A stretch of 64,000 bases of DNA, taken from a virus. The notes beneath the pieces were generated by a model. The model saw only the letters and a list, made by a program, of their open reading frames with translations, was not told the origin of the DNA and searched no databases. The translations under genes and the position numbers were made by a program. Position 1 is the first letter of the stretch; the number at the start of each line of letters is the position of its first letter. The stretch lies in IMG/VR virus record IMGVR_UViG_3300045988_054045; one strand, 5' to 3'. Below are positions 1-64,000 of the stretch, one piece after another.

Positions 1-494
1 CTGACAGTACTTTTAAACAGAGTGCTGTCAGAATTATGGATATTCGTCAGGGATATGTAGGAACTTCTAGCAATGGAGAAGCTAGAGTATCTATAAGAGA
101 TGAGAAAGCATGGGTTATCATAAAGTCCAACGGATGTTTAGCAAGATTGGAGTATGAAATTCCAATTCCTAAAAAGGATGCAGAAGAATTACTTTCATTC
201 ACTTGCGACAGAGTAATCCATAAAACTCGTTATATTATTCCGTGTGAGGATAGTATGCTTAAATGGGAAGTTGATGAGTTTCATGGTGAGGATGAAGGAT
301 TAATCATTGCTGAGATAGAGTTACCACGCAAGGATATGCCATTTGAAAAACCTCAATGGCTTGGTAAAGAAGTAACACAAGATACTACTTATTATAACTC
401 TACACTCTCTAAAACGTCTTGGAAAGCTATTCAGAAGTCTCGTGCTGAAGCTAAAGCTTGGGATGATTGGAGGGACTCATTAGTTAAGAAATGA
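1..494 (+). CDS. CYTH-domain (CyaB/thiamine-triphosphatase-like triphosphate tunnel) protein; 5' end cut by the window edge
   Basis: The frame is open from nt 3 with no stop before the first ATG at 36, so the true N-terminus lies upstream. CYTH-like motifs are IRQGY, RVSIRD, KTRYII and [21 protein letters not shown]. The stop overlaps the next start (ATGA at 491). Confidence 0.65.
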
Positions 495-757
495 AATATA
501 GGAAAAAACCAGTAATCATTGAAGCTATACAATTCATAGATAATGCTGACCGCATTATAGAAATTCAAGAGTTTCTAGGAGGAGATACCATAGTGATAAG
601 CTATGAGGATGCAGACAATCCTTATATGTATATTGAAACTCTTGAAGGTACTATGAAAGCCTCTGTAGGAGATTATATCATTAAGGGAGTGAATGGAGAG
701 TTCTATCCTTGTAAGCCAGATATATTTGAGAAAACTTACGAAGAGGTAGCTGAATGA
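491..757 (+). CDS. Hypothetical small protein (88 aa)
   Basis: ATG-initiated ORF with ATGA overlaps to both neighbours. The sequence [11 protein letters not shown]...[23 protein letters not shown] resembles small conserved phage proteins, but I cannot name a family. Confidence 0.5.
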
Positions 758-1665
758 GACTGATAAAACCATCATTTGAAATACTAGAACAAAAGCCTGG
801 ATTAGATGGGCTGTTACAACATATAGAAAGATGTGGTAGGACTTGTTATAAGTCAGAAGACAAGATTACTGAAGAAAGTGCTCCTAAGTTTGTGGATATG
901 CTTGTCAAACGTGGTCATACTGCAATGGTTGAGCATGGTACTGTATACCTAAAGTATAGTATAACATTGGAAGGCTCCATGAATATGGCTAACAAATATC
1001 ATTTCAATAAGTACTCTACAGTAACTATAGGTAATGAGCCTTTATGTGGTGGTGAGCCACAGGAATATAAGGATAAGTTCGATGGGCATACGTGTGCATA
1101 TATTACTACTAATTACAGAGTATTATTGCAAAATGATTGGCTTGATGACCTTAAATACCAATGTGAACCAACAGAGCACCACGTTAAACGTATAACTGTT
1201 AAGTTTACTTGTGATAGGGGAGTTAGTCATGAGTTTGTAAGGCATAGGGTATTTAGTTTTGCCCAGGAAAGTACTAGGTATTGTAACTATAATAAAGATA
1301 AGTTCGGAAATGAATGTACGTTCATCATACCTAGTTGGCTAGACTACGAGGAACAACAATTCACTGATAAGAACGATTCTTCTTGCAGCATTAGAACTGA
1401 CTTATCTGAGCATGAGTATTTTATAGACTTACTATTAGAGGCTGAAAGAACTTACAATTTCTTGGTTCAATACTGTGGTTGGAAACCTCAGCAGGCTAGA
1501 GCAGTTCTTCCCAACAGTTTAAAGACCGAGTTAATTATGACTGGTACTATTGAACAGTGGGAAGGGTTCTTTAAGCTAAGAGATGCTAATGATGCACATC
1601 CTCAAGCAAGAGAGTTAGCTGCACCATTACATGAGGAATTTATCAGAAGAGGTTTATTGCAATGA
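754..1665 (+). CDS. thyX: FAD-dependent thymidylate synthase ThyX
   Basis: [14 protein letters not shown] is a perfect match to the ThyX signature RHRxxSxxxxSxRY. The protein is 303 aa and translationally coupled to both neighbours. Confidence 0.9.
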
Positions 1666-2348
1666 AAGCAGAGGAGTACTTTGGAGACTGGATTGATGTT
1701 ATTGATAAGCAAGAACTACGTAAAGTAGTAACTTGGATTAATAAGACTAATTCAGCCACTCTATGCCCTTCTCCTAAAAACATATTCAGAGCATTTAGGG
1801 CTTGTCCATATGAAGACTGCAAGGTAGTTTTCTTAGGGCAAGACCCCTACCCACAGAAGGGAGTAGCTACTGGAATATTATTCGGTAACTCCGAAGATAC
1901 TCCAGAAGATAGGTTATCTCCTTCGCTTCAAATAGTTAAAGAGGCAGCTATTAATTATGAAATTCCCCATAACCGAATAGAATTTGACAACACGTTGGAA
2001 TCTTGGGCTAAACAGGGAATATTAATGATTAATACTGCCCTTACTTGTGAAGTAGGAAGAGTTGGGTCACACTTTGAGTTATGGAAGCCGTTTGTGTCTA
2101 AACTAATTCACAATCTTAGTTATAAGAACAATGGCATAGTTTATGTCTTATTTGGTAGTCAAGCACAGCTATTTAAGAATGATATAGTAGATAGTTTAAA
2201 GACTATTGAAGTATATCACCCTGCGTACTTCTCTAGAAAGGGTACTAAGATGCCCTCTAGTGTATTTACTGATATTAATGAGGTATTAAAGAAGCAGTAT
2301 AACTATCAAATAGAGTTTTATAAGGAGACAGAATATGGAATTTGCTGA
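1662..2348 (+). CDS. ung: Uracil-DNA glycosylase, family-1-like
   Basis: VVFLGQDPYPQKGVATGILF corresponds to the GQDPY water-activating loop. ILMINTALTCEVGRVGSHFELWKPF corresponds to the LLLN..LTV...SH..GW block. VYHPAYFSRKG sits in the position of the HPSPLS DNA-intercalation loop. Confidence 0.8.
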   Translation: MKAEEYFGDWIDVIDKQELRKVVTWINKTNSATLCPSPKNIFRAFRACPYEDCKVVFLGQDPYPQKGVATGILFGNSEDTPEDRLSPSLQIVKEAAINYEIPHNRIEFDNTLESWAKQGILMINTALTCEVGRVGSHFELWKPFVSKLIHNLSYKNNGIVYVLFGSQAQLFKNDIVDSLKTIEVYHPAYFSRKGTKMPSSVFTDINEVLKKQYNYQIEFYKETEYGIC

Positions 2349-2538
2349 GAGAAAGTCAGTCAATGACAAGTTAAGGAAATATGACCATCTAGCTAAGGAT
2401 GGTGACTTCATAGAGATTACTGAGTGGACTAATGGTGAAGGTTGGGATGTTACTATTAACGAGAAGCAATTACTCCTAACCAGAGGAGAATTGGAGGCTA
2501 TCGAGTACCTAACTAGGAGTCTAGACCATAAGAGCTAA
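2335..2538 (+). CDS. Hypothetical protein (67 aa)
   Basis: ATG ORF that overlaps the ung end by 14 nt and fills the gap to the next gene. No motif recognised. Confidence 0.4.
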   Translation: MEFAERKSVNDKLRKYDHLAKDGDFIEITEWTNGEGWDVTINEKQLLLTRGELEAIEYLTRSLDHKS

Positions 2539-2542
2539 CTTT

Positions 2543-3220
2543 ATGTACCTAAACATTAAGATAAAGGAAGATTTCAGAACCTTGAAGAAGGATACTGAAT
2601 ATAAGTTTGACTTTACTAATCAAGATAGGTATCTGATAGTTGGTCCGAATGGTTGTGGTAAGTCTACACTTATTAATATCATACGTAGCTTTCAGTGCGA
2701 CAATGCTAGCGACAGCCGTCAGGATAAACTTGGATATGCAGGGATTAGTGGTATGAAAGATAAGGCAGAAATTGACACTGACTTTGAGAAGTTTTACTTT
2801 ATTAGTTCTGAATTTGATGACCCATTATCATTAGACAACATGGCAACAGCAGAAGCAGCTATTACAAATGGTGGATTCTATTGGAAACGTAAGTCTAATG
2901 GTGAACGTCAGTTACAGAATCTAGGTAAGTGGGTTCAAGAGAACCAAGATAACTGGAATGAGAAGTGCCTATTGATTCTTGACGAAGCTGATAAGGGCTT
3001 CGATTTAAGGTATCAAGTAGGATTACACAATATGCTTATTAACATTCCAGCTAAGAATAATGTGAAATTTCTAGTTGTATCTCACACTCTAATTCCGATA
3101 TTGTTAGAGGACAAAGTTTATGCCTTCCAATATAGAAGGATACTCAGTCCGTCTACATATATATTTGTAGAAACTGGTTACGATATAAAAATTGATAAAG
3201 ATGAAAGAACAGAAGTTTGA
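2543..3220 (+). CDS. Compact ABC/SMC-head-type ATPase with no coiled coil
   Basis: Motifs present are Walker A (VGPNGCGKSTL), an ABC-signature-like KSNGERQ, Walker B/D-loop (LLILDEADKGFD) and an H-loop (VVSH). The N-terminal NIKIKEDFRTLKK...F is typical of AAA_15/21/23-like heads. Confidence 0.7.
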   Translation: MYLNIKIKEDFRTLKKDTEYKFDFTNQDRYLIVGPNGCGKSTLINIIRSFQCDNASDSRQDKLGYAGISGMKDKAEIDTDFEKFYFISSEFDDPLSLDNMATAEAAITNGGFYWKRKSNGERQLQNLGKWVQENQDNWNEKCLLILDEADKGFDLRYQVGLHNMLINIPAKNNVKFLVVSHTLIPILLEDKVYAFQYRRILSPSTYIFVETGYDIKIDKDERTEV

Positions 3221-3845
3221 ATTTAATCCTGAAAAGACTTTCTTCACGTCCGATACACATTTTGGTCATGCTAACATAATTAGATTATGTAATAGACCAT
3301 TTAAAGATGTAGAGGAGATGAATGAAAAGTTGATTGAGAACTGGAATAAAGTAGTTCCAGAGGACGGTACAGTCTTCCATTTAGGAGATTTTGCCTTCGG
3401 TGGTAGTGCACTATGGAATAGCGTTATCCCTCGTCTAAACGGACAAATCTACTTGATTATTGGTAATCACGATAGGAAGAATCTAAGACAAGGTTATATG
3501 GATAAATTTGCGGCTGTAATACCTCAAATGCAAATTCAGATAGAGAAAAGAAGTATCTATTTGAACCATTATCCATTCTTGTGCTATGGTGGCTCTTATC
3601 GTAATGAAGCTGATGCTGTATGGCAGTTGTTTGGTCATGTTCATTCTGGACCCACTAGTTCTGGTTTGGATTGTGATAGGTTGTGTAATCTATTCCCATA
3701 TCAATATGATGTTGGCGTAGATAACAATAACTACACTCCAATCTCTTGGGAAGAGGTGAAGAAAAAGATTCAAAACCAAATAGATAATGGAGTGGAGAAA
3801 TCTGTCAAGGAACATACAATTCCCGACGAAATATACAAACTATAA
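3201..3845 (+). CDS. Calcineurin-like metallophosphoesterase (COG4186-like phage phosphoesterase)
   Basis: Motifs are SDTHFGH, RPF...EMNEKLIENWN, HLGDF, GNHD and GHVH. The ORF-track start at 3192 is TTG and the first ATG is at 3201. Overlaps the ATPase gene by 20 nt. Confidence 0.8.
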   Translation: MKEQKFEFNPEKTFFTSDTHFGHANIIRLCNRPFKDVEEMNEKLIENWNKVVPEDGTVFHLGDFAFGGSALWNSVIPRLNGQIYLIIGNHDRKNLRQGYMDKFAAVIPQMQIQIEKRSIYLNHYPFLCYGGSYRNEADAVWQLFGHVHSGPTSSGLDCDRLCNLFPYQYDVGVDNNNYTPISWEEVKKKIQNQIDNGVEKSVKEHTIPDEIYKL

Positions 3846-4063
3846 TGACTAAATTGACTTTAGAAATCGACGGAATTATCTGTTCTATGGAGATACCTTA
3901 TAATGATGTAAGTGCTACTGAACTAATTAAGGGATTTGGTTCCTTAATGATTGGTCAGACATTTCTTGCTTGCACTGTTAAAGAGGCTCTAGAAGAGGTA
4001 GCCGAAGATTATGAAGACGAACTAAGAGTAGGTTATGAATCCCAACACACTGAGGAAGATTAA
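3845..4063 (+). CDS. Hypothetical protein (72 aa) with an acidic C-terminus
   Basis: ATG ORF with a TAATG junction to the upstream gene. No motif recognised. Confidence 0.4.
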   Translation: MTKLTLEIDGIICSMEIPYNDVSATELIKGFGSLMIGQTFLACTVKEALEEVAEDYEDELRVGYESQHTEED

Positions 4064-4358
4064 AAGGTTAGAAGCTGGTGAATCATTTATCACCAGTGAG
4101 CCTGGGAACTCTATGCTTCCGTTATATAAGAGTAATGAGAAGCATAGGGTTACTCCAATAAAATGGGAAGATTGTAAGGTGGGCGATGTAGTATTCTGTA
4201 AGGTTAGAGGTTCATGTGTAACTCACAAAGTCTATGCAGTAGATAGTGAGAAAGGTTGTCTAATAGGCAATAATAAAGGACACATGAATGGATGGACTAA
4301 GAATGTGTATGGCAAAGCCCACAAAATTGACCAATCGTTAAAAACTAAGAAGCCTTGA
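4035..4358 (+). CDS. Possible S24/S26-type (LexA or signal-peptidase-like) serine peptidase domain protein
   Basis: GNSMLP resembles the catalytic-Ser motif G-x-SM-x-P. It is followed by VGDVVF and THKV, where a Lys candidate sits. At 107 aa the assignment is tentative. Confidence 0.4.
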   Translation: MNPNTLRKIKRLEAGESFITSEPGNSMLPLYKSNEKHRVTPIKWEDCKVGDVVFCKVRGSCVTHKVYAVDSEKGCLIGNNKGHMNGWTKNVYGKAHKIDQSLKTKKP

Positions 4359-5047
4359 GAATTTGTGTAACGTCCGATTTACATGGCATTCTTCCTAAAA
4401 TAGAAGAGCCGTGTACAGCAGTATTGATATGCGGAGATATTATGCCATTACGTATGCAGAGAAACATTCCTCAGAGTGAGAAATGGTTAAAGACTGAATT
4501 TGCAGAATGGGTTAATAATCTTCCGTGTGAGTCTGTTATTATGGTAGGAGGCAATCATGACTTTGCTTTAGCTAATATGTACAGACAACCTTTAAAGATT
4601 AACTCAATCTTAACGCAGCCAACTAATGGTAAACTTGAGTTGTTAGATAATGAAGAGACTTGTATTATTGATGAGAGTGGAAAATGCTATTTAGTATGGG
4701 GAACTCCATATTGTAAAATCTTTGGCAATTGGGCTTATATGTATGAGCCTGAAACTCTAATCAAGGCATATAAATCTATGCCAGCAGAGTGTGATATTGT
4801 TATATCTCACGATGCTCCTAAATTATGCGGTCTTGGTGTTATCCACCAGAGATTTAACCAAGAGGATGCTGGTAATCCTTGGCTGGCTGACGAGATGCTT
4901 CGTAAACATCCTAAATATACATTCTGTGGACATATCCATAGTGGGGAACATAATCTGCAAACCCTTGATGATATGAAGATGGCTAATGTGTCTTTAGTAG
5001 ATGAAACGTATACAGAAACGTTTAAACCTTTATATCTCGATGTCTAA
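4355..5047 (+). CDS. Calcineurin-like metallophosphoesterase (second copy, different subfamily)
   Basis: Motifs are SDLHG, CGDI, GGNHD, SHDAP and CGHIHSG. The start is a TTG overlapping the upstream TGA, and no ATG lies upstream of the DLHG motif. Confidence 0.75.
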   Translation: MRICVTSDLHGILPKIEEPCTAVLICGDIMPLRMQRNIPQSEKWLKTEFAEWVNNLPCESVIMVGGNHDFALANMYRQPLKINSILTQPTNGKLELLDNEETCIIDESGKCYLVWGTPYCKIFGNWAYMYEPETLIKAYKSMPAECDIVISHDAPKLCGLGVIHQRFNQEDAGNPWLADEMLRKHPKYTFCGHIHSGEHNLQTLDDMKMANVSLVDETYTETFKPLYLDV

Positions 5048-5222
5048 AGTTGCAACAAGGGGAGGTATAGGCTTCTTCCCTCTACTGTTTATAGTACTAC
5101 TAGCCTGTAAGTTATTTGGAGCTAATATAACTTGGTTCTGGGTTATTGCTCCTTTATGGATGCCTCTTGTAGTAGTGCTAGTAATTGCTGTATTATTACT
5201 TATTATAAGTTCAATAAGATGA
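5040..5222 (+). CDS. Small membrane protein with two predicted TM helices (60 aa)
   Basis: The product MSKVATRGGIGFFPLLFIVLLACKLF...WFWVIAPLWMPLVVVLVIAVLLLII is almost entirely hydrophobic. I prefer the ATG at 5040 over the track start at 5001. The stop overlaps the pncA start (ATGA). Confidence 0.5.
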   Translation: MSKVATRGGIGFFPLLFIVLLACKLFGANITWFWVIAPLWMPLVVVLVIAVLLLIISSIR

Positions 5223-5800
5223 AAGAAAAAGTAACCCTAGTAGTTGTGGACTTCCAGTATGACTTCTGTCTGCTGGGAGCACCACTCTATGTTCCAGGGT
5301 CTGATAAGGCTCTGTGGAACATCTCTCATTTAATTGAGAATAACAAAGTTGGTCGGGTGATATTTACTGCCGATTGGCATCCATCTAACCATTGTTCCTT
5401 TAAGAAGAATGGTGGTCAGTGGAATGAGCATTGTGTGCAGTTCTCTAAGGGTGCGGCTATACATGATTTATTACTGTATGGTTGTATTGGTGCTGGAATA
5501 CCTTATGAAGTAATTACTAAAGGTACTCTATCACTTTCAGAAGAATATGGAATAAAGGTTGCTCCAGCTAATGCTAAAGTCCAGTACCATACTATCTATA
5601 GTTCATCGGTAGGAGTTGACGTTCAGCCAGATGAGCAAGTAGTGATTTGTGGTTTGGCAGGAGACTTCTGCGTACTTGAAACTTTGAAGAACCTAGCCCC
5701 TGTTAACCCTATGATATTCCTTGATGGTGTAGCTTCCCTAGATGGAGGAGTTAAACTCAATGAATATGTAGAAAGTAATGGAGTTAGGGTATGGTCATAA
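5219..5800 (+). CDS. pncA: Nicotinamidase (isochorismatase-family, PncA)
   Basis: Motifs are VVDFQYDFC (DxQxDF), ADWHPSNHCSF (metal and substrate site D-x-H-P..H-x-SF) and ICGLAGDFCV (catalytic Cys block). The start is set at the internal ATG 5219, because the 29 upstream codons of the track ORF overlap the membrane-protein gene. Confidence 0.8.
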   Translation: MKEKVTLVVVDFQYDFCLLGAPLYVPGSDKALWNISHLIENNKVGRVIFTADWHPSNHCSFKKNGGQWNEHCVQFSKGAAIHDLLLYGCIGAGIPYEVITKGTLSLSEEYGIKVAPANAKVQYHTIYSSSVGVDVQPDEQVVICGLAGDFCVLETLKNLAPVNPMIFLDGVASLDGGVKLNEYVESNGVRVWS

Positions 5801-6027
5801 AAATTATCATACTAGTACTAGTTCACTTATCAATATCAGCAATAGCTATTCTTATGGGTAAGTACTTACCTAACATGGTACACAAGGAGAATGAACGTGA
5901 AGTATTCTCATTCATTTATTGTTGTCTTCTTCCCATAATGAATATAATTGTTGTTTGCATTGGTTTATGTGAGTTAGTTGATGTAGTAATGCATAAAATT
6001 ATAAAATATATAAAGAGATGGTTGTAA
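5791..6027 (+). CDS. Small membrane protein with two predicted TM helices (78 aa)
   Basis: Hydrophobic segments are IIILVLVHLSISAIAILMG and FIYCCLLPIMNIIVVCIGLC. Overlaps both pncA and pncB by 10 nt. Confidence 0.5.
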   Translation: MVIKIIILVLVHLSISAIAILMGKYLPNMVHKENEREVFSFIYCCLLPIMNIIVVCIGLCELVDVVMHKIIKYIKRWL

Positions 6028-7184
6028 AATCTATTTTAGATACGGACTTGTATAAATTTACAACTTCGTATGCCTATATGAAACTATTCCCTTATTCTAT
6101 TGGAACATTTGAGTTCTTTGATAGGGATAGTACAGAATATTCCGATGAATTTCTGGAAAACTTGAGAATTGAGTTATGTAACTTAGGTTCTCTTAAACTT
6201 ACTAAGGATGAACAGGAGTTTATGGCTAATAACTGTAGGTTCATTCCTCCCATGTATTGGGAATGGTTATCTGGGACAAGACTTGATGCTGGAAAAGTAA
6301 GAGTGTGGTTGGATGAAGAAAAGCATCTGCACATCACAGTTACAGATTATCTGTATAGAGTAACTCTGTATGAAGTACCTATCCTGGCTATCGTGTCTCA
6401 GTTAAGAAACCATATGCTAAACCACTGTATTGATATGCAGCTAGTTATTGGAAAGTTAGCTCCTAAGATTAGTCTGTCTAATAAGAGTGGTATTCCATTC
6501 TCTGAGTTCGGCACTCGTAGAAGATATTCATTCAATGTTCAGGATGAAGTTATTAAATACATCAAAGAACATTCTATTTACTGCACAGGAACATCAAATT
6601 GTTACTTTGCAATGAAATATGATATGAAGATGATGGGAACTCATCCACATGAATGGTTTATGTTTCATGGTGCTATGTATGGCTATAAGCAAGCTAACTA
6701 CATGGCTTTGGAGAACTGGACTAATGTATATGATGGTGATTTGGGTATTGCATTAACTGATACCTATACTACAGATGTATTCTTTAAGAATCTATCTCGT
6801 AAGCAGGCTAAGTTATTTGATGGTATTAGGCAGGATAGTGGAGATGAATTCCAATTTGTAATGAAGGCTATTGCCAGATACAAAGAACTTGGAATTGACC
6901 CATCTACTAAGACTATTATCTTCAGCAATGCACTGACATTCGATAAGGCGGAAGAAATTCAGGAATATTGTAGAGGTAGAATCCGATGTGCGTTCGGTAT
7001 AGGTACTAACCTTACTAATGACACTGGATTTAAACCATCTAATATTGTTATGAAGCTGACTTCTTGTCGTATGAATAAGAACCAACCAGTATTCAACTGT
7101 GTGAAACTATCTGATGATTTAGGGAAACATACTGGTGATACTGAAGAGGTTAAGCACTGTATTCAAACTATTAGTAAGTTTTAA
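6018..7184 (+). CDS. pncB: Nicotinate phosphoribosyltransferase (PncB)
   Basis: The N-terminal ILDTDLYKFT, EFGTRRR and GIGTNLTND are the canonical NAPRTase blocks. The protein is 388 aa. Confidence 0.9.
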   Translation: MVVKSILDTDLYKFTTSYAYMKLFPYSIGTFEFFDRDSTEYSDEFLENLRIELCNLGSLKLTKDEQEFMANNCRFIPPMYWEWLSGTRLDAGKVRVWLDEEKHLHITVTDYLYRVTLYEVPILAIVSQLRNHMLNHCIDMQLVIGKLAPKISLSNKSGIPFSEFGTRRRYSFNVQDEVIKYIKEHSIYCTGTSNCYFAMKYDMKMMGTHPHEWFMFHGAMYGYKQANYMALENWTNVYDGDLGIALTDTYTTDVFFKNLSRKQAKLFDGIRQDSGDEFQFVMKAIARYKELGIDPSTKTIIFSNALTFDKAEEIQEYCRGRIRCAFGIGTNLTNDTGFKPSNIVMKLTSCRMNKNQPVFNCVKLSDDLGKHTGDTEEVKHCIQTISKF

Positions 7185-7188
7185 GTAA

Positions 7189-7344
7189 ATGCCAACCTGG
7201 CGATATGCACTAAAATCTAGTATTTCCAAACTTACCCCCAAAGAGCTAAATGCTTATGGGGATAAGGGTTGGGAATTAGTATCTGTGGTATATGTTGAAC
7301 TAGTGGGATTCATATATTACTTTAAAAAAGAATTAAAAGTATGA
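7189..7344 (+). CDS. Small DUF4177-like protein (51 aa; below the ORF-track size cutoff)
   Basis: I translated the product by hand as MPTWRYALKSSISKLTPKELNAYGDKGWELVSVVYVELVGFIYYFKKELKV. The LN..G..GWELVSV....Y.FK pattern matches DUF4177. The ORF fills the pncB-nadE gap exactly and its stop overlaps the nadE ATG (ATGA). Confidence 0.45.
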   Translation: MPTWRYALKSSISKLTPKELNAYGDKGWELVSVVYVELVGFIYYFKKELKV

Positions 7345-8285
7345 ACAGATTAAATTATGAAAAAGTTTTCAAAACCCTCGTTGAGGAGACTGGAAATTAT
7401 CTTGTTAATCATAGTCTTCGCGCTATGGTTCTTGGGGTTAGTGGCGGCATTGACTCCACTGTTGTAGCTGCTATTTGTTGTGAGGTAAACAAACAAACTA
7501 ATATTCCTCTAATTGGACGGAGTTTGCCAATTAAGAATAAGAAGGATGAGTTTGATGTATCTAAACTAGTAGGAGAGGCATTCTGTAATAACTTTGATGT
7601 TGCGAATCTGTATGATGAGTATAAATGCTTTCTGAGTGGGTTAGTATGGAGGGAAGAGAGAATTGATTTATTGGATGATACTGAAACCATGCACCCAGAG
7701 AAGTCCAAACAACAAACTCTTATAGCTAATGGTAATATCCAAGCTAGGCTCAGAATGATATATCTCTACAATCTTGCTTCCATTCATAATGGGTTAGTAA
7801 TGTCTACTGATAATCAGACTGAGTATCAGCTAGGATTCTGGACTATTCATGGTGATGTGGGTGACTTTGACCCAATTCAGGACTTGTGGAAGACAGAAGT
7901 TTATGGGCTGGCTGGATATCTATTTCATAAATATGATATGAAGGCTAAAGCTACCAGCCTGTTTTACGGAAAGGAATCTAAAGAATGTAAAGATGCTATA
8001 GCTAAGGCTACAGCTATACATAGGTCTATAGCCTTAACTCCTACCGATGGTCTTGGTATTAGTAATAGTGACTTAGACCAGATTGGTGCAAAGAGCTATA
8101 ACGATGTTGATAGGGTGTTACAAACTTTAGTCTGTCCTGCTTCTCCTGAGAATGACAGAGTGCAAGATGCTTTAACTGTTGAAATAGGTCCAGAGATTAT
8201 AGATAAGATTATCAAAAGACGTCGTAACTCTAGGTTTAAGCGTGAAAAGTCTCCTATCTATATATCTAGGGATAGGTATGAATAA
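7341..8285 (+). CDS. nadE: NH3-dependent NAD+ synthetase (NadE)
   Basis: Contains the PP-loop VLGVSGGIDSTVVA and the downstream block TDNQTEYQLGFWTIHGDVGDFDPIQDLWKTEVYGLA, which is typical of NadE. Confidence 0.9.
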   Translation: MNRLNYEKVFKTLVEETGNYLVNHSLRAMVLGVSGGIDSTVVAAICCEVNKQTNIPLIGRSLPIKNKKDEFDVSKLVGEAFCNNFDVANLYDEYKCFLSGLVWREERIDLLDDTETMHPEKSKQQTLIANGNIQARLRMIYLYNLASIHNGLVMSTDNQTEYQLGFWTIHGDVGDFDPIQDLWKTEVYGLAGYLFHKYDMKAKATSLFYGKESKECKDAIAKATAIHRSIALTPTDGLGISNSDLDQIGAKSYNDVDRVLQTLVCPASPENDRVQDALTVEIGPEIIDKIIKRRRNSRFKREKSPIYISRDRYE

Positions 8286-8296
8286 AATTGTTTGAA

Positions 8297-8548
8297 ATGA
8301 AGTTATATTATTTATTTTTATTAGTAATGTTCCTATTGATGGGTTGTACTAACTCATCTAACATTAGTGGTCCTAATACTATAGGAACGTCTAAGGTACA
8401 TGGAGATGTGTACAGCTATGTTATTGATGGACATGAATACATAAAGTTAGGTAATGGCTTTGCACATTCTGGTACTTGCAAGAAATGTAAGGCAGATTTG
8501 GAAAGTATTATCCGTAAAGTAGTTAAGGAGGAACGTTCACAATGGTAG
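8297..8548 (+). CDS. Putative lipoprotein (83 aa)
   Basis: The signal peptide MKLYYLFLLVMFLLMGC carries an L-M-G-C lipobox. The mature part contains a CKKCK pair. The track start at 8288 is TTG and the first ATG is at 8297. Confidence 0.55.
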   Translation: MKLYYLFLLVMFLLMGCTNSSNISGPNTIGTSKVHGDVYSYVIDGHEYIKLGNGFAHSGTCKKCKADLESIIRKVVKEERSQW

Positions 8549-9102
8549 GGATATTCTTTGGGTCTTTTGACCCTCCGCACATAGGTCATGTTAATGTAGT
8601 CACAGCTGCTCTAAACTCTGGTAAAGTTGATAAAGTAATTGTAGTTCCTGCATATAAGAGTGTATGGAAGAATACTGAAACCAAATGGGAGTATAGGCTT
8701 GCTATGGCTAAGGAAACATTTGACAATATTCCTGGAGTAGTTGTAGATGGTATAGAATACCGCATATCTAATGGTGAGCCTTTACCCACTTATAAGACTA
8801 TAGAAGCATTAAAGGAGATATATGGAGAGTTTACTATTGTTACATCTGCAGAAACCTATAAGGAAATTCCTAGATGGCAGCATGGTGAAGAAATACTAAA
8901 GAATAATAAATTCTTAGTAGTTGATGTGGCTCATTTTGACAGTGAAGATATATCTTCGGATGATGTTGATATTGTATATGCTCCAGATATTACTATATGT
9001 TCTACAGCTATCCGAATGTGGGTTGATAACGGGGAGATTATATTACCATTTGTAACAGATGCAGTTAATTCAATAATCAGAAAACTTGGGCTATATAAAT
9101 GA
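8542..9102 (+). CDS. nadD: Nicotinate/nicotinamide mononucleotide adenylyltransferase (NadD-type)
   Basis: GIFFGSFDPPHIGHVNVV is the GxFxPxHxGH nucleotidyltransferase motif. The C-terminal ICSTAIRMWV corresponds to the ISSTxIR motif. Confidence 0.85.
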   Translation: MVGIFFGSFDPPHIGHVNVVTAALNSGKVDKVIVVPAYKSVWKNTETKWEYRLAMAKETFDNIPGVVVDGIEYRISNGEPLPTYKTIEALKEIYGEFTIVTSAETYKEIPRWQHGEEILKNNKFLVVDVAHFDSEDISSDDVDIVYAPDITICSTAIRMWVDNGEIILPFVTDAVNSIIRKLGLYK

Positions 9103-9617
9103 ACCAAATCTATGTTTCAGGTCCTTGGTCTTTTTCCTCTGGAGTACTTCAAGTAGTTAAGAGTATAAAGACTAAATCAAAAGATAAGGTAGTTTATAGT
9201 GAGAAGGGAGAAGATTATCAATTCTCTAAACTTGAACAATCTAACTATGTCGTATTCGTATTAGATGGATTTGCATGGCAACAAAAACTTGAGAATATAT
9301 CAAGAGGTATGCTCTCAGAATTACTGTGGTGCATAAATCATAGGATTCCCATGTTTTTAGCTTATAAATCTGCTAATGGATTAGGCATATATGGAACGGA
9401 AATAGATGACAATTTAAACTTTAAGGGAGTTGCTGGGACTGCGGATAACTTCTACCAGATTATAAGTGGACAATTTGGAAACATTGTTGCTGATGATTCT
9501 GTGTTCCTAAAAGGATTTAGAATATCAGACGTAGGAAACGTATATCTAAAAGGAGAAATGCTCGCAGACCCATTGGACTATCTTAATGTTGAACAACCTA
9601 AGAGTTATTTTTATTAA
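9099..9617 (+). CDS. Hypothetical protein, possibly with a nucleoside 2-deoxyribosyltransferase-like (NDT/Rcl-like) fold
   Basis: Three segments fit the NDT pattern. QIYVSGPW resembles the IYLAGP N-terminus, YVVFVLDG resembles the 'D.vva.ldG' segment, and RGMLSELLWCINHRIPMFL resembles the GTxFEIGyA..lgKPv catalytic-Glu segment. This is pattern-level similarity only. Confidence 0.35.
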   Translation: MNQIYVSGPWSFSSGVLQVVKSIKTKSKDKVVYSEKGEDYQFSKLEQSNYVVFVLDGFAWQQKLENISRGMLSELLWCINHRIPMFLAYKSANGLGIYGTEIDDNLNFKGVAGTADNFYQIISGQFGNIVADDSVFLKGFRISDVGNVYLKGEMLADPLDYLNVEQPKSYFY

Positions 9618-9618
9618 C

Positions 9619-10155
9619 ATGAAGAACTTTCCAATATTAGACGAAAATGGCAAGGAATGGTGGATAAGCCGTTCTATTGCAGTAACTGGATGTATATTTA
9701 CATTTCTGAATGGTAAGTGGTGTGTATTAGCCAATAAAAGAGGTGAGGGCACACCTGACTTTCAGGGAATGTGGAATATGCCCTGTGGTTATTTGGACTT
9801 CAATGAAACTACGGCTGAAGCAGTAATAAGAGAAGTCTATGAAGAAACTGGAGTTAAAGTCAATCCTGATTATCTTCATTTCTGGTGTTTCAATGATTCT
9901 CCAACTCAAAACAGGCAGAATGTATCCTTTAGGTATTATGCCTTAGTCGATGCACAGCCTGGAAATATTAGTGTCGGAACTGGTAATGATAGAGGTGGAG
10001 AAGAGGATGAAGTAGAAGCTATAGGATGGATTCCAGTAGATACCGTTGATAATTATAAGTGGGCATTTGGTCACGATGAAATTATCAAGGACTTTGTGGA
10101 ATGGATGCACCTGGAAGATGACTATTTTGATGACATTGACCAGGACTCAGAATGA
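9619..10155 (+). CDS. Nudix hydrolase
   Basis: GYLDFNETTAEAVIREVYEETGV is a perfect Nudix box (Gx5Ex7REUxEExGU). The start is set at ATG 9619, 1 nt after the upstream TAA. The track start at 9586 would overlap the upstream gene. Confidence 0.85.
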   Translation: MKNFPILDENGKEWWISRSIAVTGCIFTFLNGKWCVLANKRGEGTPDFQGMWNMPCGYLDFNETTAEAVIREVYEETGVKVNPDYLHFWCFNDSPTQNRQNVSFRYYALVDAQPGNISVGTGNDRGGEEDEVEAIGWIPVDTVDNYKWAFGHDEIIKDFVEWMHLEDDYFDDIDQDSE

Positions 10156-10529
10156 TTTACTTTATAAGTGGACATAGAGACCTAACATGGGAGGAGTTTG
10201 CCAAATGGTACGCTCCTGCCATTAGTAGGACACTCAGTACGGATAATGGAGCAATGTTTGTAGTAGCTGAATGTGACGGTGCTGACAGAATGGCTCAGGA
10301 CTATTTGCTAGCCTGTGGTGTTGCTCCAAAGAGTATCAATGTATACCATATGCTAAAAGCACCTAGGTATTTAGCTAATCACAATATACCCACTATAGGT
10401 GGCTATACATCCGATTTGCAGAGGGATGAAGCTATGACTAGGAACTCTGACTATGACATTGCTTTTATCCGTAAGGGTAAAGAAACCTCTGGAACTGCTC
10501 AAAACATTTTAAGGAGATGGACAAAGTAA
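10152..10529 (+). CDS. SLOG-superfamily / DUF2493-like protein
   Basis: Three segments follow the DUF2493 pattern. They are ISGHRDL (compare itGsRdw), FVVAECDGADRMAQDYL (compare vvhGGA.GADrlA..wA) and RDEAMTRNSDYDIAFI..GKETSGTAQNI (compare RN..M....d..iaf....S.GT). Confidence 0.5.
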   Translation: MIYFISGHRDLTWEEFAKWYAPAISRTLSTDNGAMFVVAECDGADRMAQDYLLACGVAPKSINVYHMLKAPRYLANHNIPTIGGYTSDLQRDEAMTRNSDYDIAFIRKGKETSGTAQNILRRWTK

Positions 10530-10678
10530 AAGAAACTGAAAAGGAGAAGTTTGAGAGATTAAGACTACACTTTACTAGTTTGTTTTTACAGCATCCCAAG
10601 ATGTTAGAGGTTCTTACTTATAAGGATATTGTAGTTAAGGCTAAGGAGTTTACTAAAGAATATCTAAAGCATGAATAA
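10517..10678 (+). CDS. Possible small ORF (53 aa; below the track cutoff)
   Basis: I translated the product by hand as MDKVKETEKEKFERLRLHFTSLFLQHPKMLEVLTYKDIVVKAKEFTKEYLKHE. It fills the otherwise empty 10530-10670 gap and overlaps its neighbours by 13 nt and 8 nt. Confidence 0.3.
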   Translation: MDKVKETEKEKFERLRLHFTSLFLQHPKMLEVLTYKDIVVKAKEFTKEYLKHE

Positions 10679-11162
10679 GTTTATATTCCTAGATATAGAC
10701 GGGGTTATGAATAGTAACCTTTTCTATTCTGAAAGAACCCAAGATAAGAGATATGATGAATGGATTAAAGACCATCCTCAGCATATAGCTTGGGGTGCTT
10801 GCAACATTGACCCAAGAGCAGTAAAGAGGTTAAATAGAATAACGGATGCTACTAAGGCTAAGATTGTAGTTTCCTCTACTTGGAGAAGTGATAGTAACCT
10901 CCAAGAGGTATTTACTTTAGTTGGCATTAAAGAGCCTATATATGATGTTACACCTTATATGAGGAGTAGACATAGAGGTTCCGAAATACAGGAGTGGTTG
11001 GATAAGCAAACTGAGCCTTATAGGTATATTATTCTTGACGATGATAGTGATATGTTAGACTGTCAGTTACCTTACTTTATCCAAACTGACTGGTTGAAAT
11101 GGGGTTTAAGTGATGAAGATGTCGAACAAGCAATACATATTCTAAATGATACAGCCGCTTAG
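10671..11162 (+). CDS. HAD-superfamily phosphatase-like protein
   Basis: Motifs are FLDIDGVM (motif I, DxDG), VVSSTWR (motif II) and IILDDDSD (motif IV). The layout resembles the small HAD domains found in phage and RNA-repair contexts. Confidence 0.65.
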   Translation: MNKFIFLDIDGVMNSNLFYSERTQDKRYDEWIKDHPQHIAWGACNIDPRAVKRLNRITDATKAKIVVSSTWRSDSNLQEVFTLVGIKEPIYDVTPYMRSRHRGSEIQEWLDKQTEPYRYIILDDDSDMLDCQLPYFIQTDWLKWGLSDEDVEQAIHILNDTAA

Positions 11163-11325
11163 ACATATCTATAATGACCCAACCCTAGACAGAGAGTTAC
11201 TTCTTCGTAAGTTAACCTCTCTAAGGATTAAGGGTGTAATTAGTATTGAAGAATACGAGTATTTAAAACATTTAATAAGAAAGGAGAACGAAAATGCTCA
11301 GAGAGCAAATGGATGCACTTATTAA
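11146..11325 (+). CDS. Possible small ORF (59 aa; below the track cutoff)
   Basis: I translated the product by hand as MIQPLRHIYNDPTLDRELLLRKLTSLRIKGVISIEEYEYLKHLIRKENENAQRANGCTY. It spans the 11163-11293 gap but overlaps yqeY by 32 nt, so it is uncertain. Confidence 0.25.
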   Translation: MIQPLRHIYNDPTLDRELLLRKLTSLRIKGVISIEEYEYLKHLIRKENENAQRANGCTY

Positions 11326-11770
11326 GCAATCAATGCTTGATAAGAACACAAAGAGAACTGATGTACTAAGAGCTATTAAGAATGAGTTCTTAGTGTTTCA
11401 AACAGCTAAAAATGCTAAGCCTTTAGATGATGCAGCTGAGTTTACTATTCTTCGTAAGATGGTTAAGCAAAGACTTGATAGTAGAGACCAATATATTGCA
11501 GCAGGAAGGAAAGACCTAGCCGATAATGAATCTAAAGAGATTCTAGTGCTGGAGTCTTTCCTTCCGCGAGAAGCCACGATTGAGGACATCAATAAGGCAA
11601 TCTATGAAATCTGTACGGAGAAGGGATGGTACATACCGCAGAGTGAAGACACAATCTGCCCAGAAATCCCGAAAAAGTCTATGGGAGAAGCTATTAAGGT
11701 GGTCAAGGGAAAGCTTGATAATGTAGATGGTAAATTGCTTGCTGATACTATTAAATCATTCCTTGTATGA
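11294..11770 (+). CDS. GatB/YqeY-domain protein
   Basis: The protein is collinear with YqeY. Matching segments are KRTDVLRAIKNEF, ILRKMVKQRLDSRDQYIAAGRKDLADNESKEILVLESFLP and MGEAIKVVKGKLDNVDGKLLADTIKSFL. A roughly 20-aa insert (EKGWYIPQSEDTICPEIPKK) is present. Confidence 0.75.
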   Translation: MLREQMDALIKQSMLDKNTKRTDVLRAIKNEFLVFQTAKNAKPLDDAAEFTILRKMVKQRLDSRDQYIAAGRKDLADNESKEILVLESFLPREATIEDINKAIYEICTEKGWYIPQSEDTICPEIPKKSMGEAIKVVKGKLDNVDGKLLADTIKSFLV

Positions 11771-12003
11771 CACTAAAGGAAATAGTAACTCTTCCGAGCG
11801 AAGCAAAGTTTGTTCATGCAATAGCTGGAACTCTATATTATAGAATCATAACAGATGATGTAATTGTAGAGTTTCCTATTGACATGAATGATAAGGATGA
11901 TGTTGGTACTACCACATTTGTAGCTTCCTATAAGCCTATTACATTAATGAGGTATATTAGGAAGGCTATTGATAATGAGAGTATAATAATCATCCACAGA
12001 TAA
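11767..12003 (+). CDS. Hypothetical protein (78 aa); last gene of the enzyme operon
   Basis: ATG ORF with an ATGA overlap to yqeY. No motif recognised. Confidence 0.45.
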   Translation: MTLKEIVTLPSEAKFVHAIAGTLYYRIITDDVIVEFPIDMNDKDDVGTTTFVASYKPITLMRYIRKAIDNESIIIIHR

Positions 12004-12080
12004 GATGTAAGTAGTTGTACTATGTGATATTTGACTTTTAAATCAAACTCTAATCTATTTTCATGAAATTCATAAATTGA

Positions 12081-12112
12081 TTTGGTGATGCAGCTTATAA
12101 TGCTTATATTTG
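12081..12112 (+). promoter_or_regulatory. Bacteroidota-type promoter (-33 TTTG, -7 TAnnTTTG)
   Basis: TTTG lies at 12081-12084 and TATATTTG at 12105-12112, with a 20-nt spacer. The site sits in the only sizeable intergenic gap of the + strand (12004-12151), 40 nt upstream of the 12152 ATG. Confidence 0.5.
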
Positions 12113-12151
12113 CAGAAATTAAGTGGTTAAACTGTTTAAACGTATTAATTT

Positions 12152-12466
12152 ATGAAAATCGAAGAGAAATTTAGAAAATTCCAGCAAGGTGGTGCTGCAC
12201 CTCAACCTGGTGCTGAACCAGCAGGCGGAGCACCAGCAGAAGGAGCACCTGCTGAGGGTGGTGCGCCTGCTGAAGGGGGACAAGACCCAATGGCACAGAT
12301 TCTACAAGTAGCTGCACAAGCAGTTCAGACTCAGAATTGTGAGGCTGCAATGGCTGTATGTCAAGCTCTAATGCAAATCGCTCAAGGTGGTGCTGCTCAA
12401 GAACAAGCTCCTCAAGAGGAACCAACTTTTGCAAGAAAAGGTGCTAGACTAGTAAGAGTAAGATAA
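12152..12466 (+). CDS. Low-complexity Ala/Pro/Gly/Glu/Gln-rich small protein (104 aa); candidate virion cargo or internal protein
   Basis: The N-terminus is MKIEEKFRKFQQGG. Degenerate GAPAEG-type repeats follow, then a Gln/Ala-rich helix-like part and a basic tail ARKGARLVRVR. The gene has its own promoter and terminator. It is locally GC-rich in an AT-rich genome. Confidence 0.6.
   Translation: MKIEEKFRKFQQGGAAPQPGAEPAGGAPAEGAPAEGGAPAEGGQDPMAQILQVAAQAVQTQNCEAAMAVCQALMQIAQGGAAQEQAPQEEPTFARKGARLVRVR
12188..12289 (+). repeat. Degenerate in-frame tandem repeat encoding (G)GAPAEG-like units
   Basis: The peptide is GGAAPQPGAEPAGGAPAEGAPAEGGAPAEGGQDP. The DNA shows repeated gcacc(a/t)gc(a/t)ga(a/g)gg units. 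Confidence 0.6.
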
Positions 12467-12485
12467 TTAGTCAACAAGGTAAGAA

Positions 12486-12516
12486 GGGGCGTATATTAAT
12501 TATATGCTCCTTTTTT
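12486..12516 (+). terminator. Intrinsic terminator after the 104-aa gene
   Basis: GGGGCGTATA (12486-12495) pairs with TATATGCTCC (12501-12510) to form a 10-bp stem that includes two G-U pairs, with loop TTAAT. TTTTTT follows at 12511-12516. Confidence 0.55.
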
Positions 12517-12530
12517 ATTATACATAGTAT

Positions 12531-15500
12531 ATGTCACAAGTAATAAGAAAGTACAACTCTGGAGGTCAAACTGACAAACCTAAGCTTCTGAGTATAAAAG
12601 GGCTAGGCGACTTTAACCAAGATGACCTAATAAAGAGAGGTTATAGAGATGTGGATGAATATACCTCATCTAAGGGGTTAAAGAATGCTGCTGCAGCTGA
12701 TTTTAGGAATGCTGTGCAATATATGCTTGAGGGAATGAACAATGGCACTATAACTATGGATGCTATGGGCAACTTTCAAGATGCAACGGGTCAAAAATCA
12801 AGTACTGGTGAGTTAGATAGAAAGAAATTCTTGGGTATAAAAACAGGGGTTAAGAATACTGAGAATAATGCCTATGGATTAGCTGCTGATTATCTATACA
12901 ACATCATTAAAGGAGCACCGCAGTATAAGCAGCCTGAGGTAAAGGCTGAGAAATTTAACACCAATGACTATCTAACTAAGGAGATTTCAAAAAGATGGTA
13001 TGGAGGAAACAATATAGATTTTGGCAACTGGTTTAAAAACAGGTCAGAGAAAGACCGTAATGCACTCATAGCTGACATCTTTAATAGTGCGGATTATAAT
13101 AAATTGTATCAAGAGCACGATTGGACCGATACTGGTATCAATAGCGTAGAAGACTTAATGGCTCGTGGAAGGGCATTTGGCTCTGCTATTTCTAATAATA
13201 AACTAGACAATGACGATTACAACACATTTGCCACACTAGGTGGTAGTGATTTAGATAAGTTCTTGAGGGAAGCCTCAGTAGAGACTGAGTCTACTCCAGA
13301 ACAGAGTAAAATGAAGGCGTGGGAAGCTGAGGCAGAAGCAGCTGGAGCAACCACTCCTGAAGCTAAGGCTGCATTCATTCAAAGAAAGCAGCGAGAAGAA
13401 GCTGACAGAAATGAAGCTATTATTAAGGCTAACCAACAAGAAATATACGAGAGGGAGAGAAATAAATTCTTCAACGATTATGCTACTCGGAATCCATTTA
13501 AGGAATCCATTCAGTCAGGATATGTCCCTAGCTCTGTATCATATAAACCAGAAGACTATGATAAACCAATAAAGGACTTCTATAATAATAATATTGACCA
13601 ATACTTAAACGATAACCTATCTAGAGATTGGTTTAGAGCTGGTAATACCCAACATATTGCCAATCACATGGATTATCTAATTAATCACTTGAAGATGAGT
13701 CTTCCAGACGCAGGTGATGGGTTTGTGGCAATTCCTTCAACGTTTGATTATAATAACTACACTACAATGGTATATAATCCAACTACTAGACAATATAGAG
13801 AATCATCTATGCTAGTGAATGATGCCTTAAGACGTCTTGCAAATGCTCATTATGATAGTACTCGTACATCTAAGAAGGAAAATGGTGGTGTACTCTATAT
13901 GCAGTTTGGAGGAACGTATAGTGCTGGGGCTAATTACAGTAGCTACCAACAACAGAGAGCACAAGAGAAGAAAACCAAAGAAGAGGAAACCGTTAGACAG
14001 AAAGCTGAATCTAAAGGAAGGACTACTGAGGAGCAGAAGGTAGCTGATAGAAAGCCTGGAAGCATCACTAGTGGTGACTGGACTGGGGCTGATTATACTA
14101 GACTAGCATCTATAGTTGCTGATATTGGTTCTTTGGGTGCAGCATATGTGCCTGTCTATGGTACTGCTGCTTCAGCAGTGTTGGGTGTAGGTAGTTCTCT
14201 AGCCAATTATGGAGCGGATGTGTCTGAGAATGGATTTAAATGGGGTGACTTAGGTAGCTTGGCTATGAACTTAGGCTTAGATACAGTGGGTCTGATTCCA
14301 GGATTGGGAACAGCCGCGAAGGGTAGTAAGATGCTTAAAACAGCTGTTAAGTATATACCTAAAACATTGTCCCTATTAGCTGCATATAACTACACGGGTC
14401 CAGCCATAGAATCCATGAAAAAGGCTATGACACCAGGTGCTGACTTAACAGTGGATGACTGGAGAAATATTGCAGAAGGTTTTAAGATGGTGTTACAAGG
14501 AGGTAAGGGTGTCAAGAGAACTGTTCAAGCTCGTAATCTCAAAAAAGACCTAGCAACAGGTAATAAAGTGCTTACTACGCTAGGTGGTAAAGAAGTATCT
14601 GTAACCCCAGCTCAGTTATCTGAGATACGTTCTCATAGAAAATTGGAAGACCAAGAAGCAGCACTGCAACTGTTACTGAAAGATGATAATTTGAGACTAG
14701 CTGGGGACTTAAATAAAAGGTGGTTTAACCCTTCTCGCTATCTTCCTGATTCCAATATCAGAAATGAGTATGATTTTAACAAGAAAGTGAAGAAGAGAAC
14801 CTCTCAAGGATGGATAGAAGTACCTAGAGTCTATAGTAACTCTGATAAATACATCGCTGCTACTATGCAGCAGAACGTTGCTAAGATTCCAGGTGTTGAT
14901 GAGCTATCAATGAAGTATAATGATTGGAAGTACAGGGTAGAAAAGAGTCCAAAAAGTAATAAGGGTAAAAAGCCAAGCTCACAAAAGGAAGCTCCTAAGG
15001 AAATGCTAGCTTTACCAGCCCCAGGTCAAACACATAGAGTATTTCACATGGGTTCTGGACAACCTAAGGTACCTCAAGATGTAACAAATCCATCTAACCT
15101 TAGTAAACCAGGAACATATCAGGATAGAGCTGTCCATGTAGGAGGTACTCCAGTTGAGTCTCCAAATGCTAATGCAGTAAGGACAGTTAGGACTATAAAT
15201 TCTATTTTAGAGCCATTCGTTCCTAAGACTACAAACTTGCCAGCTGTCATCCCTGCATCTAGAAATGCTAACAAGGTAGTTGCTTCACAAACTATACAAC
15301 CTTCACAGAGGTTAGACCAGTTTATTGAAGGGCAAATACCAGGAGGAAGGCAGTTTGGTAAACAAAGAGCTAAAACTGAGAGGGAATATAGAGATGTATT
15401 CCATCCTGTAGCAGAACGTGAGTATAATGCAGTTTGGGATGAAGCAGTTAGAAATAGGAAGGACTTTGGATATGAAGAAGTCTTCCCTAAGAGAAGTCCT

Positions 15501-17249
15501 TATGCTCCTCCTACTCCTACAGAGGTATATGTAGTACCAGAAGGTGCTATGAAAGACCCTAATGCAAGGTATCTTTGGGAACTTATAAACAAGAAACCTA
15601 ATACTAACCATACTAAGAGGGCAGACTTACCTCATAAGAAGTCAAATAAAAAGAAGAAAACTTCTAAAGATGATAGAGTTACTAAGAAAGCAGAGGGCGG
15701 ATTAATTCAATTCTTACAAGGTGGTGATACAGTAGGAAGAATCAAGGCTAAAGATATGTCTAACTGGAATAGAGCATCTGCTCTGGCTAACTATGATTGG
15801 GTAGCTGATATTGATAGGTGGAAAGCTTCACATACTGGACCAGATGATTGGCGTTCTTCTTATATGCTCTCTTTTAATGGCGGAGAAGATATATATGACC
15901 AATTAACTGATAAGACTGGAGATTACTTCGGTGGTAAGTATAATTACTCAGTACAAGACCCATTAGCTAAACAAAGACAAATTACCTTTAGAGGAACTAA
16001 TCAAGGCTTTGATGACCTAATTAGAAATGGTATCGTAGGCTATGGTACTACAGAAGGTACAACTGGATTTGACGTGTATGCTGGTGATAGAACTGGTAAC
16101 AGAACGCTTGCCCGTGGAATGACTCCCGAAGACGTTGCTCGCTTTAATAAGCAATTAGCAACCAGAGGAATGGAGTTATATGACAAGGGTAATGGAACCT
16201 ATCGACTAAGAGCACTTCAGGAACCGACTCAACACCTAGACGAGGTTGTAGTTACAGCTCCTAAAGTAGCAGCTAGTGATACAACTAACCCATCTGGTAT
16301 AAAGCGTGTAACAAGTACTCCTAAGAAGAAGCTTAAACTTAATGTAGCTCCAGAGGAAGTATTAGCTTTAGGTAGAATGGTTGGTGGTTTGGCAGCTAAC
16401 AACAGGGCAGCTAAAGTATATAAGGAAGGACTAAAGCCAACCTTATTAGATACATTTGAGAATACTGTTCCACTTCAAGGTAATTTCCAAGCTAAGACCA
16501 ATGCAGAGCAACAAGCAGGTAATTTAGAATCTGTAGCTGCAAGACCTAGAACTTCTGATGCTTCACTACAGTTAGCTGGAGAGTTAGAGGCTAGTGATAG
16601 AGCAGGACAAGCTAGATTCCAAGGTGGTCTTCAAGATGCTGAAATGTTCTATAAAACTAGGATGTTAGGACAACAAGAATCTGATGCTGCTAAGGCAAGA
16701 AGAGTAGAGGTTGCTAACAGGAATAGAGCTTCAATGAATGCTATAGATGCAGCTAAGAAGCAGATTGATGCTGGAAGAATAACTGCTAATTATCAGCAAG
16801 TTATTGCTCCTTATTTAGCTGGTGTAGAGAATAGATTCAGACAAGCTAGAGGTATGAAGAATCAGTTAGCTTTAGAGTCTTATCTAAACAGAGTTGGTTC
16901 AGAATACGATACTGAATTAGCTAAGATTGGAGAGACTTACAAGAATGACCCAGTAGGGGCACAAAGAGAAATATCTAAATTACGCTCCAAGTATCAGTCA
17001 GATGCACTGAAAGAAAGAACATCACTGATAGATACTCCCTGGTTAGTTAGATTTAGTGGAAAGGGTTCTAAGCTGTCCTATGCTGAAAAAGCTATGCTTC
17101 AAAGGGCTAAGGATTTCAATAAGAGACTATCAGATGATAATAAACAATTTCATAAAGATATAATGGAATCTAAGAGGGAGCATAACAAGATGATTGCAAA
17201 TATGTCTGCTCTCACTGCTGCACTTATAAAGAAAGGAATGCAACTATGA
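12531..17249 (+). CDS. Giant protein (1572 aa); candidate ejected or internal virion (cargo) protein with a Gly-zipper hydrophobic region and a coiled-coil-like C-terminal part
   Basis: Uninterrupted 4.7-kb ORF with N-terminus MSQVIRKYNSGG. Internal KKENGGVLYMQFGG (aa 448-461) and KKAEGGLIQFLQGG (aa 1052-1065) are present. A Gly/Ala-rich hydrophobic stretch, ASIVADIGSLGAAYVPVYGTAASAVLGVGS...GLIPGLGTAAKG, is also present. No enzymatic motif recognised. Confidence 0.6.
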   Translation: MSQVIRKYNSGGQTDKPKLLSIKGLGDFNQDDLIKRGYRDVDEYTSSKGLKNAAAADFRNAVQYMLEGMNNGTITMDAMGNFQDATGQKSSTGELDRKKFLGIKTGVKNTENNAYGLAADYLYNIIKGAPQYKQPEVKAEKFNTNDYLTKEISKRWYGGNNIDFGNWFKNRSEKDRNALIADIFNSADYNKLYQEHDWTDTGINSVEDLMARGRAFGSAISNNKLDNDDYNTFATLGGSDLDKFLREASVETESTPEQSKMKAWEAEAEAAGATTPEAKAAFIQRKQREEADRNEAIIKANQQEIYERERNKFFNDYATRNPFKESIQSGYVPSSVSYKPEDYDKPIKDFYNNNIDQYLNDNLSRDWFRAGNTQHIANHMDYLINHLKMSLPDAGDGFVAIPSTFDYNNYTTMVYNPTTRQYRESSMLVNDALRRLANAHYDSTRTSKKENGGVLYMQFGGTYSAGANYSSYQQQRAQEKKTKEEETVRQKAESKGRTTEEQKVADRKPGSITSGDWTGADYTRLASIVADIGSLGAAYVPVYGTAASAVLGVGSSLANYGADVSENGFKWGDLGSLAMNLGLDTVGLIPGLGTAAKGSKMLKTAVKYIPKTLSLLAAYNYTGPAIESMKKAMTPGADLTVDDWRNIAEGFKMVLQGGKGVKRTVQARNLKKDLATGNKVLTTLGGKEVSVTPAQLSEIRSHRKLEDQEAALQLLLKDDNLRLAGDLNKRWFNPSRYLPDSNIRNEYDFNKKVKKRTSQGWIEVPRVYSNSDKYIAATMQQNVAKIPGVDELSMKYNDWKYRVEKSPKSNKGKKPSSQKEAPKEMLALPAPGQTHRVFHMGSGQPKVPQDVTNPSNLSKPGTYQDRAVHVGGTPVESPNANAVRTVRTINSILEPFVPKTTNLPAVIPASRNANKVVASQTIQPSQRLDQFIEGQIPGGRQFGKQRAKTEREYRDVFHPVAEREYNAVWDEAVRNRKDFGYEEVFPKRSPYAPPTPTEVYVVPEGAMKDPNARYLWELINKKPNTNHTKRADLPHKKSNKKKKTSKDDRVTKKAEGGLIQFLQGGDTVGRIKAKDMSNWNRASALANYDWVADIDRWKASHTGPDDWRSSYMLSFNGGEDIYDQLTDKTGDYFGGKYNYSVQDPLAKQRQITFRGTNQGFDDLIRNGIVGYGTTEGTTGFDVYAGDRTGNRTLARGMTPEDVARFNKQLATRGMELYDKGNGTYRLRALQEPTQHLDEVVVTAPKVAASDTTNPSGIKRVTSTPKKKLKLNVAPEEVLALGRMVGGLAANNRAAKVYKEGLKPTLLDTFENTVPLQGNFQAKTNAEQQAGNLESVAARPRTSDASLQLAGELEASDRAGQARFQGGLQDAEMFYKTRMLGQQESDAAKARRVEVANRNRASMNAIDAAKKQIDAGRITANYQQVIAPYLAGVENRFRQARGMKNQLALESYLNRVGSEYDTELAKIGETYKNDPVGAQREISKLRSKYQSDALKERTSLIDTPWLVRFSGKGSKLSYAEKAMLQRAKDFNKRLSDDNKQFHKDIMESKREHNKMIANMSALTAALIKKGMQL

Positions 17250-19084
17250 AATTAATTGATAAGCTACAACAAGGCGGGGGTATGCCCGCCTTTGTTAGCT
17301 ACACTAATGTACCCCAACCTCAAGTAGCTGCTCCCTATTCACCTGCAACAACTAGTAAGGAGGAATCAGACGGTTCTGTTGGGCTACTAGACAAGAATAT
17401 GGTAAAATTTTTATATGAGAATGGTATACCTAGTGATGTTGAAGCATTTATAGAAACTTCAGGTATATTCTCAGATAATATATATAAAAACCCCTTTAAG
17501 AAGGAAGATGCCACCGTCCAATATAAGACAATATTGAAAATGCTTCCTAGAATAAAGGCAGAAAATGAAAGATTTAAAAGTGCTATGACACAGGCGGACA
17601 AAAATGGTGGACTTGGAGAAATTGCAGTGACTGACGGTGGTCATGTAATTACGGTTAATGCTGAAGGCAAGTTACAGAAGAAGTCATTAAATGATGTAGA
17701 CCTCAATTCTGAACAAATATTAACTAATTCTGAGTTAGCTAACTATCGTGCCAATAGTGTTAGTGCAGCCTTTAATACTGACCTAACAAGTATTATAAAT
17801 AATGCTATAGGTGTTCCTAAAATCACCGAGTATATACAGTCAGTAATTAATAAGCTGGGAACTACCTCTATGTCCAGAGAGGGGTATGTAGGGCAGCAAT
17901 CTGGAAAAATATTGAAAGGTATAGAGTATCTAACTGCTTTGCAGCCAAGTAGGGAAGACCTATCTGGAATGTCAGTAGATGGTCTTTATAAGATGTCTAG
18001 CTTAGACAAGTCCCAGCAGGCTCAAGCTAATCAAGCATTAGGCTACTTGTTAGCTTCCTTGCCAAGAAATATGAGGACGGTTTTACAAGCTAAGGCAGCT
18101 ATGTACTTAGGAGATAATTCTGGAGAAGGGGTTAAGAAATTGTTGATGTCCTTAACTCAATCAGCATTGAGTGGGGAACATACTATAAAACTAGACCTAC
18201 AAGAGAAAATGGATGCTAAGGGGAATACCAAATCATCTGGTAGTAAGGATAACAATATTACAGACCCTGCTAAAGCATTCCTACTGGGATTGGGTGAGAT
18301 TAAGAACCATAAGATTAACAATGGAAATTCTTATAGTTTAAATCTTCCTGGTAATAGTGCCCCAATGGTCGATACATCTGGTAAGACTATAGGAAGTGCT
18401 ACGTTAGAGGATGCTGCAAGGAGTACATTCTCTGGAGTATTAGATTTTAAGAATGCTACAATGGGAGGACAGTTATTAAACTCTTCACAAAGGAGTAGGG
18501 TAGCTATAGATGGCTCAAATGTGGTGGCTGTAGACCTACCTATTGACGTAGAGGCGTTACAGTCTGGAGTTCTTAAACCTGATATAGATTCTTTAAAGAG
18601 ATTAGAATTAGCTGAAAATGAGATTAGAGAGGGAGATATAAAGGACGAAGCTCAGAAAAATGAGATTTATGCTAAGTATAAATTGCCTTACAAATATGTA
18701 AATGGTCAAATTAATACTTCTGCTTACGGAAGATTTGCTATATTAGACGCATCAGCTGATGAATCTGCATTTGCGGAAGACCCAACAATGGATGATACAC
18801 TTAGTGAGGTTACTGACATTAATGAAAGAGAAAGTATAGAAAGAATACTAAAAGCTGCTGATGCATCATTTAAGATGAGTCAGCCAGGTCTATTCTCCAG
18901 TGGTAACAACGTATATTCTGGTTCAGTTTATATTCCTGTGAGACAGAATCTTATTAATGCCTCTCTTGGCTCTGGTCATTATCCAACAATGCAGGGTAAT
19001 GATGCTATGGATATAGAAGCTAAGGAGCAACAAAAGCAAAAGTTACAAACCTATGTGCCAAGTCCTTCTCTATCTACACTATAA
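17246..19084 (+). CDS. Hypothetical protein (612 aa); candidate virion cargo protein
   Basis: ATGA overlap with the upstream giant ORF. The N-terminus MKLIDKLQQGGGMP shares the K-x-Q-x-G-G motif. No enzymatic motif recognised. Confidence 0.55.
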   Translation: MKLIDKLQQGGGMPAFVSYTNVPQPQVAAPYSPATTSKEESDGSVGLLDKNMVKFLYENGIPSDVEAFIETSGIFSDNIYKNPFKKEDATVQYKTILKMLPRIKAENERFKSAMTQADKNGGLGEIAVTDGGHVITVNAEGKLQKKSLNDVDLNSEQILTNSELANYRANSVSAAFNTDLTSIINNAIGVPKITEYIQSVINKLGTTSMSREGYVGQQSGKILKGIEYLTALQPSREDLSGMSVDGLYKMSSLDKSQQAQANQALGYLLASLPRNMRTVLQAKAAMYLGDNSGEGVKKLLMSLTQSALSGEHTIKLDLQEKMDAKGNTKSSGSKDNNITDPAKAFLLGLGEIKNHKINNGNSYSLNLPGNSAPMVDTSGKTIGSATLEDAARSTFSGVLDFKNATMGGQLLNSSQRSRVAIDGSNVVAVDLPIDVEALQSGVLKPDIDSLKRLELAENEIREGDIKDEAQKNEIYAKYKLPYKYVNGQINTSAYGRFAILDASADESAFAEDPTMDDTLSEVTDINERESIERILKAADASFKMSQPGLFSSGNNVYSGSVYIPVRQNLINASLGSGHYPTMQGNDAMDIEAKEQQKQKLQTYVPSPSLSTL

Positions 19085-19095
19085 AATCTAGTAAT

Positions 19096-22000
19096 ATGAC
19101 AAATTCAAAGGAAAATGATTGGCTGTTGAATAGAGTATCTAATCCTACCTTTTCTATCTCTGATTTTAAGGCAGTAGGATTAGATGCCACAAACACTTCA
19201 TTAGAAGATGCAAGTGTTTATAAGAACATTCCACAAATTCAAGATAATCCTGCATTTCAAACTGACGGCAAATTTGATGAAGCCAAGTTTGATAATATAT
19301 ATAAATACATGGCTGAGACTTACAACCAGTTGGCTGATGAGTCATATCAGGAGGATATTGTAAGCCAAGCTACGTTCCATAGAGATAATATCTTTGCAGA
19401 ACCTGAACAAAGAAGGAAAGGTCCAGATATTTATCTATCTAGGGAGGCTAACCCTCTTAGACAAAAGAGGGGGGTTAGAAGGTTGAACTTGTTGGACGCT
19501 CCAACTATGTCAGCGGATGAAGTTGCCCAAACCCAAAAAGTATTGGCTAATCCTATAGGAGCATCCAACGGTGCTAGCCCAGTGTGGCATGATTCTCCGA
19601 ATGATTCATTCTGGACTGATTTCTGGGATACTAGGGTCATGGCACAATGGGATGAAGATGGAGAACACGTAGACCCAATATCTAAAGAGCTAGTTAAACA
19701 CAAGAAGGGTGAATTAAAGCTAAATGAAAATGGAACCTACTATTATGAGAATTTAGACGGACGTGATGTTTATGGAAGGAGAGTTTTATCTAAGCTGAAT
19801 ACTCTAACTACTGATGGGTCTGCAATTAATAAATATGACTTCTTCGACTCAGACGGAATTGATAAAAGCGTTGCTGGCTCTCTAGCTAGGAATGCAATTT
19901 CAATCCTTCCTATGTTTATTCCTGGTATTAGTCCCTGGTATATAGGTGCAGGAATTGCCTTAGAAACAACTAAGGTTCTAGCTACTCTAGGTAAAGTGTT
20001 TTCTGGAAGTGACAATAAGTTCCTTTCATCTGTAGAGGGATTTACTAAGTCCTTAGAGCCTACAACCTCTGAATATGGTCAAAGCAATGCCTGGTCTATG
20101 GAGAACTTTATTAACCTGGCTGGGGATGTATTTAAGCAGCTATATGAACAGAGGTGGATATTTAAGTATGCTCCAGCTATAGTAAAAGGTAATCTAATGG
20201 ATGAAGCTGGAATAGCTAAGAAAGAATTGGAGTTCCAAAAAAAATGGGCTACATTGCAGGATTACACCAAACTGTCTCAAAAGGATATAGCTAAACTAGG
20301 TCGACAATTAGAAGAGCTTAAAGCTGTTACAGCATTAAAGGCTCAGAATGATTTAGAGAACTATATGAAGGGCTATAACAAGATAGGAGAAATTCTATCT
20401 AAGGCATATATGACTAGCATTACAGTTCAAGATGCCTATGGTGAAGCTAAGGAGCAGGGTGCTACTGACATGGAAGCAGCACTACTTACACTAGGATACG
20501 CTGCGGGTGAGTATGCTATTATTAATAGTAAGCTAGGAGAATGGATACTTCCAGAACTTAGGATGGATAAAGAGCAGATGAAGCAGGTAGTTAAAACTTT
20601 AACAGAAGGTTCTAGAAAAACTATTGATAATGCTTCTAAGGTTCAGAAAACTGAATGGATGAAGAAAATATTTAAGCTAGGTAAGGATGTTGCCCAAGCT
20701 AATTATTCAATAGGGAAGAGTGGACTAAAGGCTACTGCTGCAAATGCTCTTGGTGAAGGTATAGAAGAAGTATCTGAGGAAGTATTATATGATTTTGCTA
20801 AATCTGTTACCAATCTCGGTATGTGGTTAGCTGGTAGTGATACTCCTCCTTTACAAGCATGGGATAATATGCTAGACAGATATGGTATGTCCTTCGTCGG
20901 AGGTATGCTAGGTGGTGCTATGTTTGATGCCTTACCTAATCTTAGGGCAGCTAGGCAGCTTGGAAGTATGGATAGCAAGCAAGCTATGCAACAACTTGTT
21001 TATATGGCTAGAAATGGTAAAATGAATGATTTCTTAAAGCTGGTAAACAAGATGGAGCTTGGAAACAAGTACTTATCTGCCACTAAACTTGTAGATGGTG
21101 TAGATGGTAAGAAAATATGGGCACAGGGCACAGACTCTGATAATCAAGACCTTGCTGCTAAATCTGAGGTTAGGAGAATAGCTAAATTTGTTACTGATAC
21201 ATTAGCTGCACAAGGAGCTACTATTAGTGATGATGCTTTCTTTGACACACAAACACTTAATGACCTTAGGTTTTCTGCACTAAGAAATAGTAGTGTAGCT
21301 GCTAGTTACCTACAGGATTATAATAGCGTTTGTGAGAAGATTGTAACCCTGACCAATCAGCTTAACTCTCTTGGGGGAACTCAGGAAAGAATGGAAAATG
21401 GAGGTCCCACAGATGCACAAGTAAAAGAAAATGGTGATGAAGCAACTAAGGCTGAGAGAAGCAGACTAGAAGGAGAACTTAAGGCAGCTATTGAGAGAAA
21501 AGAGGCATATATGAAAGGAGAACTAGCTCCTCAGCTTATATATGAGTCTTTATTCGAGATGTCTACCGCTGTTAGTAGTGCATATCTATCTCCAACTCTT
21601 ATACAGTATGCTGAGAATAAAACTGGTAAGAAAGTAACAGATATTCCGAAAAACGAGTTAGAGGAAATATCCAAGGAGTACGAGGGGTGGAAGAACTCTG
21701 GATTTAAAGATGCAGTACGTACTGCCGCTTCCATCCATAAGTCTATAGCTAAAGTAATTGCTCCACTATTTCAAAATCATAGCTTAAAATACTATGAAAG
21801 TTTTGATGAAAATCTGCACTCTACATTAAGTGTCTTACAATCAGGATTGAATGAGTATGTTAATAGGCTTAACGAAACTAAAGACTCAGAGTCATTCTCA
21901 GAAGAGATGTCTCAGTTCAATGTACATTCATCAATGGGTATTATAAGCCCATTATTAGCTACTTTTGGAACTGAATCTGAGAAGTCTACGTTCACCGATA

Positions 22001-25000
22001 TTATAAATACTCCAATAACTGAGGATTATACAGCAGAGGTACAAGCGGAGCAGTATAACAAGTTGGTAGGTAAGTTCTTAGTGTCTCACATAGAGGCTAT
22101 TACTAAGCCTATTATAAATCAAGGTTACATTAATCCAGAACTAAAGAGAGTACTGAGCAGTACCCTAAATTCAGCATATTGGTACTTTATTAATCAGGCT
22201 GAATACTATGGGGATGAGAACAGTTATATAGATGCAACCAAGATGGAAGCAGCTAAAGCTCAAATTGATAAGTTGAAGCATTCAAATATCATTGAACTTT
22301 TAGACCAATTCTCTTTAAGTACTGCCGACTCAGATGTTAAAGTATCAAGTATTCTTGAAGAAACAGATGCTTCTTTAAAGGAGCATATGGAAGACCTATC
22401 TAACTTTAACCTAAATAATGAGAGGTTAGACCAAATTACTGAAGCTCTTTCAGTGATTAACATATTTAAGGCTCAGCTACTTAGTGCTAGAGTAGACAAC
22501 GCCGATTTATCTAATCTTTATGGTATGAATGTTACTATAAATGAGTTAGACTCTGAGGCTAACCTTGCTGAACTGCAATCAAATGTAGCTGACGCAATGA
22601 TGCAAGATTTGGAAGGTATTGAACTACGTCTTAAAACATTCCAAAAAATTATTGCTGCTAACAACGCTCAGAAATTAGGGGAACAAACTAGAACTGCTAA
22701 CAATAAGAATATACTTATCTATGATAGGATAAAAAGATTTATTCTTAGCATCCCTAATGACTGGTCTGGAAGGGCTGAGTTTGAGAGTGTAGTGAGTAGT
22801 CTAAGTAAATTAGAGGAAATATCTGCTGCTAAGAAGGTTAATCTTAATAAGGAGGAGAGGTTCCAAGTTGAATCAGAAATAGTTAAGTTAGATGATGCCA
22901 TATATGATTTCTTTAAAGCTAATAGCGATAAAGTAAAAAATCCAGAAGCTCTATCTAAGCTTATTAGTGTTGACAACTTTGGACTTATAACCCTAAATGA
23001 TAGTATAGAATCTCTAAACTCTAAGTCTACTAGTATAGATGATAATGCTATAGTTTGGTACATCGCCTCTAGAGCCGCAGTTCGAGCTTCTGATTTCTAT
23101 GAAGAATACAGGTCTATTATCAGTGATAAGATTGCACCTATTCCAACTCAGGAATTAGCTACTTATTTGGGATATGCATCTATACTTAATGGAGGTGTGA
23201 TAGAGAACTTCTGTGATGCTGTAAATACCTCCCTAAAGAACCACGCGGATTCTATGACTAATTCTGAGTGGGAGTCTAAGTATGGTAGAGGTATACCAAG
23301 AGAAGGTATATTAGATTCTTTAGTATCTCCAAGATTTGCTAGGGTTGCATTTATTGAGGGTATTCCTGGCAGTGGAAAGACTACTGGAGTATTTAATAAT
23401 CTTATAGTATTATTAAAGAAATATCATCCAGAAGTTCTTAAGAATGTTTGGATAGTTCATGCTACTGAAGATAGTGCTAAAGACCTTGCGAAGAACCTAG
23501 GTCTTGATACAGCAACAACTTTGGACAGGGAGCATTATATGAGAAAAATATCTCAAGAGTGGAAGGATTTCAAAGATTATCCGCAGAAGTCATCTAAAGA
23601 GGTAGACCCAACTTGGGAAGAAGACATTATGGTGTCTATAGTTGACGATGATATATACTTCGATGATAACAATATCACAAGGTCAAACTTCAAAATTAAT
23701 GAGATTTCTGAAGCACCTTCCCTAATCCTTATTGATGAAGTATCAAGACATACAGTTGTCGATATGGACTTAACTAATAGGTTCTCACAGAAGTATGGTA
23801 CTCCAGTGGTTGCAGCGGGAGACTTTGACCAAAGTAAAGCTATTGGTAGACACCTGATTAACTTCAAGGGAACAAATGTTAAGAATACCATACAACTAGC
23901 GCGTCGAAACTTTGTGAGATGTCCTAAGTTGGGAGTATCAATGAGAGCCAATAATCAGCAAGTAACAGTCAATCTTAACAACCTTAAGAGTATTCTGTCA
24001 GACCTAAGAAGCAATAATTATGGCTCTGACATAACGATGCATTACTACCAAGACAATTCTGGACTATTTGGAACTAAAGTCTATAATAGTAAAGACGTAA
24101 ATGGTTCTGTACCATATAGCATAGAATTAGTTAAGGCTGATATTGACCTTATGATTAGTAGTATGAATCCTGATGAGAAGATAGGATTTATCTATTATGA
24201 TACTGATACTGAAATATATAAGTTACTTTCAAGTGCTACTTATAAGGATAGAATAGACTTTAAACAAGGTAACTCTTCACAAGGTCTTGAAGGTAAGTAT
24301 TATATAATTGATGATTCTGCTGGTTTGGAAAACGAAGAGTACTGGGACGACCTTTATACTGGTATCTCTAGAGCTATACAGGGAAGTATCGTTCTACATA
24401 CTAAGGACAACTATAGAACCAGTAACTCTAATCAATTAGCCTCTATTCAAGATTCTTCTACTAGTGTCAGCGAATTGTCTAGGGATGGAATTAAAACATT
24501 CTCCTCTGAAAGAAGGGATATGTTAAATAGGCTTACTTTAGATAGTAAACCCACTGAACTAATTAAGAGAGAGAAAGATACTACTATACCCTCTGTTACT
24601 GTGGTTCCAGAAGTGGGATTAACCTCAGAGACTGCTACAACAGTAACTGATGACGGTACTAAGGAAACAGTGATTATCACAAATAACGGACTTCCAACCG
24701 AGAAAGATATAAGGGATAAGACCTTGGCGTCTAGTGAGGATACAACTCCACCCCCTGTACCTGCAACAAGTGTTAGCCACACCTCTAGTACTAAGACTGA
24801 AGCTATACTTGACTTACTAATGTACACATTCCCGACATTTGAATCTGGAACTACATTTGATGAGAAAGGTAATTTAATAGTAACTCCAGAAAATAGTAAG
24901 AGGTTAGATAGTTATTTCGGATTAAATAGGCTACCTGGAATCCAAGTAAAGAACAAGGAGACTTTTGATGAAGTAATAGGTAATCTAAGAAGTATTATAT

Positions 25001-27168
25001 TTAATACCTCTGACAAGGGAGACCTTATTAAAAAGGTCAAGACTTTGTTAGGTCTGGGTAATGATGTCTACTGTACATTCGCATTTAAGAGTTCAGCAAG
25101 TACTTTCAATAATGCTGAATGGGGCAGGTTTAGAAAGGATACTGGCTCAGAATCTCTAAGCTATATGTTCTCTGAAGATGAAGAGAGCAAGAACATTAAA
25201 TTGAAGACTCTATCTATTATTATAGGAGAGGGTACTAATGATGTATTAGAGCTACCTCTAGCCATTCTACCTAACCCTGTGACTGTGTTTAAGAATGATA
25301 AGTTTAAGGCAATTAGAGATGAGTATAATGAAATCTCAAGGAGAGACCCTAGTGCTACTATGTTTGATAGGTTCAATGAACTTATTAAGTTTATACAAGC
25401 TAATCCATCTATCGAGGGGGGAAGTGCTCTAGTGAACTTTTTGAAAGTATATACCTTTAACTCAAATGGTATATTCTACATAGAGGACAATAACTGGACA
25501 TTAGCTGGAGGACTAAAATCACAAGGTCCAACTATAACTAACGTCCTTAAAGGTATGGATTATGAGTATAATGGAAACTTGAAGTATGAGGGTAAATGGA
25601 TAACACTCGACGAATTATCGAAAGTTCCAGGCATGACCATCTCTAAAGTAAAGTTATCACCTAAAGGTGTGTACACATTCGGTGGAAAGACTATCAATTT
25701 TGCCAAGCCAGGACATCCTTTTGTATTTGTTAGCAATGATATAATGTTACAGGGTTCAGACCTTGAAACTTACTACTATAAACAACTTGAGGATGGCTCT
25801 GTAGAGAAGAAGGTAAAGCTAGTATATGTAGTTCCTCCAAAAGCATCAGTTAAGGAATATTTTGACAACTTGCTAAGCATAGTTTCTGGAGATAAGAACT
25901 CTATCAAAAGAATAGGTAATGACTTTACTGCTTATAGAATTATCAACATATTATCTGCTCAACCAGAGTTTGAGAAAAGTGACCTAAACTACAATACTAC
26001 CGCGTATGAAGGTATCATGCAGTTAATTGGGAAGCTTAATAATGCAGAAGGAGATACTAAAGCCCAAATGGCAATCCTTAATGACCCAGTGGATATTAAA
26101 GGTTTGAATGCCAACATTACAGGTAGACAAGCTCTTCAAAATTATCTATTAGGTTCTGTATATCCGCCAAATGCTGATAATACCAGTAGGGTGTTTAAGG
26201 AAGCTAACTTACGTTCTGTAGAACATATTCTAGGTCAAAACAAGATTCCTGGAATATTCTACAATATACAATACGATAAGTCTTCTACAGATGCTATTGC
26301 ATTGGATGCAGTATATGATGTAGGTAACTATTCTATTGACAATAATCCATTTATGGTGAATGGTAAGATAGACAGTCCTTCATTTTATGGTAATGTAAGC
26401 CCACTACTAGAAACGATAGTCAATAAAATGACTGATAAAGGTAGTTTTAAGGGTAGTAAAGATAATAGTAAGTATCTAGCTGGACACTCCCGTATAGGAG
26501 TAATTTCTAAACCAACAGTTGATACTGTCTTTAAGTCAATGAATATTAAGGCATCTACCTCTGTCATGTCAGAAATGGATATAGATACCTTACAAACACT
26601 ATCTAAGGAGCAGATTTTGGATGCGTATAGGAAGACAAACCATCTGGTAATACCTATAGGTTCTGACATCTATATAAGTGCAAAATCTACAAACCTTGAT
26701 GTGTCTAACTCTGTTGTTTCAGATATTTCCCAAATAGGTTTAAATATTCACAAATTTACCTTAACTTTGGGGAATGAAATCTTTAGTGCAGAGCTAAATC
26801 TAAGCGATAATGAGATTACCTTAATAAAGCAGGCGGATGCAACTACAGGAACTCCGCTTATTTCATTCAGTGTAAACTCACTGTCAGAAGTTGCAGAATA
26901 TAAAAACATCCTTAGTGTATTTAACTTTGCCACGCTTGGTAAGGTTCAATCTGCAAAGGGTGTGGAAGCATTTAATAAAGAAGTTAATGCTATGAGAGCA
27001 ACTTCTAAAATGATAAAAAGGATGAGTGAGGAAATCGACCAATTCGAGGGGTCTCAGAGAGACATGCTTAAGAATTTGGTAGATTTCTTGCAGTCTAAGC
27101 AAGATGAAAAGGCTCGTCTAAACACTACTGACAATTCATGTCCAATAACCATAAAAATTAAATTATAA
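19096..27168 (+). CDS. Giant protein (2690 aa) with an embedded SF1 (RecD/Pif1/viral-helicase-like) helicase core
   Basis: Motif I is GIPGSGKTT (aa 1422-1430). Motif II is LILIDEVS (D1547, E1548). Motif III is AAGDFDQS (aa 1573-1580). Motif V is SSQGLEGKYYII (aa 1727 onward). Motif VI is LYTGISRAIQGSIVL. The N-terminal third has Gly-rich hydrophobic segments, and the remainder was not recognised. Confidence 0.7.
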   Translation: MTNSKENDWLLNRVSNPTFSISDFKAVGLDATNTSLEDASVYKNIPQIQDNPAFQTDGKFDEAKFDNIYKYMAETYNQLADESYQEDIVSQATFHRDNIFAEPEQRRKGPDIYLSREANPLRQKRGVRRLNLLDAPTMSADEVAQTQKVLANPIGASNGASPVWHDSPNDSFWTDFWDTRVMAQWDEDGEHVDPISKELVKHKKGELKLNENGTYYYENLDGRDVYGRRVLSKLNTLTTDGSAINKYDFFDSDGIDKSVAGSLARNAISILPMFIPGISPWYIGAGIALETTKVLATLGKVFSGSDNKFLSSVEGFTKSLEPTTSEYGQSNAWSMENFINLAGDVFKQLYEQRWIFKYAPAIVKGNLMDEAGIAKKELEFQKKWATLQDYTKLSQKDIAKLGRQLEELKAVTALKAQNDLENYMKGYNKIGEILSKAYMTSITVQDAYGEAKEQGATDMEAALLTLGYAAGEYAIINSKLGEWILPELRMDKEQMKQVVKTLTEGSRKTIDNASKVQKTEWMKKIFKLGKDVAQANYSIGKSGLKATAANALGEGIEEVSEEVLYDFAKSVTNLGMWLAGSDTPPLQAWDNMLDRYGMSFVGGMLGGAMFDALPNLRAARQLGSMDSKQAMQQLVYMARNGKMNDFLKLVNKMELGNKYLSATKLVDGVDGKKIWAQGTDSDNQDLAAKSEVRRIAKFVTDTLAAQGATISDDAFFDTQTLNDLRFSALRNSSVAASYLQDYNSVCEKIVTLTNQLNSLGGTQERMENGGPTDAQVKENGDEATKAERSRLEGELKAAIERKEAYMKGELAPQLIYESLFEMSTAVSSAYLSPTLIQYAENKTGKKVTDIPKNELEEISKEYEGWKNSGFKDAVRTAASIHKSIAKVIAPLFQNHSLKYYESFDENLHSTLSVLQSGLNEYVNRLNETKDSESFSEEMSQFNVHSSMGIISPLLATFGTESEKSTFTDIINTPITEDYTAEVQAEQYNKLVGKFLVSHIEAITKPIINQGYINPELKRVLSSTLNSAYWYFINQAEYYGDENSYIDATKMEAAKAQIDKLKHSNIIELLDQFSLSTADSDVKVSSILEETDASLKEHMEDLSNFNLNNERLDQITEALSVINIFKAQLLSARVDNADLSNLYGMNVTINELDSEANLAELQSNVADAMMQDLEGIELRLKTFQKIIAANNAQKLGEQTRTANNKNILIYDRIKRFILSIPNDWSGRAEFESVVSSLSKLEEISAAKKVNLNKEERFQVESEIVKLDDAIYDFFKANSDKVKNPEALSKLISVDNFGLITLNDSIESLNSKSTSIDDNAIVWYIASRAAVRASDFYEEYRSIISDKIAPIPTQELATYLGYASILNGGVIENFCDAVNTSLKNHADSMTNSEWESKYGRGIPREGILDSLVSPRFARVAFIEGIPGSGKTTGVFNNLIVLLKKYHPEVLKNVWIVHATEDSAKDLAKNLGLDTATTLDREHYMRKISQEWKDFKDYPQKSSKEVDPTWEEDIMVSIVDDDIYFDDNNITRSNFKINEISEAPSLILIDEVSRHTVVDMDLTNRFSQKYGTPVVAAGDFDQSKAIGRHLINFKGTNVKNTIQLARRNFVRCPKLGVSMRANNQQVTVNLNNLKSILSDLRSNNYGSDITMHYYQDNSGLFGTKVYNSKDVNGSVPYSIELVKADIDLMISSMNPDEKIGFIYYDTDTEIYKLLSSATYKDRIDFKQGNSSQGLEGKYYIIDDSAGLENEEYWDDLYTGISRAIQGSIVLHTKDNYRTSNSNQLASIQDSSTSVSELSRDGIKTFSSERRDMLNRLTLDSKPTELIKREKDTTIPSVTVVPEVGLTSETATTVTDDGTKETVIITNNGLPTEKDIRDKTLASSEDTTPPPVPATSVSHTSSTKTEAILDLLMYTFPTFESGTTFDEKGNLIVTPENSKRLDSYFGLNRLPGIQVKNKETFDEVIGNLRSIIFNTSDKGDLIKKVKTLLGLGNDVYCTFAFKSSASTFNNAEWGRFRKDTGSESLSYMFSEDEESKNIKLKTLSIIIGEGTNDVLELPLAILPNPVTVFKNDKFKAIRDEYNEISRRDPSATMFDRFNELIKFIQANPSIEGGSALVNFLKVYTFNSNGIFYIEDNNWTLAGGLKSQGPTITNVLKGMDYEYNGNLKYEGKWITLDELSKVPGMTISKVKLSPKGVYTFGGKTINFAKPGHPFVFVSNDIMLQGSDLETYYYKQLEDGSVEKKVKLVYVVPPKASVKEYFDNLLSIVSGDKNSIKRIGNDFTAYRIINILSAQPEFEKSDLNYNTTAYEGIMQLIGKLNNAEGDTKAQMAILNDPVDIKGLNANITGRQALQNYLLGSVYPPNADNTSRVFKEANLRSVEHILGQNKIPGIFYNIQYDKSSTDAIALDAVYDVGNYSIDNNPFMVNGKIDSPSFYGNVSPLLETIVNKMTDKGSFKGSKDNSKYLAGHSRIGVISKPTVDTVFKSMNIKASTSVMSEMDIDTLQTLSKEQILDAYRKTNHLVIPIGSDIYISAKSTNLDVSNSVVSDISQIGLNIHKFTLTLGNEIFSAELNLSDNEITLIKQADATTGTPLISFSVNSLSEVAEYKNILSVFNFATLGKVQSAKGVEAFNKEVNAMRATSKMIKRMSEEIDQFEGSQRDMLKNLVDFLQSKQDEKARLNTTDNSCPITIKIKL

Positions 27169-27170
27169 TC

Positions 27171-30100
27171 ATGGGTAAATGTAAATTTAACAAGAATGAT
27201 TCCAACTTAGATTTACAAGATGTATTGCAAGATACATTAGAGGAAATTTGGGAGGAAAAAGACGAATTTAGTAGAAAGGCGATGTTTATTAATAGTCTGA
27301 AAGAGATTGGAGAGGGGTATGACATCACATCCCTCTCCGACCTTGCGGACTTTATTGATGCATTCGTTATGGAGATTGCTCCAGCATTACATGATGTTGT
27401 TCCATCTAATATGACTACTTACCTTTCTGGCAATAGTAGTAATATTGATGATACTGCTGAGGAAAATCCTACAAAACTGGATGCCTTAGATGACCCTGAG
27501 GGTAATGCTGATGCAAAACAAAGAATTAGAGGATTCATAGTAACTAATTATGGTACTGCAACTGAAATTGCTTCTGCAATGGAAGCTAGTGTTGTTGATA
27601 ATATAGTTAAATGTTTCCTTGTAGACAGAGAAGCTGGTAAAGTTATAAAAACTGAACATGAAATCAATGAGGCACTTAGGAATTACCAAGAAACCCTTCT
27701 ACAAGATGTAGTTGCTTATTTAAAGGATGTATACTCTAAACTTCCATCTAAAGATGCCCAAAGTGCTCTTGAGAAGTTATCTAATCTTACCATGTGGAAG
27801 GATGGAGTGTATCTAAATGCAGTGGGAGAACTTAATGCTGTAGGTGAAAGGTTTCTTCATCATTCACACTTCACAGCTGACGACCTTAGGAGGATATATT
27901 CTAGAAATAGGATTATTGATAAAAAGTTTATTAAAGCCTATAATAGCTTAGTTATCCTGAATCACTTCGATGACTTACTTAGTTCCAAGTTGGGAAAGGT
28001 TCTTAAAATTAATGAGAACTTCCCTAAATACAGTCCAGAGGATAGATATTCTCTTACTGGTACTGGAGCAAACAATAGTAGGAACTGGGGTGACAAGGAG
28101 AAGGATGTAAATATGAATGACCATGTATCTGATGTAACTAAGTTACTGGTTGAGACTACTCCTGTATACACTTGGGGAAGTAGTACGCCTGTTGCCGATA
28201 AAAAGGTTAAGTTGGATGCATTCAATTATATCATATCCAAGATTAAGGGATTGGCTAATTCTCCTGATATTCATAACCCTGCACTCACGTTTGATGGAAT
28301 GTTCTTCCTTAAATACCCTCAATTTGAGCATTTACGCTCTTCAATTGGAGGTAAGTCTTTTTATACACTACTATCTTCTGCTAGTACTGGTAATGTGCTT
28401 GAAAACTATCACGCTTTGTTCGAATTACTGAGTGATGAGTCTTTCTTTAATAGCAATTATGAGTTACTTAGAGGATTCAAGAGTATAGAAAAGAACCTAG
28501 TATATTCACTGAGGCAGGGCATCTTTAGTAGTGATACCCACTCCTTATTTGGGATTTACAAGAATAATATTCTTGACACTAACTATTACTCATTTATCTG
28601 CCAGCTAGTGGCAACTGCTAGTCCTCTTGACTTTGTGCAATATAGGATTAACGAGGATGGGGAGATAGTCAGAGCAACTTTGAGAGATAATCTTAATAGA
28701 CAATTAAGAAATCAACTTGAGAGAAGTATTTCTTCTGCATTAAGTATTACAGCTCCTACACAGTATGAGCCTAAAGTTGCTAAGTATAATCCCAGATATG
28801 AAGAGGATAAGGTTACGGATGCAAAAGAAGGATTGAGAACTGTTTCTGTGTTTAGATTCCAGATACCAGAGTTAAATATATCTGTTCAATTTAACCCAAA
28901 GGCGAAGAGGTCTAATGCTTTTTCAATATCTAGAGATGGAAAGCCTTTAACAACCTTTAATGGTAAGGAGGATTGGGAAAAAGCACTTCCTTTCTTTAAA
29001 GAGTTCCTATATCTAGATTTTGTTTCGGATGGACCTTTAGTTGAAAGTTATCTTGCTCTGAAGACAAAAAATGGTAATATCCAGTACGAGTCAGCTATTA
29101 GTGATTTACTTCAACTTAGTACAAGTATCTTCTTCAACTCATACTTCTCCCATAATTTAGTTCCAAAGGAAACTAGTACTCAGGAATTTAGAAGGAGACA
29201 AGAAGAAGTATTTGGTGCTGAGAATCTAACTTCTATAAAAAGAGGTTCTAAGGATATTGGTATTCTTCTACCTAGCTATGTGCCAGTAATGGAAGATGTT
29301 GCAGCAGCCTATGCTATGACCACCGATGCTTATGTAAGTGGCATCGCTAGGGATGGTGAGGGTCGTGCACTATCTGGAGTTGCTATGTCTATGCTTGGCA
29401 CTAATTATAGAAACCAATGGGTAAATCAGTGCATGAATCCAGGTTCTGCCACTAATGCCTTCTCCCTTTTAAATAGCTCTTTCCTTCATAGAGGAATGGT
29501 AGTGTCAAGAGAGTACAAGGGTAAAATAGGTAGCAAGAAGCACATTGACTTCAATATGTCAGAGTCTTTCTATACTGCATTTGTAAGTAATTATTTATGT
29601 AATATAGTAGGTAATACAGATGCAGCATTCTTACCTTCTGTTATCTCAGATAAATCCTCTCTGATTCACATGGTTGAAAATCTAAAGTCTACTAGTGGAT
29701 TAGACAAGCCCTACGCGAACCTAACTAAGGATGAAACCATAGCTATTATAAACAAGGAGCTTGGAGATTGTTATGTAAAGATAATAAACTCTATAACCTC
29801 AGAGTGGGAACAATTAAACTCTGCTCTTAGGAGTATTGATACTTCTTTAGTGTTTAACAATCCAGTTCAGTATCCGTTGTTGGCAAGTAAGAAGGTAATT
29901 CCTGTATTTAACCCAATGACTAACTTTGCGGAAGTGAATGCAGTCTATGGGAATGATTCAAGAAAGGTTCTTGAAGAGGTATTGAGAGTATATCAAAACA
30001 TTGTTAGGGGTAAAGACCTTGAAATTAAGGATGAAGTATCATTCCAAGGTAGCAAAACTTTATCATTCAACAGAACTTTAATATCTCTTACTAATAGGTT

Positions 30101-33100
30101 TAATCCAGAGTATTTTACTAGAGCTGGTCTTAACGTAGAAGAAGTATTTGGTAAGCTTACTAACAGTGAGGACTTTTGGAGGATTAAAGAGGTAGAGTTA
30201 TTAACTGACCTACTTGACAATGATTTCATGATTGAAACCACTGATGAAAGAGGTAATGCTCTTACCACTCCAGAGGTAGCATATCTAGCTAAGAACAAGG
30301 ATTGGATAAAGTTCTCTACCAAAAGAGTAATATTGGCTAAGTATACTAATTTTGGTAAAACTTTTGACATTACTAAATGGTCAGACCTATATTCCATAGG
30401 AGGTTACACCGAGAATGGAATAACTTATAATTGGGGAACTCCTGGATTTAGTTTTTCTAAATTCCTAGAGATAAGAGGAGGAGAACTACAATTACATCCT
30501 GATTTGGCTAGATTTAACGTAATGGACTATCTACTTAGCCAAGAGTACGTACTCTCTACCGTTGGAACTCATGCTAATCATCCAGCTAAGAAGGCTACTT
30601 CAAGCCCAAATGACTTAGTAGAAGAAGCTGCAAGATATATTGCTCAGCATAAGAGAAATGTATCATACACAGCTGCCAAGCAAGTTATGATTCAAGGTCT
30701 AATAAATGGTATATTACCTGAGTATACAATTGCTGTAATTGAGGATGATACCGCCCCAACCTATAATCCTATGGGAGACCATGATGAGCATGGAGTTAAG
30801 CAATATGATGGTAGTACATTTGTATCCCCTGAGACAATGTATCTGGAGAATAATTCTCTTGGTGGTGCTAAGGTGGGTGTGGATAAGAAACCATTTATTC
30901 ACTTCTACAAGGAAGGTAGTGCTACTGGTGGTATTATTAAAACTGCTGGATTTGCCTTAACCAACTTTACTATGCGAAATAGCAAGTTCTATCAGAGAAT
31001 GGTAAAGAAGATGTGGGGCAAAACATGGGAATTTGAGGGTTCTCTGTTTAATGATAATGTATTGGTAGATTTCCAGGGTAATCTCATACCTTATGAGGAT
31101 GTTTATTACAAAGGAACTGATGGTAAATTTTATATGATTAATAGTATTACATATGTGCCAGAGGACGGTACATATATGATTATTAAATCTGAAGTTGAAC
31201 CTGATGGTACTATTGTAAGACAACTTCCAGCTGAGATTACTCCCAAACCTGGAGAAGGTCCGAGAGTTACAGCTAGTGGAACAACTCTTTATCCAGTAAC
31301 AACCAACTTTGGCTTATATCAAATGTTTGGAGGCTGGAACTCCTATTCTAAATCAGAAGATGGTTTAATTCCATCTGAGGTTTCAGTAAGGAATGTTGTT
31401 AAAGCCGTTAACGGTGTGGGAGTTAAAGTGTCTGATTCCGTTGTTTCCCAATCGGATGTGGTTCAGCCATTAAAATGGGCATCTATTCAATACGTGGTAA
31501 CAGCAGGTGCTATTAAGCAAGGTGCAGCTAATGTTAATTTGAAGCATGCTTATTTTGATGATAATCCATATCTGACTATGAAGTTTAAGACTACTGATAT
31601 TGGTATTCAGCTAGATGCAGAACATAATGCTGATGAATCTACGCTGTCTATTATGACTCAGGTAGTTAATGCTTTGTCTTCTAGAGGTTACACTTCAGAG
31701 CAAGCTGGAGAAGTTTATGAAGCTATGTTTGCCCTAACTGAGGCTGGAATCAACGATTACGTTGAAGGATTTAGACAATACATGGATGATAGTGACCCTA
31801 CTAAGTTCAAGGATGCTATAATCTCTACAATAGTTAAGTCTATTCAGAATAGTACTAGCAGAGATGGAAATCTTATGCAGGCTGTTATGGATACATTAAT
31901 ATCTGATACTAAGGCAGGTAAACTGGTAAAGTATAAGAATGTTGAGGGGGTAATTCCATTTAGTGACCCAAGCATCTTTAATGGACTTTGTTCTGCTATA
32001 TCGTCCACTTTAACTAAGGCAGCTATTAGATTACAATTTAATGGTAGCCTTGCTGTATTGAATCCTTCTCATAAGATTTGGAAGCTGTATGGTGATAGAA
32101 TGTATGATTCTTTTAATAATGATGAAGAAATTCAGAAGTTACAGGAATTGTATAACTCTAAGCCTATAACTAACCTGTCGGAGTTGAGACTTGGTAGACA
32201 CTATACAATTACTGTGGGTGATACTACATCTACAGAATTTATAGAAACTCCTCAGCAGTACTGGGATTTAAGAAGCAGACTAACTCAGTCCGAACTAATG
32301 GGAATACCATTTAGTATTGTTGAAAACATTACAGCAGGTCGTGATTTAGCATCTTATAACTTCACGTTCAAGGACGTAGATGGAAACCTCTACAATATGT
32401 GGGATTTAGATGTAGTTAAAAATCTTTACTCTACCACTGACTCTAAAGAAAGAATACTCCTAAGAAGAGAGCTTCAGAATGCTTTGGGTGCAGTTAGTAA
32501 TGGTAGGCTTGATTCTGTGTCCATTAATGGGGCAATAGTACAAGTAGATAAATCTTCTCTACAAACTCAGCCATTTGAGCTAATAATGCCTAAGATTTAC
32601 GCTAGTAGATTCGGGCTGAAGAGAGGTGATAGTCTAGCAACCATTAAAAATGATGACACATTCTTCCTAAAGAGGATGTTATCAAATTGGGAAAGTAAAG
32701 TTAATGATGCTGATTTCGACATTGAACTGAAGAGGTTAAATGGTAAGCACGTATATCTAGTAGACAAGAGAGTTTATAAAGATACTCACTTGACTCCTGT
32801 GGAAATTGAGACTAGGTGGGATGGAGCTAAGCTTTACAGAGTTAATAGCTCTGGAGAGAAGCTACACAGACTATCTGATGAATCAGATAGAATATACACT
32901 GATGTTAATGGTAATGAAGTAATTGTTACTAATAATACTCAGTTCTATATTGATTCATTTAATTACCACACTATAAAGGTATCTAATAGTGCTGCTATGA
33001 GTAAGGATATTAGTAAGATTATTCAGCCTATACTAAGCTCAAAGTCTAAGGTGGCGAGTAGATTCGCCAAGTATATAGGTAAGAATGACCCTACTGATAT

Positions 33101-36100
33101 TATAACTTATGTGAATAAGCTATACTCAGAAAGTATTAGTAAGTTGAGAATTAATCCTAGAGCTAAGATAGAAGACCCAAGTATTGATGCAATCAGAGAT
33201 TCTGCTGCTGAATTACATACGTCTTTTATTAAATCTTTGGATGTTCTAGCTGCTCGTATCCCTGCTCAGTCTATGCAATCATTTATGCCTATGAGAGTAG
33301 TGGGATTTGACGAGACTGACACAAACTCCGCCTACGTTAATTACTTCCAGTTTTGGCTACAGGGTTCTGACTTGGATATTGATAAAGTTTCCTTGTTAGG
33401 ATATTCATTTGACAGGACAGGTAAGTATGTTGGATGGAGTCCATACTTTAATTTGAGTTCTCAGAGTGCATTAGTGGAATCTGAGAAGCTGCCATTCCCT
33501 ACAAATAAAGAGTTAGAGTTGGTTGAGACTGATGATACAGCATTGACTAATTGGGCTTATGATTTTGTAGGTTCAGGGAAATTGTTTAACTTTAGTGGTT
33601 CAAAAGTTCTATTCCTGCCAGAATATGACTTGGACAATTCTTTAGGTTCAATACAATCTTTATCGAACTTCTTAAGAATGATTAAGAAAAACGGCGGTAA
33701 ATTGTATATCCCTAAAGGTTCTAGGCTTCCTTTTAACGAAATGAAGGAGTTGATTGACCGACACAATTTATACGTAAGGAACTCTAGTAACCCAGAGGAT
33801 ATGATTAAGAACTTCATATCTTCTTATATGTTCAAGATTAGTGATAATCCTATTAATTTAATGCAATCACAATCATCTATTGATGATGCTGTGGCATTGT
33901 TAAAGGATATAGCTAAAGGGTCAACAGAAGGTCAGAGAACTCTACAATTTACTCCAGGTAATGTAGTAAATAAGTATGAGTCTATGTATGATTTTCAATC
34001 TGGTAAGAAGAACGTTGGTATAGTTGCATCTGCTATTAAAGTGTATGATGGTCTAACCCATTATTATAACACTACACTAGGTAGCGGTGATGTAATGAAG
34101 CAATCTGGACTATTATTCAACAGAGTTGTTTGTGGTAAAACTTTTAGACTGTTAGCTAACTCATATACTAGTAATCTAGAATCCGTAAGAAATCCCGAAG
34201 TATTAGATGCGTTACAGAACGTAGATAATGACACTGATGCTAAGTTAGTATTCTCTGCATTAATGTCTGCTGCAACTGATAATGCTAAAGACCCGATATT
34301 GGCTAAAATCAATGCTGGTCCTAACATGATGGGATTATATACTTATGGTACAGCTATTGGTATTCCTTTAAATGATTTAGCTGGTACTATGATGTCTAAG
34401 ACTGCTCGTATCCTTTCTAAGCTTATGGACTCTAATGTATTTAATAGGAAAGATGGTATGTCAATTACCAGTGCTATTAAGTATATCGAAAATGGTCCTA
34501 GCATTGGGGAATTAGACCCTGAATTCATCTCTATACTAAAGAAGGAGTTTGGGTCTGGCACAGATGCATCTGACTTCGTAATTGGTAAGATGTTACAATA
34601 TAGACTCTCTGACTTATCTAAAGGTCACGAATTGATTGATAGCTTAAGAAAGAGAATAAGGTCTATGGAGGCGTCTATGAACAAGGTTTCAATGTATAAG
34701 TTTCTAGAAGAGTTATCTGATTATATTAGATTCGTCTATATCATAAATAATGATGTAATCACTAACTCTGAAGGGGTACAATACAGAGCCATTGATTCGA
34801 TAAAACAATTAGTTCAGGGTGCATCTGAGATGGGTAGGTTAAGGAGTATATATGCTCTTAATCAAGGTCTTCCTAACAAAGTAGAGGATAAATTTAAGTT
34901 TATCGATAAATTTGAAAGTATCTTCGAGGATAGAATAAGGGAGATTTCAGGTGAAGAGAAGGAATCAACTGTAATGGTTAATGGAATGGTTATGAAAGTT
35001 TCTGACGTTATCTCAAAGCTAAGGAATCTAACTAACGATGAAAGTAATCCATACAGAATTTCTTTCAGCAGATTCATGTCTGACGAAGAGTATAGAAATA
35101 CCTTAATTGCTCTATATGGAGGATTAAAGCATTCATTCAATGTGTTAGATGCAGCTTGGTCAGTACCTCACTACAGGGGCTACTTAGAAACTTTCCATAT
35201 GGATATGGAAGGTAATTACATGATTATGTCTAAGTACAGAATGATGAGGGATTTAGGTCCTAGAATCATCAAAGATGGTAGCTTCTATAGCAGTAAGGAA
35301 AGGTCTAATGTTTATAAGAAGCTTCAATCATTCTGTGATATGACTCTTAGAAACACTTGGATGAAAACTTCTGAAAAGGTAATTACAGTCCCAGCAGGTG
35401 TAACTATTATGAATAGTATTGGTAATACCTTTACTACTCAAGGTGATACCCCTATTATGTTAGGAACGAGGTGGGGTAATGAGTCATTTAAGATGTGGAT
35501 GGATTCTGTGGTGATTCCCGAATTAAAGGATATAGAACCTAATGAATTTATTCAATCTCTAAGTCCTATTAGATTAGATAGAACACTTAGTGGTAACTCT
35601 GCATTTGTGTATTCTTTACCAACTAATATGTTGCCTAAGTCTACATCAGAGATAGAGCGTTTAAACAGATATAAGAGAGCCTTTAATCAATTACAAGGTG
35701 CTCCTACATATCAAGGTTATCCACTAACTGATTTATTCTTCTATTATAATCTGATAAACTTTAACAACACTGTCTCTCAAAGTTCTTTGACTACAATCTT
35801 TGAGGACATCATTAGAACAAAGTCATCCCCACTGGTTGAGGAATTTCATAAATTCACATCAGTGTTAGATTCTAACTCAGAGTTAGTTGAGGGGGTAGAT
35901 TTCTCTTATGAAGAAGCTCAAAAGTGGTGTGCCCCTATTGAGGATACTAATTATTCTACTAGTTATTATGTCAGAGACTATAACAACGCAGATATGAAGT
36001 ATCATCTATTTGTAAGAAAATCTAACTCTGCTGACGTTGGTGAGGTAGATGGAGATTTTGACTATGATTCCGATTATATGGATTGGGTTGGAGATGATTA

Positions 36101-36464
36101 TGATAATGGAGACATGGGTGGACGTCAATATGGTCCTAACCTAGAGGATTATACAAAGGTTATTGAAAATACCAACTATACTAATCCCTGGGATACAGCT
36201 GACATATATAATGACTACAACATAAGAATTGACTCAAATTCTGTAATTAATCTTGATGCTGACAAGAAGCTAAAATCTATAAGCTATAAGGGTAAAACCT
36301 ATAGTAAGGAGGTTCTAGTGAGTCTAGCTAAATCACTAGGTGGCTCTGAATCAGATTTAGATATACCTTATGTAACCAGAGTTGTTGATGGCATAAACGT
36401 GAAAGCTATTGATGGCTTACAGTATTCTGCAATCATAACTCAACTATTAGACAATCCTTGTTAA
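27171..36464 (+). CDS. Giant protein (3097 aa); crAss-type virion-packaged single-polypeptide RNA polymerase candidate (two-barrel / DPBB class)
   Basis: AARIPAQSMQSFMPMRVVGF...FWLQGSDLDIDKV contains the RxPxxxxxS element followed by DLDID (aa 2067-2071, nt 33369-33383). This mirrors the NRAPTLH...NADFDGD arrangement of the beta-prime and QDE-1 catalytic double-psi beta-barrel. Size and genomic context fit crAss-like vRNAP genes. Confidence 0.65.
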   Translation: MGKCKFNKNDSNLDLQDVLQDTLEEIWEEKDEFSRKAMFINSLKEIGEGYDITSLSDLADFIDAFVMEIAPALHDVVPSNMTTYLSGNSSNIDDTAEENPTKLDALDDPEGNADAKQRIRGFIVTNYGTATEIASAMEASVVDNIVKCFLVDREAGKVIKTEHEINEALRNYQETLLQDVVAYLKDVYSKLPSKDAQSALEKLSNLTMWKDGVYLNAVGELNAVGERFLHHSHFTADDLRRIYSRNRIIDKKFIKAYNSLVILNHFDDLLSSKLGKVLKINENFPKYSPEDRYSLTGTGANNSRNWGDKEKDVNMNDHVSDVTKLLVETTPVYTWGSSTPVADKKVKLDAFNYIISKIKGLANSPDIHNPALTFDGMFFLKYPQFEHLRSSIGGKSFYTLLSSASTGNVLENYHALFELLSDESFFNSNYELLRGFKSIEKNLVYSLRQGIFSSDTHSLFGIYKNNILDTNYYSFICQLVATASPLDFVQYRINEDGEIVRATLRDNLNRQLRNQLERSISSALSITAPTQYEPKVAKYNPRYEEDKVTDAKEGLRTVSVFRFQIPELNISVQFNPKAKRSNAFSISRDGKPLTTFNGKEDWEKALPFFKEFLYLDFVSDGPLVESYLALKTKNGNIQYESAISDLLQLSTSIFFNSYFSHNLVPKETSTQEFRRRQEEVFGAENLTSIKRGSKDIGILLPSYVPVMEDVAAAYAMTTDAYVSGIARDGEGRALSGVAMSMLGTNYRNQWVNQCMNPGSATNAFSLLNSSFLHRGMVVSREYKGKIGSKKHIDFNMSESFYTAFVSNYLCNIVGNTDAAFLPSVISDKSSLIHMVENLKSTSGLDKPYANLTKDETIAIINKELGDCYVKIINSITSEWEQLNSALRSIDTSLVFNNPVQYPLLASKKVIPVFNPMTNFAEVNAVYGNDSRKVLEEVLRVYQNIVRGKDLEIKDEVSFQGSKTLSFNRTLISLTNRFNPEYFTRAGLNVEEVFGKLTNSEDFWRIKEVELLTDLLDNDFMIETTDERGNALTTPEVAYLAKNKDWIKFSTKRVILAKYTNFGKTFDITKWSDLYSIGGYTENGITYNWGTPGFSFSKFLEIRGGELQLHPDLARFNVMDYLLSQEYVLSTVGTHANHPAKKATSSPNDLVEEAARYIAQHKRNVSYTAAKQVMIQGLINGILPEYTIAVIEDDTAPTYNPMGDHDEHGVKQYDGSTFVSPETMYLENNSLGGAKVGVDKKPFIHFYKEGSATGGIIKTAGFALTNFTMRNSKFYQRMVKKMWGKTWEFEGSLFNDNVLVDFQGNLIPYEDVYYKGTDGKFYMINSITYVPEDGTYMIIKSEVEPDGTIVRQLPAEITPKPGEGPRVTASGTTLYPVTTNFGLYQMFGGWNSYSKSEDGLIPSEVSVRNVVKAVNGVGVKVSDSVVSQSDVVQPLKWASIQYVVTAGAIKQGAANVNLKHAYFDDNPYLTMKFKTTDIGIQLDAEHNADESTLSIMTQVVNALSSRGYTSEQAGEVYEAMFALTEAGINDYVEGFRQYMDDSDPTKFKDAIISTIVKSIQNSTSRDGNLMQAVMDTLISDTKAGKLVKYKNVEGVIPFSDPSIFNGLCSAISSTLTKAAIRLQFNGSLAVLNPSHKIWKLYGDRMYDSFNNDEEIQKLQELYNSKPITNLSELRLGRHYTITVGDTTSTEFIETPQQYWDLRSRLTQSELMGIPFSIVENITAGRDLASYNFTFKDVDGNLYNMWDLDVVKNLYSTTDSKERILLRRELQNALGAVSNGRLDSVSINGAIVQVDKSSLQTQPFELIMPKIYASRFGLKRGDSLATIKNDDTFFLKRMLSNWESKVNDADFDIELKRLNGKHVYLVDKRVYKDTHLTPVEIETRWDGAKLYRVNSSGEKLHRLSDESDRIYTDVNGNEVIVTNNTQFYIDSFNYHTIKVSNSAAMSKDISKIIQPILSSKSKVASRFAKYIGKNDPTDIITYVNKLYSESISKLRINPRAKIEDPSIDAIRDSAAELHTSFIKSLDVLAARIPAQSMQSFMPMRVVGFDETDTNSAYVNYFQFWLQGSDLDIDKVSLLGYSFDRTGKYVGWSPYFNLSSQSALVESEKLPFPTNKELELVETDDTALTNWAYDFVGSGKLFNFSGSKVLFLPEYDLDNSLGSIQSLSNFLRMIKKNGGKLYIPKGSRLPFNEMKELIDRHNLYVRNSSNPEDMIKNFISSYMFKISDNPINLMQSQSSIDDAVALLKDIAKGSTEGQRTLQFTPGNVVNKYESMYDFQSGKKNVGIVASAIKVYDGLTHYYNTTLGSGDVMKQSGLLFNRVVCGKTFRLLANSYTSNLESVRNPEVLDALQNVDNDTDAKLVFSALMSAATDNAKDPILAKINAGPNMMGLYTYGTAIGIPLNDLAGTMMSKTARILSKLMDSNVFNRKDGMSITSAIKYIENGPSIGELDPEFISILKKEFGSGTDASDFVIGKMLQYRLSDLSKGHELIDSLRKRIRSMEASMNKVSMYKFLEELSDYIRFVYIINNDVITNSEGVQYRAIDSIKQLVQGASEMGRLRSIYALNQGLPNKVEDKFKFIDKFESIFEDRIREISGEEKESTVMVNGMVMKVSDVISKLRNLTNDESNPYRISFSRFMSDEEYRNTLIALYGGLKHSFNVLDAAWSVPHYRGYLETFHMDMEGNYMIMSKYRMMRDLGPRIIKDGSFYSSKERSNVYKKLQSFCDMTLRNTWMKTSEKVITVPAGVTIMNSIGNTFTTQGDTPIMLGTRWGNESFKMWMDSVVIPELKDIEPNEFIQSLSPIRLDRTLSGNSAFVYSLPTNMLPKSTSEIERLNRYKRAFNQLQGAPTYQGYPLTDLFFYYNLINFNNTVSQSSLTTIFEDIIRTKSSPLVEEFHKFTSVLDSNSELVEGVDFSYEEAQKWCAPIEDTNYSTSYYVRDYNNADMKYHLFVRKSNSADVGEVDGDFDYDSDYMDWVGDDYDNGDMGGRQYGPNLEDYTKVIENTNYTNPWDTADIYNDYNIRIDSNSVINLDADKKLKSISYKGKTYSKEVLVSLAKSLGGSESDLDIPYVTRVVDGINVKAIDGLQYSAIITQLLDNPC

Positions 36465-36465
36465 T

Positions 36466-37551
36466 ATGGCAGTATGTCTTAATAAAAATTCAGTAGAGTA
36501 CCAGACATTGTTGAAGATGTCTGGTCTCTCTGAATTTAAATTTAATGCTTTTACATCTACATTTGTAGATAAATTTGGTAGGTATCCAGAACTCGATGAG
36601 ATACCTGGGGCTGACTCTAGACCTTATCTGAATAACTCTTTGTCAGTCAAAACAATAGATGATACGAGTTTCGTAAAGAATGATAAGATATTTTCTCAAA
36701 CTGGCACAACAGATGTCAAAGAGGCTAATATTAGGATAAATAACACGTATCGAGACTTGGAGGTTAAGCTAACCCCTTCTAGTGAGGTGTCTACGATACA
36801 AGTTAGGAAACGCCCAAATAAATGGGACAATGTATATGAGGGGGGAATAATTATTGATGACTCCACATCTTCCTCTAGGAATGTTGGAGTTTTTAATAGT
36901 ATATTAGAGAAATTAGCAAACCTCTATGGTATTAATTTTATTAGCATTACTAACGGGGAACTATCCTCAGAACAATGGAAGGGAGTCGTAGATGATGCTA
37001 AAACAACTAACGCTTTCGTCTACAATGGTAATATATACATTAATATAGATAATTCTAGCATTGATGCTCCATTGCACGAAATGTTACACCTATTCTTGGG
37101 TTCAGTTAGGTACAGTGACCCTCAACTATATTTTTCAATGGTGGAGGCTATGAATGAATTACCTAACAAAGCACTATTGGCTAGAAATTATAAGGACAGA
37201 ACAGATTCTGACATAAATGAGGAATTGTTGGTGTTGGAGTTTTCAAAATATGTAACTGGACAAGATAGTATTATTAGTAAGTTGCCAGTTAATGTGCTAC
37301 ATAAAACATTCTACAATATGGGTAGAGTGTTAGACTCTATCTTATTTGGAGAGCAGAGTATAGCTACTATGGACACAAAGAGTCTATTCAACTCCTCTTT
37401 AGTAAAACTGTCTGAATATCTAGGTTCTGCACTAACTAATAATCAATATTCAGGAACCTTTAATGTTAAGTCAGCTGAGGTTCACAGAGTATTAGCTAAC
37501 GTTAAATCAGATTTAATGAAGAATAAAGACCTAAAAGAATTTTGTGGATAA
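36466..37551 (+). CDS. Putative zincin-type metallopeptidase (361 aa)
   Basis: There is a single HExxH, in APLHEMLHLFLGS (H204-H208, nt 37075-37089), in a hydrophobic helix context. The gene lies 1 nt after the RNAP gene and overlaps the next gene (TAATG). Confidence 0.4.
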   Translation: MAVCLNKNSVEYQTLLKMSGLSEFKFNAFTSTFVDKFGRYPELDEIPGADSRPYLNNSLSVKTIDDTSFVKNDKIFSQTGTTDVKEANIRINNTYRDLEVKLTPSSEVSTIQVRKRPNKWDNVYEGGIIIDDSTSSSRNVGVFNSILEKLANLYGINFISITNGELSSEQWKGVVDDAKTTNAFVYNGNIYINIDNSSIDAPLHEMLHLFLGSVRYSDPQLYFSMVEAMNELPNKALLARNYKDRTDSDINEELLVLEFSKYVTGQDSIISKLPVNVLHKTFYNMGRVLDSILFGEQSIATMDTKSLFNSSLVKLSEYLGSALTNNQYSGTFNVKSAEVHRVLANVKSDLMKNKDLKEFCG

Positions 37552-40500
37552 TGGGATGCATTTATGATTACAAAGGACATATCTTCCAATCTGAATTAGA
37601 ATTAGATGATTTCTTACTTGAAAGGGGACATTTAGTATCTAAGTATGGGGACATTGTGTTTAGTAAAAGCAATAGGGCTATCCAGACTTATGACTCCGTA
37701 ATGAACTTAAAGATGGATACTGAGGCTCTTAAAGCAAGTAAGATAATCTCTGAGGTTGAAGATGGAAAAAATGATATTGAAAACATTAATGTATCTGGAA
37801 ATGGATATATTGGTGTGAATAAGTTTCTACAAGGTCTTAGAAACTTGGAGGGGGACTTATTATTCCCAGAATTTAGACCTGAAAATTATTGGAAGGAGAT
37901 TAAGCCAAGATGGGCAGGAGGCAAGTTTGACAAAGAGGAGGCTGATGCAATATTTGGTGAGGGAGTAGAAACTAGACCTATTGTAAGTGATGAGGAGTTT
38001 GCTAGAGCAAGAGAGGTTATTGAAAACAAATGGAAAGCTCAGGGTAAAATTGGTACTGAACTGCATAAGGCAATACAAAAGTATTTCAGTGAATCAAAGA
38101 GTGGTAGGAATATAAGGGAATCAGATGATAACTTCCTAATCAATACGTATTTCCCATCTATATTAGACACTAAGCTAGTTCCAAGCAAGGTTATTGCAGA
38201 AACCGTCAAATACTGTAGAGACCTAGAGAAATCATTACAGAGAGAATTTGGTGAAGACTTGATATACCTTCCAGAAGTTGCAGTTTCTGGAACTACTTCT
38301 CAAATAGGAGAATCTGGAAATCCCAATAAGCTATTAGGAGTTATTGACTTACTAGTAATTGATGGAAGGGGAAATGCCCACATTATTGACTACAAGACAT
38401 CACCCAGACCATATGTAGGAACTGCTTCTGAAGCTGGGTATGATTCTGCTAAAATCTTGACCTTCAAATACCAGCTAGGTGTGTATGAGCGTCTATTAAG
38501 AAAATATGGAATAAACACTAGCGGTTCTAGGTTGTTTGTAGCCCCCATTCAGCTGTCAGATTTTAAGAGAGAAGGTGACGATTGGGTATACAGTGGTATA
38601 AAAGAATATTCAGGTCATGTAGAAGACTTGACTCAAGATATTAAGACAAATATTAATATACAAGAGAATATTGACGAATTCCTTCCAGCACCGTTTGTTA
38701 CTAAAGCTACAACGGAAAACCTACTCCAAACTGTAACCAGTGTAATGTCAAAGTGGTTCCCTAAATATGATAGCGTTCCAGGAGAAATCACGGATGATAT
38801 GGTAGCTGAAACTATAAAAGAAGGGAAGGGTGATAAGCCTAACCCTGAAACAGGTAAGTATGTATACTCTCCAAAAGGCAATGGGTATCCTCTTAAGGGA
38901 GATACATATGAGGAGCTATTTGTAAAGGTAAAAAGAAGGATGAATAGTATAGCCAACAATAAGATAAACACCACTCAGGTTATTAAGGAGGGTTTAATAA
39001 AGGCTATAGAGGATGAGAATCCGTACTATGAGTTTACAAAAGCACAAATTCCAGACAATCCTAGTGGAGTTAATGGATGGTTTCAAAGAAGAATGTCTAG
39101 ATATTGTAACCGTAATTGGGAAGTGGTCGACTGTGAACCTGCAGAATATCTAGGGTGCATACTACTCAGAAATAAATTTACTAATCAAATAGATGTAGTG
39201 AAAATTAGTACATCAATGCTAAAAAGGTCTAGAGAGTTAGTAAAGGGAAGACATGGTCTTACTGGAGCATTCGAAAGTGATATTATATCGCAGAATAAAC
39301 CTAACTCTTTGATGATGGAAAGTGTTAATGGTAATATAGAACTAATGGAAGCTATGTTAGTGCTTAATAATTTACCTAGTCTGTTTGAGGAGAACGCTAT
39401 AGTAGGAGAAGTTAGTGTATATAACCCATTTAGAGAGGAGGGTATATCTGCAGACAATAAACAGCTGTTATACTGCTTCAATGAGTTGGACAAGCTGTCT
39501 CCTATTGGCGTAAATAACATGAAGGGAAGAAACGCTGCTGTTAAGATGGCGAATAGGTATGATATATTCTATAACAGGTTTAGGGAGATTATATCTAATG
39601 TTAAGGATGATACTAAGATAAACAAGAAGTGGAGAAAGTTTACTGAATCTACCAGTGCTCTAGATGCTTGCATTGGAGACCCAACCCAGCTTAGACTAGA
39701 GCTTCTTAACCTTAGAAAAGAGTTTTTGGAAGCATTTCCTAACGTTAATGATACTAGACCTAACGATGATGTAATAGGTATGCCTCACGTCCAAGTATAC
39801 AGGATGCTAGAAATGGCTATTGGTGAAATAGACGGTCTTGACTTCAGACAGCAGCTTAGTGACCATGATAAGTGGTTAGAATCAATTTATGTATGGAAAG
39901 CTGGTATGGAAGGTACATATCTTGATAATCCTGGTAATATGAAGAGTCCTATCCTAAATAAGTTGACCTCTTTAGTAACTGTGGCTTATCAGAATATCAG
40001 GGATACCGTAAATAGGTCTCAGGGAGAAATCAGGAATTTAGTCAATGAATTAAAGAAGGACCAGAACTTCACCTATTTAAAGGAGAGGACAATAGGTAAT
40101 CAGGCTACTCTATACAGAGATATGATAGTATATACAGATGATGGTGATATACTACTAAAGAATCCAGACGACCCAACAACTGGGCTATCTGAGGCACAGA
40201 GGAAATTTCTGAAGTATTTTCTTAAAACGGTTAATTCCAACAGATTTAAGAATATGACTGAGGAAGAATTAGAGGAACTAAGGTTGTCAGGCGATGTTAG
40301 GTATTACAGGCTACCTCTAGCTGCTGGTAATGCTACATCTATTGCCTCAAGTAAGGGACTATTATCTGCAATAAAAGACAAGCTCCAGGATTGGAATCCA
40401 AAGAAGGCTGTAGAAAGGGCTAAAACAAAGGTAGAGGGCTTCTTAGACCCAACTGACGTTAAAATTGAGAAAGTCCGTAAGGGTGAGCTATGGGAGATGA

Positions 40501-42251
40501 CCAACTCATTTGATATTGGTGAAAAGGGTTCAGAGATACGATTAAGTCTAATAGAGGACAGGAAGCCAGAGTTCTTTGAAGCAAACCTTGAAACCCTGTT
40601 ACTTAAACATATTACTGCATACTCAGCTAAGGAACACTTAGATGAAATCTTCCCATCACTTCAAGCTCTAGCTATCCATTTAAGTGACATGGGTACTATT
40701 CTGAATGATAAGTTTGAAGATGATTTAAAGTATTTAAGTGACTACGTTAGAAATAAGATATTTAATCAATCTCTAATTTCTGACGACCGTAAACCTTTAG
40801 CGGCAATAACTGGAGGATTGATGGGATTTGCATCAAAGATTGCATTAGCATTCTCTCCAGTTCAAATGTATCAGCATTTAGATGGAATCTGGAAGGATAT
40901 ATCATTGGTAATAAGAAAACCAGATGGAGGTTTAGCTTTTACTAAGGAGAATATGACTAAGGCTTATAAGTATGCTATAGCTGATGCTATTCATTATGGT
41001 AATACCAAATCCATGTCAGAGTTATTAAATGAACAATATGGTCTTAATGATATGGACATGAATACTTATGCTGATAAGATAAAGTCAGACCAAGCAGGTA
41101 TATGGAACTTTTGGGCTTCAGCATTTAGATTTGCATCAAGACCTGACTTCTATAACAGAATGACTATATTCGGAGCACAAATGAGGGGTGACGGATGTTG
41201 GGAAGCACACTCTGTGGTGAATGGTAAGTTAGTTTATGACTGGAAGAAGGATAGTAGATTTAGTGCATATGCTAATGGTAATACGTCTAGTCCCGATTAC
41301 AAAAAGCAAGAAGCACTGTACTACACTATGGCACACCAGTTAGTTAAGGAGCACACTAGGAATGCAGATGGCTCATTATTCAGAGTGGGTGACGCTCTAC
41401 CAAAGGCATACACCGTTCAACAATCGGAGAGCCATAAGGCTTTAGCTGACTCTATATATGGATATTATTCTCATGAGAAGAAATCTATGTTTCAAAGTAC
41501 TCTAATTGGAGGTCTATTCTTCCAAATGTGCACATATTGGTCTTCTAAGAAGAATCAATATCTAGCCCCTGAAGGTATAAAACTACAGGGCAGACTAGTC
41601 CACTACGAAGAGAATGGTCAAAAGTATTATCACAAATTAGATGATAAGGGACAGCTTACAGATGAAGCAACTACTGAAGATACAGGATTTCCATTTTATA
41701 AATGGGAAGGACGATTTGAGGAAGGTATCTTATTGACTTTCACTAAGGTTTTAAATGACTTAGTAGTAGGTTCTTATAAAAAGGGTAGTATAAGAGAGGG
41801 ATGGAAACTAATGACTAATGACATCTGGAATAATGAAGATGAGAATCTTAGAAGGGCGTATAGGTCTAATTTACGTCAATTGTTCTATGACTTGTTCATG
41901 TTATTATTCGTTGGGGCAGTAGTCAGTGGCTCTTTGGCAGAATTTGTTAAGGATGATATTAAGGAGAGAGGTAATGATACCATGAATGATGCTGTAATAA
42001 ACACAACTCTATCTCTTGGTAGTAAGATACTTACCAACTCTGCTTATGACTTTAACTTCCTTGATGCTATTGCTGGACGAGGAACACAATGGACTCCATT
42101 CTCATTTGAAACACTTAACAGAACAGTAGATACATTCTCAAGTGTAATATCAGGAGATAAGTCTTTGTATCAGGGTTTAATTAATACTGTGGCAGCTACT
42201 AGAGCTACTAAGCCAATCTGGGATTATATAGACCCAACTAAGGAAGAATAG
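37551..42251 (+). CDS. Giant protein (1566 aa from ATG 37551) with an N-terminal RecB/Cas4-type PD-(D/E)xK nuclease domain
   Basis: All four RecB-family motifs are present. GTELHKAIQKY fits the G...H motif. GVIDLLVID contains motif II Asp (D266 or D271). AHIIDYKTS is the (D/E)xK motif (D280, K282). KYQLGVYERLL is QxxxY (Q308, Y312). The track start at 37542 is TTG, and ATG 37551 overlaps the upstream TAA. The C-terminal part has predicted TM-like segments (LFYDLFMLLFVGAVVSGSL). Confidence 0.7.
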   Translation: MGCIYDYKGHIFQSELELDDFLLERGHLVSKYGDIVFSKSNRAIQTYDSVMNLKMDTEALKASKIISEVEDGKNDIENINVSGNGYIGVNKFLQGLRNLEGDLLFPEFRPENYWKEIKPRWAGGKFDKEEADAIFGEGVETRPIVSDEEFARAREVIENKWKAQGKIGTELHKAIQKYFSESKSGRNIRESDDNFLINTYFPSILDTKLVPSKVIAETVKYCRDLEKSLQREFGEDLIYLPEVAVSGTTSQIGESGNPNKLLGVIDLLVIDGRGNAHIIDYKTSPRPYVGTASEAGYDSAKILTFKYQLGVYERLLRKYGINTSGSRLFVAPIQLSDFKREGDDWVYSGIKEYSGHVEDLTQDIKTNINIQENIDEFLPAPFVTKATTENLLQTVTSVMSKWFPKYDSVPGEITDDMVAETIKEGKGDKPNPETGKYVYSPKGNGYPLKGDTYEELFVKVKRRMNSIANNKINTTQVIKEGLIKAIEDENPYYEFTKAQIPDNPSGVNGWFQRRMSRYCNRNWEVVDCEPAEYLGCILLRNKFTNQIDVVKISTSMLKRSRELVKGRHGLTGAFESDIISQNKPNSLMMESVNGNIELMEAMLVLNNLPSLFEENAIVGEVSVYNPFREEGISADNKQLLYCFNELDKLSPIGVNNMKGRNAAVKMANRYDIFYNRFREIISNVKDDTKINKKWRKFTESTSALDACIGDPTQLRLELLNLRKEFLEAFPNVNDTRPNDDVIGMPHVQVYRMLEMAIGEIDGLDFRQQLSDHDKWLESIYVWKAGMEGTYLDNPGNMKSPILNKLTSLVTVAYQNIRDTVNRSQGEIRNLVNELKKDQNFTYLKERTIGNQATLYRDMIVYTDDGDILLKNPDDPTTGLSEAQRKFLKYFLKTVNSNRFKNMTEEELEELRLSGDVRYYRLPLAAGNATSIASSKGLLSAIKDKLQDWNPKKAVERAKTKVEGFLDPTDVKIEKVRKGELWEMTNSFDIGEKGSEIRLSLIEDRKPEFFEANLETLLLKHITAYSAKEHLDEIFPSLQALAIHLSDMGTILNDKFEDDLKYLSDYVRNKIFNQSLISDDRKPLAAITGGLMGFASKIALAFSPVQMYQHLDGIWKDISLVIRKPDGGLAFTKENMTKAYKYAIADAIHYGNTKSMSELLNEQYGLNDMDMNTYADKIKSDQAGIWNFWASAFRFASRPDFYNRMTIFGAQMRGDGCWEAHSVVNGKLVYDWKKDSRFSAYANGNTSSPDYKKQEALYYTMAHQLVKEHTRNADGSLFRVGDALPKAYTVQQSESHKALADSIYGYYSHEKKSMFQSTLIGGLFFQMCTYWSSKKNQYLAPEGIKLQGRLVHYEENGQKYYHKLDDKGQLTDEATTEDTGFPFYKWEGRFEEGILLTFTKVLNDLVVGSYKKGSIREGWKLMTNDIWNNEDENLRRAYRSNLRQLFYDLFMLLFVGAVVSGSLAEFVKDDIKERGNDTMNDAVINTTLSLGSKILTNSAYDFNFLDAIAGRGTQWTPFSFETLNRTVDTFSSVISGDKSLYQGLINTVAATRATKPIWDYIDPTKEE

Positions 42252-42255
42252 GATA

Positions 42256-42798
42256 ATGTTAATAGGAATTTCTGGTAAGAAACAGTGTGGTAAAGATACT
42301 ATATGCAAAATAATTAAAGCATTAGATGAAAGATGGGTAAAACATGCATTTGCAGATAAGCTAAAACAAGCTTTAGCTGTAATACTTGATGTAAAGGTGG
42401 AAGCTTTTGAAGATAATATATTCAAAATGTCAGATAGCACTATTGCTAAGCCAGAGGGAGGATTCTATACATATAGAGAATTGCTACAGAAGTTTGGAAC
42501 TGAGGTCGGAAGAAACATTAGCCCTAATGTATGGGTAGATGCTTTATTTTCCAACTATTCCTTAGAAGACGACTTTTGGGTTGTAACGGATGTAAGATTT
42601 CCGTCTGAAGCAGATGCTATCAGAGAACATGGTGGTATATTAATAAGGGTGAACAGAGACACAGGATACGTGGATAACCATCCGTCTGAAACCGCATTGG
42701 ATGATTATATGGACTTTGACTATATTATAACCAATGATAATTTAGATGATACTATTGAAAAAGTAAAAAACATAATGAAGGAAAACTACTTCATATAA
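42256..42798 (+). CDS. Deoxynucleoside monophosphate kinase-like P-loop kinase
   Basis: Motifs are GISGKKQCGKDT (P-loop), FADKLKQAL, LQKFGTEVGR and VTDVRFPSEADAIREHGGILIRVNR. The layout is that of phage dNMP kinases. Confidence 0.6.
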   Translation: MLIGISGKKQCGKDTICKIIKALDERWVKHAFADKLKQALAVILDVKVEAFEDNIFKMSDSTIAKPEGGFYTYRELLQKFGTEVGRNISPNVWVDALFSNYSLEDDFWVVTDVRFPSEADAIREHGGILIRVNRDTGYVDNHPSETALDDYMDFDYIITNDNLDDTIEKVKNIMKENYFI

Positions 42799-42804
42799 AC
42801 AATT

Positions 42805-42851
42805 AGGGCGATACTGGTGATTAATTTCACTGGTATCGCCCTTATTTTTTT
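42805..42851. terminator. Bidirectional intrinsic terminator at the convergence point of the + and - modules
   Basis: AGGGCGATACTGGTG (42805-42819) pairs with CACTGGTATCGCCCT (42828-42842) to form a 15-bp stem. It contains 2 G-U pairs in the + RNA, which become a 2x2 internal loop in the - RNA. TATTTTTTTT follows on the + strand. The - strand has an A-tract upstream and TTGTTTAT downstream. Confidence 0.7.
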
Positions 42852-42852
42852 C

Positions 42853-43416
42853 TTAATCCTTCTTTTCTACATATTCAGGTTCTCTTTCGTCCTGTTGCTT
42901 TAGATAAGTAAACATCTTCTTACCTAATGCTTTGTAATCTTTATCTTCTTTAGATTTAGAAGCTCTCTTAGCCATTCTAATTAATGTTCTCGTATTCTTT
43001 CTACTAAAGATTCTCTCCCCACCTTCTAATTCCATTTGAGTAGAACCATCAGGTGCAATTACCTTCATCTTAGGTAATTCCTCGTCCTCTTCAATATCGA
43101 GTTCATCTCCCTCTTCGATTCCAGAGCCTTGATTAACCTCTAATACAAACTTAACATTATCTTCTTCAGCTATATTCTCATTCTCAGGTTCTCCCTGATA
43201 TACTGATATTACTTCCATATCTTCACTAATAAAGATAATATCTAAAGGAACTTTAGTATCTTTCATCCAAAATCCTACAGTCTGAGGTCCTTCGAAGAAG
43301 AATAGCATACCCTCATCATCTTTTAGTTCTGTGACTCCCTGTAATCCCTTGATTCTTTCCTCCTCAGTCCTAGCACAAGTCACATTATATTCCTTGTCTC
43401 CTATTTCAATTTTCAT
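42853..43416 (-). CDS. DUF192-domain protein with an acidic linker and a basic C-terminal extension
   Basis: CARTEEERIKGLQGVTELKDDEGMLFFFEGPQTVGFWMKDTKVPLDIIFISED matches the DUF192 pattern A.T..ER..GLM....L....GMLF.f.....fWMknT..pLDiiF. The extra 80 aa, ...EEDEELPKMKVIAPDGSTQMELEGGERIF..., lies outside the domain. Confidence 0.65.
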   Translation of the reverse strand: MKIEIGDKEYNVTCARTEEERIKGLQGVTELKDDEGMLFFFEGPQTVGFWMKDTKVPLDIIFISEDMEVISVYQGEPENENIAEEDNVKFVLEVNQGSGIEEGDELDIEEDEELPKMKVIAPDGSTQMELEGGERIFSRKNTRTLIRMAKRASKSKEDKDYKALGKKMFTYLKQQDEREPEYVEKKD

Positions 43417-44672
43417 TACTCAACTGTCTTTAATAATCCTGTGTTATCAACTGTATTCTCTAGAATCTCGTGTACAAGTAACTTACCTGCTTCAATAGCA
43501 GCCTCATCGGAACCATCTTGCATTAACTTTTCTAATTGCTTAGTAACATCAAGATTAAAGATGATTTCTTCTCTTTCTACCTCAGCGTGTTGCTTTATAT
43601 CACCACCCTTTTCCTCAGTAATAACTGGAATACCTTTAGTAGTTACTTCCTCAAACTTTCCATCTACATCCTCTAAATGGTGTTTATGAGCGTGCAATGC
43701 TCCGTCTGGTATTACATTAACAGCTCCACCATTTTTGAAGCCAGCCACCTCTTCCATTCTAACTTCCTCTTGGATTTTCTTAGCTTTGCTTTTCTTTCCA
43801 TTGGATAACTTAATTACCCTCTTAGCAAACTCTCTATCCATTTTAAGTCCAGATTTACCAGCTCTTACAGCACTTTGCTGATAACCTCCATTTAGTTGAA
43901 GCTGAGTGCCCAATCCTATTAGTGGATTGTTAGAAGCAGTAAATGCCATCTGTGCTTCATCAGCTATGTTACTCATTTTTGACTGCTGCATTTGGGCATT
44001 ATGTATTTGCTGGTTAGCCTTGTTTCTAGCTTTCCCACTAAGTAGACCATACTTCTTTCCACTCTTGGTAAGAGCATCATCTACTGTGGCTTGAGTTCCT
44101 CCATATGATGAACCTACCTGTTCAAATGCTTCATTATCTTTAGTAATAGTATCTGCCTTTTTAGCTCCTATTGCATTTACTAATCCCAGAGGAGTCAGTT
44201 TAAGGAACTTGCTGTCCAATATCTTATCTGCTGTAGTCATTTGGTCAGTACCAACTCCCAAAGCTGTTAATCCATCAGATAGCATACCACCTACCTTCAT
44301 AGCACCACCAATAATAGTACCAACTCCAGGAATAGCCATTGCAGCGTTAGCAGCAGCATCATAACCTTGATTTAGACCTTCTGTAAGAGCTGATTGCTCT
44401 GTCTTTGGAATTAAACTTCCAGCTACGTCAGCTATACTTCCCGCAATACCAAACCCCTTATTAAGATTAGCTTTCTTTGTGTATGCTCTCTGTATCTTAG
44501 AGGCTTGATTCTGGTTCCATTGTTTTACACTATCTGGAAGCTCTAGGGTAGTGGGAAATGAAGGAGTCTGAATCATAGATGTAAGACTAGCAGGTTGAGG
44601 TAAAGGAGGAGTTAGATTACTCCCCCCTGTTAATACCCCTGAATTTTGATATTTCTGTATACGTTTACGCAT
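43416..44672 (-). CDS. Gly-zipper cargo or ejection-like virion protein (418 aa)
   Basis: The N-terminus is MRKRIQKYQNSG. GSIADVAGSLIP...AIPGVGTIIGGAMKVGGML is paralogous to a segment of the 1572-aa protein. The C-terminus carries FKNGGAVNVIPDGALHAHKHH. The gene is the second-to-last of the virion module, directly after the largest tail protein. Confidence 0.5.
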   Translation of the reverse strand: MRKRIQKYQNSGVLTGGSNLTPPLPQPASLTSMIQTPSFPTTLELPDSVKQWNQNQASKIQRAYTKKANLNKGFGIAGSIADVAGSLIPKTEQSALTEGLNQGYDAAANAAMAIPGVGTIIGGAMKVGGMLSDGLTALGVGTDQMTTADKILDSKFLKLTPLGLVNAIGAKKADTITKDNEAFEQVGSSYGGTQATVDDALTKSGKKYGLLSGKARNKANQQIHNAQMQQSKMSNIADEAQMAFTASNNPLIGLGTQLQLNGGYQQSAVRAGKSGLKMDREFAKRVIKLSNGKKSKAKKIQEEVRMEEVAGFKNGGAVNVIPDGALHAHKHHLEDVDGKFEEVTTKGIPVITEEKGGDIKQHAEVEREEIIFNLDVTKQLEKLMQDGSDEAAIEAGKLLVHEILENTVDNTGLLKTVE

Positions 44673-47600
44673 AACTTACAATATATAATGTTTTTAAAGC
44701 TGTTATTATAGCTAACTCATCACCAGTATACCTCACCTTAATCTTTACATATTTATCCCTAATTCTAGTTTCTTTCCTTTCATTAGACCATTTATTAACA
44801 TCTAATGACAAGAAATTAGCACTATAACCTCGGTCTCTTAATTCAGATGGAATATCAGAATCACTAGTAATGTTAAGAGCAGTCATACTCTCTGGTAATG
44901 GATTATTAACTAGGTTAAGAGGGGGATAAGTATTACCATCCTTATCTTTAACAGTCCAAGCTAATTCATTCTTAGCCCAGTAAGTTATAGAAGGAATTTG
45001 AATATCCCATTTATCCTCTAGGTAGTCCATGTTACCATTTATTCTACCATATTCCATAACCTCATACCATTTACCATTTTGAACTAGTACATTTGTATAT
45101 CCAGCTGATACAAGTGAGCTATATCTATCTTGAGTTATCTCTTGTAAATATCTCTTCTTAAAAGGACATGCTTTGATATGAGTAGCTATCTTAAATTCAT
45201 TTAGTTGTTTATCATGCACAATTTCTGAACCAGATATGTATTGATAGTCTCTACCTGCTGAGGTTACAGACTGATAGTGGTCTTCAATCTCATTCAGACT
45301 ATCTACCCTTGAATAGAATAGTGGGAACATAATTGACATATCTTTATACTTAGTAGTACTGTATAATATGTCTCTTTGTTCGGGTATAATATCCAAATAG
45401 TCGTGATTATAAACTATATCTGCACCATTGTATTGGTATAGATGTTTAGTAGCCTCTTGCCTAAAATAAGCATTCCTTTTATCGTTGGCAAAGTTATATA
45501 CTTCTCCGACAACTTCAAAATGGAAGGATTCAGGTTGAGTCTTATTGCTTATAATCTGCAGATTATTGAAGATTTTATGTACAGATGGATTATCAACCAC
45601 AATAAATTCAAACTCAAACGGATGTTGCTTTCCATACCAGTAGCAAGAACTAATAGGTTTCTTAGTAGTCATTAGTCCAGCTTGACCATGTTTCCAGAAT
45701 GAAGTAGTAAGTAAATCATATCTCATCTTAGTAACTACAGTTACATTAGAATACAATGTTTTTACTATGTTCTTAACTTCACCTTCAACTAAGTCAGTTC
45801 CCTGATTATAAACAACAGCTTTAATAGGTATTGTCCATCTACTATCTCCTACAGAGTTAGCATTAACAGATACTTGATTACCATTGGTAATAAAGAACTT
45901 GTTTCTAACCCTATCATCAGCAATGCTATATTCAATACTAGAACCACTAATATCTAGATTTAATTGAAGATTTCCCAGTTTTGCCTTACCGTCTACAACT
46001 GTTAGTACATTATCAACTATTGCCCCTCCTTGCATACCAATAAGAGGATAGTTAGAAGTTAGCTTAGTAATAGTCTTAGATGTATCTCTGTCAAAACTAA
46101 AGAATATATTATCAATATTTTCAGAATATGATGGCACCCATGAGTAGAATGTAACAAACTTTTGCATAACTTCATTATAACATAAGTTCCAAACATTCTC
46201 TTCTAATGTATTAATATCATCATAGAACGTGAACATTACATCCTGCTTAAACCTGTTATAATGTGTTTTTACGTTCCTAATACCAATAATAGGAGTCTTT
46301 TCCTTCTCCGTAAGCGAGATATTATCATTTAAGAACTTCTGTACCTTAAAATCTGAGATAACTTCAAAGGTCTGTCCATTAGTTCTCCAAATCTTCTTCC
46401 CAACGGTATCCACTCCATAAACGTAATAGGGAGTTTTTATGACACTTTCACCCCACTGAGTACCGAATGTATCACTGAGCATTTTTGGATTCTCTGGCAG
46501 CACGTTAGAGGTGTTTATGAAGATATTTCCGCCTGCACCTTCCCCTGCAACGGCTCTTTCATTGACTGGTATCAAAGCAACACCATGTTCAAATACGCAG
46601 ATAATGTTACCAAACCATTCAACTAGCTTTACAATACTACCATAGGTTAGAGGATAATCCCTATAATGAGTTAATTTAAATACTCTATATCCATTTTTAA
46701 ATGAATCATTTACATTAATGTCAGAGTACATAACTCTAATATGGAATTTATTCTTAATAGCTGGAACATTAGGTAGTTCATAATAATACTTATCAGATGT
46801 TGTGCTGTTAATACCAGCATTTGTAACAAATGATTCAGGTATTTTTGATTCTCCAGTTACTGACATGGCTTGCAATGGATAGAACCCTCTAGCTTTACCA
46901 GTAAGCCCCAATTCAGAAGTATAAGACATATCAATGCTTCTCATGGATAAATTAACATTGCTACATACTTTTATAGTAACCCAGTGTCCCATCTTAATAG
47001 CATTAACATCACCTCTATTGATTTTACCATTTTTCTCACTATCTCCAATAGTATAATTGTCTTTCCACGACATTTGGTCTACAATATCATCATTGATAGG
47101 AGCTGATGAGTCCTGGAAGTTCCTACACATTCTGTGTGTATAGTTACCTATATAACAATCACCTCTAAATAGGTTTTTAGCTATCATAGTATTCTCATCT
47201 TCATCCAAATCATCCCACAACATTCTGTTACAGATTGCATAGAAAGCAGAGGAATCCTCATATCTGATTTCGAAGTACGTGTCTAACAGGTTCTCCTCAT
47301 AGTTAGGAATTTTAATATCAATAAGACTCATCTTATTAGTATTATAACCCTCTAAGCCTATATAGGGTCCCCAACTACCTCTTAATAGATTCCTTGCATT
47401 AGAAGACTTATTAGTGTAGTTGTAGTAAGAAACTCTCCATGCTTCTTCTGCTTCTCCAGCTCTGGCACTAAATAGTTGTTTCTTACCCTTTAATGCCTTA
47501 ACATTATCACCAATAGCCATAATGTTATATGTTTCATCTTGGGTAGAATCATTAGTAGTATATGACAGATTGTAGAAATGTGTACCACTTCTATCAAAGT

Positions 47601-49356
47601 ACTTCTTACTAAACTGAGATTTAGCCATCTTAACCTCAAACTGAGTACCAGTAAACAGCTGATTAAAATAAGACTGTCTTAATTCAAATTCTGGACATAG
47701 AGCTGCATATCCTTCTAATACATTATCCTTTTCGATGTCTTCACACCTTCTATCAAAGTCATGTGTTAGAACTCCATCATTGTCCAAGAATCTCTCTACC
47801 CTATACTTATCATTTCCAGATGGAAGAACTGGTAAATGACTTGTGTTCTCTAATCCTATGGTTACAGCTTGGGCTAGTGTAGTAGGGATTCTCTTTTGTC
47901 TTACAAAGAAGAATCCTTTAGTATATCTCTTCAATTCTCTAACAGCGTCCTTACTGATTTTAATGTCAAATCCGATAGGAATTGTACCACTCTCAGCTAA
48001 TTGATTACCGTTATACTTAATTTTGATTACACCCTTAGAATTCTCATTCTGACTGTCTAACTTACTTGTCTCCTTATTGATAGGAATATATTCCCTATTT
48101 GCTTGGATAACAGCTATATTAGTAGTACTATTGGGGTCAAATCCTTCCTTAAACAAAGGATAGTCTTCCCAGGGTATTCTATCTGGGTCTCCAGGTACAG
48201 TTAATCTGCTAACACCTCTAATGTTGAATACTGGAGATAATGTATAATCATTAAGGATATATACTACCCCTAGCCTATATATTTCATCATTCCAGTATCC
48301 TAACCTATTATAGATGTTCATCACATTATAATACTCATACTGTCCTGATTCATCCTTATAGTCCTTATCTACCCTACCTATGTTATTCTCTACATTCAAT
48401 TCAGGTAGAAAATGCAGAGATAGGTCAGTAAGCTCCTTATATTCAATATCTGGATTAGCTACATTACCTAAGAATAACATATTCTGACAAGTAGTTTGTG
48501 CAGCTGCACTATTAACTACATTGTAAGCTACATTAATATCGTTGATACTAACTGCCTGAACTGTTTCAAATCCAGTAATACTAATCTTAGCTACATTGTT
48601 ATATACAGCAAACTGTTTCATAATCTTGAATGAAGTAGTCATTTCATTTCCATCAATATCTGATGTACTCCTTGTATAATAGACTACTACATTATTATAA
48701 GATGAATCTATATTAGTTAACAAGAATGAAGCTGATTTATAACTGTTCTCATCTCTAATTCCACCTTGTATAGAGGATGGGTCATTCAAATTACCAACAT
48801 GGCAAGTTACTATGCCTGACTCAGCTATAAAATCTGTCTCATTCCCATCTGAATCTGATAACTTAAAGTAAAACACATAATTACCAACTCTTAAATTACC
48901 ACTGGTATTCAATCCCATAAATGTAAGATTGGCTATGTTATTAGTTTTCTTATAAAGAGATATATCAGACTCAAAGGAATCTATATCGTATATATTGGTG
49001 TCATTATCTCCTTCTCTGTCTACAATCTGATAAGTATTCATACCTGTAGATGAGAATCTTGTGTTTATTAGCTTAGGATAGTTACTTCCATCATTAAGGA
49101 TAAGATTTACCGAACCATCATAAGATTGCTGCGTTACAATATCAATAGGATGGTTTAGGTCGAAGCTAAGTAATTCTGTATCTAAGTTAATTAAACTACC
49201 CTTTGGATACAGAATTACTCCATCTTCTACTATATCTTCATTAGTTCTGAGTACTCTTAAAGGATTATACTCATACACTAAAGCTCCTTTTTGTTGAAGT
49301 TGATTCAATCCTAAGTCAAGGTCTAATACCTTACCACTTAGTGATTTGAAATTCAT
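44665..49356 (-). CDS. Very large virion or tail structural protein (1563 aa)
   Basis: Uninterrupted 4.7-kb ORF inside the structural module. Its composition is beta-rich and Asn/Tyr/Ser-rich, which is typical of tail hub or muzzle-type proteins. No enzymatic motif recognised. The function is inferred from position only. Confidence 0.5.
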   Translation of the reverse strand: MNFKSLSGKVLDLDLGLNQLQQKGALVYEYNPLRVLRTNEDIVEDGVILYPKGSLINLDTELLSFDLNHPIDIVTQQSYDGSVNLILNDGSNYPKLINTRFSSTGMNTYQIVDREGDNDTNIYDIDSFESDISLYKKTNNIANLTFMGLNTSGNLRVGNYVFYFKLSDSDGNETDFIAESGIVTCHVGNLNDPSSIQGGIRDENSYKSASFLLTNIDSSYNNVVVYYTRSTSDIDGNEMTTSFKIMKQFAVYNNVAKISITGFETVQAVSINDINVAYNVVNSAAAQTTCQNMLFLGNVANPDIEYKELTDLSLHFLPELNVENNIGRVDKDYKDESGQYEYYNVMNIYNRLGYWNDEIYRLGVVYILNDYTLSPVFNIRGVSRLTVPGDPDRIPWEDYPLFKEGFDPNSTTNIAVIQANREYIPINKETSKLDSQNENSKGVIKIKYNGNQLAESGTIPIGFDIKISKDAVRELKRYTKGFFFVRQKRIPTTLAQAVTIGLENTSHLPVLPSGNDKYRVERFLDNDGVLTHDFDRRCEDIEKDNVLEGYAALCPEFELRQSYFNQLFTGTQFEVKMAKSQFSKKYFDRSGTHFYNLSYTTNDSTQDETYNIMAIGDNVKALKGKKQLFSARAGEAEEAWRVSYYNYTNKSSNARNLLRGSWGPYIGLEGYNTNKMSLIDIKIPNYEENLLDTYFEIRYEDSSAFYAICNRMLWDDLDEDENTMIAKNLFRGDCYIGNYTHRMCRNFQDSSAPINDDIVDQMSWKDNYTIGDSEKNGKINRGDVNAIKMGHWVTIKVCSNVNLSMRSIDMSYTSELGLTGKARGFYPLQAMSVTGESKIPESFVTNAGINSTTSDKYYYELPNVPAIKNKFHIRVMYSDINVNDSFKNGYRVFKLTHYRDYPLTYGSIVKLVEWFGNIICVFEHGVALIPVNERAVAGEGAGGNIFINTSNVLPENPKMLSDTFGTQWGESVIKTPYYVYGVDTVGKKIWRTNGQTFEVISDFKVQKFLNDNISLTEKEKTPIIGIRNVKTHYNRFKQDVMFTFYDDINTLEENVWNLCYNEVMQKFVTFYSWVPSYSENIDNIFFSFDRDTSKTITKLTSNYPLIGMQGGAIVDNVLTVVDGKAKLGNLQLNLDISGSSIEYSIADDRVRNKFFITNGNQVSVNANSVGDSRWTIPIKAVVYNQGTDLVEGEVKNIVKTLYSNVTVVTKMRYDLLTTSFWKHGQAGLMTTKKPISSCYWYGKQHPFEFEFIVVDNPSVHKIFNNLQIISNKTQPESFHFEVVGEVYNFANDKRNAYFRQEATKHLYQYNGADIVYNHDYLDIIPEQRDILYSTTKYKDMSIMFPLFYSRVDSLNEIEDHYQSVTSAGRDYQYISGSEIVHDKQLNEFKIATHIKACPFKKRYLQEITQDRYSSLVSAGYTNVLVQNGKWYEVMEYGRINGNMDYLEDKWDIQIPSITYWAKNELAWTVKDKDGNTYPPLNLVNNPLPESMTALNITSDSDIPSELRDRGYSANFLSLDVNKWSNERKETRIRDKYVKIKVRYTGDELAIITALKTLYIVSYA

Positions 49357-49357
49357 A

Positions 49358-52300
49358 TTATGTGTATATAGATTTATTACTCTTCAGAACATTCACTGCC
49401 AAATCTGGAGCATGACTATCTTTACCTTTCTTCCAAGTTCCTAGACGAGTATCTAACGTCTTAACTAAGATTTCATTATAGTAACCATCAGGTATTTCTC
49501 CAGATAGATTCTCATACGCATAGGAAGTGACAAATACATCATTAAATGTTCTATCAAACGTCCAGGTGCTACCCGTCCAGTCAATCATAGTCTTAACAGA
49601 TAAGGCTTTCGGCTTTATAGAGTTGAATGTTATACTACCATCTGCATTTACTGTATAACCAACACTAGAATCAGCAATATAAATCTTGCCCTTATCTACT
49701 CCAGACAATGAATCAGAAGTTATAGTATATGCAGAGTATGCGTTAGTGTAACAGTTAAGAATGTCAGCATCCTTAGAATAGTCCAAATCATCACCAATAG
49801 AAACTACGGTAGACATTGACTGATTCTTATGGATATTAAATATAGGTAGGTAATTATTTAGCCCTTCTACAGCAGCCATCCATCTTGTCATGTGAGTTTC
49901 TATAGGGGTAGTATCACCTCCCAAATAGAAATTTACATCCACATTGGTACCACCATTCGGAATATTAATATTTATAGTACATAAGGTATCAGAAGCTACA
50001 TGGTATACATAGTCGAGATTATTTGGACCTACAAAATAAACAGTTCTGTTTCCTTTCTGAAGTATTAACAGCTGACTTAGTAGGCATCTAACCATCTTAT
50101 CTACCCTAATGAGGTTTCTACTACTTGTTGAAGTACTTTCAGTACGTCTAGAAGCAAGATTAACTGGATGATGAACTCCGCTTGTGTCTTTCCATGTCGC
50201 AAATAGGAAGTTATCTCCTCCATCAACCTCATTCTTACTACAACTCCAGCCATTATATGTCCTCCTTGTAGCATTGTACCATAATGAAGCACTGTCTCCA
50301 TCCTTACCTCCGAATATACCTACAGTACCGTTACCCATGTTTGATAAGCTAGTTTGGAGTCCTGTATCATCAACTCCAGCACCACTATTTTGACCACTAC
50401 CTACAGCAGCACCACTGGCAGTTACAGAACAGTTATACTCCATATTCTTATCACTAGCAAGTACACACCTAAGATTACCATTCTCTTCTCCAAATGAGAA
50501 TAACTTCTCCTTTTGAGTCAAGTCCATAGATGGCTTATATGCTTGGTCAAGTACCTCCTGACTAAAGGTTTTGGAAGCTACAGCTCCAGCGTTTGAGTAA
50601 ATATATCTTGTAGTAGATAGCTGACCTACTAACTGATTATTAGTCCAAGAGAATCTAGTAGCTATTTTAGATGTAGGGTCTGATATACTGGCAGTTAGAG
50701 TAGAATTGTTATTAGTAGTTACTTCTGAATGGTCAAAATCACAAGAAGACACACTTGGAGTAGTTCCGAAATAGTTATCAACAATTTTAGCATCTGGAAC
50801 ACCAGCATACATCTTCTTATCATAATCATATCCAGCAGCAGGTGTTACTTTGACTTCATAAGTTCCAGTTTTACCTACCTCATATTTATAGTTTGATACG
50901 TCTGTATCTAATGAGGGCACTTCTGAAATAAATTGGGATGTATTTACCCTTGTAATAGAAGAGTGTGATGTAGCTGTTCCTGCCTTCAATGTTAAAGAAG
51001 GAGTTCCTACCTTTTTCACTAATGAATTTACTTCACTCTTAACTTCTAGCAATACCTTCTGCCTTGCACTTCCACTAGGTAAACCAGTATTGAAGTCTGG
51101 CACTTCTTCGTAAAACTCATTGAAATAACCTCCAGTGTAAACTAGTTTATATCCTACAGTTTTTTTAACACCAGCCACATATCTATCAATTCTGACTATA
51201 TAAATCCAATTCTTCTGTATTGTACTATCATCAAATGGAATGATTTCTTCGAAACTTCCATTATAATACTCTTTAGAAATTGCATATTTATAGGCACCAT
51301 TTAAGTTAGCGGCATCTTTTGCATTAGCTGAATCAGTAAGACTTATAAATGTAAACTCTATCTTTTCTATATCAGAATCCTCATTAAGGTTGTAATAGTC
51401 ATATCCCCAACCTATCTTTAGATACGTATCAGTAACATAAAAACGCCACTCTCCTAATACTTCCGAATTAGTTCTAATGGCGTCAAAGTCAATAGTGCCA
51501 CTTTTAGCCATCCTTTCAAGAACTCCATAAGGGCAAGCTGGCATAATCTTGTATTGAGTTTTGCCTGTTTTACCACTCTTAACAATAGTAGATTGAACAG
51601 AGGAAGAATCAGCTTCAATTAATCCTACTTCATCTGGATTGTTTTTAGTCGTCCCTTTGAACACTCCAGTAGTTTCTCCAGAAAATTCTACACTAATAAC
51701 CTTTGATTCATCATTACATGAATACTTTCTAATGAGGTTAAATGTATCGAAAGTCTTTAGTTCAACTACTAATATTAAAGCTCCAGATGACTTAGCACTA
51801 AATACCTGTACTAACTCTTTGGATTTTATAACATCCACCATAGGGGTGTTACTATTCTCATAAATCCATAGACCATTCTTATATATCTTTAGATTCTTCT
51901 CATCTATATAATCAATGCTTCCACTACTATTTATAACACCCAATCTAAGTTTAATTACTCCCTTATTAATAGCTCCTTTAATAGCCGAGTCTATCGCATT
52001 AGTAACTATTACAAATCTATCTCCTGGATGAAATATCTTAACTTCATCAGAGTTATTAACTTGGAATAGTTTTTGTTTCTGGTATTCTAACTCTATATAA
52101 GGAACACTTCCCTTCATCGTTATAAAATCAGAAAATTCAACTTCAATCGGAGTAACGTTTAAATCCTCTCCCTCATATAATTGCTGGGGAGATGGGAATG
52201 AGCCTATTTGACTCTTACCTGTAATTGGGTTATGAGCTGCAACGTAAATAATACCTCCATGTTCCTTCATTCCTACAGGTACATATCCTTTATCAAGATA

Positions 52301-52471
52301 AGCTGTATGAACTTCTCCATTTCCCATATCATTCTGTAACACAAACTCATTACCATTATATGTTATTATAGTACCATTTAAGCAGTTTGTTAATACATTG
52401 CTGGGAGTGGTTAATGGGTGTAAATCCATTATTAAACCCTCACCAAAGGTATTAATTGCTTCTTTTCTCAT
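49358..52471 (-). CDS. Large virion or tail structural protein (1037 aa)
   Basis: 3.1-kb ORF lying 1 nt upstream of the 1563-aa gene with similar beta-rich composition. The function is inferred from position. Confidence 0.5.
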   Translation of the reverse strand: MRKEAINTFGEGLIMDLHPLTTPSNVLTNCLNGTIITYNGNEFVLQNDMGNGEVHTAYLDKGYVPVGMKEHGGIIYVAAHNPITGKSQIGSFPSPQQLYEGEDLNVTPIEVEFSDFITMKGSVPYIELEYQKQKLFQVNNSDEVKIFHPGDRFVIVTNAIDSAIKGAINKGVIKLRLGVINSSGSIDYIDEKNLKIYKNGLWIYENSNTPMVDVIKSKELVQVFSAKSSGALILVVELKTFDTFNLIRKYSCNDESKVISVEFSGETTGVFKGTTKNNPDEVGLIEADSSSVQSTIVKSGKTGKTQYKIMPACPYGVLERMAKSGTIDFDAIRTNSEVLGEWRFYVTDTYLKIGWGYDYYNLNEDSDIEKIEFTFISLTDSANAKDAANLNGAYKYAISKEYYNGSFEEIIPFDDSTIQKNWIYIVRIDRYVAGVKKTVGYKLVYTGGYFNEFYEEVPDFNTGLPSGSARQKVLLEVKSEVNSLVKKVGTPSLTLKAGTATSHSSITRVNTSQFISEVPSLDTDVSNYKYEVGKTGTYEVKVTPAAGYDYDKKMYAGVPDAKIVDNYFGTTPSVSSCDFDHSEVTTNNNSTLTASISDPTSKIATRFSWTNNQLVGQLSTTRYIYSNAGAVASKTFSQEVLDQAYKPSMDLTQKEKLFSFGEENGNLRCVLASDKNMEYNCSVTASGAAVGSGQNSGAGVDDTGLQTSLSNMGNGTVGIFGGKDGDSASLWYNATRRTYNGWSCSKNEVDGGDNFLFATWKDTSGVHHPVNLASRRTESTSTSSRNLIRVDKMVRCLLSQLLILQKGNRTVYFVGPNNLDYVYHVASDTLCTININIPNGGTNVDVNFYLGGDTTPIETHMTRWMAAVEGLNNYLPIFNIHKNQSMSTVVSIGDDLDYSKDADILNCYTNAYSAYTITSDSLSGVDKGKIYIADSSVGYTVNADGSITFNSIKPKALSVKTMIDWTGSTWTFDRTFNDVFVTSYAYENLSGEIPDGYYNEILVKTLDTRLGTWKKGKDSHAPDLAVNVLKSNKSIYT

Positions 52472-53054
52472 ATTTTATAAGTTCATAGTTGTTACTACTA
52501 ATAAGTATGTCCTTGAACGTACTTGGATTATCTCTCACTAATGCAATTTCTAAATCATTGCATTTCATTTTATCTTTAAAGAATGTATATCCCATATCCG
52601 TAACATATCTAAACCTTACAATGTATTTAGACCAACTATAGAACACCTTAGCCTCATCAAAGACCTTCATTCCAAGTTTATTATAGAATGTGAAATTCTT
52701 CTTCTTTCTTCCTCTTCCAGTGGTTGACTTAATAACAGAAGCATATTCTTCCTCAGTCAATCCTATATAATAGTATCCGTCCCACTCTGTAACTTTCTTA
52801 GAGTATAATACTCTTAGCTTTCTTCTTAACATTCTTCTATAATAATTATAGTGTTTTATAGAATCACGTGTAAGCTGTCCACAGTAGAACCAGTATCTAT
52901 ACTTAGTACTACTAATAAGAGTATCACATCCTCTAAGATTGTAATAGTATAGCATTCTCCATCCATACTCAACAGCTCGTTTAACATCTTCTGGAGGTAC
53001 AGTGGGAAATTGGGCTATTAGGTCGGGTAAATAATCATTGACACGTTTAAGCAT
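52452..53054 (-). CDS. Basic hypothetical protein (200 aa) in the structural module
   Basis: The protein is Arg/Lys/Tyr-rich (YYRRMLRRKLRVLY, GRGRKKKNF). crAss-like structural modules are reported to contain HU/IHF-like genes, but I cannot verify that fold from the sequence. Confidence 0.4.
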   Translation of the reverse strand: MLKRVNDYLPDLIAQFPTVPPEDVKRAVEYGWRMLYYYNLRGCDTLISSTKYRYWFYCGQLTRDSIKHYNYYRRMLRRKLRVLYSKKVTEWDGYYYIGLTEEEYASVIKSTTGRGRKKKNFTFYNKLGMKVFDEAKVFYSWSKYIVRFRYVTDMGYTFFKDKMKCNDLEIALVRDNPSTFKDILISSNNYELIKYEKRSN

Positions 53055-53494
53055 TAATAATATTGTTTACCTTGATTAGTATATTCTAACACTCTATCTC
53101 TATGCTCAGGGTCAAGATATATTAGTTTTTCTCTCATAACCCCCTTAGATTGGAAGTGAAATACCATCTGGTATGCACAGAAATTAGATGCTAGGAAATC
53201 TACTTTAGCCCACTTACCATTTCTTCTTGCCTTAGAGAACTCATCCCTTTCAAATCTCTTCATTTTTAGTTCAGCTCTCTTAGACCGAGTTGGGAGAATA
53301 AATGTAGCATTATTTTCAATTATATCTTCTAAAACCATATTTAAGGCACTCTTAAATATCTTCTTAGCGATAACTTCCTTGTGCCTATTACCTATTAATT
53401 CCTCACACGCCTTTGATGTCATCTTCATCTTCTTAGTAGGAAATGAGATAAACAATTCGTCTATATTCATGGCGTATCCTGTAGCATAATTCAT
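53054..53494 (-). CDS. Hypothetical protein (146 aa); possible small DNA-binding protein
   Basis: The first ATG is at 53494, forming a TAATG junction with the upstream gene, whereas the track start at 53512 is TTG. The segment KKIFKSALNMVLEDIIENNATFILPT...KMKRF is loosely HU/IHF-like. This is unverified. Confidence 0.35.
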   Translation of the reverse strand: MNYATGYAMNIDELFISFPTKKMKMTSKACEELIGNRHKEVIAKKIFKSALNMVLEDIIENNATFILPTRSKRAELKMKRFERDEFSKARRNGKWAKVDFLASNFCAYQMVFHFQSKGVMREKLIYLDPEHRDRVLEYTNQGKQYY

Positions 53495-54183
53495 TACTTT
53501 CCAAATTTCCAAGTTTTGTTAAATATCTTCCTATTCCAGCTAGTCTTAGCATCTAGGATTTCATTCATATCATTCTGATTAATATACATTGGAACTCTAG
53601 CAGCATCACATAGTTTATACCATCTTTGCTCAAGAAGTTGTGCCTCCTGTAGCATATTCTGGCTATGTGTAATCCACCCCTCTTTAAATCTCTTAGTGTA
53701 AGCACAATAGCAAGCTATTGCATCTTTCTCTTTTTCATTTAAATAGGGAAGACCATCATCGTCTAGTAGTATTCCCTTATATAGTATATTGACAGAGCCG
53801 TAGTCCTTATCAAAATAAAGAGTATCATTTACTCTTTCATACTTTGCCAACTTACCACTAATATATAAAGGATTACTATATAGCTTCCGCCCCTCTATAT
53901 AGTTCTCAATAAATTGTGATTGGTAATCTCCATTAACTGTATCATTAGTAGTATATTTCCAATCCTCAAAATCATATGTTACAGCCTCTACAAAGTCACA
54001 ATTACAAGGTAGAGTAACAGTAAGTGTCTCGCAATCTATCTTACATCTATATCTATATAATTTAGTTTGTCTATTACCTATTTTATTCCAGGCAATCAGA
54101 CCTATTTCTTCGAACTCTTCTGGAGCTAATTCTATTCCATATAATAGGTTAGCCTGAGCGTATGCTGATTGAAAGTTTTCCAT
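53494..54183 (-). CDS. Hypothetical virion-module protein (229 aa)
   Basis: ATG ORF translationally coupled on both sides (TAATG junctions). No motif recognised. Confidence 0.5.
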   Translation of the reverse strand: MENFQSAYAQANLLYGIELAPEEFEEIGLIAWNKIGNRQTKLYRYRCKIDCETLTVTLPCNCDFVEAVTYDFEDWKYTTNDTVNGDYQSQFIENYIEGRKLYSNPLYISGKLAKYERVNDTLYFDKDYGSVNILYKGILLDDDGLPYLNEKEKDAIACYCAYTKRFKEGWITHSQNMLQEAQLLEQRWYKLCDAARVPMYINQNDMNEILDAKTSWNRKIFNKTWKFGK

Positions 54184-54857
54184 TATTTAGGAGTTTGGTC
54201 ATTAGGTAATATTGGAGCAGCTAACTGTCTGTAATAACGTAGCTTCTTCTCTGTCAATCTCTTCTTTATTTCTGCATCAATGAAAGTCATATTATTAATG
54301 TCTAATGCTGAACAACATCCGTATGTTTGTAACTGTCTTGGGTCTTTAAATATACCGACTACAGATACTTGCTTAATAACAGGAAGATTGAATATCCAGC
54401 AGTCATACATATTGTTAGCATTTGGAGTTACATCCACATATACATAAGGCTTGTTCTTAGCCCTCTTCCTATATTTATGATACTGCATCACAGTAGGACT
54501 TACATACCATATAAATGGCTGACCTTTATCCACAGAACCAATATATTCAATTCCACCATCAAATTCGGTTATTAGTTGTGGTATTTCAAAATGGAATGTA
54601 GGAGTACCATCCGCCTTATTTCCACACGTACAGTTCTCTATATCCTTACAATCAACGTTTATACAGTTTATAGACATTAATAAATCCCTTTTAGGAATAA
54701 GTCCCTTCATGGAATATTCCTTAATGATTTGAAGTCTTTCATCTACAATGTCATCTTCTAATTGTTCTATTGATAATGTATTGGAAGTGGTATATCCTCT
54801 AAGTCCAGATACTATATCGTTATAGATTGCAGATGCTAATTTAAAATAATATCCCAT
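54183..54857 (-). CDS. Hypothetical virion-module protein (224 aa)
   Basis: ATG ORF and the first gene after the 54861-54901 terminator. It has a Cys-rich patch (CINVDCKDIENCTCGNK). No family recognised. Confidence 0.5.
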   Translation of the reverse strand: MGYYFKLASAIYNDIVSGLRGYTTSNTLSIEQLEDDIVDERLQIIKEYSMKGLIPKRDLLMSINCINVDCKDIENCTCGNKADGTPTFHFEIPQLITEFDGGIEYIGSVDKGQPFIWYVSPTVMQYHKYRKRAKNKPYVYVDVTPNANNMYDCWIFNLPVIKQVSVVGIFKDPRQLQTYGCCSALDINNMTFIDAEIKKRLTEKKLRYYRQLAAPILPNDQTPK

Positions 54858-54860
54858 AAA

Positions 54861-54901
54861 TACAAAATAAAAAAGGCGAAGGCTTAATTTGCCCTCGCCT
54901 T
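54861..54901 (-). terminator. Intrinsic terminator (minus strand) after the 290-aa gene
   Basis: The minus-strand RNA reads AAGGCGAGGGC-AAATTAA-GCCTTCGCCTT, giving an 11-bp stem with one G-U. TTTTTTATTTTGTATTT follows. On the + strand the same position would be an A-C mismatch, so the structure is strand-specific. Confidence 0.7.
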
Positions 54902-54918
54902 CGTATTAGTAGTCTATA

Positions 54919-55791
54919 TTAAGCTACTGGAGCGTTCTCTGCACCTGGTTTCTTGATTTCTGTAATAGTACCAAGAACTTTCAGAGCAGTCTCAAATCCA
55001 GTTGCTAATGAATCTAGTACATAGAATACGTGAGTAGTCTTTGATGTTACTTGCTGACCTACAGCTGCACCACCGAATAGACCTCTATCAACCTTATACT
55101 CAATGATGTACTGGTTGTACTTAGCTCCTGGAACAGGAAGCTCTTCTTGATTAACAGCCTCGAACTTTCTAGCTTCGATAGTAGGTAATCTAAGGTCTTT
55201 TAGGATATGAGTATAAGTACCGAATCCTTCTACACTCTTAGTGATTGTACCTTCAATAACATCCTCAAATACTTCATTAGTAAGTGGGTTGTTAGCTGCT
55301 GTGTTAAGTTTTTGAATCTTAGCTTCAGTGAATAGTTGATACTCGTCGACTCCATGAATTGTTAGTTTAGCGTCAGATGTCTCAACTTTAATATACTTGT
55401 CGCCATAGAAAGCCTGAATCTTGTCAATAACCCTCTTAATTTCCTTTGCTACATCAGCAGCTTCTGTGCTTGCAGAAGTAATTCTGAACTCATAAACAAA
55501 AGGCTTACCTTTGAATACGAAGTCATTAGCATAGTAAGAGTTTTGGCTTCCAGATAATCTCATGTATAACTTCAACCTATAGATGCCTACGCCTGGGTTA
55601 GTAATAGTAAACTCTGCCTTACCAATCACTGGGTCAGAAGCAGCTCTCTTGTACATTGCGCTTACATTGCTCTTTAGGTACTTGTTAACACGTCTAACTT
55701 CAACGTAGTCAGAACCTTTAACAATCTTATCTAAACCAGTGGTTACATCTTTCAGTGAGTTTAATACAATAGTGTTAGTGTACTGAAACAT
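54919..55791 (-). CDS. Virion structural protein (290 aa), probably abundant
   Basis: This is the third gene downstream of the putative MCP and is followed by the strongest terminator of the module. No motif recognised. Confidence 0.5.
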   Translation of the reverse strand: MFQYTNTIVLNSLKDVTTGLDKIVKGSDYVEVRRVNKYLKSNVSAMYKRAASDPVIGKAEFTITNPGVGIYRLKLYMRLSGSQNSYYANDFVFKGKPFVYEFRITSASTEAADVAKEIKRVIDKIQAFYGDKYIKVETSDAKLTIHGVDEYQLFTEAKIQKLNTAANNPLTNEVFEDVIEGTITKSVEGFGTYTHILKDLRLPTIEARKFEAVNQEELPVPGAKYNQYIIEYKVDRGLFGGAAVGQQVTSKTTHVFYVLDSLATGFETALKVLGTITEIKKPGAENAPVA

Positions 55792-55798
55792 AAATTAA

Positions 55799-56749
55799 TT
55801 AATTTTTTGATTGTGACTGTTGCTGAACTGGATTTGCAATAGTCTGATTAACTGCTAAATTAGTTTGAAGCCTTGGGTCACCTGCGTTCTCCAATAATAG
55901 CTTTGCCAGTTCATTTATAATCTCTTGACACACATAATCTGGAAACTCCATGACTTGTGATGTATCTTCAACCATTTCTATCTGGTCTTGTGTAAGTCTA
56001 ATTTTTTGAGGAGTCTTAATGTAATCAACGAATATATCAGTTAATTGAAATACAGAAGAATCCTTGCCATACCTAATTTCAAGTCTAACTTGAGATGGAT
56101 TTCCATACCTATTAACTCCTGGCTGTTCTACTAAATCGACTGATTTACCTCCAATAGTAATCTTTGTTGGAAGTGAGCCATCTGTACCAGTAGTTTGTTG
56201 AATAGTTGTGTTTGCTGATATACTTCCCTCACCAGCAGTAAGTCTAACTGGATTAGTAGGCATCGTTGTAGCACTATTTACGTTGTGTATGAAGTAATAA
56301 GGATTTCTATAAGAGGGTTGCATATAGAAGTTCCTTATTATCTGCGACCATAAATCTGAGGTTAATCTCTTAGCACCTATTTGTACATAAGTACCAGCAT
56401 CATAACACTCATAAGTCTTTACTACTTTGAAATTGCATACACAATTCAAAATATGTAAATAGTCCAGTGGTAGATTTACTTCATAAACAGCACCATACAA
56501 TGAGTTAGTTTGGGAACTAACAGCAGCGTATGTGTTTGTAGCCAGAGTAGGCTGGAGGATGGCAGTAGATTTTAAAACTCTAATGTCATCAGTTGATTGT
56601 TGATTTACATCATAAATGTTATACTTCTTATTAATGTATTGGTATATAGCCTTATTTAATAAGTAGTTAAAGTCCTCAAGTAAAATACTAGGAGCAGCAG
56701 TTTTATTCATTTCAACTAGTGCTCCACGGTACACTTGTTTTGCTGTCAT
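55799..56749 (-). CDS. Hypothetical virion-module protein (316 aa)
   Basis: ATG ORF lying 7 nt upstream of the 290-aa gene. No motif recognised. Confidence 0.5.
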   Translation of the reverse strand: MTAKQVYRGALVEMNKTAAPSILLEDFNYLLNKAIYQYINKKYNIYDVNQQSTDDIRVLKSTAILQPTLATNTYAAVSSQTNSLYGAVYEVNLPLDYLHILNCVCNFKVVKTYECYDAGTYVQIGAKRLTSDLWSQIIRNFYMQPSYRNPYYFIHNVNSATTMPTNPVRLTAGEGSISANTTIQQTTGTDGSLPTKITIGGKSVDLVEQPGVNRYGNPSQVRLEIRYGKDSSVFQLTDIFVDYIKTPQKIRLTQDQIEMVEDTSQVMEFPDYVCQEIINELAKLLLENAGDPRLQTNLAVNQTIANPVQQQSQSKN

Positions 56750-56759
56750 TTAGGTAATG

Positions 56760-57596
56760 TTATTTCTTTGATGTACCTTCTTCTAAGTACATATCAGGAT
56801 AAGTATCTCTCTTGATAAGTTCAAGCACCTTACTGTTAGTAGGGTTCTTCATCCATGTGATAACTGCATCATCAGTTGCACCTAGTACAATGCTATCACC
56901 ATATAGATAAACCTTGTTCTTAACATATATGACGTTTTTGTCTTTAGCGTCAATAAACATCAATCTCAGATTAATATCACCACCTGTGTACAGGTCAATA
57001 ATCTTCTCTGGAGATTTATGTGAAATTTCAAGTAAGTAGTCTGTAATGTCTGCGTCTGGTGCATTACGCATATTCTTACCAAGTAATCTAGCTTTAAGTG
57101 CTCTACCTTCTGCACCTTTAGGGTCTCCATATATGTAAGAGTCAGCATCATGGATAAGTTTCTTCTTAGAAATCCTCTTAGCAGTATCATATCCAGGTCT
57201 TTCTACATATAGTTCAGCAGTACCATAACGTGCACGAGCCTTACCTTCAGCTATTTCTCCGTCAATTAGTAGATTACCTTTAGAATCCCTTGCATCTCTA
57301 GATAGAGCAATGAGAGGGCAATGTTGGATTGAGTGCCACTCAGCAGCTTGCCATTCATCGTTAAGGTTAAATGTAGTTCCATCTTCAATAATGAAGACCT
57401 TATTCTCAGGGATTAGGGGTTTGCCTTCATTTCTATCCTTATCAGAGATAATCATATCACCCTTGCTATCAACTGGTCTAACGCAATCAGGGAATCTACC
57501 AGTTTTTGGGTCTCTTACAGGATTCATAAAGTATTTCTGTCCGACTTTACCGAACACACTTCTCAAAATAATTATATCGTCTAAAACATCAGCCAT
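56760..57596 (-). CDS. Hypothetical virion-module protein (278 aa)
   Basis: ATG ORF immediately downstream of the MCP candidate. No motif recognised. Confidence 0.5.
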   Translation of the reverse strand: MADVLDDIIILRSVFGKVGQKYFMNPVRDPKTGRFPDCVRPVDSKGDMIISDKDRNEGKPLIPENKVFIIEDGTTFNLNDEWQAAEWHSIQHCPLIALSRDARDSKGNLLIDGEIAEGKARARYGTAELYVERPGYDTAKRISKKKLIHDADSYIYGDPKGAEGRALKARLLGKNMRNAPDADITDYLLEISHKSPEKIIDLYTGGDINLRLMFIDAKDKNVIYVKNKVYLYGDSIVLGATDDAVITWMKNPTNSKVLELIKRDTYPDMYLEEGTSKK

Positions 57597-57645
57597 ATTA
57601 ATTCTTATTTTTGTTGTATATCATACACTATCTTTATAATGAGTA

Positions 57646-57672
57646 TGAGAGGGACTATATTAGCCCCTCCCA
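57646..57672 (-). terminator. Strand-specific stem-loop just after the MCP candidate stop (attenuator or RNA-stability element; weak terminator)
   Basis: The minus RNA TGGGAGGGGC-TAATATA-GTCCCTCTCA forms a 10-bp stem with two G-U pairs, which would be A-C mismatches on the + strand. No clear U-tract follows. Confidence 0.3.
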
Positions 57673-57698
57673 ACACATCTTGATTTTTATGTTATTTA

Positions 57699-59120
57699 TT
57701 AGGCTTCTTTCATAATGAAGCTTCTGTATGGAGAGAATACTCCAACACCAGAATAACCCCAGTTGATAACCTTAGATGCAGCTGTAGTACTTGAAACAAT
57801 ACCAGAGCTTAGACCATCTAGACCACCCACACCTGGGTACTTATTAGTAATGAAGTCACCACCCTTTAATGTGAACATTTGGATAGCTGGTTCACCACTA
57901 GTCTTATCAGCAGTAAGGTCAAGCATTAGACCAAAGCCTTTCTCAGAACCCCATTCACGAGAGAATGTTCTATCAACCTTGAATGAAATAGTGTTACCAC
58001 CGATTTCATAGCTATTGAATGTAGCACCAACGTCTACATATCCATTAGCCTTCTTAGACCATAGATAAGTTCCACAAGTTTTGAATCTAGCAAGCCACTC
58101 TGATAGACAGCTCTGAATGTCATTCCACATCTTTTCGTTGCAGATGAATACGTACTTGTTACCTGTTGGGTTCTCACTCTTTTCATTCATCATAGCCATA
58201 GCAGTAGTGAATGCTTCTGGAGTAAGTTTGTTATATACGTACTTAGATGCAAATCTCTCGATTTGTGGGATGATACCGTCACCAATATAGATTGGACGAC
58301 CAGTGTCAGGGTCAGAGATTGTTGGTTTACCGTTCTTATCTACGTTAGTCTTATTGAATAATAGACCTTGATTACGAACTTCCAAGAAGTTTCTTAATAG
58401 ATTCTTCTCAAGAGTATCCATCTTATACATTGTCTCTTTTACAGCACCATTACCTTCACCCTTACCAATGCTGATGAATGTTTGCTCAAGTGGCTTGAAT
58501 AGAGAAGTATAGCTATCATCAACACGGTGTGTAGTGATGTAACCTCTGTGTCTTTCAATGTTAGATTGATACTTAACATATCCCTCTTCATGTGCTTCAG
58601 GCATAGCGTTAGATTGGAAACGAGTAGTGTCACCAATTTGGCATCCGTCTAAGTCTAGGATTGAAGAATAGTCGTTATCAATTAGTCTTACCTCAACTGT
58701 CCAATAGTTATCTGCAACTCTTGTAGGTCTGGAGATAACTTGGCATTGCTGCATAGTCTTGTCAATCTTGAAAATGTCATACTTCTGGTAATAGTTCTCT
58801 TTGAACGCCATTACGATGGTTGTACCACCTTCACCATTAGTTGCTGGAACATCTGCGAACTCAACTCTCTTAATGTAGTTAGTTTCAACTTCCCACTCGA
58901 AGTACATACTATCAATGCTTCTGTACTTGCTATTTGATTTAGAATCCATGTAGAAGATATTTCTTAGAGATTCTGTTAAGTAAGAAGCAGTTAAGTTAGG
59001 GTAGAGTCTTGAAACTATACCAAGTCTAGTTGGTTTTGTGCCTAAGAACTTATAGAAATCTTCATAAGTTCTAGTTTCGCTCATTGTAGGGCGATTGGTT
59101 ACGAAATTTGCTACTATCAT
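57699..59120 (-). CDS. Putative major capsid protein (473 aa)
   Basis: The call rests on position and size. The gene directly follows an acidic coiled-coil scaffold-like gene and lies downstream of a host-type promoter. It is preceded by fibre and lysin genes and followed by small structural genes, matching the gene order reported for crAss-like phages. The fold is not verifiable by eye. Confidence 0.5.
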   Translation of the reverse strand: MIVANFVTNRPTMSETRTYEDFYKFLGTKPTRLGIVSRLYPNLTASYLTESLRNIFYMDSKSNSKYRSIDSMYFEWEVETNYIKRVEFADVPATNGEGGTTIVMAFKENYYQKYDIFKIDKTMQQCQVISRPTRVADNYWTVEVRLIDNDYSSILDLDGCQIGDTTRFQSNAMPEAHEEGYVKYQSNIERHRGYITTHRVDDSYTSLFKPLEQTFISIGKGEGNGAVKETMYKMDTLEKNLLRNFLEVRNQGLLFNKTNVDKNGKPTISDPDTGRPIYIGDGIIPQIERFASKYVYNKLTPEAFTTAMAMMNEKSENPTGNKYVFICNEKMWNDIQSCLSEWLARFKTCGTYLWSKKANGYVDVGATFNSYEIGGNTISFKVDRTFSREWGSEKGFGLMLDLTADKTSGEPAIQMFTLKGGDFITNKYPGVGGLDGLSSGIVSSTTAASKVINWGYSGVGVFSPYRSFIMKEA

Positions 59121-59137
59121 ACTTTATAATTTAAATT

Positions 59138-60229
59138 TTAATCTAAATCATCGATTGTTAATACTTTTTTAGCAGGAGCAGCTTTACCACCTGCTGGTTT
59201 CTTGACTACTGTCTTAGCTGCATTAGGGGCTTTACCACCCTTAGCATCTTCAAATCCCTTATTATAATTGTATTTGGATGCTTCTGTAATCTTCTGTTTG
59301 TAATAATCAGTAATTTGACTAAATGCCTCTTGTCCCTTCAGTGCATACCAAACCATTCCCACTAAGGTTTTAGGGTCATTCAACGCTTTAGCGATGTGTC
59401 TCACTCCTGTAACATCTGAATCTAAGATAAAGCTAGCAATTTCATTCATATCGTCCTCAGACAAGGTTAGTGAGGACTCACCCAAATCAATGGTATCATT
59501 CTCTTGAATTGCAGCTACAATAGTATCTTCGAACTCTTGAGCAGCTTTTTCAGCAGCTAATCTTTGTTCTTCTTCCTCTTGTTGAGCTAGCAACTCTTCT
59601 TTCTTCTTATATTCGTTGCGGATACCTTGAACCTTTTTCTGATATAGAGTCTCATTCTGCTTAGCTAATTCTAACTCAGCAGCAGCATCTTCATCAGTAA
59701 GTTCTGGGATTTTAGCTTTTAAATCTATAAGATACAGTTCATCATCTGGAATAGAATCAACCTCATACACAGGAGTGTCTTCTTGGTTATTAGCTAAGTA
59801 GTCTTGAATGGCTTGCTGAGCAATATATTTCTTATATTCCTCTACGTTTAGATTATTTTCTCTAAGCTCATTAATAAGAGAAATCTCATCCTCTCCTAAC
59901 CCATAATCGTCGTTTGACTCATTATAGTTTAGGATTTGTAATTGTTCCTCTCTTGAAAGCTCATCAAAACTCTTTTCCTCAATCTCTCCTGCCTCGTTCT
60001 CAAACTTGATTGCTTTAGGATTGATTCCTTTATCTTTTAGTAGACTAGAAATGAGGTCATCATCCTCTGGCTCGTCTGAAGGTTCACCATTATCAGGCTC
60101 TGGGTCTTGAGGTACAGAACCATCAAGCCAGGGCTTTTCATAGGTCTCTTCATCGAACTCTTCTTGAGGGGTTACGTCTTCGTCTAATCCTACATCGTCA
60201 ATGTCTAAATCCTCTAATTTCATACTCAT
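59138..60229 (-). CDS. Acidic coiled-coil protein; scaffolding-protein candidate (363 aa)
   Basis: The start is set at ATG 60229 (MSMKLEDLDIDD...), because the upstream 30 codons of the track ORF cover the promoter region. The protein is extremely Asp/Glu-rich and has heptad-like stretches (LLAQQEEEEQRLAAEKAAQEFE). The gene lies 17 nt upstream of the MCP candidate. Confidence 0.45.
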   Translation of the reverse strand: MSMKLEDLDIDDVGLDEDVTPQEEFDEETYEKPWLDGSVPQDPEPDNGEPSDEPEDDDLISSLLKDKGINPKAIKFENEAGEIEEKSFDELSREEQLQILNYNESNDDYGLGEDEISLINELRENNLNVEEYKKYIAQQAIQDYLANNQEDTPVYEVDSIPDDELYLIDLKAKIPELTDEDAAAELELAKQNETLYQKKVQGIRNEYKKKEELLAQQEEEEQRLAAEKAAQEFEDTIVAAIQENDTIDLGESSLTLSEDDMNEIASFILDSDVTGVRHIAKALNDPKTLVGMVWYALKGQEAFSQITDYYKQKITEASKYNYNKGFEDAKGGKAPNAAKTVVKKPAGGKAAPAKKVLTIDDLD

Positions 60230-60253
60230 ATTATTCCCTTTTAAAGTTATTTG

Positions 60254-60284
60254 CAAAATTAAGGAATTTTTAGGGTGTCCCAAA
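60254..60284 (-). promoter_or_regulatory. Bacteroidota-type promoter (minus strand) for the scaffold and capsid genes
   Basis: On the minus strand, TTTG occupies plus-strand coordinates 60284-60281 and TAATTTTG occupies 60261-60254, with a 19-nt spacer. The site lies about 25 nt upstream of ATG 60229. Confidence 0.5.
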
Positions 60285-60328
60285 ATGAAAGATTGAAATT
60301 CCTTAATATTTAAGGACACCCTTAGTTA

Positions 60329-60922
60329 TTATCCCTGTATTGCCTTGATGTAATCCAATATACCCTCTATGTGTAGGCGAGCTATAGTTGCTCTACCTTC
60401 ATCTGATAGTAGATATTCTACGTCCTCTTTATTATCTTGAAACAGATTCTCAGTTAAAACTGCTGGGCACTTAGTCTCCCTGCATATAGCTAAATTCTGT
60501 TTCCAATATACTTGTGTTTGTGAATATTTCCTTAGTGCTAAACCCTCTTTACGTGCTGCTTCGAACAAGCACTCTGCCAGTTTCTTACTCTTACTTGAGC
60601 TATTGTTGGAGACAAATACACTCCAGCCTTTAGCATTCATCCAATCTGCCCCGCTACCAGCAGCATTACAGTGAATCGACACCAATACAGTATTAGCTTT
60701 TCCATGTTTATCACAGTATTGGTTTACTATTCGGCATCTCTGCATCAGTGGTACATCAGTATCATCTGTAACTACCAATTCTACATCGAAACCTTTATCC
60801 ATTAATTGTTTCTTTACTTCGTTAGCAATCTCTCTACAGTATTTATACTCTCTAAGCCTTCCATCTGGACTTCTTTTTCCAGATGTAGACTCTCCATGAC
60901 CTGCATCCAATAGAATTATCAT
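60329..60922 (-). CDS. N-acetylmuramoyl-L-alanine amidase (Amidase_3-type endolysin)
   Basis: Motifs are IILLDAGHGESTSG, VLVSIHCNAAG and AVLTENLFQDNKEDVEYL, giving the Zn-ligand pattern H...E...H plus the catalytic E of the Amidase_3 family. No signal peptide is present. Confidence 0.85.
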   Translation of the reverse strand: MIILLDAGHGESTSGKRSPDGRLREYKYCREIANEVKKQLMDKGFDVELVVTDDTDVPLMQRCRIVNQYCDKHGKANTVLVSIHCNAAGSGADWMNAKGWSVFVSNNSSSKSKKLAECLFEAARKEGLALRKYSQTQVYWKQNLAICRETKCPAVLTENLFQDNKEDVEYLLSDEGRATIARLHIEGILDYIKAIQG

Positions 60923-61233
60923 AGTTTACTAAATTTTAGACAAGTATCAAGAGTTGATAATGTTATCTTTCCTTCACTGTCAAGCTCTTGTATTCTCTTC
61001 TTTATAATCCCAAGCTGAGAATAGTTAATATCTATTTCCTTTTGTATATCTTTACTTGGATTCCATCTAATTTGACCACCATCTTCTTTATATTGTATCT
61101 CATCTTTCTCTTCATCTGTGAATCTTAGTGACTTCACTAACTCTACAATTTCAACTAAGTCACTCATATTGCCTGCTGTAGGAAGCATGGCAATTATAGT
61201 TAATCTGTCTCTAATACCTAAGTTTACAACCAT
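60919..61233 (-). CDS. Hypothetical protein (104 aa from ATG 61233; an alternative ATG 61266 would overlap the fibre gene by 29 nt)
   Basis: ATGA overlap with the amidase gene. There is no TM segment, so it is not an obvious holin. It could be a fibre-assembly or accessory protein, by position only. Confidence 0.45.
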   Translation of the reverse strand: MVVNLGIRDRLTIIAMLPTAGNMSDLVEIVELVKSLRFTDEEKDEIQYKEDGGQIRWNPSKDIQKEIDINYSQLGIIKKRIQELDSEGKITLSTLDTCLKFSKL

Positions 61234-61237
61234 AATA

Positions 61238-64000
61238 TTATGTATGAAAATCCATAACCAACCCATCTCTTACTGTAAGATAAACGTGCCCTCTACCAGA
61301 CACCTTATATGTACCAGAACGGGGAATATTTAGCTTAGGTGTACCATTCGCCTCATAACCTTCCACAAACCCAAATCCTTCAGCATACGTTCTTTTGGTA
61401 CTAAGGGAGAATCCATCGAACCACGCTGCCCATACTTCACCCTTACCTGGATATCTAGCAGTCTTTTCTGAATTTACTGATGTAAATATTCCTGCACCCA
61501 TCATGGTAAACACCATAATAGGCATAGCCCATACTCCAGTCTGTATTTTGATGCAGGTTTCCCAGTCACTTCCAATCCAACTATAATTAACAGATGCCCA
61601 TCCAAGCTCTATCTTCTTGTCCGTACCACCTCCATAGTCAAATGTCTCCCACTCCAATCTGTTACTTCCATCCTTATTAAGCTTGAACCCACCAATCTGA
61701 CCATCATAAGCTGTAATATTCCAGCACTGAATATCAGTTGCCCTAACCTTCTTAAAATCACAATCTTGTGCCCATATATTCCCATATTTACTAACTGTAA
61801 AGAATGGCTGAAACTTGCCATCGACCTCATGACCTACACTCAACCCCCTCGACTGAATCCAACCATTAACATCTAATAAAGCATCTTGGAATTGTCCCTT
61901 ATCATTAAACAATCCGCTCAGTTTCATAGCTGGATTGCCTGCAATACTAAACACAAACTGGTCTGCATTCATATAGATTTCAGTCTTATTTCTATATGTA
62001 GGATTACCATTCTCATCCAAGATAGGTTCTCCCTCCAGATTTAGAGCTGGAACTTGGTCGATAGTTCCATCTGCGTTTACAACATCTCTAATTTCTAAAC
62101 CAGCATTTCTAAACTTAAGTAACACACTCTCTTCTGAGAAATCAATAACTGAAGTACCATTATTAAGGTAGAACTCTCCAGTTAAGAATACATTCTCACC
62201 ATACAGACCATATCCGTAAGGTTGCTTAGTTCCAAAGATTTCGTTACGTATTCCAGATAAGTTACCAAGTCTTACTCTAGTAATCTTAGTATATGTACAC
62301 TTATACTCTTTATCCCTAAATACTATCGCAGAATCTTTAGTAGGAACTTCAGTTAGGAAGTAACCATATTCAGCTGGGTTATTAAGAATATCTTGTGTGA
62401 TTTGGGTATTTTCTCCATCATTTATAAGTACTGTATCCTTACCCTTAGTCTGTAAGAAGATTAATGGGTGCTTCTTATCAATATCGCCTCCGAAATTATC
62501 GGGATTTACACTACCTGGATTCACTGTTTGATAATAGAAATCACTGGCACTTTCTCTAACATATATATCACCTTTCTTCTTAATATTGGCTTTCTTAGTA
62601 GCCCATGTAGGTGTAATGTATAACGCAGAATAGTCAGGTCTATTAAGTCCCGATAATACATCTATATAAGGACCACAATCATCAGTAGAGGTAATATAAA
62701 CAGCATTCTGCCTTTCAATATTATAGATATTACCCATCTGAACCATATCATCATCCTTAGCTATATCGTCGAGTCTATCCTCTTTTGCAGTAGCATTACC
62801 ATCGGCTGTACCATTATCAGTTGTTCTTGCAGGTTCATACTCATTAGTATTCGAGTTGTATAATGTTTCAGTCTTATTATACTGAGTGTCATTATAACTC
62901 TGCTCAAAGTCAGTAAGCTTACCTTCATCATCATAGTGATACTCTGTATAAACATCAAATACTGATAAAGCCTTTTGCATTATATAAGTATAAGAATCCA
63001 CCTGAGAGGTAACTATAGCATCGTAGTATTTAATGTTTCCATTATTATACTTCTGACATCTAATTATATCTCCTGGCTTAAAATAAGGATAGTCTTCATT
63101 CTTACATTCTACTATCCATATATTAGATACTGAGGGTAGCTTAGAACTTGACCCTTCAAGTCCAAAGTACTTATAATAGGGATAGACACAGTATAAGTTA
63201 GAACCATCACTAGATGTCTTTCCATCCTTTTTATAGTTCACCTCTCTACTCTTAGGAACCATAAAAAACTTAGTTCTTTTATTAAAGGTGTCTATGTTTG
63301 CCCACTTTTTAGGAACTGTTCCTGCAAGAGGTCCTTCTCCCTCTGTATCCCATTCAGTTACTTCTCTTGACTTAGTAATAAATATTACTTTGATGTTGCC
63401 TTTATAAGTATTAAATTCCTTCTCAGTTATTCCAGAGCCTGGATTGCTAGCACTGTATTCTTCCCATGATTTGTCTAAAACATTCAAATCATATAAGCTA
63501 CTTGTGCCTTTAAATAGAGGACTATTTATTACTACGGTAATGTCTTTTATATAGATTATAAAGTTATAGTCCACGAAAGATTTAGCAGTATAACTACCAC
63601 TAGCATTAGCTAATTCCGTAGTGAAGGTTTCAGTTACAGTATAATTACTCTTTAAATCATTAAATAAGAAATAATTATTAGATGGCATTAATTTCTCAAG
63701 ATTACTTTTGGCATCCTCAGTTCCCCATGTACCAATCCCAGATAAATCATTCTGAGTTATAATTTTAGGCTGATATGCAGCTGTACACTTACTTGAGTTG
63801 CTAACCCAAAGGCTACCATTAGTTGCACTAATCTTATTAATAACCATCTCATATACTCTCATAGCCTTACGAACTACAAGATAATCCACAGTTAATGTAT
63901 TAGTATCAGCGTCCAATCTCCATCCATAACCACCAAATCCTGATGCAAATTCTGGAGAAGTAAGACTTCCGCTTGTTACTAAATCACCATACATACGAAC
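61238..64000 (-). CDS. Tail fibre or receptor-binding protein; N-terminus possibly beyond the window edge
   Basis: The frame stays open to nt 64000. SPEFASGFGGYGWRLDADTNTLTVDYLVVRKAMRVYEMVINKISATNGSLWVS matches the widespread fibre motif (F.SG..GW.i...G.ae...l.VRG). The remainder is beta-rich and Asn/Tyr/Gly-rich. Confidence 0.6.
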   Translation of the reverse strand, partial: VRMYGDLVTSGSLTSPEFASGFGGYGWRLDADTNTLTVDYLVVRKAMRVYEMVINKISATNGSLWVSNSSKCTAAYQPKIITQNDLSGIGTWGTEDAKSNLEKLMPSNNYFLFNDLKSNYTVTETFTTELANASGSYTAKSFVDYNFIIYIKDITVVINSPLFKGTSSLYDLNVLDKSWEEYSASNPGSGITEKEFNTYKGNIKVIFITKSREVTEWDTEGEGPLAGTVPKKWANIDTFNKRTKFFMVPKSREVNYKKDGKTSSDGSNLYCVYPYYKYFGLEGSSSKLPSVSNIWIVECKNEDYPYFKPGDIIRCQKYNNGNIKYYDAIVTSQVDSYTYIMQKALSVFDVYTEYHYDDEGKLTDFEQSYNDTQYNKTETLYNSNTNEYEPARTTDNGTADGNATAKEDRLDDIAKDDDMVQMGNIYNIERQNAVYITSTDDCGPYIDVLSGLNRPDYSALYITPTWATKKANIKKKGDIYVRESASDFYYQTVNPGSVNPDNFGGDIDKKHPLIFLQTKGKDTVLINDGENTQITQDILNNPAEYGYFLTEVPTKDSAIVFRDKEYKCTYTKITRVRLGNLSGIRNEIFGTKQPYGYGLYGENVFLTGEFYLNNGTSVIDFSEESVLLKFRNAGLEIRDVVNADGTIDQVPALNLEGEPILDENGNPTYRNKTEIYMNADQFVFSIAGNPAMKLSGLFNDKGQFQDALLDVNGWIQSRGLSVGHEVDGKFQPFFTVSKYGNIWAQDCDFKKVRATDIQCWNITAYDGQIGGFKLNKDGSNRLEWETFDYGGGTDKKIELGWASVNYSWIGSDWETCIKIQTGVWAMPIMVFTMMGAGIFTSVNSEKTARYPGKGEVWAAWFDGFSLSTKRTYAEGFGFVEGYEANGTPKLNIPRSGTYKVSGRGHVYLTVRDGLVMDFHT

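Follow-up and report, generated by a model that had tools for sequence, protein, structure and literature searches.

NARP2, which consists of Nampt and Nmnat and is often found with a Nudix hydrolase (Osterman et al., 2024), is a phage-encoded system that makes NAD+ from nicotinamide and PRPP and counters NADase defence (10.1101/2024.02.11.579819). NAD+ is also restored by two other phage modules, NARP1 (Adps and Namat), which uses ADPR-PP and nicotinamide, and NARP3 (PnuC and NadR), which uses imported nicotinamide riboside (PMC13464706). Bacteria possess a four-step salvage composed of PncA and the Preiss-Handler enzymes PncB, NadD and NadE. Genes of this type are already reported in phages: K08281/K00763 (pncAB), K00969 (nadD) and K01916 (nadE) occur together on human gut viral contigs, where they were read as metabolic (PMC11780533), and pncB-nadD-nadE clusters have been described in gut jumbo phages of Bacteroidota (PMC11662467). 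We found no residue-level, selection or synteny analysis in these two papers.

We analysed a 64,000-nucleotide stretch of viral DNA (IMG/VR record IMGVR_UViG_3300045988_054045), hereafter the window, which carries the four salvage genes. These belong to the same families as their counterparts in the bacterial four-step salvage, with the same catalytic residues and predicted chemistry, but the window set is phage-encoded and packed in one ~4-kb block, its NadE is of the short, single-domain NH3 type, and its PncA and NadD are highly diverged. Phage-borne pncB-nadD-nadE clusters and predicted Bacteroidota hosts are shared with the NAD-jumbo phages (PMC11662467), whose genomes exceed 200 kb, whereas the crAss-like lineage of the window is represented by contigs of at most ~190 kb. 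The novelty of the gene set is limited, as it is already in the literature as a set of metabolic genes; compared with both reports (PMC11662467; PMC11780533), PncA is here integral and colinear, and NDT/TIR-like, Nudix and SLOG genes extend the four to a conserved architecture of seven.

The likeness to NARP2 is one of function, and a nearby Nudix hydrolase is common to both. NARP2 proceeds by two amidated steps via NMN, whereas the window route takes four steps via nicotinate, NaMN and NaAD, relies on PncB (TIGR01514) instead of Nampt as phosphoribosyltransferase, and needs NadE. Counter-defence has been demonstrated for NARP2 and is, by analogy, plausible for the deamidated route of the window. 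NARP1 and NARP3 use enzymes and substrates unrelated to those of the window, and their families are not matched in Pfam, NCBIfam or PHROG by any of the ten proteins of 5219-10529. The original prediction had presented the locus as a possible third NAD+ reconstitution route, a label made obsolete by the publication of NARP3 in 2026 (PMC13464706).

Four salvage enzymes with intact active sites

The four enzymes lie, as first proposed, within 5219-9102 on the + strand:

5219..5800, + strand: PncA-like nicotinamidase, 193 aa (nicotinamide to nicotinate and NH3)
6018..7184, + strand: PncB nicotinate phosphoribosyltransferase, 388 aa (nicotinate and PRPP to NaMN)
7341..8285, + strand: NadE NAD+ synthetase, single-domain NH3-type, 314 aa (NaAD, ATP and NH3 to NAD+)
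8542..9102, + strand: NadD nicotinate-mononucleotide adenylyltransferase, 186 aa (NaMN and ATP to NaAD)

Every motif quoted for them in the original prediction is found in the window sequence, and the Isochorismatase, NAPRTase, NAD_synthase and CTP_transf_like profiles are each matched by the respective protein.

PncA scores 36.8 bits with Pfam Isochorismatase (cut-off 27; 5.3e-9) and 55 bits with the NCBIfam PncA model (9.4e-15), below its cut-off of 174, and its best PDB matches are all nicotinamidases (3r2j, 1ilw, 2h0r, 2wt9 and 3pl1). The Cys/Asp/Lys triad, of which the loss had been foreseen as fatal to this assignment, is intact when 54 unique homologues are aligned: K101 and C151 are invariant, and D11 is present in 53 of them, facing a gap in the remaining one. 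The metal site D52/H54/H71 is invariant in the same 54 sequences. The CGLAGDFC motif is present as described, but the catalytic Cys is its second one, C151, and not the first, C144, which is replaced by Val in 13 of the 54 homologues.

PncB is assigned by TIGR01514 (408.7 bits; cut-off 269.55), by Pfam NAPRTase (1.9e-53) and NAPRTase_N (3.5e-29), and by a full-length alignment with the nicotinate phosphoribosyltransferase of PDB 2im5 (1.1e-121); 50 homologues share its conserved motifs LDTDLYKF, FGTRRR, GT.PHEW and GIGTNLT. NadE reaches 121.9 bits with TIGR00552 (cut-off 63.65), and Pfam NAD_synthase (1.7e-36) covers its residues 12-303, with no second domain; its best PDB matches are the NH3-dependent NadE structures 3p52, 3fiu and 1xng. 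Its ATP site, the other point at which the prediction could have failed, has an intact PP-loop (SGG.DST), conserved in 58 homologues together with the TDN..E..LGF.T.HGD.GD block. NadD matches Pfam CTP_transf_like (7.9e-15) and, best among NCBIfam models, those of NadD (TIGR00482, 92 bits, 4e-26, below the cut-off of 112); it aligns full length with the NadD structures 2h29, 1kam and 8aih, and conservation of its motifs G.FDP.H.GH and ST.IR extends to 49 homologues. For each of the four enzymes, the PDB alignments include the active site. As neither PncA nor NadD reaches its curated NCBIfam equivalog cut-off, their substrate specificities are to be taken as putative; a preference of NadD for NaMN or NMN cannot be read from its sequence.

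Layout and extent of the module

The enzyme genes are accompanied by the following genes, the small ORFs being taken from the ORF list:

4355..5047, + strand: calcineurin-like metallophosphoesterase (Pfam Metallophos 1.1e-10; phrog_1649)
5001..5222, + strand: 73-aa hydrophobic ORF directly upstream of PncA
5791..6027, + strand: 78-aa hydrophobic small ORF between PncA and PncB
7189..7344, + strand: 51-aa small ORF between PncB and NadE
8288..8548, + strand: 86-aa small ORF between NadE and NadD
9099..9617, + strand: 172-aa conserved protein with no assigned family and weak structural matches
9619..10155, + strand: Nudix hydrolase (Pfam NUDIX 7.5e-16)
10152..10529, + strand: 125-aa SLOG-superfamily protein with a DprA/YpsA/LOG-like Rossmannoid fold in its predicted structure

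The enzyme genes had been described as translationally coupled. They do belong to a gap-free array, in which neighbouring ORFs of the enzyme block overlap by 4-10 nt or are spaced by 2-4 nt, but the enzyme genes themselves are separated by three small ORFs (5791-6027, 7189-7344 and 8288-8548); as it is deduced from this array, without direct enzyme-to-enzyme overlaps, their coupling is a presumed one. The NAD genes lie in a gap-free, co-directional nucleotide-metabolism array that is probably transcribed as one unit. A search for promoter and terminator signals defining an operon gave none above chance, and the operon structure is a presumed one.

The small ORFs differ in their conservation. 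The ORF at 5001..5222, for which no family was found, keeps its position just upstream of PncA in many relatives (35-100% identity). The one at 5791..6027, without a significant Pfam family, is seen in the closest relatives only, PncA adjoining PncB in most related loci, and is a lineage-specific insertion. The one at 7189..7344 gives weak, sub-threshold matches to DUF4177 and Sp36 and is detected in some relatives only. The last one, at 8288..8548, has no family match and is kept at the same position in many relatives (40-99% identity); its N-terminus, resembling a signal peptide or lipobox (..LLMGC..), suggests a lipoprotein.

The boundaries first given, 5219-9102, enclose the four enzymes but leave out three more conserved genes at 9099-10529. 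In 58 loci, NadD is followed by the deoxyribosyltransferase/TIR-like protein, the Nudix hydrolase and the small SLOG-fold protein. The conserved module is a seven-gene architecture, bigger than the four genes initially noted. Upstream, the metallophosphoesterase is a syntenic neighbour in nearly all related loci.

Accessory proteins encoded downstream of NadD

The protein encoded at 9099..9617 has no match in Pfam, NCBIfam or PHROG. Its N-terminal ~125 aa are predicted to be flavodoxin-like, resembling nucleoside 2'-deoxyribosyltransferase, DNPH1 and TIR domains, with weak Foldseek matches to 8pqs, 8rqd, 8of6 and TIR domains (AF2 pLDDT 74, disordered C-terminus). G70 and E74 are invariant, the gene is syntenic in 54 loci (median dN/dS 0.15), and homologues are found on metagenomic contigs, mostly of up to ~190 kb and a few of up to ~370 kb.

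The longest ORF of the Nudix gene begins at 9586, and an internal ATG at 9619 removes the overlap. The Nudix box RE..EETG is conserved (median dN/dS 0.06), and there are faint matches to models and structures of the NadM-Nudix and NrtR types. ADP-ribose pyrophosphatase is a candidate activity of this protein.

The SLOG protein (AF2 pLDDT 95) has DprA, ShosA, YpsA, LOG and ThsA-SLOG as top Foldseek PDB matches, and DprA-like, YspA/cpYpsA SLOG and LOG proteins as BFVD matches (to 3e-8); it has the same fold as these viral SLOG proteins. It also shares its fold with ThsA-SLOG of Thoeris, but is nearer to DprA, YpsA and LOG, ThsA-SLOG coming at rank 49 with a probability of 0.35 in the Foldseek list. 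The window protein has no Pfam match, two relatives giving weak, sub-threshold PF10686 matches only. The family comprises 1267 representative clusters, 25 residues are invariant among 31 homologues and the median dN/dS is 0.11. The protein probably binds a nucleotide or an ADP-ribose-derived ligand.

Conservation in a crAss-like phage lineage

A muzzle-protein match and a distant crAss capsid support the crAss-like assignment made earlier, and the module is carried by large crAss-like phages of the gut, a lineage whose hosts are probably Bacteroides. When the co-occurrence of the four genes was examined, all four were found in 66 of 79 related IMG/VR phage contigs, and in the same order in 63, spanning 3.0-6.6 kb. 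The lowest protein identities to the window copies are 24% for NadD, 27% for NadE, ~29% for PncA and 54% for PncB. Median dN/dS across the module genes is 0.06-0.19 (0.14 for PncA, 0.06 for both PncB and NadD), indicating purifying selection, and the GC content of the cluster equals that of the remaining phage sequence. A few related contigs (L036, L074 and L077) lack NadD or more, so that some genomes or assemblies do without the complete pathway. The NAD cluster has long belonged to the core of its phage lineage and has been passed on vertically.

Possible function of the module

Family scores, purifying selection and the conservation of catalytic residues lend good support to the complete deamidating route initially proposed. 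The analysis shows what the enzymes are, that their active sites are intact, that they are conserved and under selection, and that their clustering is specific to phages. PncA would hydrolyse nicotinamide to nicotinate, PncB would join nicotinate and PRPP into NaMN, NadD would adenylate NaMN to NaAD, and the single-domain NadE would amidate NaAD to NAD+ with free ammonia. During infection, the cell's NAD+ would be rebuilt from nicotinamide, the base that every cleavage of NAD+ sets free. As PncA, the nicotinamide-specific entry step, is kept, nicotinamide rather than dietary nicotinate is pointed to as a substrate. The most likely selective payoff would be to keep NAD+ available while it is drained during infection, including by TIR/SIR2-type NADase defences. 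TIR domains encoded by gut Bacteroides strains are NADase-active in vitro (PMC9092222), and NAD+ drops when the crAss-like phage DAC15 infects acapsular B. thetaiotaomicron (PMC12118408). We found no paper assaying the PncA/PncB/NadD/NadE route against a defence system. We infer flux through the pathway and a counter-defence benefit, and a functional four-step deamidating salvage, regenerating NAD+ drained in infection, including by NADase defences, is the best explanation, held with moderate confidence.

A possible but less probable explanation is plain metabolic augmentation, in which more NAD+ would serve large-phage replication and host energy metabolism, with no meaningful protection against NADase immunity. 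Its substrates would be luminal or intracellular nicotinamide and nicotinate. By textbook stoichiometry, PRPP and ATP would be spent at the PncB, NadD and NadE steps; such multi-step, ATP-hungry chemistry seems ill-suited to racing a NADase, and the long, costly route may be outpaced by an active one. The neighbours serve housekeeping functions in nucleotide metabolism (ThyX, UDG-like, phosphoesterases, HAD and YqeY), Bacteroides already owns this type of salvage, with PncB in its genomes, and published surveys read such genes as (auxiliary) metabolic genes (PMC11662467; PMC11780533). However, NARP2 was likewise first taken for salvage metabolism and later shown to be counter-defence, and the strict retention of PncA beside Nudix, SLOG and TIR/NDT-like genes hints that the module is tied to products of NAD+ breakdown and not just to niacin from the diet. 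The sequence itself would suit counter-defence and plain NAD+ boosting alike.

It is improbable that NAD+ is supplied for phage-encoded consumers (NAD+-dependent ligase, ADP-ribosyltransferases, RNA NAD-capping/decapping) and not against the host. Although NAD-jumbo phages are reported with many NAD+-consuming genes (PMC11662467) and a Nudix hydrolase belongs to the module, a LigA-type ligase was found neither in the window nor in its 117-kb relative MT835470.1, whose ligase is of the ATP-dependent type (PF01068, 5.1e-16). Nor was any ADP-ribosyltransferase, SIR2 or macro domain found among the profile-scanned window proteins, the structural-module ORFs being scanned by PHROGs only.

Still less probable is the use of another substrate by one or more enzymes, with a product other than NAD+; for example, the PncA-like protein could be an isochorismatase-family amidase for a different amide, or an NAD analogue could be made by NadD/NadE. 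PncA and NadD, below their equivalog cut-offs, are also the fastest to diverge (identities down to 24-30%), but the Asp-His-His metal site that sets nicotinamidases apart from other isochorismatase-like hydrolases is invariant, the PDB matches are all nicotinamidases or NadD, and the co-occurrence of four consecutive pathway steps is hard to account for otherwise. Finally, a recent host-derived passenger without a role in infection, an origin considered in the original prediction, can be dismissed: PncB is of Bacteroidota type (nearest cellular PncB from Bacteroides, 65-68% identity; PDB 2im5), but that identity does not exceed 68%, cellular PncB stands alone in the closest genomes (Bacteroides and Porphyromonas), with no case of clustering with PncA, NadE and NadD, 63 deeply divergent phage contigs share the gene order, purifying selection acts on all genes, and base composition is that of the phage.

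In this module, which would regenerate NAD+ from nicotinamide during infection, the freshest lead lies in the two accessory proteins that are still uncharacterised.

Identity and active sites of the four enzymes

The four enzyme families encoded at window positions 5219-9102 cover consecutive steps of NAD+ synthesis, and their catalytic sites are intact and conserved. Family scores, motifs and PDB alignments confirm the PncA, PncB, NadE and NadD named in the original prediction, and this biochemical reading is solid. All the motifs that it quoted are found, with one correction: the catalytic Cys of CGLAGDFC is the second one, C151 (numbering of the window protein), the first, C144, being a Val in 13 of 54 homologues.

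Enzyme genes of the cluster
5219-5800, + strand: PncA-like protein, 193 aa; Pfam Isochorismatase, 36.8 bits against a cut-off of 27
6018-7184, + strand: PncB, 388 aa; TIGR01514, 408.7 bits against 269.55; Pfam NAPRTase_N and NAPRTase
7341-8285, + strand: NadE, 314 aa; TIGR00552, 121.9 bits against 63.65
8542-9102, + strand: NadD, 186 aa; aligned end to end with the NadD structures 2h29, 1kam and 8aih

The PncA-like protein is predicted to be a nicotinamidase. It scores 55 bits over residues 4-153 against the NCBIfam nicotinamidase model NF008623, under the 174-bit equivalog cut-off, and its PDB sequence matches are all nicotinamidases, including 3r2j, 1ilw, 2h0r, 2wt9 and 3pl1. Its Asp-Lys-Cys triad (D11, K101 and C151) lines up with those of 3r2j, 1ilw and 29iv; across 54 unique homologues, K101 and C151 never vary, and D11 is found in 53, with a gap in the other one. 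The metal site D52/H54/H71, invariant in the same homologues, aligns to the DWHPENH...HCVQ block of solved nicotinamidases, and it is such an Asp-His-His (DxH...H) motif that sets nicotinamidases apart from other isochorismatase-like enzymes.

The product of 6018-7184 is, by its sequence, unambiguously a PncB-type NAPRTase. It is also above the NF003704 cut-off (429.5 against 379) and is matched over its whole length (residues 2-385, 1.1e-121) by PDB 2im5, a nicotinate phosphoribosyltransferase. The GT.PHEW, FGTRRR, GIGTNLT and LDTDLYKF motifs are at least 95% conserved (n = 50 homologues), the first three, which cover the PRPP and nicotinate site motifs, being identical in the 2im5 alignment. 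The phosphorylated His of the ATP-coupled phospho-enzyme presumably lies in the GTHPHEW block, as placed from Salmonella PncB.

In NadE, the PP-loop VSGGIDST is present and SGG.DST is at least 95% conserved (n = 58 homologues). NAD_synthase (residues 12-303) is its sole Pfam family, the Pfam scan of its 314 aa revealing no N-terminal CN-hydrolase (glutaminase) domain; two-domain NadE models match it over their synthetase part only, and its best PDB matches are NH3-dependent enzymes. NadD reaches 92.2 bits against TIGR00482, under the equivalog cut-off of 112.45, and contains the nucleotidyltransferase motifs (H/T)xGH and ISSTxxR as GSFDPPHIGH and CSTAIR, G.FDP.H.GH and ST.IR being at least 95% conserved (n = 49 homologues). 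Its NadD-type best matches and the co-occurring NadE suggest that it would prefer NaMN over NMN.

Gene array and accessory genes

The enzyme genes belong to an array of co-directional ORFs that runs without gaps on the + strand from 2543 to 12003, consecutive ORFs overlapping by 4-10 nt or being spaced by 2-4 nt. Three small ORFs are interleaved between the enzyme genes, which are not in mutual contact, and three genes lying 3' of NadD (9099-10529) accompany the cluster in 58 related phage loci. The boundaries first proposed are thus right as to the four enzymes and missed both the interleaved ORFs and the conserved downstream genes. Scans for sigma-70 promoters and terminators and a search for the Bacteroides-type -33/-7 pattern gave nothing above chance in 1-13000.

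Small ORFs and accessory genes
5001-5222, + strand: small ORF just before PncA
5791-6027, + strand: small ORF, 78 aa, hydrophobic
7189-7344, + strand: small ORF, 51 aa
8288-8548, + strand: small ORF, 86 aa; lipoprotein-like N-terminus with a lipobox-like LLMGC
9099-9617, + strand: 172-aa protein, tentatively NDT/DNPH1/TIR-like
9619-10155, + strand: generic Nudix hydrolase
10152-10529, + strand: 125-aa protein, SLOG fold in the predicted model

Two of the four small ORFs are hydrophobic, and their presence differs among relatives. As PncA directly abuts PncB in most of these, the 78-aa ORF represents an insertion specific to its lineage; other relatives have different inserts, such as about 1 kb of additional sequence separating NadE from the 86-aa ORF in the related locus L026. 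The enzyme junctions look like small-gene insertion hotspots.

The 125-aa protein has no match in Pfam, in NCBIfam or among PDB sequences, profile search included, and no named Pfam SLOG family (e.g., PF10686) matches it. When its predicted model (pLDDT 95) is submitted to Foldseek, DprA, ShosA, YpsA, LOG and ThsA-SLOG structures are retrieved; the DprA, YpsA, LOG and YspA matches have a probability of 0.9-1.0 and a TMq of 0.57-0.77, and viral DprA-like, YspA/cpYpsA-SLOG and LOG proteins are matched with E-values down to 3e-8. On the strength of this model, the protein is a small member of the SLOG superfamily (Rossmannoid fold). Its family comprises 1267 representative clusters, and a Pfam scan of ten longer relatives for fusions gave one ClpX zinc finger and two sub-threshold PF10686 matches, in distant members.

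The 172-aa protein, which has no Pfam family and retrieves nothing in a profile search of PDB sequences, gives a moderate model (pLDDT 74) with a disordered tail. Its compact matches in Foldseek, with E-values of 0.07-0.3, are weak and consist of nucleoside 2'-deoxyribosyltransferase, DNPH1, YtoQ and TIR domains, so that an NDT/DNPH1/TIR-like fold can be proposed only tentatively. G70 and E74 are invariant in its homologues, which are found on metagenomic contigs mostly up to about 190 kb, a few reaching about 370 kb. The Nudix hydrolase is faintly similar to the NadM-Nudix and NrtR types; a hint of ADP-ribose pyrophosphatase, a Pro 16 residues past the Nudix box, is without weight, as this Pro is not conserved in relatives.

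Proteins with SLOG and TIR/NDT-like folds act on nucleotides and on ligands derived from ADP-ribose, and phage Nmnat is accompanied by Nudix ADP-ribose pyrophosphatases. Given this background, it is a reasonable but unproven extension that the accessory proteins could handle NAD+ breakdown products. Thoeris likewise uses these two kinds of fold, TIR-like in ThsB and SLOG in ThsA.

A wider nucleotide-metabolism block surrounds the NAD genes (36-494, 754-1665, 1662-2348, 3192-3845, 4355-5047, 10671-11162 and 11294-11770), its members being a CYTH-domain protein, ThyX, a UDG-superfamily protein, two calcineurin-like phosphoesterases, a HAD_SAK_2 phosphatase and a YqeY-like protein. Nearly every relative keeps the second of these phosphoesterases (4355-5047) in synteny with PncA. 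A link of the upstream metallophosphoesterases with "phage phosphatases" extending NARP1, a published phage NAD+ reconstitution pathway, was checked and dropped.

Conservation and origin of the block

Relatives were sought by tblastn and by a PncB scan of IMG/VR, and locus content was read by local tblastn and ORF extraction; megablast against GenBank phages gave fragments only. The PncB scan yielded 79 loci, nearly all on contigs of 65-190 kb. All four enzymes are encoded in 66 of them, and the order PncA-PncB-NadE-NadD is kept in 63, over a span of 3.0-6.6 kb (median 4.05 kb); the Nudix and 125-aa genes are also found downstream in 58. Several incomplete loci (L032, L043, L060 and L072) are cut by contig ends. 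Loci L077, L036 and L074 are natural deletion variants, the first having a truncated NadE directly joined to the HAD gene and the other two being without NadD and genes next to it. Either some genomes can do without the pathway, or these three loci reflect assembly artefacts.

Identity to the window copy among related loci, and median pairwise dN/dS
PncA: identity dropping to about 29-30%; dN/dS 0.14
PncB: identity minimum 54%, median 74%; dN/dS 0.06
NadE: identity minimum 27%, median 61%; dN/dS 0.19
NadD: identity minimum 24%, median 46%; dN/dS 0.06
172-aa protein: dN/dS 0.15
Nudix hydrolase: dN/dS 0.06
125-aa protein: dN/dS 0.11

The identity values reveal a deep divergence, which the active-site residues of the four enzymes have withstood. 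All seven median dN/dS values point to purifying selection. The closest cellular PncB proteins are those of Bacteroides species (65-68% identity), followed by Porphyromonas (51-52%), and no PncA, NadE or NadD gene lies within 6 kb of the closest cellular PncB genes. As these are both diverged and unclustered, the block has been assembled and kept in phages. The original prediction had named, among the findings that would refute it, a cluster that is a recent host-derived passenger; this is ruled out by a cellular identity of at most 68%, by the lack of cellular clustering, by the deep colinear conservation (63 loci) and by purifying selection.

The carrier phage and its host

The window belongs to a divergent crAss-like gut phage, as assigned from the sequences of crAss hallmark structural proteins. 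The ORF at 44665-49356 (- strand) matches Pfam crAss_MUZ, the crAssvirus muzzle protein (3.5e-28). That at 57699-59120 (- strand) is 22-26% identical to annotated crAss-like "major head protein" genes, and 86% and 60% identical to the unannotated 117-122 kb human-faecal phage records MT835470.1 and MT835492.1, respectively. Taking together the affinity of PncB and this crAss-like identity, we infer a Bacteroides or other Bacteroidales host.

GC content is uniform (0.33-0.40), cluster included, and no tRNA was found in the window. Six very large back-to-back ORFs (1572, 612, 2690, 3097, 361 and 1569 aa) occupy 12531-42251 (+ strand), two of them giant (2690 and 3097 aa); in a domain scan of those of 1572, 612, 2690, 361 and 1569 aa, only an AAA_19/AAA_30 helicase-like segment (2690 aa) and a PD-(D/E)XK nuclease segment (1569 aa) are recognised. 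The one sizeable gap that precedes the giant ORFs contains a 104-aa ORF (12152-12466) rich in Ala/Pro/Gly/Glu/Gln low-complexity repeats (..GGAAPQPGAEPAGGAPAEGAPAEGGAPAEGG..) and no family match. A GC skew flip at about 42 kb coincides with the change of coding strand.

Comparison with known NAD+ pathways of phages

The cluster differs in its enzymes from NARP1 (Adps and Namat) and NARP2 (Nampt and Nmnat). With respect to NARP2, its phosphoribosyltransferase is of the PncB type, matching TIGR01514 at 2.6e-122 against only 1.6e-12 for the Nampt family phrog_448. The proteins of 5219-10529 gave no PnuC or Adps/Namat-type match, and NadR-type models hit NadD far below threshold (TIGR01526, 24 bits against 341; NF005988, 17.5 against 201), on the shared nucleotidyltransferase N-terminus. 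By these comparisons, the cluster is without the defining enzyme pairs of NARP1, NARP2 and NARP3 (PnuC and NadR). It had been proposed as a third NAD+ reconstitution route, a rank that it cannot hold since NARP3 was published in August 2026 (PMC13464706).

Nor is the cluster a new system, as the same set of genes has been reported before from gut phages, of which the window is a well-characterised further case. Gut jumbo phages with Bacteroidota hosts have pncB-nadD-nadE clusters, a phage pncA being mentioned as well (Microbiome 2024, PMC11662467), and human gut viral contigs encode K01916 (nadE), K00969 (nadD) and K08281/K00763 (pncAB) together (Theranostics 2025, PMC11780533). Viral contigs with these NAD+ KOs are enriched in healthy controls, whose viromes are richer in crAss-like viruses (PMC11780533). 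A "NAD-jumbo phage" is defined by a complete NAD+ pathway in a genome larger than 200 kb (PMC11662467); the window lineage has the complete pathway but not the size, its closest contigs (PncB about 67% or more identical to the window) measuring 17-190 kb and only the distant L067 and L071 exceeding 200 kb. Searches of the literature for "NARP4", phage nicotinamidase and a tested or named deamidated Preiss-Handler counter-defence found nothing relevant.

Some records seem to be incompletely or wrongly labelled. In the 735-kb uncultured phage LR756501.1/LR756503.1, a stretch of about 8 kb (423214-431429) contains PncA-like and PncB genes; nadD is all that the Microbiome 2024 paper lists for this phage, so that the annotation of its NAD genes may be incomplete. 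L090 (ONIZ01000001.1, "uncultured Firmicutes bacterium RUG343") and L067 (IMGVR_UViG_2799112330_000002) are one contig of 410,106 bp, filed once among bacterial MAG scaffolds and once among viral genomes, in which PncA adjoins PncB and NadE is about 6 kb off; the contig probably comes from a rumen jumbo phage that was wrongly binned with Firmicutes. Two Tenericutes/Firmicutes MAG contigs of 58-78 kb (L095 and L096) have a compact NadD-PncB-NadE cluster without PncA, their PncB being 49% identical to that of the window.

Possible functions of the module

According to the established biochemistry of the four enzymes, nicotinamide would be converted to NAD+: PncA would produce nicotinate from nicotinamide, PncB NaMN from nicotinate and PRPP, NadD NaAD from NaMN and ATP, and NadE NAD+ from NaAD, ATP and NH3. 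The phage would thereby regenerate NAD+ in the infected cell. One possibility is that it simply boosts NAD+, and both papers on gut viruses read the NAD+ genes as metabolic (PMC11662467; PMC11780533). The retained nicotinamide-specific entry step suggests recycling of the base freed by NAD+ cleavage. A phage nicotinamide-to-NAD+ route, NARP2, is known to defeat NADase defences; gut Bacteroides strains encode one to four TIR proteins each, several being NADase-active in vitro (PMC9092222), and NAD+ falls in acapsular B. thetaiotaomicron upon infection by the crAss-like phage DAC15 (PMC12118408). On the other hand, the route is long and spends ATP at several steps, and a few natural variants are without NadD or more (L036, L074 and L077).

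The seven-gene block could even serve gut crAss-like phages as a dedicated counter-defence unit, a fourth, deamidated NAD+ reconstitution route hitting both the signalling and the depletion arms of Thoeris-like immunity in Bacteroides, a proposal that we consider rather unlikely. In this case, NAD+ would be rebuilt from the nicotinamide that TIR/SIR2 NADases free, the Nudix hydrolase would cut ADP-ribose into AMP and ribose-5-phosphate, thus feeding PRPP, and the free-standing SLOG and/or TIR/NDT-like protein would bind or break down immune signals derived from ADP-ribose.

Supply of a phage NAD+-dependent ligase is not the purpose of the module: a search for such a (LigA-type) ligase was negative in the window and in its 117-kb relative MT835470.1, whose DNA ligase is ATP-dependent (L100, the locus handle of this relative, 6487-7695; PF01068, 5.1e-16).

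In the human gut, crAss-like phages count as some of the most abundant viruses, and little is understood of how they withstand the dense defence repertoires of Bacteroides. If the module rebuilds NAD+ to evade defence, any complete nicotinamide-to-NAD+ route, beyond the short NARP1, NARP2 and NARP3, could be recruited for counter-defence, and the cluster would be a marker predicting gut phages resistant to NADase systems. Should it do no more than boost NAD+, it would remain a well-defined and strongly conserved metabolic module, offering four compact enzymes and two uncharacterised partners (SLOG-like and TIR/NDT-like). Finally, the gut-virome literature ties viral NAD+ genes statistically to health states, and a mechanism in the commonest carrier lineage would make these associations interpretable.

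Follow-up and report, generated by a model that had tools for sequence, protein, structure and literature searches.

Four proteins encoded on both strands of a 64,000-nucleotide stretch of viral DNA (the window) begin with the same short peptide, and it is placed there non-randomly. Across four to six unrelated families the tag is conserved as protein; it is confined to the late block of virion and cargo genes and leads into a disordered tether. We tentatively read it as a docking or address handle, presented on a Pro-rich tether, for the virion-internal (cargo/ejection) proteins of this crassvirus lineage. A search of the 47 predicted proteins of the window (21,096 residues) for K-[FYL]-[QN]-x-[GS]-G returns exactly four hits, in p104, p1572, p612 and p418 (Table 1), and six-frame translation of all 64 kb again returns exactly four matches, always these same N-termini. 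Every match lies at residues 6-14, as the preliminary description had reported with N-termini and coordinates that proved exact throughout, and each tagged protein starts at the first ATG, a few codons past an in-frame stop. Composition predicts 0.25 matches in the whole proteome and about 0.007 in the first 12 residues of the 47 proteins; with all four found at N-termini, chance is rejected as the origin of the shared tag, although this pattern was defined post hoc, after the data had been seen, and independent replicates carry more weight.

Such replicates are provided by two full relatives and 80 related IMG/VR loci, in which the tag is conserved on the p418, p104, p1572 and p612 families and not on their neighbors. 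A relaxed core scanned against MT835470 (110 non-nested ORFs, 38,179 residues) gives nine matches: six at N-termini, two in the interior of tagged proteins and a single one in another place; in the 80 loci, many of them near-duplicates, 135 of 160 matches fall within the first 15 residues. The scan of related phages that had been suggested from the window alone thus reproduces the N-terminal bias. Across the same 80 loci the tag is absent from the neighboring families p187, p2690, p1563, p1037, p1569 and p361, and a check of 19 further window proteins from the virion, cargo and giant-protein blocks, about 14,000 residues in all, finds no copy of the motif. The giant proteins p2690, p3097 and p1569, which presumably form the RNA polymerase block, lack the tag, so it is not the sole route into the particle; nor is it indispensable in every member of a tagged family, since roughly one in two representatives of the p418 family begins differently and the MT835492 homolog of p1572 has none of it. 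Two further tagged families are found in relatives, outside the window: a 600-1000-residue protein with a glucosaminidase domain (a peptidoglycan hydrolase), which bears a variant of the tag, and a very basic 275-residue protein adjoining the terminase genes. Both fit a virion-internal role.

The N-terminal form is about 12-14 residues long, with tags ranging from 9 to 15, and consists of the initiating Met, a basic two-turn amphipathic stretch that follows the consensus [KR]-[IV]-[KR]-K-[FYMWL]-Q-x-G-G, with hydrophobic residues at -5 and -8 relative to GG, and two glycines at which the helix terminates and a flexible Pro/Ala/Gln-rich tether begins. The basic upstream pattern is conserved in unrelated families, and over the 25 residues past the tag Pro is enriched 3.8-fold and P/G/A/Q/S/T make up 53% of positions versus 33% in the background. 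AlphaFold2 models of p418 and p104 show a short helix followed by a low-confidence linker; in p104, modeled from a single sequence, the predicted helix spans residues 3-12 and ends at Gly-Gly. Homologs of p418 start with MRKRIKRYQWGG, MHKIRKFQFGG or MYKKIKKFKLGG, those of p1572 with MSQAIRKYQTGG, MAQAIRKFQGGG or MSQAIKKLSNGG, and those of p612 with MEIINKIQKLQGGG, MNLKPVVKMQSGGG or MNLKIQKFAEGG; the tag is better conserved than the proteins it heads, the remainder of the p612 homologs being only 22-31% identical. To judge from the codons used, selection acts on the tag as protein rather than RNA: among 34 distinct DNA versions, all four Gly codons occur at both G positions, the basic residue is encoded by AAA, AAG, AGA or CGA, and the Gln by CAA, CAG or, in some relatives, a recoded TAG. 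An RNA- or DNA-level signal is rejected because every synonymous codon is in use, a recombination signal because 15 nt of non-conserved DNA are too short, and a secretion signal peptide because the tag has no hydrophobic core.

Beyond what the preliminary description had noted, the motif also occurs internally and C-terminally, many related proteins carry it, and the giants of the presumed RNA polymerase block do not. The core (F/Y)-(K/Q)-x-G-G recurs at module junctions inside proteins at the cargo-1 position and at the C-terminus of p104; the internal copies are acidic (EFKEGG) whereas the N-terminal ones are basic, and their number varies among homologs. In p418, which is laid out as tag, Pro-rich stretch, conserved Gly-rich, moderately hydrophobic helical core and conserved C-terminal segment, the glycines of the internal copy (G315 and G316) are invariant in 30 homologs, and homologs carry this copy at module junctions. 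The single internal copy in p1572 is MQFGG at residue 457. The small p104 comprises the tag, an Ala/Pro/Glu/Gly-rich linker, a two-Cys helical hairpin, a second linker and a C-terminal hairpin; according to the family alignment it has the motif at both ends, the C-terminal copy reading PVY(K/R)KGGKLV in homologs and being predicted by AlphaFold2 to form a β-hairpin with G-A/G-G at the turn.

Table 1. Tagged proteins, copies of the motif and neighboring genes discussed in the text
Feature	Coordinates	Strand	Remarks
p104, 104 aa	12152..12466	+	starts MKIEEKFRKFQQGG
N-terminal tag of p104	12152..12193	+	MKIEEKFRKFQQGG; conserved in 14 distinct homolog N-termini
C-terminal motif copy of p104	12422..12463	+	degenerate PTFARKGARLVRVR; family alignment, translation checked
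p1572, 1572 aa, large cargo-block protein	12531..17249	+	starts MSQVIRKYNSGG
N-terminal tag of p1572	12531..12566	+	MSQVIRKYNSGG
p612, 612 aa, cargo-block protein	17246..19084	+	starts MKLIDKLQQGGG; conserved segment MPAFVSYTNVPQP after tag
N-terminal tag of p612	17246..17281	+	MKLIDKLQQGGG
p361, candidate zincin-type protease, cargo/RNA polymerase block	36466..37551	+	invariant HExxH (HEMLH, nt 37075-37089)
DUF192 protein p187	42853..43416	-	Pfam DUF192, E = 4e-25; between p418 and p104 in all relatives; untagged
p418, 418 aa, cargo-protein-1 position, directly after muzzle gene	43416..44672	-	synteny
Internal core copy of p418, FKNGG, residues 312-316	43725..43739	-	directly before conserved segment VNVIPDGALHAHKHH
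N-terminal tag of p418	44637..44672	-	MRKRIQKYQNSG
Crassvirus muzzle protein p1563	44665..49356	-	Pfam PF25731 crAss_MUZ; untagged

Judged by its genes, the window belongs to a large gut crAss-like phage (Crassvirales). The muzzle protein p1563 matches crAss_MUZ with E = 3.5e-28 (98.7 bits, cut-off 27; the match to crAss_MUZ_C is weak), a tblastn search aligns the capsid protein at 21-26% identity with the annotated major head proteins of 15 'cr' phage records, and phmmer finds a homolog of crAss001 gp43, annotated as a tail tubular protein. The phage is probably a zeta-group crassvirus, a placement inferred from three features: contigs of roughly 185-190 kb, a block inversion and the mixed recoding of TAG and TGA. 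Some two thirds of its genome extend beyond the window. The relatives are colinear (capsid, ring proteins, muzzle, cargo, giant proteins), and their tagged genes stand in a row immediately after the muzzle gene. The corresponding block of crAss001 encodes the cargo proteins C1 and C2 and the virion RNA polymerase subunits (PMC10172136), and this synteny suggests that the tagged proteins are carried in the virion. The idea that the motif marks a virion-internal, ejected set of proteins, first advanced from the sequence of the window, gains from the position of the tagged genes in this block, from their location in a TAG-recoded relative within the late, recoded virion block, and from the tag variant on the peptidoglycan hydrolase of relatives; in the recoded phage, MT835492, in-frame TAG is found at 20-54 per 1000 codons in most virion and cargo-block ORFs and is almost absent from early genes. 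The intervening p187 may, by position, be a partner of the tag; our literature search found nothing on the function of DUF192.

Position is also where the likeness of p418 to a known cargo protein ends. Its gene directly follows that for the muzzle, as does crAss001 gp45, and no similarity of p418 to gp45 is detected by sequence, profile or fold: Pfam gives no match at E <= 0.01 and does not find the portal-binding crAss_CARG1 domain (PF25725), PDB searches by phmmer and by profiles, including one of the C-terminal segment, do not find gp45, hhalign of p418 against gp45 returns a probability of 0.4%, phmmer of the crAss001 proteins against the window finds no gp45-p418 similarity, and Foldseek detects no gp45 fold similarity with a p418 model that is confident only at residues about 95-260. 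The family itself is large (1285 representative homologs at the 50% clustering level), a word-indexed search with p418 finds near-identical copies only, indicating an abundant phage, and megablast with this region yields no match in the phage collection. None of the four tagged proteins has a Pfam or PHROG match; p612 does not match PF25712 (crAss_CARGO2), which crAss001 gp46 matches with E = 6e-219, and p1572 shares 40-55% identity with its syntenic counterpart in MT835470.

Docking itself, the receptor and any part the tag plays in packaging or in the order of ejection are our inferences, as follows. The handle would bind a common site inside the particle, for which the portal, the tail-barrel ring proteins, the muzzle and the adjacent DUF192 protein are candidates; unrelated proteins made late in infection would thereby be brought to the same place, with their N-termini kept poised for N-terminus-first exit through the tail. 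The (F/Y)-(K/Q)-x-G-G copies before internal modules and before a short basic C-terminal tail could give large modular cargo several attachment points, and the 104-residue protein, with the motif at both ends, could serve as a two-ended strap. Features typical of tethered linear motifs, namely the Pro-rich tether, the short helix, the two-ended p104 and the variable number of internal copies, suggest such a handle. On the other side, the acidic internal and the basic N-terminal copies may have no common partner, and the C-terminal copy of p104, modeled as a simple β-hairpin turn, would fit a purely structural element.

Short N-terminal peptides common to unrelated cargo have a precedent in phage T4, whose internal proteins IPI-III and Alt carry a capsid-targeting sequence (CTS) that attaches to the scaffolding core and that the prohead protease gp21 cuts off at (L/I)-x-E. 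Like the CTS, which marks proteins packed into the head and injected, the tag is a peptide of about 10 residues shared by unrelated proteins; unlike the CTS, it ends in Q-x-G-G and its motif is also internal and C-terminal. For the ejection sets of podoviruses we know of no shared short N-terminal peptide. Those proteins (P22 gp7/gp16/gp20, T7 gp14/15/16 and N4 gp50/51/52) resemble the tagged ones in being internal sets near the portal that are expelled before the DNA and in their modular, beads-on-a-string architecture with flexible linkers (PMC13434306). Closer to home, crAss001 has an unassigned 14-residue helical segment bound in six copies to the muzzle, a short helical peptide in the tail lumen, and N-terminus-first exit has been proposed for its C1, gp45 (PMC10172136). 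An aromatic-x-GG stands at or just before both resolved segments of gp45 (209/210 before 214-245, and 426-428 at the start of 425-552); its N-terminus, MAKKKIKRRGKMPPNIFDTGG, resembles the tag loosely. We found no published description of a Gly-Gly or N-terminal motif in crass phages.

The motif could instead be a generic structural joint with no specific partner, a helix cap or tight Gly-Gly β-turn that bounds the folding modules of mosaic proteins, its N-terminal copies being remnants left where a modular gene was split just upstream of a junction. We regard this as unlikely. In its favor, 60 p418-family representatives contain 141 copies of the core versus 25 expected; these typically separate inserted modules and immediately precede the conserved C-terminal segment, and some are partial tandem duplications (e.g., GGSINVIP...EYKEGGSINVIPEG). 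A module that in MT835470 follows ...SFKAGG-IIKYQEPAQP as part of a fusion is encoded in other genomes by a gene of its own, starting MKLIPKYKNPAQP; the hairpin turn predicted at the end of p104 agrees. Against the joint, an N-terminal copy lacks any upstream module that it could cap and continues into a disordered Pro-rich linker and not a second strand, and the N-terminal form has its own conserved basic pattern upstream in unrelated families. The 19 further window proteins examined that lack the motif, moreover, also contain many turns and junctions.

The double glycine also invites comparison with protease sites. Adenain and ASFV pS273R cut at (M/I/L)-x-G-G|x with a small P1' residue, and the double-glycine leaders processed by C39/PCAT peptidases are 15-30 residues long, with hydrophobic residues at -4, -7 and -12 and Glu at -8, and sit on small secreted peptides. 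The tag shares with the former a Gly-Gly end, a hydrophobic residue a few positions upstream and a place at boundaries in large virion proteins, and with the latter a short N-terminal peptide ending in GG; it departs from the leaders in length, in hydrophobic spacing (-5/-8) and in the size of the proteins it heads (104-1572 residues). An adenovirus/ASFV-like maturation site had been proposed in the preliminary description, and we consider it improbable that an N-terminal peptide of 11-14 residues is removed and modular cargo cut at internal copies, whether by a phage protease (p361, with its HExxH, or the zincin domain of crassvirus virion proteins) or by a host enzyme. The short core does end in GG in either upstream context, basic or acidic, and at module boundaries; p361, encoded in the same block, has an invariant HExxH and a downstream D..EE; and cleavage has been proposed for the virion RNA polymerase module proteins of crAss phages, which are fused in some phages and one of which has a zincin-like protease domain (bioRxiv 10.1101/2020.03.07.982082), in agreement with the annotation of p-crAssphage gp45. 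Against these points, the residue after GG in 77 distinct tags is highly variable (G, T, I, A, P, V, Q, K, E, F and others), with Pro, which most endopeptidases cannot accept at P1', in eight; the hydrophobic residue is at P5, not P4 as in adenain sites; and cutting at internal copies about 25 residues apart would release tiny peptides. In crAss001 gp45, the similar sequence at residues 426-428 lies within a continuously modeled portal-bound domain, 425-552, equivalent to Pfam CARG1 424-555 (PMC10172136), and virion bands of about 150, 270 and over 300 kDa are consistent with unprocessed giant proteins (PMC6235969). As for the enzyme, Pfam, a PDB profile search and hhalign against p-crAssphage gp45 are all negative for p361, leaving HExxH as its one zincin feature; neither a clan CE cysteine protease nor, in Pfam, the prohead protease family was detected among 36 window proteins scanned, and no ORF that fuses two window families, as a polyprotein junction would, occurs in the 80 loci.

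Quite improbable, finally, is action in the host after ejection, with a common peptide that binds something in the host envelope or cytoplasm (peptidoglycan, membrane, chaperone or protease) and lets the ejected proteins assemble or be handled together: the tagged set does include types expected at the envelope (p418, by its core, and the hydrolase of relatives) and the tag is basic and amphipathic, but no known host-binding motif was found to resemble it, the internal copies are acidic, and the data at hand do not separate this from docking inside the particle.

If the tag is a docking handle, its reach could be wider. It is conceivable, albeit doubtful, that the handle is a general label of crassvirus cargo that docks at the tail lumen, the muzzle (as the 14-residue helix of crAss001) or the portal and that loads unrelated proteins, sets their order and readies them for N-terminus-first injection; its cargo would then include envelope-breaching enzymes and straps that hold the RNA polymerase module, and a peptide of 14 residues might serve to bring foreign proteins into the phages that are most abundant in the human gut. 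How about 5 MDa of crassvirus cargo is loaded, ordered in the head and tail, and threaded out before the DNA is called an open question in the structure paper on crAss001 and in the 2026 paper on N4 ejection, and a short conserved peptide common to cargo-block proteins offers a concrete experimental entry to it. In huge recoded gut phage genomes, where almost no protein has a database match, the tag may also serve as a practical annotation marker for virion-internal proteins.

Four proteins of the window (p104, p1572, p612 and p418, named, like the others below, by length in amino acids) begin with the hexapeptide K-[FYL]-[QN]-x-[GS]-G, and their reading frames and N-termini are exactly those of the preliminary description. 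Both in the 21,096 aa of the 47 predicted proteins and in a six-frame translation of the entire window, the pattern has four matches, always at these N-termini. Amino-acid composition predicts 0.25 for the proteome as a whole and 0.007 for residues 1-12, so its N-terminal frequency is above chance. The tighter core [FYLMW]-[KQ]-x-G-G is likewise confined to the tagged four when 23 proteins from the blocks for virion, cargo and giant proteins are compared. Because the hexapeptide was defined post hoc, with the data already seen, its statistical weight rests on independent replicates in relatives.

Coordinates of the tagged genes and of other features of the window
Feature	Coordinates	Strand	Description
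p104	12152-12466	+	N-terminus MKIEEKFRKFQQGG
p1572	12531-17249	+	N-terminus MSQVIRKYNSGG
p612	17246-19084	+	N-terminus MKLIDKLQQGGG
p418	43416-44672	-	N-terminus MRKRIQKYQNSG
p418 C-terminal segment	43416-43739	-	last ~105 residues (alignment A1)
p2690	19096-27168	+	giant protein
p361	36466-37551	+	between the 3097-aa and 1569-aa proteins
HEMLH of p361	37075-37089	+	HExxH motif
p1563	44665-49356	-	muzzle gene
p1037	49358-52471	-	N-terminus MRKEAINTFGEGLIMDLHPL...
Giant-gene block	~12000-42800	+	
Capsid-tail-muzzle-p418-DUF192 block	42853-63994	-	inverted
Early region	754-1665, 6018-10155	+	ThyX and NAD salvage/synthesis set

The related genome MT835470 carries the tag on homologues of all four proteins and MT835492, with TAG read as Gln, on three of four, its p1572 homologue lacking the tag and its p104 homologue starting MEYKFIKKF-Q-EGG, where TAG codes for Gln. 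With the adjacent DUF192 gene as anchor, 80 IMG/VR loci were compared: N-terminal variants recur in the p418, p104, p1572 and p612 families, and no tag stands at any N-terminus of the p187 (DUF192), p2690, muzzle, p1037, p1569 or p361 families. Across all ORFs, called mechanically (first ATG, genetic code by total ORF length), 135 of 160 matches fall within the first 15 residues, in a sample whose loci are often near-duplicates or close relatives of one another. A relaxed core, like all relaxed patterns picked by eye, matches nine times in the whole of MT835470: six times at N-termini, twice inside tagged proteins and once elsewhere. The sharing first described for four window proteins is thereby replicated in MT835470 and in the IMG/VR loci, mostly at N-termini.

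In 34 distinct DNA versions, all four Gly codons are used at each glycine, Lys/Arg is written AAA, AAG, AGA or CGA, and Gln CAA, CAG or recoded TAG; this diversity places the constraint on the peptide. The Lys is mostly preceded by Ile/Val and Arg/Lys, in that order, and the consensus [KR]-[IV]-[KR]-K-[FYMWL]-Q-x-G-G is, as judged from these alignments, selected at the protein level. Since p612 homologues are just 22-31% identical overall, the tag outlasts the proteins that it heads. It is modular and optional: roughly half of the representatives in the p418 family have a different start, and the giant proteins p2690, p3097 and p1569 never carry it (p2690 and p1569 families checked in the 80 loci). 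The 2690-aa family (homologues in L008-L087) has a conserved N-terminus of its own, unrelated to the tag, with the pattern ...NDW(L/F/I)(A/V)....NP.F....F(K/R).(V/I)G(L/I), and p2690 contains a helicase-type AAA_19/AAA_30 P-loop domain near residues 1416-1585.

The motif is wider than the preliminary description had it, reaching more families, internal copies and other crassviruses. Relatives hold two more tagged families, encoded outside the stretch that the window covers. One is a strongly basic protein of 275 aa (MATKFQQGG, MITKLQQGG, MIYKFQQGG), encoded just upstream of putative terminase and portal genes, roles assigned by eye from size and position; the other is a 600-1000-aa protein with a Pfam glucosaminidase domain (MKVIPKLQQGN, MRIKKLQEGN, MRIINNVMKLQSGG). 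Contig L127 joins a protein of the latter type, starting MRITKLQEGN, to a DUF192 gene 99% identical to that of the window. The basic protein of MT835470 contains KCGGKAKRRIKK twice.

Internal copies are richest in the p418 family, for which an exhaustive search returned 1285 representative homologues. The first 60 of these contain 141 copies of the core [FYLMW]-[KQENAD]-x-G-G versus 25 expected after shuffling, about 24 of the 141 being a family-conserved MKVGG/MKGG of the helical core and not junction copies. The internal consensus, (V/I)-x-P-E-F-K-E-G-G-(S/K)-(I/F/V), is found where inserted modules adjoin and just ahead of the conserved C-terminal segment, sometimes at the extreme C-terminus, and some copies are partial tandem duplications; p418 itself has one, FKNGG (residues 312-316). 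Within this family of >1000 clusters, the C-terminal segment (NVIPxGxLH....KGIPV...Q.AE.E..EI.F...T..LE.L......A...AGKLL..E...NT.D) is the most conserved part, has no relative in PDB or Pfam and is tandemly duplicated in some homologues. Intein-like insertions (C...HN) in the homologues P0150 and P0180 interrupt the family's best-conserved motif, GGTDGM|TTTDAILGS, which suggests that this site is functionally critical.

In the crAss001 protein gp45, aromatic-x-GG sites occur at residues 20, 209, 263, 332, 427, 562 and 821, and both segments resolved by cryo-EM (214-245 and 425-552; PMC10172136) start at or just after such sites. Judging from these sequences, the tag is one form of a broader handle, (F/Y)-(K/Q)-x-G-G, that recurs throughout the cargo proteins of crassviruses. 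In Intestiviridae, small membrane proteins have (Y/F)-(K/R)-C-G-G-(K/R)3 at the C-terminus, and those adjoining the muzzle gene also repeat it (for example NVYRCGGH, LFRCGGKKK and AYRCGGRKR, from the set p-crAssphage L162, crAss002 L165 and cr3_1 L166). This, like the KCGGKAKRRIKK of the basic MT835470 protein, may be a Cys-containing variant of the handle. RNA-polymerase-associated zincin proteins of prototypical crAssphage and relatives (MDVLKFLQGGN, MDVLSFLQHGN, MDVLKFLREGN, MDVLNFINNGG, MDIDSIFEAGG) start with a similar-looking mini-motif, but an acidic one.

The lineage is crassviral. Upstream of p418, p1563 is the crassvirus muzzle protein (Pfam crAss_MUZ, E = 3.5e-28), its match being confined to the distal end of the profile, positions 925-1221 of 1224. 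The N-terminus of p1037, encoded upstream of it, resembles that of crAss001 gp44 (…KKEQHFFKGMQRDLSVSKF…), and the muzzle protein may be split into these two genes. With annotated major head proteins of Crassvirales, the 473-aa capsid protein shares 21-26% identity, and with its counterparts in MT835470 and MT835492, both unannotated human-faecal phage records, 86% and 60%. Exact or near-exact copies of p418 occur in many metagenomes, on contigs up to ~190 kb, and TAG or TGA recoding is patchy among relatives (standard/TAG/TGA 74/4/2 in one set of related loci, 46/19/9 in the other); the window also has a block inverted relative to them. Published descriptions of zeta crAss-like phages show the same traits (PMC12386605), and from this match we infer that the window is one. 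Its early region encodes ThyX, an NAD salvage/synthesis set (nicotinate phosphoribosyltransferase, NAD synthase, a cytidylyltransferase-like protein of the NMN/NaMN adenylyltransferase type and a NUDIX hydrolase), an RNA-repair-type HAD domain and a YqeY-like protein.

In MT835470 and MT835492, one strand runs muzzle, p418, p187, p104, p1572, p612, p2690, p3097 and onward; in the window the capsid-tail-muzzle-p418-DUF192 block is the inverted one and converges on the giant-gene block near 42.8 kb. The row of genes in these relatives stands where crAss001 has gp44 (muzzle), gp45 (cargo 1), gp46 (cargo 2) and the proteins of the virion RNA polymerase, every one of which was detected in particles by mass spectrometry (PMC10172136). 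None of the four window proteins matches Pfam or PHROGs; p418 and p612 stand in the gene positions of cargo proteins 1 and 2, but are not assigned to those families, for which they failed Pfam, profile and fold tests. On the minus strand of MT835492, the block with the capsid, tail, tagged and giant genes (late block 63.7-120 kb; L004-L006) has 20-54 in-frame TAG per 1000 codons in the majority of its ORFs and fewer in a few from the capsid region; in the plus-strand early genes (5-63 kb) TAG is essentially absent. In phages, recoded stop codons as a rule go with late, virion and lysis genes (PMC12386605 and references there), which implies that the tagged proteins are made together with the particle.

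The final motif residue lies at position 7-15, most commonly 12 or 14, and over the next 25 residues Pro is enriched 3.8-fold and P/G/A/Q/S/T make up 53% versus a background of 33%. Single-sequence and shallow-alignment models are of limited reliability; with that reserve, AlphaFold2 predicts for p104 (single sequence, mean pLDDT 71) a helix 3-12 ending at the Gly-Gly, then a linker of low confidence, a hairpin of two helices holding both cysteines and a C-terminal beta-hairpin with the turn G-A (G-G in homologues), where the family alignment has a clear second copy, PVY(K/R)KGGKLV. The p418 model (30 homologues) is confident just for the helical core (residues ~95-260), scoring ~40 for the tag and for residues 293-369, which comprise FKNGG and the strongly conserved VNVIPDGALHAHKHH...KGIPV segment; such low scores are usual in segments that fold on a partner.

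Our tentative preference is for a docking or address handle, in which a short amphipathic helix with a Gly-Gly cap and a flexible Pro-rich tether would bring unrelated late proteins to one shared binding site within the particle and perhaps keep their N-termini ready for exit; such binding, its receptor and a part in packaging or ejection are what we infer. This reading is favoured because the tag is strictly N-terminal on unrelated families and limited to the cargo block, a peptidoglycan hydrolase and a basic protein, because its tether is disordered, internal copies vary in number and the 104-aa protein is two-ended, and because crAss001 offers precedents in a muzzle-bound helix of 14 residues, as yet unassigned, and a proposed N-to-C ejection (PMC10172136). 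Against it stand the untagged giant proteins, the contrast between basic N-terminal and acidic internal copies, and the p104 C-terminal copy, which in the model looks like a plain hairpin turn. That the motif is instead a generic structural joint, which we consider possible but doubtful, would explain the internal copies well and the N-terminal ones less so, as these cap nothing and have their own conserved basic context.

Gly-Gly processing, raised in the preliminary description, is unlikely. It would fit a consensus that is limited to the core and lies at module boundaries, the presence of p361 in the same gene block, and the zincin-like domain speculated to cleave crass virion polyproteins (bioRxiv 10.1101/2020.03.07.982082). 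The HExxH of p361 is invariant in 23 homologues, preceded by AF....I..N.D and followed by D..EE; the protein looks like a candidate zincin-type metalloprotease and may be the counterpart of a zincin domain that has been reported for module proteins of the crassvirus virion RNA polymerase. However, p361 is a candidate by this motif, with no support from Pfam, PDB profile search or hhalign; the residue after the Gly-Gly is unconstrained, with Pro in 8 of 77 tags; hydrophobic spacing is unlike that of adenain sites; internal copies come as close as ~25 residues; gp45 site 426-428 falls within a continuously modelled domain; and crAss001 virions show bands of ~150, 270 and >300 kDa (PMC6235969). 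Adenain/ASFV-type sites and double-glycine leaders were rejected as identities of the tag, which lacks their defining consensus. That the tag acts in the host after ejection we regard as still more improbable.

Functionally, the tag comes closest to the T4 capsid targeting sequence, which binds the scaffolding core and is removed by the prohead protease at (L/I)-x-E, neither feature being seen for the crassvirus tag. No description of the motif was found in the searchable literature. The tag is a real, strongly non-random, conserved peptide on cargo-block proteins of an abundant gut crassvirus lineage; it would best be classed with the targeting or docking peptides of virion-internal proteins, and it provides a directly testable entry into the loading and ejection of crassvirus cargo.

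Follow-up and report, generated by a model that had tools for sequence, protein, structure and literature searches.

A probable transcription/cargo gene block, convergent with the virion genes, in a large phage assigned to the crAss-like gut viruses

A long series of giant proteins encoded on one strand of a phage genome raises the question of whether the phage delivers an exceptional set of enzymes into its host or whether these genes form a module that is already known from related phages. We have examined this question for the seven genes at positions 12,152–42,251 of a 64,000-nucleotide stretch of viral DNA (IMGVR_UViG_3300045988_054045; the whole stretch is referred to here as the window), which the initial annotation described as a cargo block expanded into a takeover kit of ejected enzymes. 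Our analyses indicate that these genes likely constitute the block of transcription/cargo (RNAP) genes in a large crAss-like gut phage, with the roles proposed below, and that the types of enzyme domain encoded by them already occur in the corresponding blocks of other crAss-like phages. The window encodes both a crAss-type MCP and a muzzle homolog (Table 1), and these markers, along with the homology of the RNAP, uphold the crAss-like and cargo-block identities that had been claimed. In tblastn comparisons, the MCP is 22–24% identical to annotated Crassvirales MCPs. Sequence features of this kind point to a large crAss-like gut phage as the source, and a Zeta-like placement is suggested by size and gene traits (viz. 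introns and recoding): related contigs reach ~185–190 kb, and the Zeta group, of human gut origin, spans 145–192 kb according to the texts of Yutin et al. (2021, PMC7886860) and Babkin et al. (2025, PMC12386605). The likeness to this group extends to relatives of the window, one of which (MT835470) has a putative LAGLIDADG ORF interrupting its RNAP and another (MT835492) apparent stop-codon recoding.

The seven consecutive ORFs are all present on the + strand as first described; they nearly abut one another (intergenic gaps of -4 to +64 nt) and sum to 10,002 amino acids (aa), compared with 7.0–7.7 thousand aa in reference crassvirus blocks. Nucleotide-/NAD-metabolism genes precede the block on the same strand, with a YqeY-like gene as the 5' junction neighbor of the genes for A, B, C, and D. 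An eighth co-directional gene, encoding the dNMP kinase H180, starts 4 nt after G, ahead of the terminator; it does not belong to the cargo block, and by synteny its counterpart in MT835470-type relatives closes the replication module instead. The replication-strand position of the block and the presence of a dNMP kinase gene within 4 nt would also fit non-structural middle-gene expression. The block had been said to end at a bidirectional terminator: a strong hairpin does exist and faces the muzzle/tail genes, but the dNMP kinase gene intervenes, and only the + strand scores as a terminator, the T tract being weaker on the - strand. The host-type promoter reported upstream is likewise retained in part. 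A sigma-70 scan yielded nothing above chance, whereas a Bacteroidetes-type candidate (TTTG-N20-TATATTTG) is present 40 nt 5' of the A104 ATG. The window contains 3 matches to this pattern, where 1.56 would be expected, and the copy concerned occupies the only sizeable gap ahead of the block. Both of its elements are kept in 13 related contigs despite diverged DNA upstream, but MT835470 has neither of them in front of its A gene.

Table 1. Features of the gene block and of its surroundings in the window
Feature	Coordinates	Strand	Basis or characteristics
Bacteroidetes-type promoter candidate	12081..12112	+	Pattern match; -33 TTTG, 20 nt spacer, -7 TATATTTG
A104, small Ala/Gln/Gly/Pro-rich protein heading the block	12152..12466	+	ORF call; N-terminal KFQQGG motif
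B1572, cysteine-free giant protein	12531..17249	+	ORF call; N-terminal KYNSGG motif
B hypervariable central cassette	13262..15076	+	Replaced without DNA similarity, flanks 97–98% identical (L046)
B Gly/Ala-rich, mildly hydrophobic region, aa 520–600	14088..14330	+	Hydropathy scan
C612, cysteine-free protein	17246..19084	+	ORF call; N-terminal KLQQGGG motif
D2690, giant protein	19096..27168	+	Homologs; N-terminal 820 aa highly conserved, central SF1 helicase core, C-terminal C-P-x-x-I-K-I-K-[LF]
D SF1 helicase core, aa ~1400–1770	23293..24405	+	Pfam and motif alignment
E3097, crAss-type virion RNA polymerase homolog (ΦcrAss001 gp50/phi14:2 vRNAP)	27171..36464	+	Profiles, alignment
E catalytic region, aa 2019–2091	33225..33443	+	R-I-P-x-Q ... 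Q-G-S-D2067-L-D2069-I-D2071-K ... W-S-P
F361, stand-alone zincin-like metallopeptidase candidate	36466..37551	+	Alignment, model; only two cysteines, at positions 4 and 360
F HEMLH active-site motif (H204, E205, H208)	37075..37089	+	Invariant in 40-sequence family alignment
G, 1566 aa from ATG, last chain member	37551..42251	+	ORF call; N-terminal Cys3, no C-terminal Cys
G RecB-like PD-(D/E)XK nuclease domain, aa 160–367	38028..38651	+	Pfam and motif alignment
G strongly hydrophobic segment LFMLLFVGAVVSGSLAEFV, ~aa 1448–1466, near C-terminus	41892..41948	+	Kyte-Doolittle 2.1; sole such segment in the block
H180, deoxynucleoside monophosphate kinase (dNMP kinase)	42256..42798	+	Pfam DNMK 9.4e-21, phrog_139 3e-54
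16-bp G+C-rich hairpin between convergent + and - arrays	42805..42842		T run on + strand
crAss muzzle homolog	44665..49356	-	Pfam crAss_MUZ 3.5e-28; last part of the tail module, behind which the block lies in the canonical layout
crAss-type MCP	57699..59120	-	Pfam Crass_capsid 1.2e-14, 54 bits (cut-off 27)

PHROGs gave no match for any of the seven block proteins, and PDB sequence searches were empty as well. The identity of E3097 as a homolog of a proven virion RNA polymerase is based on sequence comparison with ΦcrAss001 gp50. The motifs of its catalytic region (QGSDxDIDK) are invariant across the family and align to LSGSDFDVDK of gp50, an alignment that hhalign reproduces exactly at DxDxD (E 0.0029). 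Local profiles of E detect gp50 at 4e-7 and 1e-6, as against 0.003 or worse for the other ΦcrAss001 block proteins, and in BLASTP searches 22 E-family representatives (27 alignments) match gp50 aa ~1400–1830, down to 1.5e-8. Since gp50 matches PDB 6VR4 (“DNA-dependent RNA polymerase”) at 6e-32, the similarity of E to 6VR4 is transitive, via gp50; the E profile itself found nothing among PDB sequences. The DxDxD RNAP that had been recognized from its motif is thus a giant protein whose family homology with phi14:2 gp66 and ΦcrAss001 gp50 extends around that motif. [quoted passage not shown] A conserved Lys/Arg-rich region at aa 1140–1260 is a candidate for the first barrel; in an AF2 model of aa 1100–2299 (pLDDT 51) the candidate barrel regions are below 50, and Foldseek gave no PDB match for this model. 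In MT835470, the gene for the E ortholog is interrupted directly behind DxDxD by an ORF that contains an LLGD motif. We read this ORF as a putative LAGLIDADG endonuclease, in agreement with the intron-encoded LAGLIDADG endonucleases that the text of Yutin et al. (2021, PMC7886860) places in the transcription gene block.

The helicase, nuclease, and peptidase signatures noted earlier in D, G, and F are likewise well supported. D2690, for which 1163 homologs were found, contains a region that scores above the Pfam gathering cut-offs (AAA_19, 33.8–34.5 bits against 25.1; AAA_30, 31.9–33.2 bits against 27), with Pfam covering only the first RecA domain. Its motifs (viz. I EGxPGSGKT, II IDE, III GDFDQS, V QGxE, and VI YTxxxR) are invariant in a 20-sequence family alignment down to 34% identity (E1421-G-x-P-G-S-G-K1428-T, D1547-E1548, G1575-D-F-D-Q1579, Q1729-G-x-E1732, and Y1754-T-x-x-x-R1759), and this full ordered set identifies D as a predicted SF1 helicase of the RecD/Pif1-like type. 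The gene for G can be read as 1569 aa from a TTG at 37542, and its ATG at 37551 yields the conserved N-terminus MGC. Besides a long conserved region, G carries a domain that matches Pfam PDDEXK_1 (33.8–36.3 bits against a cut-off of 22) and an intact signature (G-V-I-D266-L-L ... I-I-D280-Y-K282-T-S ... Y-Q308-L-x-x-Y312), in which motif II, motif III, and the QxxxY helix indicate a predicted RecB-like PD-(D/E)XK nuclease; a homologous stretch is found at aa 1703–1867 of ΦcrAss001 gp47. The MT835470-type variants of G have Leu at the acidic position of motif III, and nuclease activity may therefore not be universal. In F361, none of the third-ligand candidates E252, E253, and E258 varies among 40 sequences, and together with H204, E205, and H208 they are kept in cassette variants that are only 27–35% identical. 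Its AF2 model (pLDDT 88) has strands at 183–193 followed by helices at 203–210 and 247–263, and in BFVD it matches a SprT-like protein (probability 0.99) and polyvalent-protein domains (0.97), among them proteins named “large polyvalent protein associated domain.” F361 gave no Pfam and no PDB match; a 51%-identical homolog in NCBI nr is named DUF4157, and longer F variants contain an ART-PolyVal domain at an E-value of 1.6e-5, below the cut-off. Sequence and model together fit a zincin-like metallopeptidase (gluzincin, SprT-like, DUF4157, or MPTase-PolyVal).

A104 is 77–100% identical in relatives, even where B to G are only ~30% identical, and it is 70% identical to its counterpart in MT835470, which likewise heads its block. 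B1572 and C612 are candidate analogs, by position, of the ΦcrAss001 cargo proteins 1 and 2 (gp45 and gp46). The latter match the Pfam families crAss_CARG1 (PF25725) and crAss_CARGO2 (PF25712) at 2e-66 and 6e-219, unlike B and C, which gave no match to either family even at E ≤ 1; family HMMs of B and C also do not detect gp45 or gp46, and the agreement is confined to gene order, size, and an N-terminal x-G-G motif. Homologs of B in related contigs are between 1443 and 1761 aa long, and in one comparison its aa 417–657 are only 29% identical between flanks of 96–98%. The region at aa 520–600 is possibly membrane-inserting and resembles the TM helix predicted for gp45, although its hydropathy peaks (1.38 and 1.24) are lower than that of the gp45 TM segment (1.73). 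The membrane-active modules proposed at the outset are reduced to this mildly hydrophobic stretch and one clearly hydrophobic segment in G, a weak case overall.

A close experimental parallel is ΦcrAss001 (Kehishuvirus primarius; Bayfield et al., 2023, PMC10172136): its virion is of the crAss type and includes a muzzle protein, and its gp45–gp50 block consists, like that of the window, of smaller proteins (two) and giant proteins (three), with gp50 homologous to E around DxDxD. Virion mass spectrometry of this phage detects gp45, 46, 47, 49, and 50 (PMC10172136); packaging is thus established there by data, whereas the window block is known from its genes. The ΦcrAss001 gp47 has both the RecB-type nuclease signature of G and an HExxH motif, the nuclease being located in the window in the last protein, and no Pfam helicase match is found in gp47, gp49, or gp50, in contrast to D. 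In Cellulophaga phage phi14:2, whose vRNAP has been structurally characterized (PDB 6VR4; Drobysheva et al., 2021, as cited in PMC7886860), a giant DxDxD RNAP is also flanked by giant proteins; all six proteins gp076–gp081 are annotated as structural from MS/MS, and gp076 and gp081 have HExxH motifs, while gp076 and gp078 have no helicase or PDDEXK Pfam match. The Zeta-group transcription block resembles that of the window in having a PDDEXK domain in a large protein, a feature that the text of Yutin et al. (2021, PMC7886860) reports for some crAss-like phages. In cr50_1 (Suoliviridae) gp059–gp060, an SF1 (Pif1/RecD-like) helicase domain (AAA_30, 5e-21) and an HExxH motif are found within the RNAP block. 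In the 4774-aa gp059, the helicase follows the RNAP region on its C-terminal side within a single polypeptide, whereas the window encodes it in a separate protein that precedes the RNAP. The D helicase profile fails to detect the cr50_1 domain, and the two helicase domains may thus have been acquired independently. The p-crAssphage gp45 is annotated as “RNAP associated protein fused to zincin protease.”

A similar repertoire characterizes the polyvalent proteins, large packaged and injected proteins that combine RNAP with zincin, ADP-ribosyltransferase, helicase-type ATPase, and nuclease domains (Iyer et al., 2017, PMC5512222). The N4 vRNAP with a zincin domain was described in the same work (Iyer, Burroughs, Anand, de Souza, and Aravind); it is a T7-like single-subunit enzyme, whereas E is of the DPBB/DxDxD type. 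The window has zincin, helicase, nuclease, and RNAP domains, joined in variant F proteins by the sub-cut-off ART-PolyVal domain, but where polyvalent proteins fuse domains in one chain it spreads them over separate polypeptides, each with only one recognizable enzymatic domain. The claim that the block holds far more ejected enzymology than is documented is not supported, as the same domain types are present in reference blocks (p-crAssphage gp45, cr50_1, and ΦcrAss001 gp47). Nor is there support for reading it as an unprecedented takeover kit, since block products of ΦcrAss001 and phi14:2 have already been detected in virions and the expansion is only ~35% in residues (10,002 aa, against 7,478 aa in ΦcrAss001), in a genome that is ~85% larger.

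The features by which the block does stand out are only its flipped position, its exchange as a module, and the cysteines at the ends of its proteins. Canonically, the block lies just downstream of the muzzle/tail genes and is co-directional with them; in the window it is on the opposite strand to the tail genes, parted from them by the dNMP kinase gene and the hairpin. The convergence with the virion module was correctly noted at first, and this layout recurs in IMG/VR, where at least 35 contigs share the 3' junction and no fewer than 36 independent contigs the 5' junction. In the two closest GenBank genomes (MT835470 and MT835492), in L043 and L044, and in p-crAssphage, phi14:2, and cr50_1, block and virion genes run in the same direction. 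The reference crassviruses examined have this opposite layout, except that ΦcrAss001 is partly inverted too: the replication strand carries its gp49 and gp50, which thus converge with the virion genes, while the window inverts the entire block including the small proteins. We infer that the convergent orientation is the derived one. Inversion of a gene block between close Zeta relatives has been reported in the literature on this group (PMC7886860; PMC12386605), and the block of the window has also been exchanged as a module between otherwise similar genomes.

Two alternative readings of these observations have very little probability. A mis-joined or flipped contig could account for the convergent orientation, and the opposite orientation in the two closest GenBank genomes is in its favor; however, both junctions recur in 35–36 IMG/VR contigs of 87–190 kb from more than one sample and are gene-tight, and the 5' junction has a conserved promoter, so that we regard an assembly artifact as hardly credible. 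The helicase, nuclease, and protease signatures might similarly be chance motifs within structural or repeat proteins, as the initial annotation had itself cautioned, and the empty PHROGs and PDB sequence searches and the missing Pfam match for F361 are in keeping with this. Against it, the Pfam scores of D and G exceed curated cut-offs, complete and ordered motif sets are invariant across families diverged to 27–36% identity, and F361 has a confident model with matches among SprT-like and polyvalent-protein domains; the motifs belong to conserved domains, and the chance reading is effectively refuted.

A helicase of superfamily SF1 and a RecB nuclease are a classic recombination pairing, which the D helicase and G nuclease in one block resemble, and a more substantial alternative, which we nevertheless consider rather unlikely, is that only the RNAP (perhaps with A, B, and C) is packaged, while D, F, and G are intracellular middle-phase enzymes, the helicase and nuclease acting, for example, as a recombination, end-processing, or anti-defense machine. 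Such enzymes would explain the move of the block into the replication-strand array, where it has a host-type promoter and is co-directional with the nucleotide-/NAD-metabolism genes and the closely spaced dNMP kinase gene, and outside the nuclease domain of G no similarity of D, F, and G to experimentally packaged proteins was detected. However, where relatives keep the canonical layout, these genes trail the tail genes on the virion strand; the virion protein gp47 of ΦcrAss001 bears the same nuclease signature and an HExxH motif; MS/MS places each of the six phi14:2 block proteins in the virion; the helicase domain of cr50_1 shares one polypeptide with the RNAP region; and facing terminal cysteines join D, F, and G to the RNAP (E) in a single series.

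Under the cargo-block interpretation, which we favor, the examples of ΦcrAss001 and phi14:2 suggest that most or all of the block products are probably synthesized late in infection, enter the capsid and tail during packaging, and leave the virion before the DNA does. A, B, and C would be positional counterparts of small cargo/ejectosome proteins, with B and C helping to build a conduit through the envelope, and E would transcribe the early genes. D, F, and G would be RNAP-associated giant proteins with accessory domains of the polyvalent-protein type, whose targets would be the ends of nucleic acids or the cargo proteins themselves, autoprocessing being the favored role for the zincin. HMM/profile comparison revealed no sequence link of B, C, or D to ΦcrAss001 gp45, gp46, or gp47; it is their position in the gene order, their size, and their terminal motifs that assign these three proteins to the cargo. 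In the sub-lineage of the window, the entire block would have been excised from an ancestral place downstream of the muzzle/tail genes and re-inserted, inverted, between the nucleotide/NAD-metabolism genes and the dNMP kinase gene, with its own conserved host-type promoter.

The cysteines at the facing termini of consecutive block proteins occur in five crassvirus lineages from four groups. In the window they link D, E, F, and G (C2682 of D and both Cys4 and the C-terminal Cys3097 of E are invariant), and in the reference phages they link the giant block proteins to one another by the same logic: in ΦcrAss001, gp47 ends in ...RCNS, gp50 starts with MSKRC, and gp49 with MAKKC; in phi14:2, gp078 ends in ...NTIC, followed by gp077 (MAC...QECK) and gp076 (MSC at its start); and in cr50_1, ...KECE is followed by MQC. 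In the texts of Yutin et al. (2021, PMC7886860) and Babkin et al. (2025, PMC12386605), we found no account of the layout seen in the window (the block between the NAD/nucleotide genes and the dNMP kinase gene, with its own host-type promoter), of the module swapping, or of the terminal cysteines. The swapping of the block as a module and the facing terminal cysteines of its proteins are the more interesting of its features.

The seven open reading frames A–G that make up the plus-strand giant-gene block of the window were all found as the initial annotation had stated them; their spacing ranges from a 4-nt overlap to 64 nt and their lengths sum to 10,002 aa. In the main, our analyses confirm prior knowledge of crassviruses, viz. 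a giant-gene block that includes the virion RNA polymerase (RNAP) and carries zincin, helicase, and nuclease domains, and what they add concerns the layout of the block, its exchange as a module, and the cysteines at the termini of its proteins. None of the seven block proteins had a PHROGs family, and neither did the capsid protein or most of the tail proteins tested; the sole match among the virion proteins tested was that of a 1563-aa muzzle homolog to phrog_15100 (virion structural protein).

Features of the giant-gene block and of the genes flanking it in the window
Feature	Position	Strand	Description
Isochorismatase/nicotinamidase-like gene	5132–5800	+	
NAPRTase	6018–7184	+	2e-53
NAD synthase	7341–8285	+	2e-36
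Cytidylyltransferase-like gene	8542–9102	+	NMN/NaMN adenylyltransferase-type
NUDIX	9586–10155	+	
Promoter candidate	12081–12112	+	Bacteroidetes consensus TTTG-N20-TATATTTG, 40 nt before first ATG
A	12152–12466	+	ORF, 104 aa
B	12531–17249	+	ORF, 1572 aa
C	17246–19084	+	ORF, 612 aa
D	19096–27168	+	ORF, 2690 aa
E	27171–36464	+	ORF, 3097 aa
F	36466–37551	+	ORF, 361 aa
G	37551–42251	+	1566 aa counted from ATG; mechanical ORF start is a TTG three codons upstream
dNMP kinase gene	42256–42798	+	Pfam DNMK 9e-21, phrog_139 3e-54; eighth plus-strand gene, 4 nt after G
Hairpin	42805–42842		16 bp; after the dNMP kinase gene, not G

An RNAP signature had been claimed for the block, and it is real. E3097 has no match in Pfam, PHROGs, or PDB sequences, but belongs to a family of proteins of 3000–4000 aa with 37 close homologs and 1268 clusters at E ≤ 1e-3 (exhaustive representative search, 317-position profile), within which the DxDxD-containing pattern R-I-P-x-Q...Q-G-S-D-x-D-I-D-K...W-S-P (aa 2029–2091 of E) is invariant. 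The family profile aligns with gp50 of the reference crassvirus ΦcrAss001 exactly on the LSGSDFDVDK of gp50 (hhalign E 0.0029). Local E profiles reach gp50 at 4e-7 and 1e-6 and the other ΦcrAss001 block proteins at 0.003 or worse (7-sequence database), and in BLASTP searches 22 representatives of the family match gp50 at residues ~1400–1830 (27 alignments, best 1.5e-8), with no other block protein matched. In turn, gp50 matches PDB 6VR4, the DNA-dependent RNA polymerase of phi14:2, over residues 967–1626 (6e-32), and by these stepwise links from the E family to gp50 and on to 6VR4, E3097 belongs on sequence grounds to the crAss virion RNAPs, as a divergent member. For aa 1100–2299 of E, the AF2 model (9-sequence alignment) was poor (pLDDT 51), and Foldseek of this low-confidence model against the PDB returned only Sm-like proteins at E > 0.3, which are meaningless. 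Likewise, neither phmmer nor profile searches with E, D, and the families of E, F, and D as queries found anything meaningful among PDB sequences, and the best matches, viz. CDK4, a retron reverse transcriptase, and FtsY (P-loop alone), were discarded.

The helicase, nuclease, and peptidase motifs noted in the block are also conserved domains and not chance matches. Residues 1416–1585 of D match Pfam AAA_19 and AAA_30 above the curated cut-offs, and many of the 1163 homologs of D (E ≤ 1e-3) carry the same precomputed Pfam domains. The SF1 motif set, comprising motifs I (E-G-x-P-G-S-G-K-T), II (I-D-E), III (G-D-F-D-Q-S), V (Q-G-x-E), and VI (Y-T-x-x-x-R), is complete, ordered, and invariant in D alignments down to 34% identity, and D2690 is thus assigned a real SF1 helicase core from its sequence motifs. 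The best conserved stretch of the whole block is the N-terminal 820 aa of D (19096–21555), with dozens of invariant residues (e.g., Y-Y-E218, D-F-F-D-S-D253, and E-G-x-E-E-x-x-E-E562) and no detectable homolog of known function. Against the reference blocks, a helicase-only D profile had no match, the helicase domain of cr50_1 included; no similarity was detectable between D and ΦcrAss001 gp47, and family HMMs of B, C, and D gave no significant match to ΦcrAss001 gp44–gp51.

In G, residues 160–367 match Pfam PDDEXK_1 at 34–36 bits (cut-off 22), and all parts of the RecB-family signature are present (G-V-I-D266-L-L, I-I-D280-Y-K282-T-S, and Y-Q308-L-x-x-Y312), with Leu replacing the motif III acidic residue in G variants of the type found in MT835470, one of the nearest GenBank relatives. 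The G-family profile finds the signature in ΦcrAss001 gp47 at aa 1703–1867, as GEVDIL...IYDVKTS...QLSAYKNL (E 2e-7, 22 sequences). F361 has no Pfam or PDB match; all 40 aligned sequences of its family keep H204-E-x-x-H208, E252, E253, and E258, and the same residues are invariant in cassette variants of 549–804 aa that are 27–35% identical and have only the C-terminal 200 aa in common. The AF2 model of F361 (pLDDT 88) shows a beta-hairpin, the HExxH helix, and a second long helix. Foldseek of this model against the PDB gave only low-probability kinase-like and EssB matches; among predicted viral structures, its matches are large uncharacterised phage proteins (E 1e-5 to 7e-4), a SprT-like protein (probability 0.99), and proteins with a 'large polyvalent protein associated domain' (probability 0.97). 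A 51%-identical homolog is named DUF4157 in NCBI nr, which we take to be a zincin family. F-family variants of 546–555 aa (P0424, P0425; L019 3733–5382) have, upstream of the conserved zincin domain, an inserted match to ART-PolyVal, the ADP-ribosyltransferase of polyvalent proteins, that spans the full model at E 1.6e-5, below the Pfam cut-off. The best reading of F361 is a predicted zincin-like peptidase. The claim of membrane-active modules is weak: G has a single clearly hydrophobic 19-mer close to its C-terminus, and the Gly/Ala-rich segment of B (aa 520–600), which resembles in character the predicted TM helix of ΦcrAss001 gp45, is only mildly hydrophobic.

While the observation and domain calls of the initial annotation stand, its further proposal, that the block represents more ejected enzymology than is documented, does not, since the same domain types and precedents for their packaging are already found in reference crassviruses. 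Mass spectrometry of the ΦcrAss001 virion finds gp45, gp46, gp47, gp49, and gp50, and the cargo space is estimated at 5.5 MDa (PMC10172136); all six block products of phi14:2 (gp076–081) are annotated as structural proteins from MS/MS. The gp45 of p-crAssphage is annotated as 'putative RNAP associated protein fused to zincin protease', and HExxH in typical context was present in every reference block examined. In cr50_1 (Suoliviridae), the 4774-aa gp059, which includes the RNAP region, bears the RefSeq name 'DNA helicase', and its SF1 helicase domain is strong (AAA_30 5e-21, with PIF1 and Viral_helicase1). A PDDEXK domain in a large transcription-block protein of some crAss-like phages is noted by Yutin et al. 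(2021; PMC7886860), and packaged multi-enzyme proteins around an RNAP and zincin hub correspond to the concept of polyvalent proteins (Iyer et al., 2017; PMC5512222). At 10,002 aa, compared with 10,718 aa in MT835470 and 7,004–7,741 aa in the four reference crassviruses, the block of the window is about one third larger than the reference blocks, in a genome nearly twice as large. It is the known crAss transcription/cargo block in a large, probably Zeta-type form, and homology and gene-order logic make the packaging of all seven products likely.

Downstream of the block, the minus strand encodes a crAss-type major capsid protein (Pfam Crass_capsid 1.2e-14; 22–24% identity to annotated Crassvirales MCPs) and a crAss muzzle protein (crAss_MUZ 3.5e-28). 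IMG/VR relatives of the window are as long as 181–190 kb, and the records closest to it in GenBank, MT835470 and MT835492, are unannotated genomes from the human gut. The RNAP gene of MT835470 is split directly after DxDxD by a 234-aa ORF, MAKRS...LLIGLLLGD (record 41941–43041), which we read from its LLGD motif as a putative LAGLIDADG endonuclease, presumably the homing endonuclease of a group I intron; the E gene of the window has no interruption. For the MT835492 block (record 63300–97000, L005–L007), the standard code gives no ORF longer than ~150 aa and tblastn finds the proteins, which fits stop-codon reassignment in late genes, a trait reported for phages of the Zeta group; the B gene is also fragmented in two other related loci (L062, L063). 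Size, habitat, introns, and recoding agree in pointing to the Zeta group of crAss-like phages, as described by Yutin et al. (2021; PMC7886860) and Babkin et al. (2025; PMC12386605). The plus-strand genes preceding the block are of nucleotide and NAD metabolism; the NAD genes (5132–10155) together resemble a full set for Preiss-Handler NAD+ salvage, which may counter NAD-depleting host defences.

The host-type promoter proposed upstream of A is a match to the Bacteroidetes consensus, and both of its elements are kept in 13 related contigs with diverged DNA further upstream and are missing in a relative with the other gene layout; the window as a whole has 3 copies of the pattern where 1.56 are expected, which is no enrichment. 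The promoter is not sigma-70-like, and a scan for sigma-70 promoters near the block start gave nothing above chance. Of the bidirectional terminator described at the block end, the hairpin exists, but the dNMP kinase gene intervenes and the hairpin has an intrinsic-terminator score on the plus strand only. With its own conserved host-type promoter, the inverted block plausibly constitutes one 30.7-kb operon, from ~12.1 kb to the 42.8-kb hairpin. A common N-terminal motif, [KR]-[FYL]-x-x-G-G, is seen in A (KFQQGG, 12152–12200), B (KYNSGG, 12531–12580), and C (KLQQGGG, 17246–17290) and also in the MT835470 orthologs, and ΦcrAss001 gp45 has a similar IFDTGGQ close to its N-terminus; the motif may serve to dock or target the small cargo proteins.

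The block had been described as converging on the virion module, and this inverted arrangement is real: at least 35 IMG/VR contigs share its 3' junction (E-F-G, dNMP kinase, hairpin, tail genes), and at least 36 share its 5' junction, where a YqeY-like gene precedes A, B, C, and D. In MT835470, MT835492, and the related loci L043 and L044, by contrast, the block follows the tail genes on the virion strand, running A, B...G, and converges on the dNMP kinase gene, which is there the last of the replication array; p-crAssphage, phi14:2, and cr50_1 share this canonical co-directional order. The window layout would thus be derived from the canonical one, and since the dNMP kinase gene changes sides while remaining on the same strand, the change needs more than one simple inversion. 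An ongoing invertible switch was also considered and is rejected, because no inverted repeats pairing the two block boundaries were found, and we therefore regard the change as an evolutionary rearrangement. The GC-skew profile tracks the direction of transcription across the inverted block, which suggests that the inversion is not recent. Cumulative GC skew has its maximum at 42000, and the sign of the GC skew flips exactly where the gene arrays converge (~ +0.19 before 42 kb, ~ -0.14 after). In ΦcrAss001, gp49 and gp50 are on the replication strand, a partial precedent, and an inversion of a gene block between close Zeta relatives is noted by Babkin et al. (2025; PMC12386605). The inverted block with a promoter of its own is a real lineage-specific variant with partial precedent. 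That the block can be relocated and flipped as a whole, with a host-type promoter, shows that its expression is independent of read-through from the tail operon.

The block is also exchanged. The DNA of IMGVR_UViG_3300045988_047051 is 97.3% identical to window 42254–52795, position 42254 being the exact G/dNMP-kinase junction, and ~86% identical up to 12562, 30 nt inside B, with almost no DNA similarity between 12562 and 42254; its C–G proteins are 27–39% identical to those of the window and its B 44–70%, and it has an extra 333-aa gene. Swapped B–G (12531–42254), with block proteins 27–45% identical, is found in the loci L056 and L019 (IMGVR_UViG_3300045988_047051), L020/L081, and L021/L059, and the exchange pattern is repeated in contigs of another sample. 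The breakpoints fall on the block edges, and the block thus behaves as an exchangeable module, A and the dNMP kinase gene remaining with the flanks. Further genomes are mosaic; L008, for one, has E 98%, F 90%, and G 69% identical. Within B, the central 1.8 kb (13262–15076; aa 244–848) is replaced outright in genomes that are 97–98% identical on both sides (e.g., L046), with aa 417–657 only 29% identical in swapped-centre relatives and B lengths of 1443–1761 aa among relatives; this region is a hypervariable cassette in the putative first cargo protein. Given wholesale exchange with the block edges as breakpoints, part of the reported 'extreme evolutionary rate' of crAss RNAPs may be module swapping, and it is a further question how early promoters adjust when the polymerase is swapped.

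The termini of the block proteins have a shared characteristic. D ends in C-P-I-T-I-K-I-K-L (family C-P-x-x-I-K-I-K-L; C2682 invariant), and 117 of 120 members of its family have a Cys within the last 12 residues. E starts MGKC and ends NPC, and F starts MAVC and ends FCG, all four Cys being invariant and F having no other; G has an invariant MGC start and lacks a C-terminal Cys, and B and C contain zero cysteine. Cysteines hence face each other at the D|E (27144–27182), E|F (36453–36477), and F|G (37537–37562) junctions. Facing-Cys junctions were seen also in the loci L019, L043, L044, L004, L085, L086, and L087. The pattern is kept in divergent block cassettes, and among 166 full-length representatives of the RNAP family, a Cys lies within the first 6 residues of 161 and within the last 4 of 157. 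It is present in all five crassvirus lineages examined: ΦcrAss001 (gp47 end RCNS; gp50 start MSKRC, with a Cys near its end, KICGANTLYEL; gp49 start MAKKC), p-crAssphage (gp45 end FSCM; gp44 start MSC), phi14:2 (gp078 end NTIC; gp077 MAC...QECK; gp076 start MSC), and cr50_1 (gp059 end KECE; gp060 start MQC), as well as the window. Overall Cys content is 0.1–0.2% in the listed reference giant proteins and 0.4–0.6% in E and G; apart from its termini, a protein with the pattern has just 0.1–0.4% Cys. The terminal cysteines suggest the correspondences D to gp47, E to gp50, and G to gp49.

Translational coupling of adjacent genes would be one explanation for facing cysteines, and it is ruled out by ΦcrAss001, where the partner genes are on opposite strands. 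A further explanation, which we consider possible but on balance doubtful, is that the facing cysteines form head-to-tail disulfide or shared-metal links that concatenate the RNAP and its partners into a linear chain in the virion, as a general ejection mechanism of Crassvirales. Such a Cys-linked chain would pass through the tail in the order of the genes, reduction in the host cytoplasm would release it, and fusions at the same junctions elsewhere (cr50_1 gp059, p-crAssphage gp44) would be the covalent equivalent of the Cys links. At other sites in the ΦcrAss001 virion, disulfides between subunits have been documented, and no mention of these termini was found in the crassvirus literature examined. 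If true, this would be a mechanism of ordered protein ejection for Crassvirales, of which we found no description; the hypothesis is testable, and it addresses a question left by the structural work on ΦcrAss001, viz. how a cargo of several megadaltons is ordered for ejection.
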